Below are positions 1 to 44,326 of a stretch of DNA of 44,326 bases, one piece after another. A program made the position numbers and the translations under genes. Source of the stretch: Candidatus Parvarchaeota archaeon (GTDB taxonomy: Archaea > Nanobdellota > Nanobdellia > WJKC01). How positions within the stretch are numbered: position 1 is the stretch's first letter; the number at the start of each line of letters is the position of its first letter. The stretch covers positions 1 through 44,326 of the forward strand of contig JAUWZX010000004.1 in the NCBI GenBank assembly GCA_030615175.1, in the 5' to 3' direction. The notes under the pieces were generated by a model. It was given only the letters and a program-made list of their open reading frames with translations, did no database searches and was not told where the DNA came from.

Positions 1-1
1 C

Positions 2-175
2 AGGGAAGGAAAGAATAAAAACTTCTTCTACTTAAACGCTGAAGAAGTGAACAGGCTAAAGAACGTACTAAAACAATTCACAGAACAAAGCGAGCAAACA
101 ACAGCAATAATCAGGAAATGCAGGACATGCAAATGGATAGAAAAACAAAAGAAAAAAGACTTATTCTTTGGGTGA
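2..175 (+). CDS. 3' end of a hypothetical protein (5' truncated by window) with a CxxC near the C-terminus
   Basis: Frame 2 open from window start: REGKNKNFFYLNAEEVNRLK...IRKCRTCKWIEKQKKKDLFFG, TGA at 173-175; not in ORF track. Confidence 0.65.
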   Translation, partial: REGKNKNFFYLNAEEVNRLKNVLKQFTEQSEQTTAIIRKCRTCKWIEKQKKKDLFFG

Positions 176-182
176 TTAAAAT

Positions 183-211
183 ATTACCGGACAAGGGGAT
201 ACGGGGTATCC
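183..211 (+). promoter_or_regulatory. 29-bp conserved operator-like motif, copy A, upstream of TATA box (TTTAAAAA 218-225) of dam gene
   Basis: ATTACCGGACAAGGGGATACGGGGTATCC; 23/29 positions invariant across copies at 6726 and 30176; contains perfect GGATAC-N3-GTATCC palindrome. Confidence 0.8.
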
Positions 212-253
212 AAACACTTTAAAAATGAAATACATTAAAGAAATGAGAGGATA

Positions 254-1093
254 ATGAAACAAATAAATAGTTATAAAATACCAATTATAGTTAAGTGGGC
301 TGGAGGTAAGACACAATTACTTGAACAATTAAACAAATTCTTTCCCAAAAAAATTGAAAACTACTATGAACCATTCGCTGGCGGCGGAGCCGTGTTTTTC
401 TACATTAAACAAAAATTTAAACCAAAAAAAATAATAATCTCCGACATTAACAAAGACCTAATTAACACATATTTACAAGTAAAGAGTAATACAAACGAAT
501 TATTAAAACTATTAAGAATTCATCAAAAGAAACATTCAAAACAATATTATTATCAAATAAGAGACAGGTTTAACAACAATAAAAAATTAACTGTTCAGCG
601 AGCAGCTGACTTCATTTACTTAAACCATACCTGCTTTAATGGTTTATACAGAGTAAACAGCAAAGGAAAATTTAATGTTCCGATTGGCAGTTACAAAAAC
701 CCAACAATAGCAGACGAAAAAAGACTAAAGAGAGCAAGCAAATTATTACAGGGAGTAATCATAAAATGTCAAGATTACAAAGAAATGATAAAGAATATTT
801 CAGACAAAACCTTCATCTACTTAGACCCTCCTTACTACCCCTTAAATAATACATCCAATTTCACCAGTTACACAAGTAATGGTTTTGGGAAGAGAGAACA
901 AAAAAAACTAGCCATCTTCTTTAATGAATTAAGTAAAAGAGGTGCAAAAGGAATGCTTAGTAATAGCAACACGGATTTCATTAAAGGATTATATTTTAAT
1001 TTTGGTATTCACGAAGTGCTTGCTAAGAGGGCGATAAACTCAAAAGCTGAAGGGCGAGGAGCAATAAGTGAATTACTAATTACTAACTACTAA
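254..1093 (+). CDS. dam: Dam/DpnM-family (D12 class) N6-adenine DNA methyltransferase, probably GATC-specific
   Basis: KWAGGK, EPFAGGGAV (motif I), FNGLYRVN..G.FNVP.G, YLDPPY (motif IV), ELLITNY C-terminus. Confidence 0.92.
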   Translation: MKQINSYKIPIIVKWAGGKTQLLEQLNKFFPKKIENYYEPFAGGGAVFFYIKQKFKPKKIIISDINKDLINTYLQVKSNTNELLKLLRIHQKKHSKQYYYQIRDRFNNNKKLTVQRAADFIYLNHTCFNGLYRVNSKGKFNVPIGSYKNPTIADEKRLKRASKLLQGVIIKCQDYKEMIKNISDKTFIYLDPPYYPLNNTSNFTSYTSNGFGKREQKKLAIFFNELSKRGAKGMLSNSNTDFIKGLYFNFGIHEVLAKRAINSKAEGRGAISELLITNY

Positions 1094-1109
1094 AACCACA
1101 TTTTTTCTA

Positions 1110-1595
1110 TCACCTAAAGGTTGCAGCACTTACAACCCTGAAAAGGTCGTCATGGTTTCCTAAGAATGTCTGGAAAAGCCTTAAATTTAGCGTCCCTGTC
1201 GGGTAATTAGTTACTTCTTGGATCATGATTAATTCAATAACTACTAATAAGAATTCAATGGAGTAAACACCAAAATCATTCAATTCTTCGAATTCCTTAA
1301 TGCCTTCCTTATTAAATATTTGTAATTTAGGAGGGAATTCCTTATTGGGCTTAATTTTCTTTATTATGTTACTTATAATGTAATCAACGAAGCTAAGAGT
1401 CAATATTTCATTTCTTGCAAGCTTCATGTAAAGGTCAATAATAACATGAACATGTTTGGGCGTTCTGAGGCGCTTGTTTGGTTCTTTATACCTCACTTTA
1501 AAGTCATGCTTTGATTTCTTACCTTGTTCACAATAAATCTTAACACCATCAGAGGTAATGTATACTAATCCCCTCTGAACCTTAACTTTTTCCAC
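1110..1595 (-). CDS. Hypothetical protein convergent with dam; possible restriction/defence partner
   Basis: 161-aa ORF, GTG start, motifs TPKHVHVIIDLY and IQEVTNYP; context only. Confidence 0.65.
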   Translation of the reverse strand: MEKVKVQRGLVYITSDGVKIYCEQGKKSKHDFKVRYKEPNKRLRTPKHVHVIIDLYMKLARNEILTLSFVDYIISNIIKKIKPNKEFPPKLQIFNKEGIKEFEELNDFGVYSIEFLLVVIELIMIQEVTNYPTGTLNLRLFQTFLGNHDDLFRVVSAATFR

Positions 1596-1758
1596 ATGAA
1601 ATTAAACAAGAAGGTTACTTAAATTAATTTTCATATAACTGAAATCACTTTATTCAAAACTAAAAAATCATAATCCGTAGAAAAAAGCGAAGGTGCTTAT
1701 AAAGCCTTCAGAACCAGACAGTAAGAACTATATTAAACACCTCCTTTTAGTTCTAAAC

Positions 1759-2325
1759 ATGAATCTTAATGAAGTAATGAGTAGAATTAAAAAAAATAAG
1801 GGCAAGGAAATGCCTTCTAAACAAGGGATTTATGTAATCTTTGCAAAAAACCCTTTTAATTTAGTGTTCACCGATGTTTGTAAAGACCAGATAGTTTATG
1901 TTGGTGAAAGCAAAAATCTTAATAACAGACAAGTAAAAAATCACTTTAGAAATGGTAGGACTGGTTCTTCAACATTGCGCAGATCATTAGGTGCAATTTT
2001 TAGAGAAAGTTTTAATTTGAAATGTTACTTACGTGGAAAAAAAATTGATAAGAGTAAAGGTTATAGATTTGATGATAAAGGAGAATCGAGACTTACTAAA
2101 TGGATGATAAAAAATCTTTCAGAATCCTTTTGCGTGACAAGTAATAGTAAAAAAACTAGAGAAACAATTGAGAAAAAAGTTATTGCCTGCTTACCTAAAA
2201 AACCCATTTTAAATTTAAAAAAAATAAAACATGAACATATTAAGCAAATTAGAGAAATGAGAAAAGTTTGTAGAGAAGAAGCTAAGAGAAATGGTCTAAA
2301 GGTTGAACACGTAAAAGAAAAATAA
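1759..2325 (+). CDS. GIY-YIG nuclease family protein
   Basis: GIYVIF...VYVGES..L..R..NH, SSTLRRSLGA, late E...P.LN; ATG at 1759 preferred over GTG at 1693. Confidence 0.85.
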   Translation: MNLNEVMSRIKKNKGKEMPSKQGIYVIFAKNPFNLVFTDVCKDQIVYVGESKNLNNRQVKNHFRNGRTGSSTLRRSLGAIFRESFNLKCYLRGKKIDKSKGYRFDDKGESRLTKWMIKNLSESFCVTSNSKKTRETIEKKVIACLPKKPILNLKKIKHEHIKQIREMRKVCREEAKRNGLKVEHVKEK

Positions 2326-2384
2326 GTGATTAAGAATTTATTAGAGAGGTTGAGAATCAATTAACTTTACCGGACAAAGAATCA

Positions 2385-2409
2385 ACCCTTCGAACCTTTG
2401 GTTCGGGTC
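2385..2409. terminator. Stem-loop between convergent genes (CGAACC-TTT-GGTTCG core)
   Basis: Perfect 6-bp stem at 2391-2405 extendable with ACC/GGT; followed by an A-tract. Confidence 0.4.
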
Positions 2410-2432
2410 CATACCAAAAAAAGATTCTTTTA

Positions 2433-3263
2433 TTAACTTATTTTTAAATTTTCAGAAAAAAACATTACTTCTTCCCCTTTAGTCGTCTTTCCTGCACTAT
2501 AGTTTAATGAAAAAATATCATGTCTATAATTACTGTACAAACTTTTTATTATGTTTGCATTATCGTATGTTAATATCCATTTTTGCTTTTTTATTTTATT
2601 TATCTCTTTACATATGGCCAAATGGTCTTTATACTCATAATAATTAAAATAAAGTTCTTTGCCTTTGGTGTAATAAGGTGGGTCTAAATAGAATAAAGTT
2701 TTTTCTGAAAGTTTTTTACGGAGAATAGGTATCAATTTAATAGCATCCTCATTATGTAATTCAATTTTATCTTTATGTGATGCAATAAATTTAATTTTAT
2801 TAATTAATTCTTTTTTATTATATCTGGAATTTATTTTCCATTTACCTTTTTGTTCTTTCCCACCTATAACTCCTGCGTTTATAATTCCAGAAATATTTGT
2901 CCTATTTAAAAAAAAAGTGGAAAATCCTAAAGAAAGTAAATCAGCATTTTTTTGAGACTTTTGTATCTTTTTTTGTTTTTCCCAATTTTTAATATTAATA
3001 GGGGTTTTTTTAATTAATTCACATAATTTTTCAGTCTTGTTTAATACAGAGTACCAGAATGCATAAATTGAAAGGTCTATATCATTAATAATAATTTGGG
3101 ACGTATAACCTTCAAAAAGAAGTGAAAGAGCTACTGAAGCACCACCCGCATAAGGTTCAATATATACTCCTCCTTTTAAATCATTTTTTTCAATAATTTT
3201 TTTAAAATAATTAACAATCTTATATTTTCCTCCAGGGTATCTAAGTGGAGAATAAAATGTCAT
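2433..3263 (-). CDS. Second D12-class DNA adenine methyltransferase
   Basis: SPLRYPGGK, EPYAGGASVA, FFLNRTN.SG, YLDPPYY; ATG at 3263 overlaps the upstream stop (ATGA). Confidence 0.92.
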   Translation of the reverse strand: MTFYSPLRYPGGKYKIVNYFKKIIEKNDLKGGVYIEPYAGGASVALSLLFEGYTSQIIINDIDLSIYAFWYSVLNKTEKLCELIKKTPINIKNWEKQKKIQKSQKNADLLSLGFSTFFLNRTNISGIINAGVIGGKEQKGKWKINSRYNKKELINKIKFIASHKDKIELHNEDAIKLIPILRKKLSEKTLFYLDPPYYTKGKELYFNYYEYKDHLAICKEINKIKKQKWILTYDNANIIKSLYSNYRHDIFSLNYSAGKTTKGEEVMFFSENLKIS

Positions 3264-4570
3264 TTTTTCCTCTTTTTTTCTATTTCTGCAATCTTTTCCC
3301 AAATTATTTCAAAAAACTCCTGCAAATTATCCCACTTATATATTAAATCAACAGGAACGGGTTGAGTTCTAAACGAATGCACATATTCATGAAAATTATT
3401 AATTGAAAGTATAGAACTCCCTTTATTTGTTACTGCCCTAATATTTTTTAGTTGTTTTTTGTTGACCCCTTCTTTTTCTAAAATTTCTGTTACTTTTGTG
3501 ATTTTTCCTGCAAGTTTAATATTTTTACCAAAAGATGAACCAATTTTTTCAGCATAAAAGTCTAAACTAGTTTCTAAAAAAACTCTAAATAATACTGCAA
3601 TTGCGTTAGTCCCCTTATCTAGTAGAAGAGACTTTAATTCATGATAGATATTATTAATCTTTGTTTCATGTATCCTTAATATACATGTAGAAGGGATAAG
3701 AGTATTTCTGCTACTAGATTTTGGGAGACTTTTCTTACGTTTAATTTTGCTTTTTTCAGCAACTCCTTTAGAGGAAATAAACATCCTTACTCTAGATCTA
3801 TTTGGTTTTTCTCCAAAAAGGTTTTTCATAAATCTAATCTTTTTTTCGGTATTATATACTTCTCTTACAGGAACATTTTCTATAATAATTTTATTAAATA
3901 AAATATCTAATCTTTCAACTACTTCTTTTTTTAGAGCAGTTAAAAAAACCTTTCCATTAACAATATCTAAACCTAAAAAAGATCTAGATTCAGGATTTGT
4001 CAAAATACGTTCAATAGTAGTAACTTTTAATTTATCTGTATTTATTTTAGATTTAGTTTCTCGTTCAAAGAAAGTTATAACTTTCATAGTAGGAGATATT
4101 TTTCCTTCAAATTTAAAACCAAATCTTTCCTGTTCTGCAGTCCCCCATGGATCTAAACCTACCCCTTTATTTTTGCCTGTATGATCTAATTTAATCCATT
4201 TTGAAGCTTCTTCTTCGGTTTTGTATATAAAACAATTTACCTTTTTAGGAATATTTGCCTTTTTGGTAATTTTAACAAATTTTTTCTTTAAAGATTCAAT
4301 TTTTATCAATGAAAGATCCAATAAGCACTTGATAGCTGTAGCCCTTCTATTTCCATCTAAGATCAAAAAGAGATTATTTTTTATTTCTAAAACCCTAAAA
4401 TCTTTTGCTTTATCTAGTCCATTTTCAACAATATGCTTCGCTAAATTTAAAATTTCTGATCCTTTCTCTTCCAACATTAAATTAATGGCCTGGTTCTGGC
4501 CTTCTACAGGATCAAATCGGTAATTATATGGATTAACAATTAGCTTATCAATAGTAATCTTTTTCTTCAT
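3260..4570 (-). CDS. ParB/Srx-like N-terminal domain plus putative HEPN-like C-terminal domain; defence protein
   Basis: NP.N.R and ILDGNRRATAIK (ParB-like); AVLFRVFLE.SL...NFHEYVH (HEPN-like); translationally coupled to methylase. Confidence 0.72.
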   Translation of the reverse strand: MKKKITIDKLIVNPYNYRFDPVEGQNQAINLMLEEKGSEILNLAKHIVENGLDKAKDFRVLEIKNNLFLILDGNRRATAIKCLLDLSLIKIESLKKKFVKITKKANIPKKVNCFIYKTEEEASKWIKLDHTGKNKGVGLDPWGTAEQERFGFKFEGKISPTMKVITFFERETKSKINTDKLKVTTIERILTNPESRSFLGLDIVNGKVFLTALKKEVVERLDILFNKIIIENVPVREVYNTEKKIRFMKNLFGEKPNRSRVRMFISSKGVAEKSKIKRKKSLPKSSSRNTLIPSTCILRIHETKINNIYHELKSLLLDKGTNAIAVLFRVFLETSLDFYAEKIGSSFGKNIKLAGKITKVTEILEKEGVNKKQLKNIRAVTNKGSSILSINNFHEYVHSFRTQPVPVDLIYKWDNLQEFFEIIWEKIAEIEKKRKK

Positions 4571-4693
4571 TAATTTTTACTAAAAGACAATAATATTAAA
4601 ACATATCTCTGATTAAATATCTGTTCAAATTATTCTTTTGGGAATATTTTTGTCAATAAAATATTAAGGGATGGGCGCGCTCATGGTTGATTT

Positions 4694-5224
4694 ATGGGTT
4701 TGGAAAAAGCGTTGAAGGATTATGGAAAACACTTGAAGGCGTATCGCGAGGCGCTAAGAGAGGAAGAGGCATTAAAAAAGAGCGAAGAGGAAAGATTCTG
4801 GAATCTGGAGAGAAAGAATTACGGGGAAAAATTAACACAGGCAAAAGAGATATGTGAATGGGTAAAAGCGTTCACGAAAACAAAAGAATACAAAGAAATA
4901 ATAAAGCACTTCGAGGCATACGACTTAATGAAACTAGGCGGGATAAGCGACGGCCTGATAATACACAACGGAGGATGGGGTCACAAACACAAAGACTCAC
5001 GCGGCTGCTGGTCAAGAATCTACCTAAACCAGAACGGAACACTAAACTACAAAGCATGGTATAAATGGCTTGGAATAAAAACCACGCTAAAACTAAAGAA
5101 ACCAGAAGACCTAGCAGGAAAACTAAACCAGGAATACATAAATGAACTGCACAAATCAATAATTACAGGCGAAATAATAAGAACCCTTGACAAAGAAATA
5201 AAAGAAGAAATAAAAAGACTATAA
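4694..5224 (+). CDS. Hypothetical protein
   Basis: 176-aa ORF, ATG start, host-like codon usage. Confidence 0.75.
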   Translation: MGLEKALKDYGKHLKAYREALREEEALKKSEEERFWNLERKNYGEKLTQAKEICEWVKAFTKTKEYKEIIKHFEAYDLMKLGGISDGLIIHNGGWGHKHKDSRGCWSRIYLNQNGTLNYKAWYKWLGIKTTLKLKKPEDLAGKLNQEYINELHKSIITGEIIRTLDKEIKEEIKRL

Positions 5225-6688
5225 CTGATATTTCTTACCTTCATTCACTAACTTCACTTTCTTATGAACTTCCTTATAGAGCTCAGGGAATTCAGTGTGA
5301 ATAGGAATAAGCAATTTAGGGTTAATGGATTCAACCATTTTGAAAAGGTGATTGCCAGAAGCGTGGCCAGAAGCATGAATCTTATTCTGAGGATACAAGT
5401 TGAACTTGCGAAGCCAGTTATTAATACGCTTCTCATCAAGCTCCATTTCCTCACTAAAAGGCTCGCAAATACTCCTGATGTGAACACTGCCAGGAACAGG
5501 CTGAATGTCAAGCAAGTTATTCAATTGAAAATAATTCATGAAGACAACGTATTTGCCCTGATTCTTACTAATATCCCCCGCAGTCACGACATTAGATTGA
5601 TTCAGATACTCCTTCTCCCAGGACTTGTAATCACGAGCAACCTGCTCCTCAGGCACGCCAGTCCTGCCAATCAAACCCCAACCCTTACGAGGAAAAAAAA
5701 TCTTAATAAACTCATCATCAGAAGCAGGCAGTTCAGTAACGCCCTCCAAACGCAATAAGTCCAATAACAATGCCTGACGCGACTCAATCACAAGAGAACG
5801 ATTATTACTAACCGCAGTCTTATAAAAAGTAAGCAAGCGGTCAGTATCACGAATAGGGAAATTAGCAATCACAACACCCTTCTTATCCTTAATAAGCTTG
5901 GTTGACTGTTTCTCAACATAACCCTCGGTACGGGCAGAGGAATCCTTAATACGCGTGCCCTCAGATAACATGCAAACCGGCTCTGACTCAGCCGCCTTCT
6001 CAACAAAATAATCACTCCAATCCTTATGACGACCATGAAAACGCAAATCACCAGTATAAATAACGTTGCCAATCGAAGTATTAATAACAAAACCAGCAGC
6101 TCCAGGCAATGAATGATCAACACGATAAGGAGTAACCTCTAAATTACCAATCTTAAAAGGCTTATTAAAAGAGAAATCATTAACAACACGCTCCTCCAAA
6201 CCATCACGAGCAGTGCGCCTCTTAACCCCATCACTACGCTTCTTAGGAATGAAAATGAAAGAAGGATTAAACTTGCAGAAATCATTATAAGCCCCTCCGC
6301 CAACAGTATCAAACAAACTCATAATCGCCTTGCTCTCAGGACTAACGTGAACAGGAATATCCCTGCGCAGAAAATGAACATAACCAAGATGGTCAAGATG
6401 AGCATGACTGATAAGGACGCCGTCAACAGAATTCCTCTCAGAATAATTAAGACCATTATGCTTGCAGTAATCACGCCTGTAAATCCCCTTCAAATCAGGA
6501 AGCATGCCCAAAGCAATTAAATCCTTAATACTGGAAAACTTGCGCGGAGGCATGAACTCAGTGAAATAAGACGCCTGCTCTTCAAAATTCATCCCGAAAT
6601 CCAATAGAATACGAGTACCCTTATCCTCCAAAAGAATCTTATTACCGCCAATCTTGCCCACTCCGCCATAAAAAGACAATGAAGTCAT
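5219..6688 (-). CDS. Metallo-beta-lactamase/beta-CASP fold nuclease (RNase J-like)
   Basis: FYGGVGKIGGN, LDFG, SHAHLDH, VDHS, YTGD, HASGH, PIHTE. Confidence 0.9.
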   Translation of the reverse strand: MTSLSFYGGVGKIGGNKILLEDKGTRILLDFGMNFEEQASYFTEFMPPRKFSSIKDLIALGMLPDLKGIYRRDYCKHNGLNYSERNSVDGVLISHAHLDHLGYVHFLRRDIPVHVSPESKAIMSLFDTVGGGAYNDFCKFNPSFIFIPKKRSDGVKRRTARDGLEERVVNDFSFNKPFKIGNLEVTPYRVDHSLPGAAGFVINTSIGNVIYTGDLRFHGRHKDWSDYFVEKAAESEPVCMLSEGTRIKDSSARTEGYVEKQSTKLIKDKKGVVIANFPIRDTDRLLTFYKTAVSNNRSLVIESRQALLLDLLRLEGVTELPASDDEFIKIFFPRKGWGLIGRTGVPEEQVARDYKSWEKEYLNQSNVVTAGDISKNQGKYVVFMNYFQLNNLLDIQPVPGSVHIRSICEPFSEEMELDEKRINNWLRKFNLYPQNKIHASGHASGNHLFKMVESINPKLLIPIHTEFPELYKEVHKKVKLVNEGKKYQL

Positions 6689-6725
6689 AAGAAATGAATA
6701 ACACAATTAACTTATAAACGTTTAT

Positions 6726-6754
6726 ATTACCGGAAAAGAGGACACTAGGTATCC
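6726..6754 (+). promoter_or_regulatory. 29-bp operator-like motif, copy B, upstream of TATA box (TTTAAAGT from 6762) of exonuclease gene
   Basis: ATTACCGGAAAAGAGGACACTAGGTATCC. Confidence 0.8.
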
Positions 6755-6777
6755 GTTAATATTTAAAGTATTAATGA

Positions 6778-7383
6778 ATGACAACACAAATGACTCTCCA
6801 CTACCTGGACATTGAAACATGCAGGAAAACACCTGAGAATGATGAAAGAGACGGATTCAACCCTCATAAAGGAAAAATAATCACCATCCAATACCAGCCA
6901 ATAGATAAAAGAACAGGACAACTAACAGGCAAACTAACAATACTAAAGGAATGGGAATTAGGCGAGAAAACAATGATTCAGCAATTCAAACCAGTATTCC
7001 TAGGATACAATCATCCAATAACATGCTTTGAATTCACGCCAGTTGGATACAACCTGAAATTCGAAATAGACTTCCTAAGACATAAATTAATAGAACACTG
7101 CAACCTCGACAGGAGACCACACCTGTTATGGACTAAAAAACCAATCATAGACTTATTCAGCTCAGTCGTTATTGCAAACAACTGCAACTTCAAAGGAGCA
7201 AAACTAAACAATTTCAGCTCAAAAATACATGACGGAAGCATAATAACACAATTATATGAAAACAAGCAATACGACGAAATCATAAAATACATAAAAGATG
7301 AAGCAGAAGGATTCTCAGAAATACTGAAAAAATTAATCAGAACACTGCCAGGAATACTAACATCAAAAAGCTTAAATACATAA
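6778..7383 (+). CDS. Stand-alone RNase H-fold 3'-5' exonuclease (DnaQ/PolB proofreading-like); start may be 6790
   Basis: ExoI YLDIET, ExoII GYNLKFEIDFL, IIDL, ExoIII YIKDE. Confidence 0.82.
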   Translation: MTTQMTLHYLDIETCRKTPENDERDGFNPHKGKIITIQYQPIDKRTGQLTGKLTILKEWELGEKTMIQQFKPVFLGYNHPITCFEFTPVGYNLKFEIDFLRHKLIEHCNLDRRPHLLWTKKPIIDLFSSVVIANNCNFKGAKLNNFSSKIHDGSIITQLYENKQYDEIIKYIKDEAEGFSEILKKLIRTLPGILTSKSLNT

Positions 7384-7402
7384 AACAAGAAGAATAAACC
7401 CA

Positions 7403-7978
7403 ATGAACAATTATAAACGCGCGCCAGAAGGCGGAATAATAAAATTCGATTACTCAGACCCTGTAAAAGGGATAAGAATCAAGAATGAAATACTCGTTGA
7501 CAGTGAAAAAGCAGTAATGAAAGAAGAAATAGAGCATTACAAGACAAACAAACTAAAAGTAGTAAGGCTGGATAAAGTAAACAGGGAAGAACAATTCCCA
7601 TGCTTCAATGAAACTAAAGGACCAGTAGACATGAAAGCAGAATACACAGAAGAACAATTCCTTAACATAGAAATAGAACTATCACAGGAAAACGGTCAAT
7701 GCTGGCTTCATGAAGAATCAATAAAAAGACTTGAAAACATGATAGGAATCGAACTAACACAACAGGACAACAAGCTTAAAGGAAGCGAATTATACATGAT
7801 GCTAATAAACCAGGATGATGAAGGCAACATGATGCCTAAAAGAAACCTTAGAATCAGCAGGGGAGCAAGCGACCCTCACCCGCCAGGATACTACCAGTTA
7901 TTCATAATAATAATGGATACATGGGAGTACGTCAGAAGACAAGTGAGAGCAGCAATTACAGTAGATTTAATTAAATAA
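7403..7978 (+). CDS. Hypothetical protein
   Basis: 191-aa ORF 19 bp downstream of exonuclease. Confidence 0.7.
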   Translation: MNNYKRAPEGGIIKFDYSDPVKGIRIKNEILVDSEKAVMKEEIEHYKTNKLKVVRLDKVNREEQFPCFNETKGPVDMKAEYTEEQFLNIEIELSQENGQCWLHEESIKRLENMIGIELTQQDNKLKGSELYMMLINQDDEGNMMPKRNLRISRGASDPHPPGYYQLFIIIMDTWEYVRRQVRAAITVDLIK

Positions 7979-8935
7979 TCTGTCAAAATTCCTGAAAAAA
8001 ATATTATCCTTATCAACAGAACTAATACTGCAATCACGAATAATACTTAACTGCCCTTCAAGCGGGCTCCAGGCCTCATCAGAACCGAAAAGAATTTTCT
8101 GCGAGCCAACCTCACCAACCATTAACTCAATCACTCTCTCCAGGTTAATAGAAGAACTATTATACAAGTTATCCAGATTCAACAAGTTCTTCACAATAAC
8201 ATCAGTCAGCTTCGCTTTACTTGGAAGATTAATCTCTATTAAATCCCTGAAAGACTCATGAATCCCAATATCAGAATCCTTCCTTATAAATTTAAGAATA
8301 CTCATCTGACTTACCATGTACTTGAAATTATCATGAGTGAACGCGCTCGTATCAAGAAAAGCATTATCATAATCCTTAACAGCCTTCACAATATTATCAT
8401 CCAGGAATCCCAGGTGAGCAATGATGAAATCAACAGCCCCATTACGCATGATTACATCCTTCAAATCACTAGAATGAACAGGTCCCTGATGAATGATTAA
8501 TGGAAGCCCGTAATCCATCGCAGTTTTCACTACCTCATACTCCTCCAGCACTCCCGGCTTAACCATAACGCACCCGAAATGAACTTTCACAGCCCCGGCA
8601 TCATAATCCTTAACGCACCGCTCCACCTCCATCCCTGCACGATAATCCCTCGGGTCAACCATTACTGCAAAAATCATGTTATCATAAGACAAGCATTCAC
8701 TGCCAATCTCATCATTCTTTAATCCATAATTAATTAAAGGGAAATTAGGCTCGTAATCAGCCAGCCACGCGTAAGGCACTGGCTGGGCAAAAGCAACAGA
8801 ATCCATAACAAAAACATCCTTTTTCCCTAAATCCACTAATTTATCAAGATAACCCTCAATAGTGCTGTTAGAACCGCCTCCCTTCGGGTCATAATCCTCA
8901 CCGCCTGCATGAACATGACAATCCTTAATCTTCAT
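7967..8935 (-). CDS. Amidohydrolase family (TIM-barrel metal-dependent hydrolase)
   Basis: DCHVH, KVH, IIHQG, IIAHLG, LDTS, ILFGSD. Confidence 0.88.
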   Translation of the reverse strand: MKIKDCHVHAGGEDYDPKGGGSNSTIEGYLDKLVDLGKKDVFVMDSVAFAQPVPYAWLADYEPNFPLINYGLKNDEIGSECLSYDNMIFAVMVDPRDYRAGMEVERCVKDYDAGAVKVHFGCVMVKPGVLEEYEVVKTAMDYGLPLIIHQGPVHSSDLKDVIMRNGAVDFIIAHLGFLDDNIVKAVKDYDNAFLDTSAFTHDNFKYMVSQMSILKFIRKDSDIGIHESFRDLIEINLPSKAKLTDVIVKNLLNLDNLYNSSSINLERVIELMVGEVGSQKILFGSDEAWSPLEGQLSIIRDCSISSVDKDNIFFRNFDRLFN

Positions 8936-8973
8936 ATCATTAATACTTTGAAAGAATTAATTTTTAAATGTTT

Positions 8974-9387
8974 CTAAAATAATAACGGGATAACCTTGTA
9001 ACACACTGCCTTAGCATCAAGCTGCTTAGTTATTAATTCAGTATTCTTTTCATCAGAAATAATCCTGGCAAGCCAGTAACCAGCATGATAATTAACAGCT
9101 AAATCACAATAATACGCCAAGTACTCAACATCATCAATCTCAGAGAATAACTTATCAAGCTCATCATCAACTATTCTAACCCTGACATCATTACCAAACG
9201 CGCGATGAGCTTTTGCAGTGCTTGGCTTCTCATAAGGAAACTTTAATTTCAACCCATTAGTAATATTAAAAGAATCAGCTAAACCATTATTAACAAAATT
9301 CTCAATTTTCCCCTCTAAATTACTTCTAACAATATCCTCATCAAAAGGAGAATAAATCATCTTGGCAACGTACACTGCTTTACGCAT
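8974..9387 (-). CDS. Hypothetical protein
   Basis: 137-aa ORF, ATG start. Confidence 0.7.
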   Translation of the reverse strand: MRKAVYVAKMIYSPFDEDIVRSNLEGKIENFVNNGLADSFNITNGLKLKFPYEKPSTAKAHRAFGNDVRVRIVDDELDKLFSEIDDVEYLAYYCDLAVNYHAGYWLARIISDEKNTELITKQLDAKAVCYKVIPLLF

Positions 9388-9444
9388 AAAACATAATTAA
9401 CTTAATGAATGATATAAAACATTTGTTGTTCCACAACAAAGATT

Positions 9445-9897
9445 TCACTTACGCTTCCTAAAATAATGAATAACCAGTAACACAGGGACAATGATTAAAA
9501 TAATCCAAGTCCAGTTAAAATCAACAGCAGGGGTTGCGCCAGGACGAGGAGCAGCGAAAACCTGAGGAGTCTGAGGGAAAACAAGCAGTAGAATAATAGA
9601 CAAGTACATGACTGCAACAGCAGCCTTAACCTCAACATCCTTTGAAAGGGAATGAAGCAAGCGCTTCAAATCGCTAACCCACTCACGCTTATAATCACTG
9701 GCAATGAAACAGCGAGTAATCTCGCGATTACCGCGCTTAACCTTCTCAATGTGAATCAAGCCATCACGCTCCATCCGGGATAATAATTTATGAGTATAAG
9801 AATAATAATTACGAGTGCGCTTGGCAACCCCGGCAATACTAATGCCAGGAGAAGCGATTAATAATTTAGTCACTTTATCCTTCAATTTCAAATCCAT
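9445..9897 (-). CDS. Winged-helix DNA-binding protein with two C-terminal transmembrane helices
   Basis: PGISIAGVAKRT..YYSYTHKLLSRMERDGLI (wHTH); two hydrophobic segments then RKRK. Confidence 0.78.
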   Translation of the reverse strand: MDLKLKDKVTKLLIASPGISIAGVAKRTRNYYSYTHKLLSRMERDGLIHIEKVKRGNREITRCFIASDYKREWVSDLKRLLHSLSKDVEVKAAVAVMYLSIILLLVFPQTPQVFAAPRPGATPAVDFNWTWIILIIVPVLLVIHYFRKRK

Positions 9898-9932
9898 AAT
9901 GATAGATATTAAGTGAGAAGTATATAAAATTA

Positions 9933-9956
9933 ATGTATAAACAAAAGTTCATACAT
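9933..9956. promoter_or_regulatory. Palindromic operator between divergent TATA boxes
   Basis: ATGTATAAAC-AAAA-GTTCATACAT, 9/10 pairs; flanked by TATATAAAA (9921, minus-strand TATA) and CTATATAAG (9958). Confidence 0.65.
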
Positions 9957-9988
9957 CCTATATAAGCGCTCAGCGCGCATTAATAATT

Positions 9989-10462
9989 ATGAAAAAGGAA
10001 TTAATAACCATGGCAATACTCTTATTGCTATTCCAGCCAGTACTGGCTGAAGGAGTAAGAGAGGATACTGCACTGCAACCAGAAGAAGATATGAAAGTAT
10101 TCATACTGACTGAAGAATCAGGAAGCGAAGAACAAATTGATGCCGGAGAAATAATGACTCGGGAAGACTTCATTGGACTGGCAGAAAATGAAGAAATAAT
10201 GACGGAAAGAGACGAGGATGAAGTGCCAATAATGGAAAGAGATGAGAATGAAGACATAATAATAGGAGAAGGACAAACAATTGGACTGGAAGAAGACGGA
10301 GAAATAATGGCGGAAAGAGACGGGGATGAAGACGTGATAGCAGAGGATAATGAAGAAATAATAATGGCAGGAGAAACTGGTGAAGAGGAAAAGCCATTCA
10401 ACCTGTGGGACGCAATAGTAAACTTCTTCAAAGGAATACTAGCAGTATTCGGAATAAAATAA
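9989..10462 (+). CDS. Secreted acidic repeat protein
   Basis: Signal peptide ending PVLA; repeats EIM(T/A)ERD(E/G)DE; amphipathic C-terminus LWDAIVNFFKGIL. Confidence 0.8.
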   Translation: MKKELITMAILLLLFQPVLAEGVREDTALQPEEDMKVFILTEESGSEEQIDAGEIMTREDFIGLAENEEIMTERDEDEVPIMERDENEDIIIGEGQTIGLEEDGEIMAERDGDEDVIAEDNEEIIMAGETGEEEKPFNLWDAIVNFFKGILAVFGIK

Positions 10463-10463
10463 A

Positions 10464-10490
10464 TTTTTACTTTCTTTTTTTTCTTTTTTT
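10464..10490 (+). terminator. Oligo-T archaeal terminator
   Basis: Long T-tracts directly after the stop at 10462. Confidence 0.55.
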
Positions 10491-11212
10491 TAATCTATGT
10501 TATGAATGAACACGTAATCACTGCCAAAAGACACTTCATAAAGGTCGCTCATCTTAAAAAGGAATCCAGCACCAATAACTTCAAGCAATCTGGCAGTGAA
10601 ACCCTCAACATCACTGCAGAACTCATAATTAACAATACAGTCATCAAACAAGTCATTAAAACCAGTTGAAGAAAAATCATTAATAATGAAGCCATCATCA
10701 AGCAAATCACTCCTCAAACCATTCACTTTATCAAGATAAAAATTATAACCAACACTATTAAAAGCATATAAATCACCAGTCAAATGACTATTAAGCCGGC
10801 TAATAAGACCTGACAAATCAAAACCCCTAACATTAAAAACGAACAGAAGATAGAACAGGCAGGCAGCAAGACTATTAGAATCACTGCTGTTAACCCCATC
10901 ATCAACGAGTAAATCACGCAGACCTGAAAAAATCCCATAAAACTCATAATCAGATACTAACTTAAGAACAGCATCAGGAACTGACTCTGAAACCTCCTCA
11001 CGCTTAGGCTTATGATACAGCAAGCCAAACAAATCATAACTATCAGCGTAACTCTTAATAAAAGAAGGCTTAAGCACTAATAATTCATCAACAATTGAAG
11101 ACAAATAATCACGAACACCGCCTGAAAACTTAACAGGAACAATGAATTCAGCACCAGACGAGCCTGATAAAACAGACTTGTACACGGAAAGCAAGCCATC
11201 AATTAAAACCAT
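10490..11212 (-). CDS. Hypothetical protein
   Basis: 240-aa ORF, ATG start. Confidence 0.7.
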   Translation of the reverse strand: MVLIDGLLSVYKSVLSGSSGAEFIVPVKFSGGVRDYLSSIVDELLVLKPSFIKSYADSYDLFGLLYHKPKREEVSESVPDAVLKLVSDYEFYGIFSGLRDLLVDDGVNSSDSNSLAACLFYLLFVFNVRGFDLSGLISRLNSHLTGDLYAFNSVGYNFYLDKVNGLRSDLLDDGFIINDFSSTGFNDLFDDCIVNYEFCSDVEGFTARLLEVIGAGFLFKMSDLYEVSFGSDYVFIHNID

Positions 11213-11232
11213 TACTATTTATTACTAAATGA

Positions 11233-11886
11233 TTATACTAAAAGTTTATGATTCAAACCATTAACAGCCATGCTTAAAACCTCATCCTTTGAAGCACTGG
11301 AAGTATCAATCACCAGGTAATCACTGCCAAAAGATTCAAGAACACTCAGGTAAGACTTATCCAGCCTCTTCAAATAACCAAGACGCTCATGAAAATGAGT
11401 GCCTCGCTTACGATAATCCTTCTCAATGCGAAAACGACTAAGAATCCTCTCCAAAGAAGTCACTTCATCAGCACGCAAATAAATAATTAAATCAGGCATC
11501 CGTGAACCAGCAAGAAACCTTGACAGACCAGCCAGATACTTATTACCATAAACACTAGAGTAAGCAAGACTGTCAAGCACAGGATGACGCTCTGATAATA
11601 AGAAATCAGGCTCTCCAATAACAGCAAGACGCCTGGCCAATCTATACATAGCCACGCTCCCGCCAAAACCTAAAGAGATTAAACGCTTATCAGACTTCGC
11701 GTCACCAATAAGAACCACCCTGTCAAGCAGTCCTCCAAGAAAACGCGCCGGCTGAACTGAAGAATCATACCTGGGCATCTTCAAGGAAGCAGTACTATAA
11801 CCACCCTGATTCAACCACTTATCAATCCCTCTAAGAAGACTTGACTTGCCAGTACCATCAACACCAAGGACAGCAACCTCCATCAT
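11233..11886 (-). CDS. Thymidylate kinase-like P-loop NMP kinase
   Basis: GVDGTGKSS P-loop, ERH..DSLAY, PDLIIYLR; start re-called at MMEVAV (11886). Confidence 0.8.
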   Translation of the reverse strand: MMEVAVLGVDGTGKSSLLRGIDKWLNQGGYSTASLKMPRYDSSVQPARFLGGLLDRVVLIGDAKSDKRLISLGFGGSVAMYRLARRLAVIGEPDFLLSERHPVLDSLAYSSVYGNKYLAGLSRFLAGSRMPDLIIYLRADEVTSLERILSRFRIEKDYRKRGTHFHERLGYLKRLDKSYLSVLESFGSDYLVIDTSSASKDEVLSMAVNGLNHKLLV

Positions 11887-11914
11887 AACAAAAGAAATAA
11901 TTAAAAGAACATAC

Positions 11915-12103
11915 TTATAACTCTTTCTCCTGCTTAATCCATGCGCACGCGTCACGGGCACGCAACGGATTAACATGCCTGAAGAAAACCTTAGACTTGG
12001 AAACCTGATTACTCCTGCCGCACCTCTTGCACTTAAAAACTTTAACAGCACCAGTAACCTGAACTAAACCGCATGAACAGCACTGGACAACACGAAACAC
12101 CAT
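11915..12103 (-). CDS. Small zinc-ribbon protein (DUF1922-like)
   Basis: CCSCG...FKCKRCG. Confidence 0.72.
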   Translation of the reverse strand: MVFRVVQCCSCGLVQVTGAVKVFKCKRCGRSNQVSKSKVFFRHVNPLRARDACAWIKQEKEL

Positions 12104-12106
12104 GAC

Positions 12107-12601
12107 TCACCAGCAAGGAATCCTCTCAATATAACAATCCTTAAGCGCATCACTAAGAACCTCTTTAAATTCAGGATTAAAAGAGTACTCCTTACCATTA
12201 ATCTCAACACACTTAATACCCTCATAAAACAATATACTGCAAGGCTTAGAAAGGTCGCTAGGGACTTTATGCAACCCGCAAATAAGAGGCTTAAATTCAG
12301 AGTCATGAATACTGCAAAGCAAATGAGTAAGGCACTCATCATCATGCCTAACTTCAAGGAAAGAGCAGGGATTAAATTTATAACCATCATAAGCCACTAA
12401 AGCAACATTTTTATTAACTCCAGTACGATAAACCCCGTCACGCTTCACTACCTTAAACTCATGCACTTTAAGGAAAGCAGCCAGGTCAGGAGCTAACTTA
12501 TGAAACCACTTCTTCCTTGCAATAAAGAAACCCTTATCACGAAAATAATAAAAACAGCAAATGCCGCACTTACCTGACTTGCATAAATCACTTAAAGACA
12601 T
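12107..12601 (-). CDS. Cys-cluster (CxxCxxCC/YkgJ-like) metal-binding protein
   Basis: CKSGKCGICC...CSFL...LCSIH...KPLIC. Confidence 0.72.
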   Translation of the reverse strand: MSLSDLCKSGKCGICCFYYFRDKGFFIARKKWFHKLAPDLAAFLKVHEFKVVKRDGVYRTGVNKNVALVAYDGYKFNPCSFLEVRHDDECLTHLLCSIHDSEFKPLICGLHKVPSDLSKPCSILFYEGIKCVEINGKEYSFNPEFKEVLSDALKDCYIERIPCW

Positions 12602-12656
12602 GAATTAATAATGAAAAAACTAAGTTATATATATTACCAATTACTGAATCAAGCCC

Positions 12657-12908
12657 ATGGAAATACAGATAGGTGAACCAGAACAGAAAATACTAGAAAC
12701 ACTCATAAAAGAAGGGAAAACACAAATACACAACTTAAGAGATAAATTGGATGTAAAACTAAAAAAAATGAAAAACCACTTACAAACACTAATGCGATAC
12801 GGCCTAATATATAATTCTTACAGTGAAAACTCCTTCAACGATAAATACTTACACTACGAAATCAGTAAATTAGGAAGACTAATACTCAATACGGAAAGTC
12901 AGAAATAA
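12657..12908 (+). CDS. Small winged-helix protein
   Basis: ILETL...LRDKL...HLQTLMRYGLI...YEISKLGR. Confidence 0.72.
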   Translation: MEIQIGEPEQKILETLIKEGKTQIHNLRDKLDVKLKKMKNHLQTLMRYGLIYNSYSENSFNDKYLHYEISKLGRLILNTESQK

Positions 12909-13540
12909 ACACTTACCTCACTCCAATTCACTACAGGCTTTTCAAAAACATCCTCAACAAGGCGCGGGCAGGCAGTGTTAATGAAACAATCAAAACCAGA
13001 AAAATTATTAATGTTAAGAGGGGATAATTCATCAGCAACAAGTATGACTGCAAAACGCTTCTTCCCCTCAAGAACTCTCTTAATCTCCCGGGCAAGACTT
13101 AAATCATGCTGCCCTGACTTCTTTGAAACAAGAATGCCGAAATTATTGGAATTAATTGCCCGGTGAATACGGGCAGCCTGCTTCTTAAGAAATGACTTAA
13201 CAACCACCACGTCAAGAGGCTTAACAGACTTTAAATGAGGATTAACAATGAAAACAGGCCTCTCAGAAGACAAGGCAAGACTAACCGCATGAAAAAAGCC
13301 AGTAGCAATAATAATGACGGCATCACAAGACCTGACAACAGAACGGCAGCCAAGCACTGGATCACAAACATGAACAATGAAGCCCTTACGCTTCAAAAAA
13401 GACTCAAGCACTGGCAGGCGATGAGAGAACTGGACAGTAGAAGTAATTGACAAAGAACTAAAAGACTTAATAAAAGGCAATAACTTAGAAAGACCTGGCA
13501 GAGGAGTTAAATCCTTAACAGGGATGAAAACAGTCCTCAT
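12899..13540 (-). CDS. dph2: Diphthamide biosynthesis protein Dph2 (short form)
   Basis: STVQF, VLGC, GFFHA, GILVSKKSGQ, INTACPR. Confidence 0.88.
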   Translation of the reverse strand: MRTVFIPVKDLTPLPGLSKLLPFIKSFSSLSITSTVQFSHRLPVLESFLKRKGFIVHVCDPVLGCRSVVRSCDAVIIIATGFFHAVSLALSSERPVFIVNPHLKSVKPLDVVVVKSFLKKQAARIHRAINSNNFGILVSKKSGQHDLSLAREIKRVLEGKKRFAVILVADELSPLNINNFSGFDCFINTACPRLVEDVFEKPVVNWSEVSVYF

Positions 13541-13641
13541 AAAAAATAATAAATGAATAACGAGTATAAAAAAATGACGTTATTATATTTTAAAGGGGGT
13601 TACTCAAGGGGGGCTTGCCCCACTGAAATGAGTTTAAAAAA

Positions 13642-14232
13642 ATGATGGAAAAAGGATTCACAGACTACTTTAAGCAAATGAAAAGAGGACCTCAAATAAT
13701 CACTCTAAAAGATGCAGGAATAATCAGCGCGTACACAGGACTATGCTCAGGCATGAAAGTACTTGACGCAGGAATAGGAAGCGGAGCATTAACCGCTTAC
13801 ATGGCAAACATTGTAAAACCCAAAGGAAAAGTATACGCCTACGATATAAGAAAAGACTTCATAAAAATAGCTGAAACAAACTTAAAGAAAATGAAACTAC
13901 TAAAATACGTAACAATAAAGAATAAAAACGTTTACAAAGGCATAGACGAAAAAGTACTGGATGTTATAACACTAGACTTAAGCGAACCATGGAAAGCACT
14001 AAAACATGCAAAAAAAGCATTAAAAACAGGAGGATTCCTGGTCTGTTACCTGCCAACAATAACGCAGGCAAGCAGATTATGCAAAGAACTGCAAACCGCA
14101 GGGATGACGCTAATAAAAGCAACAAAAGTAATAGAGCACCCATGGATAATAAAAGGAAGAATAGTAAGACCAGAAACAATGATAATAGGGCACACAGGAT
14201 TCCTAATATTCGCCCGCAAACTGCAAAAATAA
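13642..14232 (+). CDS. trmI: tRNA m1A57/58 methyltransferase, lacking N-terminal domain
   Basis: RGPQII.LKD, DAGIGSGALT, LDLSEPW, YLPT..Q, GHTGFL. Confidence 0.9.
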   Translation: MMEKGFTDYFKQMKRGPQIITLKDAGIISAYTGLCSGMKVLDAGIGSGALTAYMANIVKPKGKVYAYDIRKDFIKIAETNLKKMKLLKYVTIKNKNVYKGIDEKVLDVITLDLSEPWKALKHAKKALKTGGFLVCYLPTITQASRLCKELQTAGMTLIKATKVIEHPWIIKGRIVRPETMIIGHTGFLIFARKLQK

Positions 14233-14334
14233 CCCTGCAAAACGCAGTTAGACTAAAAAGTCCATAATAAACCAAAATATTTATAAACCACGCGCATCAA
14301 ATATAATAACACTTTTAAAAGGGGGGCCTTAAAC

Positions 14335-14472
14335 GTGAGAATCAAGATGTACAAACAATTCAGGACTTATAACATCAGGTGCCGCGTTTGCGGCCAGGGA
14401 AAGCCAAAAACATCATACCAAGGCACTTGGCGCGTATGCGCTCAATGCAGAAAGAAAAGCAGCAGAAGATAA
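14335..14472 (+). CDS. Small zinc-finger protein (45 aa), not in ORF track
   Basis: GTG start after GGGGGG SD-like run and TATA at 14280; MRIKMYKQFRTYNIRCRVCGQGKPKTSYQGTWRVCAQCRKKSSRR. Confidence 0.7.
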   Translation: MRIKMYKQFRTYNIRCRVCGQGKPKTSYQGTWRVCAQCRKKSSRR

Positions 14473-14475
14473 AAA

Positions 14476-15405
14476 TTAATTCTTAAGCTTCTCATACAAA
14501 TCATTAAAATAACTAATTGAAAAAGCCATAGGAATCTTCAACCCGTTAATGAAAAAAGTAGGCGTGCCCTCAACATCAAGCGACTCAGCAAGAACAATGT
14601 AACCTGAAATTATTCCTGACCATTCATCAGACGCGAGGCATGATATAAAACCGTCCATGAATAAATCAGCATTATAAGCAGCCTCCATCACACTTAAAGC
14701 AGAATCACATTTATTAAATAATTCAGTGAAGAAATCCCAATACCTGCCCTGCATCCCCGCGCATTCAAGCGCGACAGCAGCAACACCTGCCTCCTGAGTT
14801 AAAGGCAGAGGAATGAAAGTGAAACTAACATCATCATATAACTTTAAAAGTTCATCAATAACTAACAATGAAGCCCTGCTGTCATTACAGTAAAAATCAC
14901 CGAACATGACTATATCAACAGATGAATTAACAGCTCCCCTGGAAACTCCCAGACTCTTATTAACAACCGAGTAATCAACTAATTTAAAAGAACCGTTAGG
15001 AGTAACGCGCTCATAAATAAAACCTCTAATTAAATCATTACTCCTGAAAACATAAGCTCCATCAGCCTCCTCTGAACCATAAGACAAGTAGAATTCACGA
15101 AGCTGAGGGTAAAAAGAAAGGTCATGAATAATGACTGCAGGCACCTGCAGGATATCATAAACACTGATTAAGTTAATGCCTGCAGGAGAATTAACATCAA
15201 CCACCTCCTCAACATAAGGAATATTAAATAACTTAAACAAGTTAAAATGCCCGCTCAAATCACTGCACTCAGAGCACTGAGGGTTAACAAGCCCGACAAC
15301 CCTTAAAGGAGCAAGCACCACGTCACCAGTAATACTGGAATTATTAATGAAAAAAGAGAACACTAAAAGAACTATCAAACAAAAAAGGACAAACTTGTAA
15401 TTCAT
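14476..15405 (-). CDS. Membrane-anchored two-domain thioredoxin/DsbA-like protein
   Basis: N-terminal TM, CSEC and QVP, then DFYCNDS and GTPTFFING. Confidence 0.82.
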   Translation of the reverse strand: MNYKFVLFCLIVLLVFSFFINNSSITGDVVLAPLRVVGLVNPQCSECSDLSGHFNLFKLFNIPYVEEVVDVNSPAGINLISVYDILQVPAVIIHDLSFYPQLREFYLSYGSEEADGAYVFRSNDLIRGFIYERVTPNGSFKLVDYSVVNKSLGVSRGAVNSSVDIVMFGDFYCNDSRASLLVIDELLKLYDDVSFTFIPLPLTQEAGVAAVALECAGMQGRYWDFFTELFNKCDSALSVMEAAYNADLFMDGFISCLASDEWSGIISGYIVLAESLDVEGTPTFFINGLKIPMAFSISYFNDLYEKLKN

Positions 15406-15484
15406 AAGAATATATTTAATGCAACAACTTATTTAATAATGTTAAGATAATTTTAAATAAACAGGGAACATTATTAATAAATTA

Positions 15485-16594
15485 ATGCTCATAAGACTCT
15501 ACGCGTGGATTCCAAGAAGTTATTTGCACGTTGTTGAAATCTACGAATCAGTGAAGAAAGGACATGTTGACTTAAAAATCAGCAACCTGAAATTAAATGA
15601 CAAGGTAACCTTCACAATAAATGATTACTCAGACTACAAGGAAATAGAATTCTCACTGGACGATGACGGATTATACACTCTAACAACAAAACTAACAGGA
15701 AAGAAAGTAAACGAGGAAGTAAACAAGTTCTACAATGACGCGAAAAAATTATTATTAAACAAGATAATAAGGAAATGCCACCCAGTAACATACGACCAGG
15801 TAATTGAAAGGATACTGCCGCTCAATCACTCAGTAATCACATTAATAAAGAAACAGGATTATAAACCTAAAGAAAAAGACTATGAAACCGCTAGAATAGG
15901 AAGACTAATAATACACTATAAAAAGGACACGTACACTCATGACTCATTCACTTACGTGGCAGGAATTGAAAAAGAAGACCTGCTTAAACTACTCGACTAC
16001 AAAGCATTCATAGACATAACAGGCCACTTCTACTATGACATGATGAATAAAATGGAAGACTATCATTCAGGAACTAAAGAAGTAATAGACCTGCTGGAAA
16101 ACTTCCCTAAAAGCCCGCTACTCACTAACGCTTACTTAAACCTTGACTTAGTTAAGAAAGATGCAGCTGAAAGCTGGACAAAAATTGAACAGGCAAGCGA
16201 CTCACTGGCAAAAAAGAAAGAAGCATTAAATAAAATAGTAATGGGCGGGCGAAGCAAAGCAGTAACCAGTGAATTAAAAATAAAAGAATCATTCAACAGA
16301 GTGGAAAGCGACGAGGACTATGTTTACTCGCTATGGACTCTACTGCTAAACCACTTAGAAGACGTTGACACAGCAGTTGAAGCAAGAATTAACTTCAAAC
16401 GCATAAAGAAATTATCAATTAATCAATGGCTTTCAAGCATTCAAGGAGGATTCATACTCGCAAGCATACTAATAGGCTTATTCGTGATGCAGACAGGACT
16501 AATTAATAACGTCTACGCATTAGCGGCATTCCTAATAATCTGGATAATAATTTATGAAGTGAGCAGGATAATACTCATGAAAAGATCCTTTTAA
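15485..16594 (+). CDS. Hypothetical protein with two C-terminal TM helices
   Basis: 369 aa, helical middle, hydrophobic C-terminal hairpin. Confidence 0.75.
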   Translation: MLIRLYAWIPRSYLHVVEIYESVKKGHVDLKISNLKLNDKVTFTINDYSDYKEIEFSLDDDGLYTLTTKLTGKKVNEEVNKFYNDAKKLLLNKIIRKCHPVTYDQVIERILPLNHSVITLIKKQDYKPKEKDYETARIGRLIIHYKKDTYTHDSFTYVAGIEKEDLLKLLDYKAFIDITGHFYYDMMNKMEDYHSGTKEVIDLLENFPKSPLLTNAYLNLDLVKKDAAESWTKIEQASDSLAKKKEALNKIVMGGRSKAVTSELKIKESFNRVESDEDYVYSLWTLLLNHLEDVDTAVEARINFKRIKKLSINQWLSSIQGGFILASILIGLFVMQTGLINNVYALAAFLIIWIIIYEVSRIILMKRSF

Positions 16595-16612
16595 ACAGTT
16601 CAATAAGTAATT

Positions 16613-16975
16613 ATGGAAATTAAAACAATTCAGGAATGGGAAAAGGAATTTGCCAAGAAGAAAGGCCTGCCGCCTAAGGATAAAAGTGATGCTGATGAAG
16701 CATTAAAGATTGGTTTCCTAAAATTAAGCGAGGAAGTTGGAGAACTTGCTGAGAAAATATTACGCAAACAGTATGATGAAATGCAGGAAGAAGTTGCTGA
16801 TATTATAATCTTTGCCTGCAAAATAGGCAAGATTGCAGAAGACTACTTTAACCAGCCATCCACCAGCAAGATTATTAAAAAGAAAATTGAATACGCAGAG
16901 GAAAGAGAATACGATAAGAAAACCCTTGACTTTGACAAGCCTAAAGGCAGTTTTAAAGAATGGAATAATACTTAA
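16613..16975 (+). CDS. MazG-like nucleotide pyrophosphohydrolase
   Basis: KLSEEVGELAE...EEVADII. Confidence 0.88.
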   Translation: MEIKTIQEWEKEFAKKKGLPPKDKSDADEALKIGFLKLSEEVGELAEKILRKQYDEMQEEVADIIIFACKIGKIAEDYFNQPSTSKIIKKKIEYAEEREYDKKTLDFDKPKGSFKEWNNT

Positions 16976-18036
16976 GAAAAAATCCTTTTAAACAATAAGT
17001 AAGGACTCCTCTTCTTAAAATCAGCATACTCCTCCAAGTCGCTAACATCCGCGTTAACGCATAAGAACTCAAAAGCCAGCTGCTTAATTAAATCCTTAAC
17101 CCTTACCCTGGTGAAAAGCCATGCCTTAATGAAGCCGGCAGGGTCAGCAAGGAATCCATCAATCAATTTAACACTGACTAAATCCTTCAAATTCAAACCC
17201 TTAACAATTAAACTCCTAACAATCCCTAAATGACTGTGCAATACAACTCTATCCTCCTTAAACCGCTGAAGAATTAACACCTCTCTCAAATCCAGCTCCG
17301 CCTCATTAACAGCTATAAGATTACTCTTCAAGAACACGGACAAGGCATTAAGGATTCCTTTAACATTATTTAATAAAACGTAAACCTTAATGACTGCATC
17401 ACGCAACCCAGCCTTATTACTGGACGCGCATAACCTTAAATTATCAACATTAATTCTTTCAAGCATTGAATCCACCATGCCAGCCTTAATTAATGACTCC
17501 TCGCTAGCGAAGAAGTTCTCAATGATAAAACCCGCTTTATGATTAAGAAAATTAATGATTAAATTACTAATTGAAGCTTCATCAATGTTCAGGACAATCA
17601 TGCCAGAATAAACACTTGAATCCTTAAGAGTGAACCTTAACTCATAATCAATGCCTAAATCAACACCGTAAACAAGCAATGAATTCCTTAAACGCTTTAA
17701 TACTCCATTAAAACGTTCATCAACCAGTTTAGCCCTGTTACGCGCAAGAATTAACTTATTGCCTAACTTAACAATACTGTCAACGCGAATGCTTAAACCA
17801 GCATCAGGCTTTAATAACCTGTCAACCAAGCCATTAAGTAAATCATAATGACTCGTTATCTTCTCAGCATAAGACTTAACCAGCTTACTAAATAAAGAAT
17901 AAGCAACCGGTGACCCAAGCTTGCTTAACAACTCCCTGCCAGACTTGATTAAGGAATTAACAATCATTAACTCCTTCTTAGTTAAAATCACTCCATCACT
18001 CTTCCTTAAATCAGGCAAAAAGTATTCCCCGCTCAT
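16972..18036 (-). CDS. Hypothetical protein
   Basis: 354-aa ORF, ATG start. Confidence 0.72.
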   Translation of the reverse strand: MSGEYFLPDLRKSDGVILTKKELMIVNSLIKSGRELLSKLGSPVAYSLFSKLVKSYAEKITSHYDLLNGLVDRLLKPDAGLSIRVDSIVKLGNKLILARNRAKLVDERFNGVLKRLRNSLLVYGVDLGIDYELRFTLKDSSVYSGMIVLNIDEASISNLIINFLNHKAGFIIENFFASEESLIKAGMVDSMLERINVDNLRLCASSNKAGLRDAVIKVYVLLNNVKGILNALSVFLKSNLIAVNEAELDLREVLILQRFKEDRVVLHSHLGIVRSLIVKGLNLKDLVSVKLIDGFLADPAGFIKAWLFTRVRVKDLIKQLAFEFLCVNADVSDLEEYADFKKRSPYLLFKRIFS

Positions 18037-18101
18037 TAAATAATTGATAAGGAGGTTCTAATTAATAAGTTTTAAAAACACTTAATAATTAATTAATCCG
18101 A

Positions 18102-18410
18102 ATGATGAAAGAACCTGACACTGAGAGGAAGATGAAGTACTTCACCAAGCGCTTCATTTACAAGAAAGGAGACTTAAGAGCCAAGACGTTTGAGAAAACA
18201 AGGCATTACGCAATACTATGGGTTTACGATGATGAGCCAGCAATACTTAACATTAATTACAAATGCCCCTACTGCAATCATGAAGACGGCAAGACAGGCG
18301 TTTTTGACAGCACGACAGCAATAAAATTCACATGCAATAACTGCGGCGAGATAATAAACGCGCCAAAATTATACGGCAAGAGAAAGAAGAAAAAGAAGAA
18401 GAAAACTTAA
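18102..18410 (+). CDS. Zinc-ribbon protein with basic tail
   Basis: YKCPYC...FTCNNCG, poly-K C-terminus. Confidence 0.78.
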   Translation: MMKEPDTERKMKYFTKRFIYKKGDLRAKTFEKTRHYAILWVYDDEPAILNINYKCPYCNHEDGKTGVFDSTTAIKFTCNNCGEIINAPKLYGKRKKKKKKKT

Positions 18411-18436
18411 AAAGTAATTAGAGGTAGATAAATAAT

Positions 18437-18781
18437 ATGGCAGAGGCAATACCACAATATGTTAAGGATGTATACGTGTTCCTAGGCAAGACTGATAAAC
18501 AGGCGCAGAGAATGATGTTATACCTTCTCAAAAACCCTGCTGAATGGCTAACATGTGATGAATTAGTAGAAAAGATTATTACCCCCAGAATCTATGCATT
18601 CAGGAAATTAGTGGATTTTAAGGAATTTGGTTTACTAGAGCAGGAATATAGAACTAAACCAAGAGATGGCGGAGGGTGGAGTAGAATACAAACCTGGAGA
18701 ATTAAACAAGACCTAGATAAAGACTTCGCATCCCTGCTAAAAGAAGAACTGGAAATAAAACTCCAGAACATGGAAATTTAA
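18437..18781 (+). CDS. tfe: Transcription factor E alpha-like, winged-helix domain only
   Basis: LTCDEL...RKLVDFKEFGLL..YR...DGGGW....W then helical LKEELE; no zinc ribbon. Confidence 0.6.
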   Translation: MAEAIPQYVKDVYVFLGKTDKQAQRMMLYLLKNPAEWLTCDELVEKIITPRIYAFRKLVDFKEFGLLEQEYRTKPRDGGGWSRIQTWRIKQDLDKDFASLLKEELEIKLQNMEI

Positions 18782-18826
18782 AAAGAAGTAATTAAAAACG
18801 CATGATGCTTATAGAAAAAATTAATA

Positions 18827-19162
18827 ATGCAGAAAAGAAGATATTTTAAGCAAAGAATTGAAGAACAAGAAATAGCCTTGGAAAGAGTGAAAATACTCTT
18901 TAACCTGGCAGGACAGGAATTCAAGAAGCATCCTGAAAGATCAGACAGGTATGCCAAGATGATACTAAACATTGTGAAGAAGACGAGGATAAAACTGCCA
19001 AAAAACATTAAATTATTCATATGCAAGAAATGCGATAAATACCTAGCTCCAGGACTGAACTTAAAAGTAAGGTCAAAACAAGGTTACACTATTTATGAAT
19101 GCTTAAACTGCGGCAGCAAGAGAAGGCAAGGGTACTTAAAAGAAAAAGGAGTGAAGAAATGA
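18827..19162 (+). CDS. rnp4: RNase P protein component 4 (Rpp21)
   Basis: IALERV..L, RY, ICKKC..L.PG, ECLNCG. Confidence 0.92.
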   Translation: MQKRRYFKQRIEEQEIALERVKILFNLAGQEFKKHPERSDRYAKMILNIVKKTRIKLPKNIKLFICKKCDKYLAPGLNLKVRSKQGYTIYECLNCGSKRRQGYLKEKGVKK

Positions 19163-19587
19163 ACGAGTCCTGCAAGGCATTAATAATCATTGGATTAATA
19201 CTAATCCTCGGATGCCTGAATAAAGGAATCCAATACGAATTCAATATTAATATCGTGGCAGACACCATTGGCTGCAGTGCAACAGAAGAATCATACACAG
19301 ACCATTCAATAATGAATAATAAATTAGTGCTCACTACTTACGCAGTAACGCCTAACTTATGCTATGCACTAGAGGAAATAAAACCATTAAGAAACGAGAA
19401 TAACCTAACGCTTAACTTAACAATCGAAGAAGGAATGGCCGGGCTCTGCGGCGACTGCAACGGCTCTATAAGCCTTGTATACGAGATTAGTGAACCGCCA
19501 TTCAATGAAACGAACATAATAATTAATATAGTAATTGAAAACGAATTAAGCGAAACGCACGGCTTCACTATAAAAAAGAATATCTAA
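19159..19587 (+). CDS. Putative lipoprotein/secreted protein
   Basis: MNESCKALIIIGLILILGC lipobox-like; ATGA overlap with rnp4. Confidence 0.7.
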   Translation: MNESCKALIIIGLILILGCLNKGIQYEFNINIVADTIGCSATEESYTDHSIMNNKLVLTTYAVTPNLCYALEEIKPLRNENNLTLNLTIEEGMAGLCGDCNGSISLVYEISEPPFNETNIIINIVIENELSETHGFTIKKNI

Positions 19588-19670
19588 AGTTTATAAAATT
19601 AATGAATGTGTTAAAAAGTAATAATTTAACCAGTAATATTTATAAAGAGCGTTTTAATCTTTGTAAATTC

Positions 19671-20105
19671 ATGACCACAGTGCATGACGTGGAGCCTGAA
19701 AAACTAATAACTGCTATAAGCAAGGACTTCAAAGGCAAAGAAGAATTCAAAGCACCTGAATGGACTAAATGGGTTAAACTAGGAAGGCATAAGGAAAAAC
19801 CGCCAATGAACAGGGACTGGTGGAGCACGCGCTTAGCAGCAATACTCAGAACGGTAAGCGTTAAAGGACCAATAGGAATTGAAAAATTAAGAACAAAGTA
19901 CGGCGGCAGAAAGAAATTCAGCCGAAAACCAAAAAGATTCGTAAAAGCATCAGGAAACATTATAAGGAAGTTAATGCAGCAATTAGAAACGACCGGGCTG
20001 GTAGAAAAGGATAAGAACAAGAAAGGCCGAATCATAACAAAAAAAGGACAATCAATGCTTGACAAAGCAGCAGCCAGACTAGTAAAGGAGGAAAAGAAGA
20101 AATGA
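19671..20105 (+). CDS. rps19e: 30S ribosomal protein S19e
   Basis: MTTVHDV, PEW..WVK.G.HKE.PP, WW..R.A.ILR, YGGRK, SGNIIRK. Confidence 0.97.
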   Translation: MTTVHDVEPEKLITAISKDFKGKEEFKAPEWTKWVKLGRHKEKPPMNRDWWSTRLAAILRTVSVKGPIGIEKLRTKYGGRKKFSRKPKRFVKASGNIIRKLMQQLETTGLVEKDKNKKGRIITKKGQSMLDKAAARLVKEEKKK

Positions 20106-20359
20106 ATCAGGCAGAATATGAAAGACTGTTAGAAATAGAATTAATAAAGAAAGCAGCCACGCTTAATTACATGACAAAAAAAGCCAGGCAAAGGTATAAC
20201 ACTGTAAAACTAGCGCACCCGCAAATAGCGGAACAGGCATTAATGATTATACTAAGAAGCATTGAAACAGGACAAATAAGAATGGTTGATGAAATAATGC
20301 TTAAAAAAATACTATCACAATTAATAAATAACAAACAAGGCCTGATAAAGAGGAAGTAA
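20102..20359 (+). CDS. PDCD5-like dsDNA-binding protein
   Basis: TKKARQRYNTVKLAHP; conserved position after rps19e. Confidence 0.88.
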   Translation: MNQAEYERLLEIELIKKAATLNYMTKKARQRYNTVKLAHPQIAEQALMIILRSIETGQIRMVDEIMLKKILSQLINNKQGLIKRK

Positions 20360-20360
20360 T

Positions 20361-20534
20361 ATGGCAAGGAACAAGCACTTAGCAAGGAAGAAAAGATTAA
20401 TGAGCGCTGGCAAGAAATCAATAGCAGGACCAGTATGGGCAATACTGAAGAAGTACGGCAAGCGCAGAACTCACAGGTGGAGATTAAACCCTCACATGAG
20501 AAGGCACTGGAGGAGGAACAGGTTGAAAAAATGA
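20361..20534 (+). CDS. rpl39e: 50S ribosomal protein L39e (not in ORF track)
   Basis: MARNKHLARKKRL...PVWAILK...RRHWRRNRLKK. Confidence 0.93.
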   Translation: MARNKHLARKKRLMSAGKKSIAGPVWAILKKYGKRRTHRWRLNPHMRRHWRRNRLKK

Positions 20535-20782
20535 TTGAAAGAATATATAATATTAATGTAAGAAGGAAAGCAGTGAAAACTGCAAAGCATAACAGGGCTA
20601 AGAAAACAGTAAAACTGGTAAGGGCGTACGTAGCTAAGCACATGAAAAGCAATGAAGTGAAACTGGACAAGGAATTAAATGAAGAAATATGGAAGCGAGG
20701 AGCCAAGAACCCGTTAATGAAACTGAAAGTTAAAGTAATAAAGGATGATGAAGGCAAAGTAAAGGTGAGCCTGGTAAAATGA
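20531..20782 (+). CDS. rpl31e: 50S ribosomal protein L31e
   Basis: MIERIYNINVR, RAKKTVK, LNEEIWKRG; start re-called to 20531. Confidence 0.93.
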   Translation: MIERIYNINVRRKAVKTAKHNRAKKTVKLVRAYVAKHMKSNEVKLDKELNEEIWKRGAKNPLMKLKVKVIKDDEGKVKVSLVK

Positions 20783-20958
20783 AATTCATAATTAAAGGAG
20801 AATTCAGAATGAAAGGAGAGAAACAGAAATTCTGCAAAGAAGTAGCCGCCAGCAATGAAGCACAAGCCATGGAAAAAATATACGCTGACCTTGGAAGCAA
20901 TCATAAAGTGAAAAGGAGATTCATAAAAGTGGAGGAGATAAAACATGCCGAAAAGTGA
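20779..20958 (+). CDS. rplX: 50S ribosomal protein LX (L18Ae/eL20), not in ORF track
   Basis: MKFIIKGEF...KFCKEV.A...AMEKIYADLGSNHKVKRRFIKV. Confidence 0.93.
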   Translation: MKFIIKGEFRMKGEKQKFCKEVAASNEAQAMEKIYADLGSNHKVKRRFIKVEEIKHAEK

Positions 20959-21367
20959 AGAAAAAGTAAAACCCAGTCAAGAAGAATTACAGGAATTAAT
21001 GATACAATATGAATTACTTAAAAGAGAAGTAACAAACATTGATGCTCAAATAAGGGAATTACAATTAAAGCATAATGAATTAGAAATGGTTAAGCAGGGA
21101 ATTAAAGCAATTAAAGGACAATCACAAAACGAAATACTTGTGCCTGCAGGCGCAGGATTATACGTTAAGTCAAAACTCGTTGACGGCAAGAACTGCCTGG
21201 TGAACGTTGGCGCTAACGTGATAATGAAGAAAACAATAACAGAAGCAGTGAAATTAATTAACAAGCAAATAGATAATGCCATGAACGTGATAATAAAACT
21301 TAATGAAGCTGCAGAACAATTAATAAATCGAATGATAGAGATAGAGCCACAAATAATGATGAGATAA
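20945..21367 (+). CDS. pfdA: Prefoldin subunit alpha
   Basis: Coiled coils flanking EILVPAGAGLYV...LVNVGANV. Confidence 0.94.
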   Translation: MPKSEEKVKPSQEELQELMIQYELLKREVTNIDAQIRELQLKHNELEMVKQGIKAIKGQSQNEILVPAGAGLYVKSKLVDGKNCLVNVGANVIMKKTITEAVKLINKQIDNAMNVIIKLNEAAEQLINRMIEIEPQIMMR

Positions 21368-21372
21368 TAATA

Positions 21373-22296
21373 ATGGTATTCTCATTCCTTAGAAAAAAGA
21401 TTAAGGAAACAATTAACAGCATTAAGAAAGAGCGAATTATTAAAAAAGTAACTGAAAAAAAGATAACAGGCAAAGAATTCAACAACTTCTTCAACGCCCT
21501 TGAATTAAACCTGCTGCAAGCAAACATTGCATACGAAACAATACAGGCAATCAAGAAATCACTGGAAAAGGAGTTAACAGGCAAACAAGTCAGCAGAAGA
21601 AGTCATGAAAAAGTAATAATGAACGCGTTAAAGAAGGCATTAAGGAAAGTGCTAAAAGAATGTAACAGCAATGAATTACTAACTATTATCAAGGAATCAG
21701 ACAAACCTGTAAGCTTCATGTTCATAGGAGTAAACGGTTCAGGGAAAACTACTTCAATTGCTAAGATTGCTAACTGGCTGAAGAAGAATAAAATATCATC
21801 AGTCATGGCTGCATGCGACACTTTCAGGGCTGCAAGCATTGAACAATTAGAAAAGCACGGGAAAGCATTAGGAATCAAGGTAGTGAAGCATAAGTACGGA
21901 GCTGACGCTGCAGCAGTAGCGTACGATGCATTAGAGCATGCAAGAGCCAGGAACGTGAAAGCAGTGCTCATTGACACTGCAGGCAGAAGCCACGCTAACA
22001 CTAATTTAATGAATGAATTAGAAAAAATAAAAAGAGTAATAAAACCTGACTACACAGTATTCGTTGGCGACGCGTTAACAGGCAATGACATGATTGAACA
22101 ATGCAGGACTTTTAATAACACAACACCATTCAACTTCATGATACTAACCAAAACTGATGTTGACGAGAAAGGAGGAGCAATACTGTCAGCCAGTCACACG
22201 ACAGGAGTGCCAATAATGTTCCTGGGAACAGGGCAATTACACAAAGACTTAAAAGCGTTTAATAAAGAAGAACTAATTAACCAGATAATTAAATAA
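21373..22296 (+). CDS. ftsY: SRP receptor FtsY
   Basis: GVNGSGKTT, DTFRAAS, DTAGR, TKTD...KGG. Confidence 0.96.
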   Translation: MVFSFLRKKIKETINSIKKERIIKKVTEKKITGKEFNNFFNALELNLLQANIAYETIQAIKKSLEKELTGKQVSRRSHEKVIMNALKKALRKVLKECNSNELLTIIKESDKPVSFMFIGVNGSGKTTSIAKIANWLKKNKISSVMAACDTFRAASIEQLEKHGKALGIKVVKHKYGADAAAVAYDALEHARARNVKAVLIDTAGRSHANTNLMNELEKIKRVIKPDYTVFVGDALTGNDMIEQCRTFNNTTPFNFMILTKTDVDEKGGAILSASHTTGVPIMFLGTGQLHKDLKAFNKEELINQIIK

Positions 22297-22302
22297 TTAA
22301 TT

Positions 22303-22725
22303 CTAAAAAATTAATAAAACACCTAACAAGAATATTGAAGTCTCAAAAGCAAGGTAACGCTTATTCTTCACTATGTCCTTAATAAAATTTATAGGATTAT
22401 CATATTTCTTATTACTGCTCTTGTAAATAAAGAACTCCTTATCACTAAGCGGGTAAAATAATTTAATGCCGGGATAAGTTGTTAAGTCAACAAGCAAGTG
22501 AAGCATAATGCCAATAGCCACTGGAATTGAAATAAAAGCAATAATTAACGGAATGAACATTGAATGCAAAAACGTTCTGTGATTCTTACGATAATCAAAG
22601 CCAAAAAAGTAAGGCAAAGCGTCAAAGTCAGGCAGCAAACTGCCAATAATAACTAATAATGGATTCAAATCAGCCAGCCTTGAAAAAATAAGTCCAACAC
22701 CGAAATGCCCTGGGAATGCAAGCAT
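22303..22725 (-). CDS. Membrane-bound metal-dependent hydrolase (YdjM-like)
   Basis: GSLLPDFD, HRTFLHS, LHLLVD, G..LFYP. Confidence 0.88.
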   Translation of the reverse strand: MLAFPGHFGVGLIFSRLADLNPLLVIIGSLLPDFDALPYFFGFDYRKNHRTFLHSMFIPLIIAFISIPVAIGIMLHLLVDLTTYPGIKLFYPLSDKEFFIYKSSNKKYDNPINFIKDIVKNKRYLAFETSIFLLGVLLIF

Positions 22726-22782
22726 GATTCAATATCTGATAAACCGAACATTTAAAAAGTTAAAGGATTATTTCTAAAGTCC

Positions 22783-24147
22783 ATGGTCTTAAAGAACTTT
22801 GGAAACGCGTTAAAAGAAAGCATACGTAAGCTAATCTCCAAAGTAATAATAGATAAGAAAAGCATTAATGAATTCATCAGTGACATTCAGCGCGCAATGA
22901 TAACAGGCGACGTTGACGTAAAACTCGTATTCGAACTGACAAAGAAAATAAAAAATGAAATACTGAAAAGCAAGGCATTCTCAAAAAAAGAACAAGTAGT
23001 GAAAATAGTTTATAACAACTTAGTTAAATTCCTTGGCAGTGAAGGAGGAAGGATTGACACAGGCAAGAAACCGCTGAAAATACTGCTGATAGGGACTTTC
23101 GGGTCAGGCAAGACAACGACTTGCGGTAAACTAGCAAAGTACTTCAAGAAAAAAGGATTAAAGACAGCACTACTAGCACTTGACACGTTCAGGCCTGCAG
23201 CAGTAGAGCAATTAGAACAAATAGGAAGCAAAGCCCAGGTAACAGTAATGCTTAACAAGAAGGAGAAAAAAGCTCATAAGATAGTGAAAGAATTCAAAGA
23301 CTCATTTAAGAAATATAACCTTATAATCGCGGACTCAGCAGGAAGAGACAGCCTTGACAAGGACTTAATCAAGGAAATTAAATCAATACATAAAGCATTA
23401 AATCCTGATGAAATATTACTAATCATTCCTGCAGACATGGGTCAGGCAGCGCGCACTCAAGCAGTTGAATTCCACAAAGCACTAGGCATAACAGGAATAA
23501 TAATCACTAAACTTGACGGCACGGCAAAAGGAGGAGGCGCGTTATCAGCATGCGCTGCATCAGAAGCACCGGTAAAATTCATAGGCACTGGCGAAGGACT
23601 TAATGATTTTGAATTATTTAATCCGAAAAGATTCGTGTCAAGATTACTTGGCATGGGTGACTTGGAAACATTACTGGAAAAAGCTCATGAAGAATTAGAC
23701 CTGAATGAAGTAAAGGACTTAGGTGAGAAATTCTTCTCAGGCAAATTTAACTTAATGGACTTATACCAGCAATTACAAGCAGTACGCAAGTTAGGCAGTT
23801 TCTCCAAAATCCTTAACTTAATACCAGGCGCTGGCACGATAAAACTGCCTAAAGGCATGCTTGACTTGCAGGAAGATAACGTGAAGAAATTCAAACACTT
23901 AATGGACTCAATGACTAAGGAAGAATTAGAGAATCCTAAAGTACTGAATACTTCAAGAATTGAACGCGCAGCCAAAGGAGCAGGCAATGAAGTCAAGGAT
24001 GTCAGATTACTCTTAAAACAGTACGGTCAGATGAAAAACATGGTTAAGAAACTGCAAGGCGGCAACTTAAAGAAGATGATGAAGAAACTAGGCATCAAGA
24101 ACTTGAAAGCGCTTGAAGGAATGGACTTAGGAGGCTTAGAAACATGA
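22783..24147 (+). CDS. srp54: Signal recognition particle protein SRP54
   Basis: GTFGSGKTTT, DTFRPAA, DSAGR, TKLDGTAKGGG, M-domain DSMT.EE. Confidence 0.97.
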   Translation: MVLKNFGNALKESIRKLISKVIIDKKSINEFISDIQRAMITGDVDVKLVFELTKKIKNEILKSKAFSKKEQVVKIVYNNLVKFLGSEGGRIDTGKKPLKILLIGTFGSGKTTTCGKLAKYFKKKGLKTALLALDTFRPAAVEQLEQIGSKAQVTVMLNKKEKKAHKIVKEFKDSFKKYNLIIADSAGRDSLDKDLIKEIKSIHKALNPDEILLIIPADMGQAARTQAVEFHKALGITGIIITKLDGTAKGGGALSACAASEAPVKFIGTGEGLNDFELFNPKRFVSRLLGMGDLETLLEKAHEELDLNEVKDLGEKFFSGKFNLMDLYQQLQAVRKLGSFSKILNLIPGAGTIKLPKGMLDLQEDNVKKFKHLMDSMTKEELENPKVLNTSRIERAAKGAGNEVKDVRLLLKQYGQMKNMVKKLQGGNLKKMMKKLGIKNLKALEGMDLGGLET

Positions 24148-24281
24148 AGTGCACTAAATGCAAGAAGAAAATTAAAACAACATTCCTGAACAAGATTATA
24201 GGCACATACATTAAAGGAAAACCCTACTGCAAGGACTGCCAGAAGAAAATAAATAAGAAAATAAAAAAAATTACTTCTTAA
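24144..24281 (+). CDS. Small zinc-finger protein (45 aa), not in ORF track
   Basis: ATGA overlap with srp54; MKCTKCKKKIKTTFLNKIIGTYIKGKPYCKDCQKK... Confidence 0.8.
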   Translation: MKCTKCKKKIKTTFLNKIIGTYIKGKPYCKDCQKKINKKIKKITS

Positions 24282-24549
24282 TCAAAGGACACCAAGTTAA
24301 TACACAGTTATAAGTCAATGCGAAAATTAATCCGAAAACGAATCCATCAATAGCAGCCCATAAAGCGCCAATAAAGATTCCAATCAAAGTCACGCTATAA
24401 CCAATGTAAAGACTGCTAATAGAACTCACTAAAGGAGTAGCCCAGCCAAACAAACTAATAACTCCAAGCAATACAATACCAATAGTCCACGTGATTAACG
24501 AAGCACCACTAAAAGCCCACACATTTAATTTAGGCAACCTCGAAGCCAT
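24271..24549 (-). CDS. Small membrane protein (holin-like family)
   Basis: 92 aa, hydrophobic, SLYIGYS.T.IG..IG.LWA.IDG. Confidence 0.7.
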   Translation of the reverse strand: MASRLPKLNVWAFSGASLITWTIGIVLLGVISLFGWATPLVSSISSLYIGYSVTLIGIFIGALWAAIDGFVFGLIFALTYNCVLTWCPLIKK

Positions 24550-24588
24550 GAAAGATTATTAATCATTAAAGCATTTAATACTTTGCTC

Positions 24589-24942
24589 ATGAAAGGCATT
24601 TACATACTGTTAATAAAGATTAAAAAGAACTTAAAAATAAAGATTGGCTCACTCGGAGTCATTGAATTTAACAAAGGCTGCTATGCTTACGTTGGCTCAA
24701 GCCAGAATAACTTAATAAAAAGAGTGCACAGGCATTACTCAAATAATAAGAAGATTCACTGGCACATTGACTACTTACTCAATAATGATGAAACAGTTAT
24801 TAAAAGCGTTTACTGCAAGGAATTAAGCAAGGAATGGGAATGCAGGATTGCCAAGGAATTAAGTGATAAAGGAGAAATAGTGCAAGGATTCGGGAGCAGT
24901 GACTGCAAATGCAGCAGTCACTTAATTAAAATAGGAATGTAA
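24589..24942 (+). CDS. GIY-YIG nuclease, DUF123 family
   Basis: KGIYIL, YAYVGS, RV.RH, HWHIDYL, GFGSSDC.C.SHL. Confidence 0.92.
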   Translation: MKGIYILLIKIKKNLKIKIGSLGVIEFNKGCYAYVGSSQNNLIKRVHRHYSNNKKIHWHIDYLLNNDETVIKSVYCKELSKEWECRIAKELSDKGEIVQGFGSSDCKCSSHLIKIGM

Positions 24943-24943
24943 T

Positions 24944-26407
24944 CTAGTACTCCCTTGCAATGTAAACAACGCTTTCAGCCTTACTGCCGCACGCAACGCA
25001 CTTAGTCCACGGCCGCTCCTCAACATCAATCCTCACGCCCCTCACTTCAGCAGTTAAATCACTCTTAATCTTATTAGCGCACTTAAAACCATTCATGCCA
25101 ATAGAACAATAAGATGCCCTGGCAATCCTCCTGTCACCAATCACCTTCTTTAACCCGGAATAATCATTAACAGTCACAATACAATCCTTAAACTCCTTGT
25201 CAGCCTGCCTGATTAAAGTACTGGTGATTTCATCACCCAGCTTCCTAATACCCTTTAATGCAGACCTCTTAATCACCTTCTTCGTTCTCAAGTCACGCCT
25301 ATAAACAGTAACAGTCTTATTTTTAACTTCTTTAACTCCAACCTCAAACCTTACTGGAACTCCCTTCATCTCCCAGTAATAATACTTACTCCCAGGCATT
25401 TTATCACCATCATCAATCACAACCCTTAAACCATTCTTTACTAACTCACCCTTCAAGTCATTACAATACTTCAAAACTGCCTTCTCAGAACCCTTACTGA
25501 TTATTGGAATAATAATGACCTGCACAGGAGCGAGATTGAAAGGCAGTCTTAAACCATTATTATCACCATGCACTGCAATAAGAGAAGCATAAATCCTTGA
25601 AATAGCAGGTCCATAACAAGTCTGCCAGCCATACCTCTTCACCTCATCCTTATCAGTGAAAGTAATATTAAACGGTTTAGAAAACTTCTGTCCAAGCAAA
25701 TGAGTTGAAGGCTGCTGCATTACCTTGCCGTCAGGCATTACCACATCACAAGCATAAGTGTACTCAGCGCCAGGGAACTTATCCCACTCAGGCCTCTTAA
25801 AGTGAATGAATGGAATGCCAAAAACACCACTAATAACCCGCTTGGACATCCCTAAATCCTCCCTCACCTGAGCCTCCGCTTCCTCACGGGAAGCGAAAAC
25901 GTCATGCGCCTCAATCCAGTAAAACTCCCTTGTCCTAATGAACGGTTTAGTGGCCTTAGTCTCCCACCTGAAAACATTAGCGCGCTGATACAACTTTAAC
26001 GGCAAATCCTTCCAACTCCTAACCCATAACTCATACATCTGATAAAAAGCAGTCTCTGAAGTTGACCTGAGCGCATACCTCTGCCCAAGTTTCTTGCGCT
26101 TACCAACCTCTGTAACAAAAATTAATTCAGGCATGAATCCAATAACGTGCTCCGCCTCCTTCCTATAACTTGACTCAGGAATTAATAAAGGAAAATAACA
26201 AGGTTTATGACCAGTTAACTGCAGCTCCCTCTCATAAATATCATACATTAACTCCATCGTTATAACTGACCACGGCCTGAAAACGTAAAACCCCTTAAGA
26301 TTATAACGGTCATCAACTAATTCAGCAACCCTGACAATAGTATTATACCACTTTGAAAAATCCTTCCTCTTATTAATATTAAATGTTTCAACATCCTTCC
26401 CAGCCAT
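24944..26407 (-). CDS. proS: Proline--tRNA ligase (archaeal/eukaryal type)
   Basis: RSTSET, FRWE.K...PFIRTREF, HLLGQKF, C-terminal zinc domain ending Y. Confidence 0.97.
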   Translation of the reverse strand: MAGKDVETFNINKRKDFSKWYNTIVRVAELVDDRYNLKGFYVFRPWSVITMELMYDIYERELQLTGHKPCYFPLLIPESSYRKEAEHVIGFMPELIFVTEVGKRKKLGQRYALRSTSETAFYQMYELWVRSWKDLPLKLYQRANVFRWETKATKPFIRTREFYWIEAHDVFASREEAEAQVREDLGMSKRVISGVFGIPFIHFKRPEWDKFPGAEYTYACDVVMPDGKVMQQPSTHLLGQKFSKPFNITFTDKDEVKRYGWQTCYGPAISRIYASLIAVHGDNNGLRLPFNLAPVQVIIIPIISKGSEKAVLKYCNDLKGELVKNGLRVVIDDGDKMPGSKYYYWEMKGVPVRFEVGVKEVKNKTVTVYRRDLRTKKVIKRSALKGIRKLGDEITSTLIRQADKEFKDCIVTVNDYSGLKKVIGDRRIARASYCSIGMNGFKCANKIKSDLTAEVRGVRIDVEERPWTKCVACGSKAESVVYIAREY

Positions 26408-26487
26408 GAATGCTTAGAAGATGATAATAACTTAAAAAACTTACTTAACACAGCATTTTTTCGAAAAGATTATTAAACTAATCATCC

Positions 26488-27831
26488 ATGATTTATAACT
26501 CAATGATTGAATCAATTAAGAAAACAATAGCTGATAATAACATCAAGTTCGTGCGATTACTATTCACCGACATATTCGGCAAATTAAAAAGCTGCGAAAT
26601 ACCTATAGAACGCCTGCAAAAAGCCTTAAATGAAGGAATTGGTTTTGACGGCTCATCAGTTCAGGGATGGACAAGGGTTCATGAAAGCGACATGCTGTTA
26701 AAACCAGACATTAAAACCTTCAGAATCCTAAGTTATAAAGAACAGCAATTAACGCGCACAGCAGGCATTTTCTGCGACATAGTAACCCCTAACAACCAGC
26801 CATTTGAAGGAGACCCCAGATTCATTCTAAAAAAAGTCCTGGCTGAAGCTGAAAGCATGGGCTTAGAGTACAGGACAGGACCAGAACTTGAATTCTACTT
26901 ATTCAAGAAAACAGACCTTGATGAAGGACGCGTCAAGCCATTAGACGCAGGAGACTACTTTGACCTGGCACCACTAGACAATAGCGCGAGTATTAGGAAA
27001 AGAATAATTAATGCTCTTGAAAGAAGGATAAGAGTGCCTGTTGAAATGAGCCATCATGAATGCGGTCCAGGCCAGCATGAAATTGACATAAAGTACGGGC
27101 AAGCCATTAACATGGCTGACAGCATCATGCTGTCAAAATACCTTATTAAAAGGATTTGCTCTGATGAAGGATTATACGCTTCTTTCATGCCAAAACCCGT
27201 TTACGGCATCCCTGGTTCAGGAATGCACATTCATCAAAGCCTGTGGAGTAAAGGAGTTAACGCATTCCACAAAGAAGATGACAAATACAGGTTAAGCAGA
27301 ACAGCATACAGCTTCCTTGCAGGGCAGTTAAAACACATTAAAGCCATAACCTGCATTACTAACCCAATAATTAATTCTTATAAACGATTAGTCTCAGGCT
27401 TCGAAGCACCAGTCTATATCTGCTGGGCTAGGATGAACAGGTCAGCGCTCATTAGAATCCCATTAAGCAAGAATGATAAAAGCACCAGGCTTGAATTAAG
27501 AAGCCCTGACCCCTCATGCAATCCATACTTAGCCATGGCAGTCATGCTCAAAGCAGGGATTAACGGCATTAAAAACAATCTTAAACCATCAAAACCAATC
27601 GAAGAAAATGTTTATGACTTCAATAAAGCAAAACTAGCCGAGCACTACATTAACACGCTGCCAAAAACAATTCATGAAGCAACCATGGAACTGAAAAAAG
27701 ATGAAACAGTGCAAAGCGTTCTAGGCAAATTCATAACAAACAAGATAATAGAAGCCAATGAAACCATCTGGAAAGAATACAGCACTCAAGTAACTGATTA
27801 TGAAATTAAAAAATACCTGCCAATACTATAA
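26488..27831 (+). CDS. glnA: Glutamine synthetase type I
   Basis: FDGSS, GPELEFY, HHE..PGQHEI, FMPKP, GSGMH, NRSALIR, ELRSPD. Confidence 0.96.
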   Translation: MIYNSMIESIKKTIADNNIKFVRLLFTDIFGKLKSCEIPIERLQKALNEGIGFDGSSVQGWTRVHESDMLLKPDIKTFRILSYKEQQLTRTAGIFCDIVTPNNQPFEGDPRFILKKVLAEAESMGLEYRTGPELEFYLFKKTDLDEGRVKPLDAGDYFDLAPLDNSASIRKRIINALERRIRVPVEMSHHECGPGQHEIDIKYGQAINMADSIMLSKYLIKRICSDEGLYASFMPKPVYGIPGSGMHIHQSLWSKGVNAFHKEDDKYRLSRTAYSFLAGQLKHIKAITCITNPIINSYKRLVSGFEAPVYICWARMNRSALIRIPLSKNDKSTRLELRSPDPSCNPYLAMAVMLKAGINGIKNNLKPSKPIEENVYDFNKAKLAEHYINTLPKTIHEATMELKKDETVQSVLGKFITNKIIEANETIWKEYSTQVTDYEIKKYLPIL

Positions 27832-27865
27832 TTAATCATCAAATAATTTACTACTAATATCATGA

Positions 27866-28588
27866 TTAATCATCCAGAAATCTTAAGGACTTCAACTCCC
27901 CTTCCTCCTCCTCCATTAAAGCCTCCTTAACGCCCGCAGTGCATGATAATTTATTCCTTATTAACCATAAATCTGAAGGAATCACCTTCTCTTTACCTAA
28001 CCCTTTAATGCTGAACCATTTAAGTCTTCCATGACCAGACTCCTTAAAACGCGCAGGGCATTGTTCTGGCATCATGACTTTAGTGAAGAATAAAATAAAA
28101 CCATGCTTAATCATGCCGCCATCCATAACCCTCTCATGCAGCACAGCATTCAATGAAGAGTAATTCACATTCAACGAAGTCTTAGTCCTGACCAGCCTTA
28201 ATGCAGCATCCTTAAAACTCTCCTCTAAACCCATCTTGCCCCCAATCATGCCCCAGTAACCCTTATACGGCCTCTTATTCCTCTTAATTAAAAGAATCTT
28301 ATCATCATTAATAATGGCTGCAAGCACGACTGGCAGGACGCCAACCATGCTCCCAGTTATGTAAGGGAACACCGGCATGTACTTCTCAGCATTCTTAGTT
28401 AACTGATAATAATCACCTTTCTTCTCTATTAAACCATGCTCCACTAGTATTCCTAAATGATAAGCAATCATGTTAGAACGTATTCCAACCCCCTTCTCTA
28501 TTTCACTAAACCTCAACCTGGTCTCGTTCAGAAACAATTTAAATATCTGTTCCCTCTCCTCCTTAACAAGACTCCCCGAGTGATTCAT
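27866..28588 (-). CDS. Winged-helix plus Nudix-like domain protein (putative nucleotide-sensing regulator)
   Basis: RFSEIE...SNMIAYHL..L...GLI; degenerate Nudix box GG.....E....AALRLVRTKTSL. Confidence 0.82.
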   Translation of the reverse strand: MNHSGSLVKEEREQIFKLFLNETRLRFSEIEKGVGIRSNMIAYHLGILVEHGLIEKKGDYYQLTKNAEKYMPVFPYITGSMVGVLPVVLAAIINDDKILLIKRNKRPYKGYWGMIGGKMGLEESFKDAALRLVRTKTSLNVNYSSLNAVLHERVMDGGMIKHGFILFFTKVMMPEQCPARFKESGHGRLKWFSIKGLGKEKVIPSDLWLIRNKLSCTAGVKEALMEEEEGELKSLRFLDD

Positions 28589-28615
28589 TATTACTCAAAT
28601 TAATTCGAGGAATAA
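28588..28615. promoter_or_regulatory. 28-bp palindromic operator between divergent Nudix genes
   Basis: TTATTACTCAAATT|AATTCGAGGAATAA, 12/14 pairs. Confidence 0.6.
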
Positions 28616-28651
28616 CTTAAATACTTTTTCATAATAAATTACAAAATTAAA

Positions 28652-29140
28652 ATGAATATTAACAAAGCGCATTACGTTGTTGTTACAGGCATAATCATAA
28701 AGGACGGGAAATTCTTAATCACTAAAAGAGCGCCAACAGAAAAAGCATTCCCGAACTTATGGACTGTCCCTGGAGGCAAATTAGAATTAAAAGATTATGA
28801 AGGCAGGCAGAAAGACACTAACTCCCACTGGTATAACATATTTGAAGAATTACTGAAAAGAGAGGTTAAGGAGGAAACGAGTCTGGACATTAAGAACATT
28901 AAATACTTAACAAGCCTTGTTTTCATAAGACCTGACGGAATACCAACAGTAGTTGTCAGCTTATTCGCAGAACACTATAATGGTGCAGTAAAATTAAATG
29001 ATGAGTCAATAGATTACGCCTGGGTGACATTAGATGAAGCAAGAAATTATGAATTAATTGACGGGATTTACGAAGAACTGGAAATGCTTGACAAGCACTT
29101 GAAAGGAGGGCAAATAATTGAATGGAAAAAAAGAATTTAA
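28652..29140 (+). CDS. Nudix hydrolase
   Basis: WTVPGGKLE...insert...[11 protein letters not shown]. Confidence 0.9.
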
Positions 29141-30138
29141 TCCTCAATTCCCTTCTCAGTGACCCTGAAAATGCATTCACCGTCAGGAAGGCATGGACTA
29201 TCTATTAAGCGCGCTATCCTCTTATCGCCACGGGACTTGCGCAAGTACAGTCTGTACGTCGAGGCGTGCGCAAGTATGTTCCCACCGACAGCAGTGGTTG
29301 GGTCTCCGAAGAAAACATCAGGACGCGAAATGGCTTGATTAGTCACGAAAACTGCAATATTATAACGGTCAGCAAGCCGTTGAAGCAAGTGCAAGTGCTT
29401 GTTCAGTTTCTGCTGTCGGTCAGCCAGAGTGCCCCTGCCAATATACTCAGCGCGGAAAAGGCCTGTAAGTGAATCAATAATAATTATTTTAATAGGCCTG
29501 CCTTTCTTTTCTATTAAATCAGGAATTTTCTCAGCCAACAGCATTTGATGGTCTGTTGAGAACGCGCGGGCAACATGAATGCGGGATAATACTTTCTTAG
29601 GGTCAAGACCTCTGTGGCGCGCTAATTCATCAATTCGCCTGGTGCGGAAAGTATTCTCAGAATCAATAAGTATTGCGTCACCATCAAGACCGCCATCCTT
29701 CTCAGGTAACTGGACAGTAACGCATAACTGGAATGCTAATTGCGACTTTCCTGAACCAAACTTACCGAATACTTCTGTAATGCTCTGACTTTCAATGCCT
29801 TTACCGCCTAATAACTTGTCAAACTCATTGCTGCCAGTAGTTACGTAAGTCATAGAATCATTCTTCTCCATTAACTCAATGCCTGTTAAGAAATTCATAT
29901 TAAGACGCGAGCGCGCTTCATTAACTATTTTACGAGCAGTTGCCTCGCCAAGGTCAGCAGCGTCAGCAACTTCCCTGACAGGAGCAGTAGCTAAAGCCAT
30001 TAAGTCAATGAATCCTGCCTCTTCAAGTTTTTCAGCAGTCTTCGGGCCAACACCAGGCAAGGTCTCAATATCAACTACTTCAGGACTATCAATTACTTTC
30101 GGACTATCAATTACTTCTTCCTTGTCCTTTTCAGCCAT
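29137..30138 (-). CDS. radA: DNA repair and recombination protein RadA
   Basis: LPGVGP Hh[43 protein letters not shown]. Confidence 0.97.
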
Positions 30139-30175
30139 GATTAAGAACTTAAAAAGGAGTACTTAAAAAAGATTT

Positions 30176-30204
30176 GGATACCCTGTGTCCTGTTTTCCGG
30201 TAAT
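30176..30204 (-). promoter_or_regulatory. 29-bp operator-like motif, copy C, upstream of radA TATA box
   Basis: Reverse complement ATTACCGGAAAACAGGACACAGGGTATCC, followed by AAATCTTTTTTAAGTA and radA ATG. Confidence 0.82.
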
Positions 30205-30253
30205 CTGATAGAAAAGCAAATATATTAAAACTAATACTAACTGGAAAACGGGT

Positions 30254-30652
30254 ATGACAGGAGAAGATTATTTTAAAAAATTATTAAAGAAAGCTAAAAA
30301 GGAAGGGAAATCAGTCCCTGCAGAGGAAGTCTTAGAGAAATTCTCAGAAGCAGTCAAGGAAAGACAGCACATGACGAGAGTAGCTCTATGCAATTTACTT
30401 CTTAAACTGGAAATCAGTGACTTAGCGCAGCTAACTAAAAATGATTTCGTTAAAAAAGGAGTTATTGAAAACATTAAAGTCACCATTGACGCCTGCAAAT
30501 TTCTAGAAGACACTTATGAAACGCTTTACCTCCTGACCACGCATCCTGAAAGATATAATACCTGGAAAATTAATGCTGAAGAAGGACCTGTCTACCTTGC
30601 TGACTTAAAGGATGAATATAAAAAGAATGATAACAGTTTCTTATACATATAG
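30254..30652 (+). CDS. Hypothetical protein divergent from radA
   Basis: 132-aa ORF, ATG start. Confidence 0.7.
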   Translation: MTGEDYFKKLLKKAKKEGKSVPAEEVLEKFSEAVKERQHMTRVALCNLLLKLEISDLAQLTKNDFVKKGVIENIKVTIDACKFLEDTYETLYLLTTHPERYNTWKINAEEGPVYLADLKDEYKKNDNSFLYI

Positions 30653-30668
30653 ACCTTTATAATCATAC

Positions 30669-33086
30669 TTACTTTGCGCCAGACTCAACGCCATAAATAT
30701 TCAGCGTGCTGAGAAATTTTTCAACTAATTCAGGATTCTTATCCGCCTCAATAACGAATTCCAAGGTTAAAGGTATCATCGTTACCTCTCCCTTCTTAAA
30801 ACCGTCAACAGGCAATCCAACCAAGTAAAAAGAAGTAACTGAACTTGGAAGGGTTTTCATGTACTTATACTCATTATCACCCTGCGTTGAACCATTCTGC
30901 ACTTGTAATGCCCCGTTATAAATAATGTATTTCGGCTTGTGAGTGTGCCCGTTCAAAATAACATCATACTTTAACCTTGCCTTCTCCATAGCACTTATCA
31001 TTAAACGCTCCTCATCATTAGATGAATTATGACTTTTATGCATTGCCAGACAATTATAATCATAACGGTCTTTAATCCCGAAATGATAATACGTAACACC
31101 AGTTCCCTGCCCCTTTGCTCCAACCCTAATCCTGTAATTATCATCCATGTCAAGTCCTAGAAAAAGCCTTGTCTCTCTTGAAAGACTTTCAGGAATTTTC
31201 AGCCCGGTACCCTTAACAGTCTGGAATTCATGCCCTCCACCAACATTCACTTTAATAGGACCATAATACCCTATTTTTTCACCAAAAGCCATCATCCTCC
31301 TATAATCATCACTCCACATTATGACTTCCTTATGAACCCATTGCTTCATCTGATTCTCAATCAAAGGCATATTCTGGCAATCCATGTTCAAGCGAAGCAA
31401 TTCAATTTCACTTGGAGGATGCTCTTTAAAGTGCTGACCTAACTCTCCTTCATAATACCTTTCAAAGTCCCCGCCATCTTCAAGGTTAAGCATCATTTTA
31501 TCAAACTGGAATCCCTCCTTATAATAGTCATGCTCTTCATGATGAATCGGGTAATTAGCTGCCTGCAATAACTCCCCGCAGTCAACTTCACAGACTAAGT
31601 TAGGAATTAAGTGCTTGACCATGTTATACAAGTCATTAGCGTTAATGAACCTGTACCTAAACTCTCTAAATCCAATCCTATTAAAGTTCTCAGCCAATTG
31701 CTCATGCTCTTCATCAATGAAAAACACTTTCTTAGTATGCTGGCTCGTCTCATGCATGTCTCCTTTATGCAAAATCAACATTAAAGGTGAATTAACAAGT
31801 TCTTCCAACTTGCTTTTTGACCATTTATCCTTAAATTTTCTGTCATATATTTCACGAAATTTTTCAAGATATATGAATTGATTAATAGTCTGCGTCTCGT
31901 GAACAAAGCTTGCAAGAACAGCTCCTGAAGTTACTTTAAATTTTTTAAACATTTTAAGCACAGAATCATTCGGGCGTCTTGGCAAATCCATTAACTCCTC
32001 CTTTTTCTTAACAAATGGAGGCATCACGTTTGAGAAGATATATCTTTCAACACTAATACTTGGTATAACAATCTCATCCACCTTATACGTTGAATCATGA
32101 GACACATCCCTTAACGTTCTCTGACTCATAAAACCGTTCAATCCGCCTGATGCAAAATACCTTGGCACAAGCTCTCCTTCAATCATCTTACCTTTCAAGT
32201 AATTCTCTAATTCCACTGCAGCATTCCTGCTTGGAACATCAGTTCCTTGAGTAACGTTATACCTGAATTCAACAGAAGTATTATTTACATCAAATCTTCC
32301 AACGCCATCCAGCAAATGAAGATTAGGTATTGACTCTAAAATATCTTTAAGTTCTTCTTTCTTCTCAGCATATAATATTTTTATTCTATTAAAATTACTC
32401 ATAATAACTCTCTTCTTAAACACATTAAGTTCATCTATCTGCCTCTGATTCCTCCTCATCATCAAATTCTTTGTACGATCCTTCATCCTCCCGTCTTTAC
32501 TTATCTTCTTATTTTTATTTTTAAGCTTTCTAATAGTGTTTTCAACCTTATTCCTGTCTCTCCTCACTTCCTTCCTAATCTCATCATTCGTCAATGATAA
32601 TAGGGTATCATACTCAGAGAATCCTAGCACGAGGTAAATCGGAATCTTATACTTCTTATTTAATTTGAATAAACTAACTAATTCAGATTTTAATGATTCC
32701 AATATCTCCCTTGTCAGTATATACTTTTTACTCCATCCCTCATCTTCAAGTATTTCAGGCAGGTATATGTCCTTGTCTTTAACATAATACTCCTGAGTCT
32801 GCGCTCTCAGTATTTTAAGCTTGCTGTGCTTCCTTAAATCCATGTGAAATAAGTCGCCTGTTATGAATACAGCATCAACATCCCTTAAATTACAATACTC
32901 GAGTAACCCATGAAACTCCTCTCTTGGAAAGTATTCAAGCCCGAATCTAGGAGTGTTTAAGAACATGACTTTAGGGATTTCATTCTTCGTTATAAGCTTC
33001 CTGTAATCAGGATATAATTCACTTTCAGGAAGATTCTCATAATCATACTTTTCAAACTCATCTCTTAATTTAGTATCAAGAGTCAA
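30669..33086 (-). CDS. Large protein with two calcineurin-like phosphoesterase-type domains
   Basis: TTG start with GGAGG SD; N-half DAVFITGDLFH; C-half GDMH, DCGE, GGHE, MHK, NGHTH. Confidence 0.72.
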   Translation of the reverse strand: MTLDTKLRDEFEKYDYENLPESELYPDYRKLITKNEIPKVMFLNTPRFGLEYFPREEFHGLLEYCNLRDVDAVFITGDLFHMDLRKHSKLKILRAQTQEYYVKDKDIYLPEILEDEGWSKKYILTREILESLKSELVSLFKLNKKYKIPIYLVLGFSEYDTLLSLTNDEIRKEVRRDRNKVENTIRKLKNKNKKISKDGRMKDRTKNLMMRRNQRQIDELNVFKKRVIMSNFNRIKILYAEKKEELKDILESIPNLHLLDGVGRFDVNNTSVEFRYNVTQGTDVPSRNAAVELENYLKGKMIEGELVPRYFASGGLNGFMSQRTLRDVSHDSTYKVDEIVIPSISVERYIFSNVMPPFVKKKEELMDLPRRPNDSVLKMFKKFKVTSGAVLASFVHETQTINQFIYLEKFREIYDRKFKDKWSKSKLEELVNSPLMLILHKGDMHETSQHTKKVFFIDEEHEQLAENFNRIGFREFRYRFINANDLYNMVKHLIPNLVCEVDCGELLQAANYPIHHEEHDYYKEGFQFDKMMLNLEDGGDFERYYEGELGQHFKEHPPSEIELLRLNMDCQNMPLIENQMKQWVHKEVIMWSDDYRRMMAFGEKIGYYGPIKVNVGGGHEFQTVKGTGLKIPESLSRETRLFLGLDMDDNYRIRVGAKGQGTGVTYYHFGIKDRYDYNCLAMHKSHNSSNDEERLMISAMEKARLKYDVILNGHTHKPKYIIYNGALQVQNGSTQGDNEYKYMKTLPSSVTSFYLVGLPVDGFKKGEVTMIPLTLEFVIEADKNPELVEKFLSTLNIYGVESGAK

Positions 33087-33210
33087 TTATCATCCCCCCT
33101 CCATATACTTAAAACAAAATCCTCTCATCTTTTTTAAGTTTTTAACTTCTTCACAACATATTTCTATACTAAAGAAATCCTTAAAAGGAAGTCTCATATT
33201 AATCTCACAC

Positions 33211-33735
33211 ATGCCAGAGGAATACAAATTCTGTGATTACATTGATGAGGATGATGATGAAAGGGGCTGCCTGGCTCACCCGTATGAATATATAACTTAC
33301 AGGGAAACAGGCATAGAACCAACCAAATGCTCATTTAAGATGCGCGATATAAGAATTGATGAGAAAGGAGGATATTACATAACTCACAAAGGCAGGCCAG
33401 TAGGGGAATGCATTGACTTCTCAATAGTAATGAATGAACAGGAGAACAAAGAGAAACTTAAGAAATTACTTGAAGAATGGAAGAAAAAACGCGAGTTCTG
33501 CGATTACATGGGTGATAAAGGAATAAAATGCCTTAAAGACGTGCACGAATTAGTATATAATCCAGACATAAAAATGCCTGAATGCAGTTTTAATATTAAT
33601 GAAATCAAGACTGATGAAAAAGGAGAATACTACATAACTCACAAAGGCAAGGGTTTAGGGGAGTGCGTTGACTTCTCAATAGTAATGAATAAGCCTGAAA
33701 ATAAGGCAAAACTTGAAAGATTACTTGAGGACTGA
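33211..33735 (+). CDS. Hypothetical protein made of two Cys-rich repeats
   Basis: FCDY...C...CSF...DEKG.YYITHKG...GEC.DFSIVMN..ENK.KL twice. Confidence 0.8.
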   Translation: MPEEYKFCDYIDEDDDERGCLAHPYEYITYRETGIEPTKCSFKMRDIRIDEKGGYYITHKGRPVGECIDFSIVMNEQENKEKLKKLLEEWKKKREFCDYMGDKGIKCLKDVHELVYNPDIKMPECSFNINEIKTDEKGEYYITHKGKGLGECVDFSIVMNKPENKAKLERLLED

Positions 33736-33739
33736 ATAA

Positions 33740-34093
33740 ATGAATGAAGAAGACAATATAATAGAGAAACTTCATGGACACCCAAGGTTTTACGAATACC
33801 TTAATAGGATGGCCAGCATTCACTCAGCCAAGAATCATGACTACGCTAAGAGTGACGACCCGTTAAGCAATCTTAAATTAACCGAGGTAATGGGCTGGGT
33901 TCCCGGATGGCAGAGCGTGATAGTAAGACTAGGCGACAAGTTATGCCGATTAGTTAACTTTGCAAAAAAAGGCGAGTTCAAAGTAACGAATGAATCATTC
34001 ATTGATACGTGTATTGACCTGGCTAATTACGCAATCCTATGCGCAATACTATTTGAAGAGCGCAAAACCCTGTCTGAGAATGATAATAAATAA
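33740..34093 (+). CDS. DUF1599 / nucleotide-modification-associated domain protein
   Basis: KNHDY, DPLSN, VRLGDKL.RL, ES..DT..DLANYAI. Confidence 0.85.
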   Translation: MNEEDNIIEKLHGHPRFYEYLNRMASIHSAKNHDYAKSDDPLSNLKLTEVMGWVPGWQSVIVRLGDKLCRLVNFAKKGEFKVTNESFIDTCIDLANYAILCAILFEERKTLSENDNK

Positions 34094-34240
34094 AGGATAA
34101 CGCAGACGTTTTCTAACTATTATTAAAAAATTTTTACAGGTTTTTTACCTTACTTTTAAAGACTATTATAAAATTATTCATAATGGTTTTGCTGTTTTTT
34201 CAAAAATCATTTTTAATAATGGATTGCTATAATCATTAAG

Positions 34241-35395
34241 ATGAACAGGGTTCTTAAAAAAGTGTCAACTCCTTTTGAACAAATAAAGCCAGACGCTGCC
34301 ATCCTAATAGTTAACTTATTTGACCCGCAGATAAACACGATGAAAGTCTTCTTAGAAGCCGTAACGGAATCCGACCTCCCATACTTAGTTATTGGCAATA
34401 AGTTAGACTTAATTAATGGCAACCCAATAATCAATGAAGTTAGGAAAGGAATCAGCCCAGACCTTATCCTAACTTCAATGATGACGAACAGCGGGTTAGA
34501 GCAGGTAAGGAATGAGATTAAGGAAAAGTTCAAGCCAGGCAGTAAAATCATTGTGCTCGGAGTGTTTAACAGCGGCAAGACAAGCCTGATTAGCAATCTG
34601 ACAGGCATGGACTTAAAGATTAGCGACTTACCAGGCACCACACTGGAATTCACGAAACATGAATACAATGATTACACATTAATTGACACGGTAGGGCAAG
34701 TCATTGACGTGAACAAGCCATTAATGGTAAGCATTGACTTCTCAGGATGCAAAACAATAGAGGACAGGGTTTCAAGGGTTTTAAAAGAGGATGCTAATGG
34801 AATACTATCAACCTTGGAACTCGCTGTCCCCAGCATAAAAGAAGCTGTTAAAATTTTAAAAGAAAGGGTTGATAATGGAAATAAAATCATTGTCACTGGC
34901 GCAGGCGCTTCCGCCTTGGTTGCCATGGAAATGGCAGGGCAGGGAATTGAAACAGGTCTGCCAATAATGGTCTTCACTAATAACTTAACTGAAATGCAGC
35001 CAGTCTCCTTTGCAAAAGGGATTGGTGAGGAGGAAGCAGGCCTGTCAAGGTATATTACATTAATCATTAATGAAGGCGACGTCATGATTGGAGTGTCAGC
35101 GAGCGGTGGAACCGGGTTTGTTTATGATGCATTAAGGAAAGCCAGGCATAAAGGAGCAGTTACTATTGCCATCACTGAAAATCCTGACACACCTTTAGGC
35201 AAGTCAGCTGACTACATAATAAAGAGTAATGCCAAGCCAGAAGGTCCTTCCTCATCAAAGATACAGGCAGCTCACTTAGCAATCGGGCATGCCTTAATCC
35301 TGACCCTGGCTGATGAGAGAGGCATTACTGCAGATGAATCAATTAAGTTCATGCTTCATGAGAAAGTTCCAACAAAGAAGATGGGAATAAAATAA
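34241..35395 (+). CDS. Circularly permuted GTPase fused to SIS (GmhA-like sugar isomerase) domain
   Basis: NKLD before GVFNSGKTS, PGTT, DTVG; then GAGAS, GDVMIGVSASG, ADYII, IQAAHLAIGH. Confidence 0.85.
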   Translation: MNRVLKKVSTPFEQIKPDAAILIVNLFDPQINTMKVFLEAVTESDLPYLVIGNKLDLINGNPIINEVRKGISPDLILTSMMTNSGLEQVRNEIKEKFKPGSKIIVLGVFNSGKTSLISNLTGMDLKISDLPGTTLEFTKHEYNDYTLIDTVGQVIDVNKPLMVSIDFSGCKTIEDRVSRVLKEDANGILSTLELAVPSIKEAVKILKERVDNGNKIIVTGAGASALVAMEMAGQGIETGLPIMVFTNNLTEMQPVSFAKGIGEEEAGLSRYITLIINEGDVMIGVSASGGTGFVYDALRKARHKGAVTIAITENPDTPLGKSADYIIKSNAKPEGPSSSKIQAAHLAIGHALILTLADERGITADESIKFMLHEKVPTKKMGIK

Positions 35396-35430
35396 AAAAA
35401 AAATAAAAAAATCTTTCTTTTACACTGAGA

Positions 35431-35781
35431 TTACTTCTTAGCCTTCCCTTCTGGTTCAACTTCCTCTTCTGCAGGAGCAGCCTCTTCTGCTGGTGCTGCC
35501 GGAGGTGCTTCCACTTTTGGAATCTTAGCTGCTTCTTTCTTAATCTCAGCTAACTTCTCTATTAAGAAGTCAATTACGTTGTCATCAACTTGGAATCCTA
35601 AAGACCTCTTATACCTCTTGCTTCCACCCCTATCAGTGTATCCTTTGCTGACACTGATGAAGTGAACTCCATCTCCAGTACTCTTTAGTGCAACTTCTAT
35701 GAAATTGCGTGTTCCGTAATCAACTGTAAAACTTTTTATGGTTATAAAACTTGGTCTCTCGCCTTCCATAAATTCCTTCAC
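35431..35781 (-). CDS. Hypothetical protein, possibly PC4/PUR-like nucleic-acid-binding fold with acidic Ala/Pro tail
   Basis: NFIEVA...FISVSKGY....GSKRYKRS; BRE-TATA (CCGAAATCTTTAAAA) upstream on minus strand; start may be 35769. Confidence 0.7.
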   Translation of the reverse strand: MKEFMEGERPSFITIKSFTVDYGTRNFIEVALKSTGDGVHFISVSKGYTDRGGSKRYKRSLGFQVDDNVIDFLIEKLAEIKKEAAKIPKVEAPPAAPAEEAAPAEEEVEPEGKAKK

Positions 35782-35846
35782 CTTCTAAACTCCGTGTTAA
35801 TACGAGGATAATGGGAGAAGGGTTTTTAAAGATTTCGGTAAAGACT

Positions 35847-35908
35847 TTTTTGATCAAACTTTTCTTTTAAAAGTTTGTTTTTGATCAAACTTTTTTCTAA
35901 AAAGTTTG
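35847..35908. repeat. Two tandem 31-bp palindromic units (REP-like)
   Basis: TTTTTGATCAAACTTTTCTTTTAAAAGTTTG + TTTTTGATCAAACTTTTTTCTAAAAAGTTTG. Confidence 0.9.
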
Positions 35909-35959
35909 TGATGGAGGGTTTAAATATTTAAGTACTGACTTATTTAAAGGTGATTAATT

Positions 35960-37384
35960 ATGGTATTAAAAATTTATAATACGATGACGCGGAAGAAAGA
36001 AGTGTTCAAGACTTTAAAGCCTAAAGAAGTGAAAATTTATACTTGCGGTCAGACTGTTTATGATGAATTACATGTTGGTAATGCAAAAACGTACGGTATA
36101 TGGGATATTATTGTCCGTTACCTGCGGTTTAAGGATTATGATGTTTTCCACGTTCAGAACTTCACTGACGTCGGCCACTTAACTGATGATGGTGACGAGG
36201 GAGAGGATAAGATTGAGAAAAGAGCTCGTCTGAAAAGGATTGAGCCAATGGAACTCGTTGACCAGCAGATAAGAGAGTACTGGCTTGACATTGATGAATT
36301 AAACATTGCCCGCCCGAACATTAGTCCCAGAGCAACACAGCACATTATTGAAATGCAGGAATTAATTAAGAAATTATTAAGTAAAGGTTATGCTTATGAA
36401 GTAAGCGGCAATGTTTACTTTAACACCAGCAAGTTCAAAGATTACGGCAAGCTAGCTCGCTTATCATTAAAGGATTTGAAGGCAGGAGCGCGGGTAGAGA
36501 TTGACCCTAATAAGAATCATCCAAGAGATTTTGCTTTATGGCTTAAAGCGCCTTCAAAGCACATAATGAAGTGGTCAAGCCCCTGGAGTATTGGCTACCC
36601 TGGATGGCATCTCGAGTGCTCAGTCATGGCTATGAAGTACTTAGGTGACACTATTGACGTTCATGGCGGAGGAATTGACCATATACCAGTACATCACACT
36701 AATGAGATTGCACAGTCAGAGGCAGTTACTGGCAAGACTTACTCTAAATACTGGCTTCACAATGCTTTCATTACTATTAACGGGGAGAAGATGAGCAAGT
36801 CTAAAGGCAACTTCATCACTGCACGCGACGCTATTAATAAGTGGGGTGCCATGGTCGTACGGTTAGCACTGGCCAGCGGTCATTACAGGAGCCAGATTGA
36901 TTATAATAATGGTTTATTAACAACTGCCAAGAATAACTTAGAGCGCGTTCGAAACACTATTGAACATATTAATAATGCTTCACCAGGCAGGAATAATGAA
37001 TTATTAAAGATTGTTAAAGCAGCAAGGAAGGCATTCATTGAAGCAATGGATGATGACTTTAACACTCCTAAAGCCCTGGCAGTTATTTACGCATTCATTA
37101 AAAAAGTTAATAAATCCATTAATAAGGCAAGCAATAAATCACTTAACGCTTCAAAGGATTTAATTATTAAGTTAATGGGCGTGCTTGGAGTTGATTTAAC
37201 GCGCAAAGAAGAGGCAGTTGAATTAACTGATGATTTAATCAAGTTATTAATCAGAATGAGGGATGAGGCGCGGAAGAGAAAGGATTATAAGATTAGTGAC
37301 AGGATTCGCTTAAGCCTTAAAAAATTAGGAGTCATTATTGAGGATTCTCCTAAGGGTTCAAGGTATAAGATTATAAATCCTTAA
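35960..37384 (+). CDS. cysS: Cysteine--tRNA ligase
   Basis: CGQTVY..LHVGN, PGWHLECS, HGGG.D...HH.NE, KMSKS. Confidence 0.97.
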   Translation: MVLKIYNTMTRKKEVFKTLKPKEVKIYTCGQTVYDELHVGNAKTYGIWDIIVRYLRFKDYDVFHVQNFTDVGHLTDDGDEGEDKIEKRARLKRIEPMELVDQQIREYWLDIDELNIARPNISPRATQHIIEMQELIKKLLSKGYAYEVSGNVYFNTSKFKDYGKLARLSLKDLKAGARVEIDPNKNHPRDFALWLKAPSKHIMKWSSPWSIGYPGWHLECSVMAMKYLGDTIDVHGGGIDHIPVHHTNEIAQSEAVTGKTYSKYWLHNAFITINGEKMSKSKGNFITARDAINKWGAMVVRLALASGHYRSQIDYNNGLLTTAKNNLERVRNTIEHINNASPGRNNELLKIVKAARKAFIEAMDDDFNTPKALAVIYAFIKKVNKSINKASNKSLNASKDLIIKLMGVLGVDLTRKEEAVELTDDLIKLLIRMRDEARKRKDYKISDRIRLSLKKLGVIIEDSPKGSRYKIINP

Positions 37385-37403
37385 AAACAATTAATTAATA
37401 ATT

Positions 37404-37475
37404 GCCAGGGTAGCAAAGTGGTTATGCGCTCGCCTGCAGAGCGGGTTTACGCGAGTTCGAATCTCGCCCCTGGCT
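37404..37475 (+). tRNA. tRNA-Cys(GCA), no intron, CCA not encoded
   Basis: Acceptor GCCAGGG/CCCTGGC, anticodon arm CTCGC-CTGCAGA-GCGGG, T arm GCGAG-TTCGAAT-CTCGC, U73. Confidence 0.97.
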
Positions 37476-37511
37476 TTATTTTTAGAATTATTTATATTTA
37501 TCAACAAAGTA

Positions 37512-37748
37512 ATGCTTTCTATGGAAGTCTTTGAGATTACAATAAAGAAGATTCCATACGCTCCTGATTCATTCAAAAGACGCGTCAGCGAGAAATACAT
37601 TATTACCAGAATATTCAGTAAAGATAAATTAGTGAATAAAAAAGGATTATATCCTGGAATAATTATTCCTGACAATTATAATAAAAAAGTGTTAAGCATT
37701 AATTATAATCAAAAAGTGTTAATCATGAATACTAATAATCAGAAATAG
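37512..37748 (+). CDS. Small hypothetical protein or gene fragment
   Basis: 78-aa ORF whose C-terminus is encoded by tandem repeats. Confidence 0.4.
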   Translation: MLSMEVFEITIKKIPYAPDSFKRRVSEKYIITRIFSKDKLVNKKGLYPGIIIPDNYNKKVLSINYNQKVLIMNTNNQK

Positions 37749-37767
37749 TTAATCATGAATACTAATC
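37674..37767 (+). repeat. Degenerate 27-30 bp tandem repeat, about 3.3 units
   Basis: AATTATAATAAAAAAGTGTTAAGCATT / AATTATAATCAAAAAGTGTTAATCATG / AATACTAATAATCAGAAATAGTTAATCATG / AATACTAATC. Confidence 0.8.
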
Positions 37768-37952
37768 TTGAGGGAAAAATAATTAAGAGTTTTAAACAAA
37801 AAGCCAGTAGAAGAAAAATAATCCCTGAAAAAAGCAGGAATTACTATAATGAACACGAATGGATTCATGGCACTTCACCTGAAGGATTATACACTACAAT
37901 AATATGCCCTGAAGAATTAATAGGAAAAGTAGTTACTGTAATGACCTTATAA
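37755..37952 (+). CDS. Small protein, DUF2080/AbrB-like C-terminus
   Basis: IICPEELIGKVVTV motif. Confidence 0.45.
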   Translation: MNTNLEGKIIKSFKQKASRRKIIPEKSRNYYNEHEWIHGTSPEGLYTTIICPEELIGKVVTVMTL

Positions 37953-39116
37953 CTTCTCTGAAATGAAAGCCATTCTTTGAGGCGGTTCTTCAGAGTGATT
38001 GCATCCAGACTCTGTTTCTTTTATTAAAGCCAGATATTCTTTAAAGGATTCATAATCTGCTCTTGTTATTTCTTCTATAATCTTCTTATGATTATTAAAA
38101 CCTCTTTTCTCAAGTAATTCAATGATTTCAGGATAATTATAATTCAAATTATTTCCTTTAATAAACCTAAAAGAGTATCCTCCTCCAACAAACACTTTTG
38201 CGTTAGGCAGGTAATCCGTAAGTATTACTGCAGCAAGGTCAGTGCCATCATATTCCGGTCCTAAATCAGCAAGCACTATTTCTATCTTATCTGCTGGAAG
38301 AAGGTCCAATAACTCTCTTCTCCTGATATCCATGTTTAAAAAATGAAAATCTGAAGGATTCATATTATTAACAGACAAGTTCTTCTCTAACCTGCCTGCT
38401 GCTTCAGATTCAATGTCCACGCAAATTATTTTATCCGCCCCATTCCTACTAGCAACTAAACTCAGCACTCCGTCAGCTGAGCCAAGGTCTAAAACATACT
38501 TGTCCTTAAAATCAATATAACTCAAAGCATGCACTGCTAAAGCAGAATACTCTAAAAGACTATAATTACCTAATGAACTATCAAAATGTGACAAGTAAAT
38601 TAGATTATTATTTATTCCTCTTTCAATACTTGCTGGAATCCTTCTTTTTAACCTGTCATCAAGGAATACCCGTTCCCCAACCCTGACATAAAATACTGCT
38701 TCAGGCATTAAGATTACATTATTATATTTAAACCCCTCTTTATAATCATCATTCCTGTATACTTTACTGAAACCGCAGACTTCAAAAGGCACTTTTTCAT
38801 TATTCAATCCTTTAAATGATTTTTTAATCTTTTTAAACTCAAAATCATATTCCTCTATGAATGGTTGATAATCCTCTAATAAAAATTTAATGTCATACTT
38901 AGAAAGAAGTTCGTTTAAGCCGGGAAGTAAATTATTACATAGGTTTGTTGTTATGGAATTCTTTTCCATAACATCATCACTCTCTTTAGGATTAAAATAC
39001 ACTTCTTCTGTGCCCAGAAACTTCTTCATCTCAAAAGCCAATTCCTCAACATTATTATTAAAGTATTTTAAAAACGCATCACAATTCCCTGCTGAAACAT
39101 TACTTTTAATCACCAT
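37947..39116 (-). CDS. Class I SAM-dependent methyltransferase (PrmA-like domain) with N-terminal extension
   Basis: VLDLGSADGVLS...GA..I..VDIE. Confidence 0.82.
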   Translation of the reverse strand: MVIKSNVSAGNCDAFLKYFNNNVEELAFEMKKFLGTEEVYFNPKESDDVMEKNSITTNLCNNLLPGLNELLSKYDIKFLLEDYQPFIEEYDFEFKKIKKSFKGLNNEKVPFEVCGFSKVYRNDDYKEGFKYNNVILMPEAVFYVRVGERVFLDDRLKRRIPASIERGINNNLIYLSHFDSSLGNYSLLEYSALAVHALSYIDFKDKYVLDLGSADGVLSLVASRNGADKIICVDIESEAAGRLEKNLSVNNMNPSDFHFLNMDIRRRELLDLLPADKIEIVLADLGPEYDGTDLAAVILTDYLPNAKVFVGGGYSFRFIKGNNLNYNYPEIIELLEKRGFNNHKKIIEEITRADYESFKEYLALIKETESGCNHSEEPPQRMAFISEKL

Positions 39117-39156
39117 AATAATTTACTTTACTGGTAATTTTCTCTTATAAGTATTT

Positions 39157-39696
39157 CTATAACTTCTTTAATATGTCATATAACTGATTAACTGCCATGC
39201 TTAACTCGCCTGAGTTATCAATAATGAAATCAGCATAATCACAATCCTGACTACTCAGGGCGCGGTTAATCCGCGCTTTAACAGTATAATCATCCTCCCT
39301 TGCACGGGACTTAATGCGCTTAATAATAACGCTCGTAGGAGCCTTAATGAAAACAACCAAAGTATTATGGTATAACTCCCTGGCTAATGGAATAATGTTG
39401 CGGCTAACATTCACGAGAACATTCTTTCCATTACGCAGCAAGGAAAGAACTTCATTACTAACACCATAATTCAAGCCGTAACTGGACCAGTTAAGGAAGA
39501 ACTCGCCCTGCTTAAGCAATGAATCAAAATCTTCAAATGACACGAAATGATTGCTCTCAAAAGAGCTGGGCGCGCGGGTAATGAAGCGCTTAGCAACCAT
39601 GACGCCTGGCAATAAATCCTTAACCCCGCTAATAATTGAATCCTTGCCAGAACAACTATTACCCACAACAAGGATTAACCGTCCATTCATAATCAA
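39157..39696 (-). CDS. PhnN-like ribose 1,5-bisphosphokinase / guanylate kinase family
   Basis: VVGNSCSGKDS, RFITR, W.SYGLNYG, VNVSR, RARE, IDNSG. Confidence 0.82.
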   Translation of the reverse strand: MIMNGRLILVVGNSCSGKDSIISGVKDLLPGVMVAKRFITRAPSSFESNHFVSFEDFDSLLKQGEFFLNWSSYGLNYGVSNEVLSLLRNGKNVLVNVSRNIIPLARELYHNTLVVFIKAPTSVIIKRIKSRAREDDYTVKARINRALSSQDCDYADFIIDNSGELSMAVNQLYDILKKL

Positions 39697-39741
39697 TAAT
39701 TAAGCTTCAAAAAATTAATATACTTAATCATTTAATAATAT

Positions 39742-40845
39742 ATGGGGGATTTTATGAAAAAGAGCAATACAAAAATAATTATCGCCACAGGCATATCGGG
39801 AAGCGGCAGCAGGAAGTTCTGCGCCTCATATAAGAAATTAAGAAAGAAAGTAAAGATATATAATACTGGAGACATGATACTTGAACTTGCACAGAATGAT
39901 CCTGAAACTCCTAACATACCTAAAGAAAACCTCTTAAACCTTAACCCTAACAAACTGAAACACCTTAGGGATAAAGCCTTTGACATAATCTCTGACGAAA
40001 TAAATAATCACCAGAATAAGTATGAGAGGATAATAATAGATACGCATGCAAAGTTCTTCTGGAATGACATTTACTACAACGCGTTTGACTGGAAGCACTT
40101 GAATAAGATTCCAGTAGACTTATTTTTAACAATAATAGACAAGCCATCAGTAATCAGGGAAAATCAAAAAAAGCACAAAGCAGGCTTATCACAGGACCAT
40201 GACTTCAGAGACCTCCTTTTATGGCAGAATAATGAGGTTGATACAACAGCCGGGTGGGCTTCAAAGTATGGGAAACCATTTTACGTGCTCCCAAGCAGAC
40301 AAAACTTTTCAATAATAGACAGTCTTCTGGAAAGTAAATTCTTAATATACTTCAGCATGCCGATGACGGATGCTGACAGTGAAGCTAATGATATGGTAAC
40401 TAATTTTAAGAAAAAATTGCTTAACCTGGGCGAGGATATTAATTACCTGCCAACACCAATAATAGACCCGAGGCATATTGACATAGAACCTAATGAGTTA
40501 ATAATGGAAAATGTTGATGGAAAAAACTTTTTATTTAAAAAAGCAAAAAGAACAGTAGACCGTCATACAGTGCACAGAGACTTGAATTGGTACATACCAA
40601 AAGCAACACACATCATTGCATACTATCCTCAAGGAACTGAAGTTTCAAAAGGAGTTACAGACGAGTGCACCAGAGCATTCGAAACAGGAAAATACGTGTA
40701 CGTGGTTTTCCACAGGGATAATAAGAGTCCTTTCATGGAATTAGCGCATAATGTTTTCAGGAATGAAGAAGAATTCTTTAAATTCTTCCCAGAACACATT
40801 GAAGAACAGATAAGGAAAGGTGAAAGGAAGAACAATCTTTTATAA
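39742..40845 (+). CDS. Adenylate-kinase-like P-loop domain fused to nucleoside deoxyribosyltransferase-like domain
   Basis: TGISGSGS, NTGD, IIDTHA; IYFSMPMT, RDL..I, SKGVTDE...A...GK.V. Confidence 0.75.
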   Translation: MGDFMKKSNTKIIIATGISGSGSRKFCASYKKLRKKVKIYNTGDMILELAQNDPETPNIPKENLLNLNPNKLKHLRDKAFDIISDEINNHQNKYERIIIDTHAKFFWNDIYYNAFDWKHLNKIPVDLFLTIIDKPSVIRENQKKHKAGLSQDHDFRDLLLWQNNEVDTTAGWASKYGKPFYVLPSRQNFSIIDSLLESKFLIYFSMPMTDADSEANDMVTNFKKKLLNLGEDINYLPTPIIDPRHIDIEPNELIMENVDGKNFLFKKAKRTVDRHTVHRDLNWYIPKATHIIAYYPQGTEVSKGVTDECTRAFETGKYVYVVFHRDNKSPFMELAHNVFRNEEEFFKFFPEHIEEQIRKGERKNNLL

Positions 40846-40904
40846 CTTTTCTTTTAACCTAATAAGATAATTATATAAGGATAATATTTTTTAAGATTTA
40901 TACT

Positions 40905-42467
40905 ATGGCTGAAGTAGTACTTACCGCGGACAGGACTGTGCTAAGTGAATATAATGACAACCCATTCTACGGCTTCCTAAGCTGCGCGCAGTACGGTTTA
41001 GTTCCTTCATGGCTCTACTGGTGGAAATTAATTCCAAGAGTAGGCTGCCTCCCGAGCGGTGAAGTAACTCATGCAACACTATCACTAAGAAAAGTTGAAT
41101 CCTCACTAATAGATGAGGGAGTAAGCACAGTAGTCACTGATGCTTATAATATTCCAAAAGTAATAACAAAGGAAACAAGAATTGTAGGAGTAAGCGCCAT
41201 AGACCCGATGGGTTACGGTCCTGGCAGCAGGGCAATGAGGTTCTTCTCAGATGAGAAAACAATGTCAATGACTTCCTATGAATTCCTTAAATTAATAAGT
41301 ATAATAAATAAATTAAAGAAAAAATATGATTTCAAGATAATTGGCGCAGGGTGCGGTTCATGGCAGTTACTAAATAAGAAAGAACTAAATATAGACCACA
41401 TATTCATGGGCGAGGCAGAAAAAACTTTTCCAGGAATAGCAAAGAGAATAATTAAAGGCAGCAAAGTTAAGAAAATCATTAAAGGAGAATTGCTCAAGGC
41501 AAGTGAGATACCAGGAATTAAAAAACCAGTAATCGCTGGCATGATAGAAACTGCAAGAGGGTGCGGCAGGGGATGCAAGTTCTGCTCAACAACACTGTCA
41601 GGCAGGATAAGACCATTAAGCATGGATAAAATACTTAATGACGCTAGAATAAACATTGAATCAGGAAGGAAAAATCTTACAATACAGTCAGAGGACTTCC
41701 TGTCATACAAGTGCGGCAGGAACTTCAGGCCTGACGAGGACTCAGTATATAACTTATTCAAGTCATTATATAACGCGGGCGCTCAAAGGATTAGGACAAT
41801 ACACGCTAACCTGGCAAGCATTGCAAGCAGTCCTGAATTAATGAAGAAGCTTACAAAGCTTATGCGCAGGCACGGGCAGAAATCAGGATTCTGCCAGCCA
41901 GGAATAGAGACTGGGAGCACGAGGCTGTTGAAGAAGTTAATGCCTGGCAAATTACTGCCATTCAAAGGCGAGGAATGGTCAAGCATAGTTAAGAAAGCAT
42001 TCAAGACATGCAATTCACTAAACTGGATTATGTGCCCGACAGTGATACTAGGCATGCCTGGCGAGAAAAAAGAAGATGTTCATGAAACAATAAGATTAAT
42101 TAAGGACTTGAAGCCTTACAAGTCAGCCATTGCAACATTATTCTTTATACCAATAACAATAACGAGTCTAGGGAAGGCAAAGGAATTCATTATGAACAAC
42201 ATGTTCAGGGAGCACTGGGAGTTATTAAAGACCTGCTGGAAGCATAACCTGCATCACTTCAGGCATATTAATTTAGGCAAGAATCACTTAACTAATCTCA
42301 TTGGCGGATTCATAGCGAAGAAGGCGTCAGAAAAAGTGATAAAATTCGCAGACGAGCACTTAAAAGGCAGTAAAGCGGATGGAATACCAAACGATATAAT
42401 ATTAAAAATCCTAAACAAACTGCCAATAAGAGACCCTTTAGATAAAATGATTAAATCACTTAATTAA
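40905..42467 (+). CDS. Radical SAM protein with B12-binding-like N-terminus
   Basis: ETARGCGRGCKFC, GEAE, GIETGS, ILGMPGE. Confidence 0.9.
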   Translation: MAEVVLTADRTVLSEYNDNPFYGFLSCAQYGLVPSWLYWWKLIPRVGCLPSGEVTHATLSLRKVESSLIDEGVSTVVTDAYNIPKVITKETRIVGVSAIDPMGYGPGSRAMRFFSDEKTMSMTSYEFLKLISIINKLKKKYDFKIIGAGCGSWQLLNKKELNIDHIFMGEAEKTFPGIAKRIIKGSKVKKIIKGELLKASEIPGIKKPVIAGMIETARGCGRGCKFCSTTLSGRIRPLSMDKILNDARINIESGRKNLTIQSEDFLSYKCGRNFRPDEDSVYNLFKSLYNAGAQRIRTIHANLASIASSPELMKKLTKLMRRHGQKSGFCQPGIETGSTRLLKKLMPGKLLPFKGEEWSSIVKKAFKTCNSLNWIMCPTVILGMPGEKKEDVHETIRLIKDLKPYKSAIATLFFIPITITSLGKAKEFIMNNMFREHWELLKTCWKHNLHHFRHINLGKNHLTNLIGGFIAKKASEKVIKFADEHLKGSKADGIPNDIILKILNKLPIRDPLDKMIKSLN

Positions 42468-44324
42468 TTCCTCAATCGCTTCCTTAACAATAATGCATAA
42501 GATAAAGTAAGCAAGTAAATTGTACATTAAATAAGTGTAATCATTAAGGTTTATTGAAATTCCTTCTCCTTCCTCCACTTCTTTTACAGCCGTCTTAATC
42601 ATTAAGTCTAATTTCTTATTAAGAACGTTAATTTTATCGCACGTTAATTCTCTAACATCTTTTAAAGTAATATTCTTCAAACCCTTTGGCTCGCTTGGGT
42701 CAACCCATCTTAATAGAATTAAGTTATCAGCATTTCTGCCGCTTAAAACCTTCTTCACTTCCCTCATTAAATTAATTATGCTAAAACCAGATAATAATCC
42801 CTTAGGATACTTGCTTCTTAAGTATTTTAGCAGGTAACTTTCATTTCCTTTACCTTTATGATACATTAATGCTTTAAAAATTAAGACAATCTCCCGGCCG
42901 CCTAATTCATATTCCTTTTTCTTATAAACCTTCTTCTTAATTAAACTATTAATTTTTGTCCTTAAATCTTCCCAACCCTTTATTAAACTGGTTTTAAGCA
43001 AATTCTGAGCTCTTGTCTTAGCCGTTTCAATATCATAAGGTGATAAGATAAATACTTCAAGCAGTTTATGATAACCCTTAAACTTCTTTAATTCATACTT
43101 CTCTCCATAAACCCTCTTAAACCATCCCTTCCTGAAAGTCGGATGCTTCCTTATTAACGCGCTTACCTGACTTAATAAAACTCTTAAGTTGCCTTCATAA
43201 CCTTCCTCTAATTTAAACGCGTTATCAATTAATTCTAAATTAATCCTTAAAAATAAGTAATAATGAAGACACCTTAATCGCAATTCATTTACTTTATCAA
43301 CTAATTGAGGATAACCCTTAATATCCCTAATCGATGCTCCCCTGGCTTTCTTTTCTTCAAGGAATTTTATAATCCTGCTTTGAATTAACATCTGAATTTT
43401 AAACAAGCATCCATTCTCAATGCCAAAACCACAACCCTTTTCGTACTGCACTCCGCCGCGCGCAGCCTTGGCGTGAAAACTAATTAAGCCAGGCAACTCT
43501 CTCATGCCCTGAACAAATAATCTGCCTTTAGCCCATTCAGGAAAACATTCCATGCTAAATTCTTTAAAGAAAGCCCTGATTTCTTTATCACCAGTAATTC
43601 CTTTCGGAACAATGAATTTAAAACTAGTCTTATCAGATAACTCTGTTAAAGTCTTAAATTCTCTCTGAAAATCAGAATTCTCCTCAAGTAATTTATCATA
43701 ACCGGCAATTAATTTATTATAATCAACACTGGCTTCACTATCCCGCTTAAGCGCCACTAATAAATTCCTGACAGCATATAAATTACTTCTTAATTCATTA
43801 TAAAGAGGAATACAATCATTTTTTAACACTAATAAGTGTTTTTGAATAATCCCGCTTAAATTATGTAAATAATTAATATAATTCTTGATTATGCTTTCAT
43901 CTGACACGTCAAGTAATGCTGTTAATTCCCTGCCAATCACCGGCTTAATCTCATCAGCCCAATTTTCTATTAATTCTTTATACTTTTTAAATAATGAAAC
44001 CTTGTTCTGCTTAATCTTTTTAATTCCTTCATTAATCTCCTTAATTGATTCATCAACATCTTCAGGTTCTTCAATAGTTATTTGGCTGCCGTCACCGCCG
44101 CCACCATCTTCTTCAAACGCTCCTCTTACTTCATCTCTAGGCGCTTCAATTCTTTCTTTGGTGGCTGGCCTTGCCTTTGATAAATTAAGCTTGCTAAACA
44201 ACTTAATAACCGAAATCACTCCAATAACAACCATTATAAAAGTAATCACGCCCTGACCCATCTGACTAGCAATACCAGCCATAGTAAAACTAGCAAAAGT
44301 AAGCAAAACCCAAGCAGAAAACTC
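42456..44324 (-). CDS. Large membrane-anchored hypothetical protein (5' end beyond window)
   Basis: Frame stays open to the window end; TM segment then over 550 aa, largely helical. Confidence 0.75.
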   Translation of the reverse strand, partial: EFSAWVLLTFASFTMAGIASQMGQGVITFIMVVIGVISVIKLFSKLNLSKARPATKERIEAPRDEVRGAFEEDGGGGDGSQITIEEPEDVDESIKEINEGIKKIKQNKVSLFKKYKELIENWADEIKPVIGRELTALLDVSDESIIKNYINYLHNLSGIIQKHLLVLKNDCIPLYNELRSNLYAVRNLLVALKRDSEASVDYNKLIAGYDKLLEENSDFQREFKTLTELSDKTSFKFIVPKGITGDKEIRAFFKEFSMECFPEWAKGRLFVQGMRELPGLISFHAKAARGGVQYEKGCGFGIENGCLFKIQMLIQSRIIKFLEEKKARGASIRDIKGYPQLVDKVNELRLRCLHYYLFLRINLELIDNAFKLEEGYEGNLRVLLSQVSALIRKHPTFRKGWFKRVYGEKYELKKFKGYHKLLEVFILSPYDIETAKTRAQNLLKTSLIKGWEDLRTKINSLIKKKVYKKKEYELGGREIVLIFKALMYHKGKGNESYLLKYLRSKYPKGLLSGFSIINLMREVKKVLSGRNADNLILLRWVDPSEPKGLKNITLKDVRELTCDKINVLNKKLDLMIKTAVKEVEEGEGISINLNDYTYLMYNLLAYFILCIIVKEAIEELIK

Positions 44325-44326
44325 AC

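Follow-up and report, generated by a model that had tools for sequence, protein, structure and literature searches.

The window, by which we mean the whole 44,326-nt stretch of archaeal DNA analysed here, carries three copies of a 29-bp box. Copy 1 (183..211, + strand; ATTACCGGACAAGGGGATACGGGGTATCC) lies 6 nt before a TATA element at 218-225 and ahead of a Dam-type methylase gene that encodes a D12-class N6-adenine DNA methyltransferase (254..1093, + strand; PF02086, E 7.1e-71). Copy 2 (6726..6754, + strand) precedes a TATA element at 6761-6768, again by 6 nt, and the gene of a predicted RNase-H-like nuclease (6778..7383, + strand; PolB-exo-like, PF13482 family). Copy 3 (30176..30204, - strand) stands 5 nt before the TATA element at 30162-30170 (- strand) and ahead of the recombinase gene radA (29137..30138, - strand; PF08423, E 5.1e-85). 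Re-reading of the window returned exactly the positions and sequences given by the initial annotation, a recount gave the same 23 invariant positions out of 29, and the downstream genes are those that it had named (Dam methylase, 3'-5' exonuclease, radA). Its statement that the boxes are intergenic and oriented toward the downstream gene holds for all three. It had placed them 6-8 bp from the TATA element; the fixed short spacing stands while the range was slightly generous, the gaps to TTTAAAAA, ATTTAAAG and TTTTTTAAG being 6, 6 and 5 nt, respectively. With as many as 3 mismatches allowed, a degenerate pattern of the three boxes matches the window at exactly these three places, and it has no match in any of 100 dinucleotide-preserving shuffles of it. 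A core-only copy, TTTACCGGACAA (2366..2377, + strand), lies between convergent genes with no TATA element at the right distance and is probably not a functional site.

The nuclease encoded by 6778..7383 has no Pfam, PHROG or NCBIfam match of its own. Many of its 55 homologues carry PF13482 (RNase_H_2), some are named RNase H-like or PolB/epsilon-like, and an alignment of 12 sequences shows no variation at residues D11, E13 and D125. Translation probably begins at the ATG at 6790, since the homologues start at M5. A 191-aa gene without a family match (7403..7978, + strand) follows 19 nt downstream on the same strand and is likely co-transcribed. At the other end of the set, radA is divergent from a 132-aa gene, also without a family match (30254..30652, + strand), and the box lies within the 115-nt intergenic region common to both; this arrangement is not kept upstream of radA in a genome of the same genus (G001). 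Copy 1 is part of a 227-nt segment with 90% identity to the beginning of contig C2. The window opens with the 3' end of a duplicated small gene (1..172, + strand), which continues from the ends of contigs C1 and C5; this repeat accounts for the contig break and for the twin of copy 1 at C2:184.

Seven copies of the box are present in the 1.0-Mb genome. A weight matrix built from the six strong copies scores these at 39-46 bits and the next best site in the 1.015 Mb scanned at 13.6 bits. The seventh copy has ATTACCGGA, CTATCC and the TATA distance in common with the other six. All seven are intergenic, within the roughly 8% of the genome that a crude ORF map leaves non-coding, all are co-oriented with the downstream gene, and all end 5-7 nt before a TATA element. 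The genes behind them are radA, a gene for the Hef helicase (NF010337, 624 bits against a cut-off of 610), a repair-linked DUF4130 gene (Pfam match), the Dam-type methylase gene, a gene for an HNH protein matching phrog_1035 (endonuclease VII) that is followed by a C5-methylase (Dcm) gene (Pfam match), the RNase-H-like nuclease gene and a conserved 47-aa ORF. In this genome the genes for NurA and primase have no box. The genome scan that the initial annotation had proposed thus came out in favour of its reading: every copy precedes DNA-metabolism genes at a fixed TATA distance, as befits a promoter-linked cis-element common to recombination, repair and DNA-modification genes rather than chance or a mobile repeat. 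The full 29-mer is absent from every other genome searched, and the exact box pattern has a single, chance match in two public contig collections, in a bacterial coding region.

The box had been described as bipartite, a dyad followed by a GGAYAC-N3-GTATCC palindrome. The conserved part is the asymmetric 5' core; the 3' palindrome occurs in 4 of the 7 copies only (the three of the window and C2:184, not the other three) and is not kept in relatives. The box reads better as a series of 8-nt-phased, GGAMA-type words, ACCGGAAA / nRGGACAC / nnGGTATCC. The 5' core is ATTACCGGAMA in this genome and TAnYGGAMA in its class-wide form. It starts either 24-28 nt or 34-36 nt before the TATA element, two classes that are one word apart.

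In relatives, TAnYGGAMA occupies the same promoter position before radA, hef, the DUF4130 gene and the small ORF. It is found before radA, DUF4130 and the small ORF in each of the three other genomes of the family (before the small ORF also in G020). Of 22 relatives read at hef, G003, G004, G006 and G009 have a clear core and G002 a degenerate one. The most widely conserved target is radA, whose core is kept in at least seven families; the expectation that a diverged box should stand before radA in close relatives was borne out in genomes of the same genus and family and of several other families. In other genera the core persists at orthologous promoters amid diverged flanks, and in most relatives its 3' edge lies at least 12 nt upstream of the TATA element. 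One relative, G009, has a second regulon of this kind. Searching it for AATACCGGCCAAC at up to 1 mismatch yields 11 sites, against 0 for the reversed control, and all 11 start 24-26 nt before a TATA element and are oriented toward the gene. These genes encode Hef, RadA, NurA, a fused primase, a DUF763 protein, an ArdC-N-like protein, a DUF1016_N protein and a cold-shock-domain (CSD) protein; the remainder are a 39-aa ORF followed by a 194-aa gene (NYN-like by reading alone) and two unknowns. Membership of the regulon therefore differs between lineages, NurA and primase having the core in G009 and no box in the present genome. Fixed orientation and TATA distance (7/7 copies here, 11/11 in G009), together with conservation of the core amid diverged surroundings, are the marks of an archaeal upstream activating site.

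Which protein might read this site? The initial annotation proposed an unidentified regulator. That the box serves a regulator still appears likely; as to its identity, there is now a concrete candidate, a short Orc1/Cdc6 paralogue of 347 aa (C5:221505-222548). It has intact Walker A (GRPGIGKT) and Walker B (DEAD) motifs and passes TIGR02928 (193.7 bits against 181.3). Its best match in a PDB comparison is S. solfataricus Cdc6-1, to which it aligns over its full length (E 3.6e-33); A. pernix ORC2 gave E 9.8e-10, so that this comparison places the paralogue no nearer to a protein of the Orc1-2 clade than to Orc1-1 types. We take PDB 1w5s to represent the Orc1-2 clade. The Cdc6_C winged helix is not recognised by Pfam in the paralogue. 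Its flanking intergenic gaps measure 51 and 31 nt and so leave no room for an origin beside it. The true Orc1-1 (E 3.5e-96) is encoded elsewhere, with a classic origin whose different ORBs (TTCCAyaTGAAGt.aGGGG) cluster around an AT-rich stretch upstream of orc1-1 (L072:4305-4693); neither this gene nor the origin has a box. The genome thus possesses a second, non-initiator Orc1/Cdc6 protein, as is the case in Orc1-2-type regulons. Of the 90 genomes of the class sampled, 56 have an orthologue at E 2.5e-49 or better.

The promoter of the paralogue gene contains the lineage-matched core twice, once abutting the TATA element and once inverted between TATA and ATG. This geometry, which differs from that of the targets, is kept in families f1, f3, f10 and f14, and the core overlaps a TATA element or start site only here and at a tRNA-Val gene. 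A matrix trained only on radA and hef upstream regions has inverted matches scoring 8 bits or more, no further than 90 nt from the paralogue gene, in 8 of 20 genomes, the expectation being 0.055 per search window; in a second batch, paralogue promoters reached 8 bits in only 5 of 37. A matrix-free comparison asked for words shared at 10 or more of 11 positions by the radA and paralogue promoters of one genome. Such words were found in 12 of 48 genomes, against 6.3% of cross-family promoter pairs, and none of 5000 permutations reached 12/48. In 9 of the 12 the shared word is the core itself.

The distribution of the paralogue points the same way. A radA core of at least 11 bits with a TATA element occurs in 16 of 48 genomes that have the paralogue and in 0 of 29 that do not (Fisher p 1.6e-4, kinship ignored). 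The matrix detects no radA core in the other 32 genomes with the paralogue. It was trained on the first 24 relatives, whose scores are therefore partly circular; outside the training set, 11 bits are reached in 6 of 33 genomes that have the paralogue and in none of 24 that lack it. Since the genomes lacking the paralogue come mainly from three families, there are few independent contrasts. Site by site, co-variation of the radA site with the operator of the paralogue is mixed, the same-genome site being the nearest in G003, G009, G012 and G016 and not in G001, G004 and G023; for hef, the effect is weak.

A spare Orc1/Cdc6 protein is likely to bind the box and would thereby control an SOS-like network of genes. 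In its full form, the reading that we favour and hold to be on balance probable is that the 29-bp box is a promoter element of seven genes, read by the Orc1/Cdc6 paralogue, which would co-activate them and repress its own gene. A sequence-specific protein would sit on the box words directly upstream of BRE/TATA, where it would most plausibly help TFB and TBP onto promoters that have no conserved BRE position. Activation, rather than repression, is plausible from the position of the box and the unconserved BRE region only. The paralogue, as candidate reader, would switch the targets on together, the predicted trigger being DNA damage or replication stress. Bound to the cores at its own TATA element and start site, it would block TFB or RNA polymerase; negative autoregulation is proposed because the core lies at the TATA element and between TATA and ATG of this gene.

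An operator in the paralogue promoter is no proof of a regulatory role, as a boxed gene may be a mere target. It is conceivable, if somewhat unlikely, that the cis-element and regulon are as described while another DNA-binding protein, for example a small wHTH or RHH protein, reads the box, the paralogue being one more target. Word sharing between radA and paralogue promoters would be expected of any regulon member, Pfam does not see a Cdc6_C winged helix, and many paralogue-bearing genomes have no detectable radA core. However, no transcription-factor gene is found among the seven boxed genes or the 11 of G009, barring the cold-shock-domain protein of G009 only. The peculiar site geometry at the paralogue gene, conserved in four families, and the restriction of radA cores to genomes with the paralogue also speak for the latter as reader, and an Orc1-type regulator has an experimental precedent (PMC6061795).

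The same parts might instead answer to the cell cycle or replication, not to damage, forming an S-phase-type regulon under an Orc1-family protein; this we regard as unlikely. Proteins of this family are tied to replication initiation, the G009 set includes a replicative fused primase beside repair genes, and methylases and restriction-type nucleases are not classic damage genes. On the other hand, radA of Halobacterium, which has a motif upstream of its TATA element, is UV-induced (PMC2556686). The stable centre of the regulon is, moreover, radA and hef, which serve recombination and the repair of forks, and no box is found at the replicative Orc1-1 gene or at the origin.

It is improbable that the box is the operator of a LexA-like repressor placed against the BRE, which would silence the genes for as long as damage does not dislodge it. 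Because the box ends just 5-7 nt from TATA, a protein covering all of it could also mask the BRE, and the GGAYAC-N3-GTRTCC dyad of 4 of the 7 copies is of the type used by dimeric repressors. Yet this dyad is not kept in relatives, whereas the conserved part is asymmetric and strictly gene-oriented in all 7 copies here and all 11 in G009. Archaeal activator sites usually lie 12 or more nt upstream of TATA, which is where the 3' edge of the core is found in most relatives; overlap with TATA or start is limited to the paralogue's own gene and the tRNA-Val gene.

Very little probability attaches to the box being the promoter class of an alternative basal factor, either one of three TBP paralogues or a truncated TFB-like protein. 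The core begins 24-36 nt upstream of the TATA start, a distance beyond known TBP/TFB contacts, and an element of a basal factor would not be expected in inverted form on the downstream side of TATA, where the core occurs at the paralogue gene. The idea arises from the gene content (three genes for TBP, one for a complete TFB, and an ORF of 177 aa that has one TFIIB repeat) and from Sulfolobus, where the truncated TFB3 is reported to be a damage-response activator (PMC6101594).

Scarcely credible is a dispersed repeat without a role in transcription (a mobile-element end, recombination site or ORB-like replication element): copy 1 and C2:184 do lie in a duplicated contig-end segment adjoining restriction-modification genes, and the layout of the box is loosely ORB-like, a dyad plus a G-run, but only the contig-start copies on C2 and C3 share flanks, the others having nothing in common beyond box and TATA, all copies have one orientation and one TATA distance, orthologous promoters in other genera keep the core despite diverged surroundings, and no copy adjoins an AT-rich unwinding region, which the true origin has together with its different ORBs. 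A MITE or att site was likewise rejected, there being no repeat beyond the motif except in those two contig-start copies and no variation in location or orientation relative to genes.

Gene regulation in DPANN archaea is almost unstudied. The analysis supplies a cis-element of known sequence, the genes that it may control and a specific candidate for the regulator; recombinant protein and synthetic promoters would suffice to test each of them, with no need for a culture. The regulon flags DUF4130, DUF763, the PF13482-family nuclease and the conserved 43-55-aa ORF as likely players in DNA maintenance, and it connects restriction-modification-type genes with the recombination machinery. A literature search found no paper on such a box or on a DNA-damage or recombination regulon in DPANN.

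The bacterial LexA/SOS system is similar in that one cis-element ties a recombinase gene to repair genes and to the gene of the regulator, here a candidate. LexA boxes, however, are promoter-overlapping palindromes that act by repression, whereas the present core lacks symmetry, keeps one orientation and lies upstream of the core promoter. It is not a LexA-type SOS box, its 3' dyad being neither general (4/7 copies) nor conserved. ORBs, to which Orc1-1 binds at archaeal origins, have in common with the box a short dyad with a G-run a few bases on, and the proposed reader belongs to the same protein family. The genome's own ORBs nevertheless differ in sequence and show no likeness beyond this loose layout; they surround an AT-rich element only upstream of orc1-1, while the boxes occur singly at scattered loci, each in a fixed relation to a TATA element, and so are not an ORB cluster.

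The motif of the Halobacterium radA1 promoter (2008, PMC2556686) also lies upstream of TATA, has an internal short repeat, has radA as lead target and is common to several further genes of DNA metabolism; that study did not name a regulator. It differs in sequence and repeat period, and UV induction was measured there while the present box is known from sequence. The present case adds a candidate for the regulator and a broader set of genomes for comparison.

Along with this motif, the closest parallel is the Sulfolobales Orc1-2, a protein that recognises a motif in promoters and is the driver of the response to DNA damage (Sun et al. 2018, PMC6061795, with follow-ups in PMC9738581 and PMC12490963). 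For the Cdc6/Orc1-2 clade, see Raymann 2014 (PMC3914693). Both systems have a non-initiator Orc1/Cdc6 paralogue beside the replicative Orc1-1, a short asymmetric promoter motif common to a gene set, and the gene of the regulator (here a candidate) within the network. According to PMC6061795, the Sulfolobales motif is 5'-ANTTTC-3' within AATAGTTTCRGWDTACTCWS, as against TAnYGGAMA words here, so that the box is not a DDRE; it lies at -23 to -55 from the ATG rather than upstream of TATA; the targets are ups, ced and tfb3 rather than radA, hef and nucleases; and binding and damage response were established by experiment, where here both are predicted. If the paralogue does read the box, the Sulfolobales Orc1-2 response would be no crenarchaeal oddity but a widespread, possibly ancestral archaeal solution. 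We tentatively suggest, as a possibility at most, that archaea possess an ancient SOS-like circuit under the control of a spare origin-recognition protein. The box in DPANN would then be an operator derived from an ORB and composed of 8-nt-phased words; through it the paralogue would activate radA, hef and lineage-specific nucleases from a position upstream of TATA, and it would shut off its own gene by way of the sites at the TATA element and start site. The Orc1-2 network of the Sulfolobales, and perhaps also the radA1 motif of haloarchaea, would be diverged versions of one ancestral circuit, kept even in the smallest archaeal genomes.

The 29-bp box occurs in the window at 183-211(+), 6726-6754(+) and 30176-30204(-). 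The initial annotation's observation of the box is confirmed: re-reading of the sequence bears out the positions and letters of the three copies, as well as their intergenic location and their orientation toward the downstream gene. By our own count 23 of the 29 positions are invariant, and gaps of 6, 6 and 5 nt separate the copies from TTTAAAAA, ATTTAAAG and TTTTTTAAG, respectively. Searched with a degenerate pattern at up to three mismatches, the 44,326-nt window contains these sites and no others, and 100 dinucleotide-preserving shuffles contain none. The window is the complete contig C3 of a 1,015,312-nt assembly (36% G+C, 5 contigs), and scanning this genome with a script yields further copies at C2:184-212(+), C5:538782-538810(+) and C5:68988-69016(-). 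A seventh copy, at C5:70396-70424(+), retains ATTACCGGA, CTATCC and the TATA distance while its middle differs. With a weight matrix built from the first six copies, these six score 39-46 bits and the next genomic site 13.6 bits; since the matrix was derived from the same copies, only the score gap is informative. A crude ORF map leaves ~8% of the genome as non-coding, and all seven copies fall there. Each has the orientation of the next gene and stops 5-7 nt upstream of a TATA-like run, the spacer of 5-7 nt being different in every copy.

This conserved, oriented and TATA-locked element is common to recombination, repair and DNA-modification genes. RadA (PF08423, 5e-85) is encoded behind the box at C3:30176 and a D12 adenine methylase (PF02086, 7e-71) behind that at C3:183. 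The C5:68988 copy precedes a 500-aa Hef-type helicase consisting of the helicase part only (NF010337, 624 bits vs 610), and the C5:538782 copy a DUF4130 protein (PF13566, 3.8e-8) with a weak match to TIGR03915, 'putative DNA repair protein'. Behind the C2:184 copy lie genes for a 96-aa HNH-type protein (phrog_1035 endonuclease VII, 4e-5) and then a C5-cytosine methylase (PF00145), with a convergent ICEA-like gene. The C3:6726 copy is followed by a 201-aa protein and a 191-aa unknown, the C5:70396 copy by a 47-aa ORF that is kept in relatives. The 201-aa protein itself has no significant match in Pfam, PHROGs, NCBIfam or PDB sequences; its family was read from 55 homologues, many of which carry PF13482 (RNase_H_2) and some of which are named RNase H-like or polymerase-exonuclease-like. 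Residues D11, E13 and D125 are invariant in an alignment of 12 sequences. The earlier statement that all three genes in the window act on DNA holds because of these PF13482 homologues and invariant residues, which support the label '3'-5' exonuclease' at the level of the family only.

Several features surround the box copies. The C2 genes form a compact restriction-modification-type cluster (locus L003:264-2962), comprising the HNH protein, the C5-cytosine methylase, a 315-aa protein that is encoded convergently and matches ICEA weakly, and a wHTH-like gene of 87 aa. After the Dam methylase, window positions 1110-2325 carry a 161-aa unknown on the opposite strand and a 210-aa GIY-YIG nuclease (PF20815, 2.6e-20), possibly another modification and nuclease module. 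C2 and C3 are 90% identical over their first 227 nt and 99% over their last 182 nt (window 44145-44326). C1 and C5 have both of their ends in common with each other and overlap the C2/C3 start by ~22 nt (the contig ends of C1, C2 and C5 are loci L003, L004 and L005). The contig-end repeat consists of a duplicated ~100-aa gene (CxxC in the C-terminus) and a small divergent RHH-like gene; in each C2/C3 copy the box comes next, followed on C3 by Dam and on C2 by HNH plus Dcm as DNA-modification genes. At the C1 end (L004:3900-3960) an inverted repeat, TTACACAGT ... ACTGTGTAA, is seen by eye around the TATA of the duplicated small gene; the C5 copy of this gene lacks it. A conserved 43-55-aa ORF (MxGxxxYxDLMR...; L001:6461-6604, i.e. 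C5:70461-70601, and loci L133-L136) always has the box and adjoins a divergent tRNA gene. All four genomes of the family have it, the relative G020 has a weak match, and it may serve the regulon as a small effector. At L001:6658-6745 (C5:70658-70745) lies an 88-nt tRNA to which ARAGORN assigns a 4-base 'anticodon' (acaa); it scores 59.5 bits with the Rfam tRNA model and probably contains an intron.

The reading of the box as a dyad plus a palindrome was partly right, GGAYAC-N3-GTRTCC being found in four of the seven copies only. By eye, three words in 8-nt phase, ACCGGAAA / nRGGACAC / nnGGTATCC, fit better. The distance from the start of the core, the 5' part of the box, to the TATA box falls into two classes across the genomes, 24-28 nt and 34-36 nt, which are one 8-nt word apart; all seven copies of this genome belong to the long class, and their second word occupies the short-class position. 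A simple scan flags the palindrome with its T-run at window 30176-30190(+) as terminator-like, but the terminator reading was rejected, as no gene ends there and only four of the seven copies can form a hairpin. Two promoters have the core alone, hard against the TATA box: that of a tRNA-Val gene (C5:70361-70372), divergent from the seventh copy, and that of the short, 347-aa Orc1/Cdc6 paralogue. Another core-only copy, at window 2366-2377 between convergent genes, is probably non-functional. Four weak core-only matches were treated as chance because 53 intergenic matches in this genome score at least 9 bits. They lie at C5:611315 (no co-oriented gene downstream), C5:484452 (secreted membrane protein), C2:37297 (224-aa unknown) and C1:87358 (amidohydrolase-like gene).

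The exact box is absent from the 40 relatives searched, in which ATTACCGGA-N17-TCC gave single, unrelated-looking matches in three. In two public contig collections the 29-mer pattern found one chance site, which lies within Bacteroidota coding sequence and turned up 4 times. Despite this absence, the 5' core is kept at orthologous promoters of relatives. Upstream of radA it reads AATATCGGACAT in G001, ATTAGCGGACAC in G002, ATTAACGGACAC in G003, AATAGTGGACGC in G004, AATACCGGCCAA in G009, ATTACTGGACAA in G012, ATTAGCGGAAAT in G016 (followed 8 nt on by AATACTGGCCAAC), AATACTGGAAAC in G020, AATAGTGGACAC in G023 and AGTAGCGGAAGT in G024, each 22-34 nt upstream of TATA. At hef, read in 22 relatives, a clear core is present in G003, G004, G006 and G009 and a degenerate one in G002. 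Within the family (G000, the genome studied here, to G003) it precedes the DUF4130 gene in 4/4 genomes and the small ORF in 4/4, plus G020. TANCGGAMA-N11-12-STAT returned, in G001-G003, only the radA sites from which it was derived; this pattern was too strict, and the DUF4130 and small-ORF cores surfaced only via orthologue searches. ATTAMCGGACAC matches G003 without mismatch at DUF4130, hef and radA and with one at the small ORF. A third TTACCGGACA site in G001 was rejected as a promoter element because its location reads as coding.

Regulon content changes by lineage. AATACCGGCCAAC, at up to one mismatch, has 11 sites in G009 against none for the reversed control, and all 11 are situated 24-26 nt upstream of TATA. 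Their targets are Hef, RadA, NurA, a fused PriS-PriL-type primase, DUF763, an ArdC-N-like protein, DUF1016_N, a cold-shock-domain protein, a 39-aa ORF then a 194-aa gene (NYN-like in our own reading) and two unknowns. Fused primases are regarded, in a published study (PMC3914693), as a mark of nanosized archaea; the present genome has the orthologue, and its primase and NurA promoters carry no box. Of 24 relatives, only G009 has an orthologue of the 201-aa nuclease, with no evident box upstream.

There are three Orc1/Cdc6 genes in the genome. The 408-aa product is a genuine Orc1-1 (S. solfataricus Cdc6-1, E 3.5e-96), and a textbook origin lies upstream of its gene (L072:4305-4693, C5:117305-117693), with at least five ORB-like elements (TTCCAyaTGAAGt.aGGGG) inverted around a ~70-nt A/T stretch. 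These real ORBs are unlike the box in sequence, on which ground the reading of the box as an ORB was rejected. A third Orc1/Cdc6-like gene, of 455 aa (L131:2023-3390, C4:44023-45390), is on the separate 52-kb contig C4, which could represent a plasmid, a virus or an island and has core-like words, TACCGGACA, at C4:48754 and C4:52033. The second gene encodes a non-origin paralogue of 347 aa (C5:221505-222548), which passes TIGR02928, aligns over its full length with Cdc6-1 (3.6e-33) and retains the Walker A and B motifs; the intergenic gaps beside its gene are of 51 and 31 nt only. Its promoter, ATTTTACCGGAAACA-TTAATAA-CACTTAACGCGTCCTGTAACATC-ATG, carries the core word in a different geometry: a forward core abuts the TATA box and a second core, inverted and one-off (complement TTACAGGACGC), separates TATA from the start codon. 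This arrangement, built on the word particular to each lineage, is found in G001-G005, G009, G012, G016, G023 and G024 and, in a second batch of genomes, in the families f3, f10 and f14. ATTAGGGGAAAG precedes both radA and the paralogue gene in G071, as does ATTACTGGACAA in G028 and G058.

With a matrix trained on radA and hef upstreams only, inverted matches of at least 8 bits occur within 90 nt of the paralogue gene in 8/20 genomes (0.055 expected per search window); the second batch gave only 5/37. A matrix-free comparison, requiring a common word (at least 10/11, at least 4 G/C) in the radA and paralogue promoters of one genome, found one in 12/48 genomes vs 6.3% of cross-family pairs, a level reached in 0/5000 permutations. 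The word is the core in nine of the 12; the other three look like chance. A simpler site-by-site comparison had a mixed outcome. Paralogue orthologues (E 2.5e-49 or better) occur in 56/90 sampled genomes of the class. After removal of two ambiguous genomes, and of any whose radA upstream could not be used, a radA core scoring 11 bits or more, with TATA at 20-38 nt, was found in 16/48 genomes with the paralogue and 0/29 without (Fisher p 1.6e-4, uncorrected for kinship), or 6/33 and 0/24 outside the training genomes, the genomes without it being mostly from three families and thus offering few independent contrasts.

The earlier reading of a regulon is well supported by this comparative evidence; the identity of the regulator, the sense in which it acts and the signal to which it responds are inferences. 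The paralogue would bind the box words. From a site upstream of BRE/TATA it would assist TFB/TBP in loading onto promoters without a conserved BRE position. TFB or RNA polymerase would be its competitors at the paralogue's own promoter, where the result would be negative autoregulation. Archaeal regulators commonly activate or repress according to where they bind. The genome encodes three complete TBP paralogues (C5:304813-305334, C5:638545-639066, C5:249415-249936), one full TFB and a 177-aa ORF with a single TFIIB repeat (C5:710547-710756), many basal-factor genes for 1 Mb. The radA-hef core, together with the Halobacterium and Sulfolobus systems, suggests DNA damage as the signal, although a cell-cycle or replication signal may act instead.

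A literature search that covered main texts turned up no account of a regulon of this kind in DPANN or Woesearchaeota-type archaea. In Halobacterium, TTTCACTTTCA is located upstream of the TATA box of the UV-B-induced radA1 and three other genes; other haloarchaea and Methanospirillum have it upstream of radA (PMC2556686). Orc1-2 of Sulfolobus islandicus is described as footprinting on 5'-ANTTTC-3' and as required for damage-induced expression (PMC6061795), and Orc1-1 and Orc1-2 are regarded as ancient paralogues (PMC3914693). Because the box differs from the DDRE and the paralogue is at most a candidate member of the Orc1-2 clade, the DPANN box system is not classed as a member of the Sulfolobus Orc1-2 system but would work like it.
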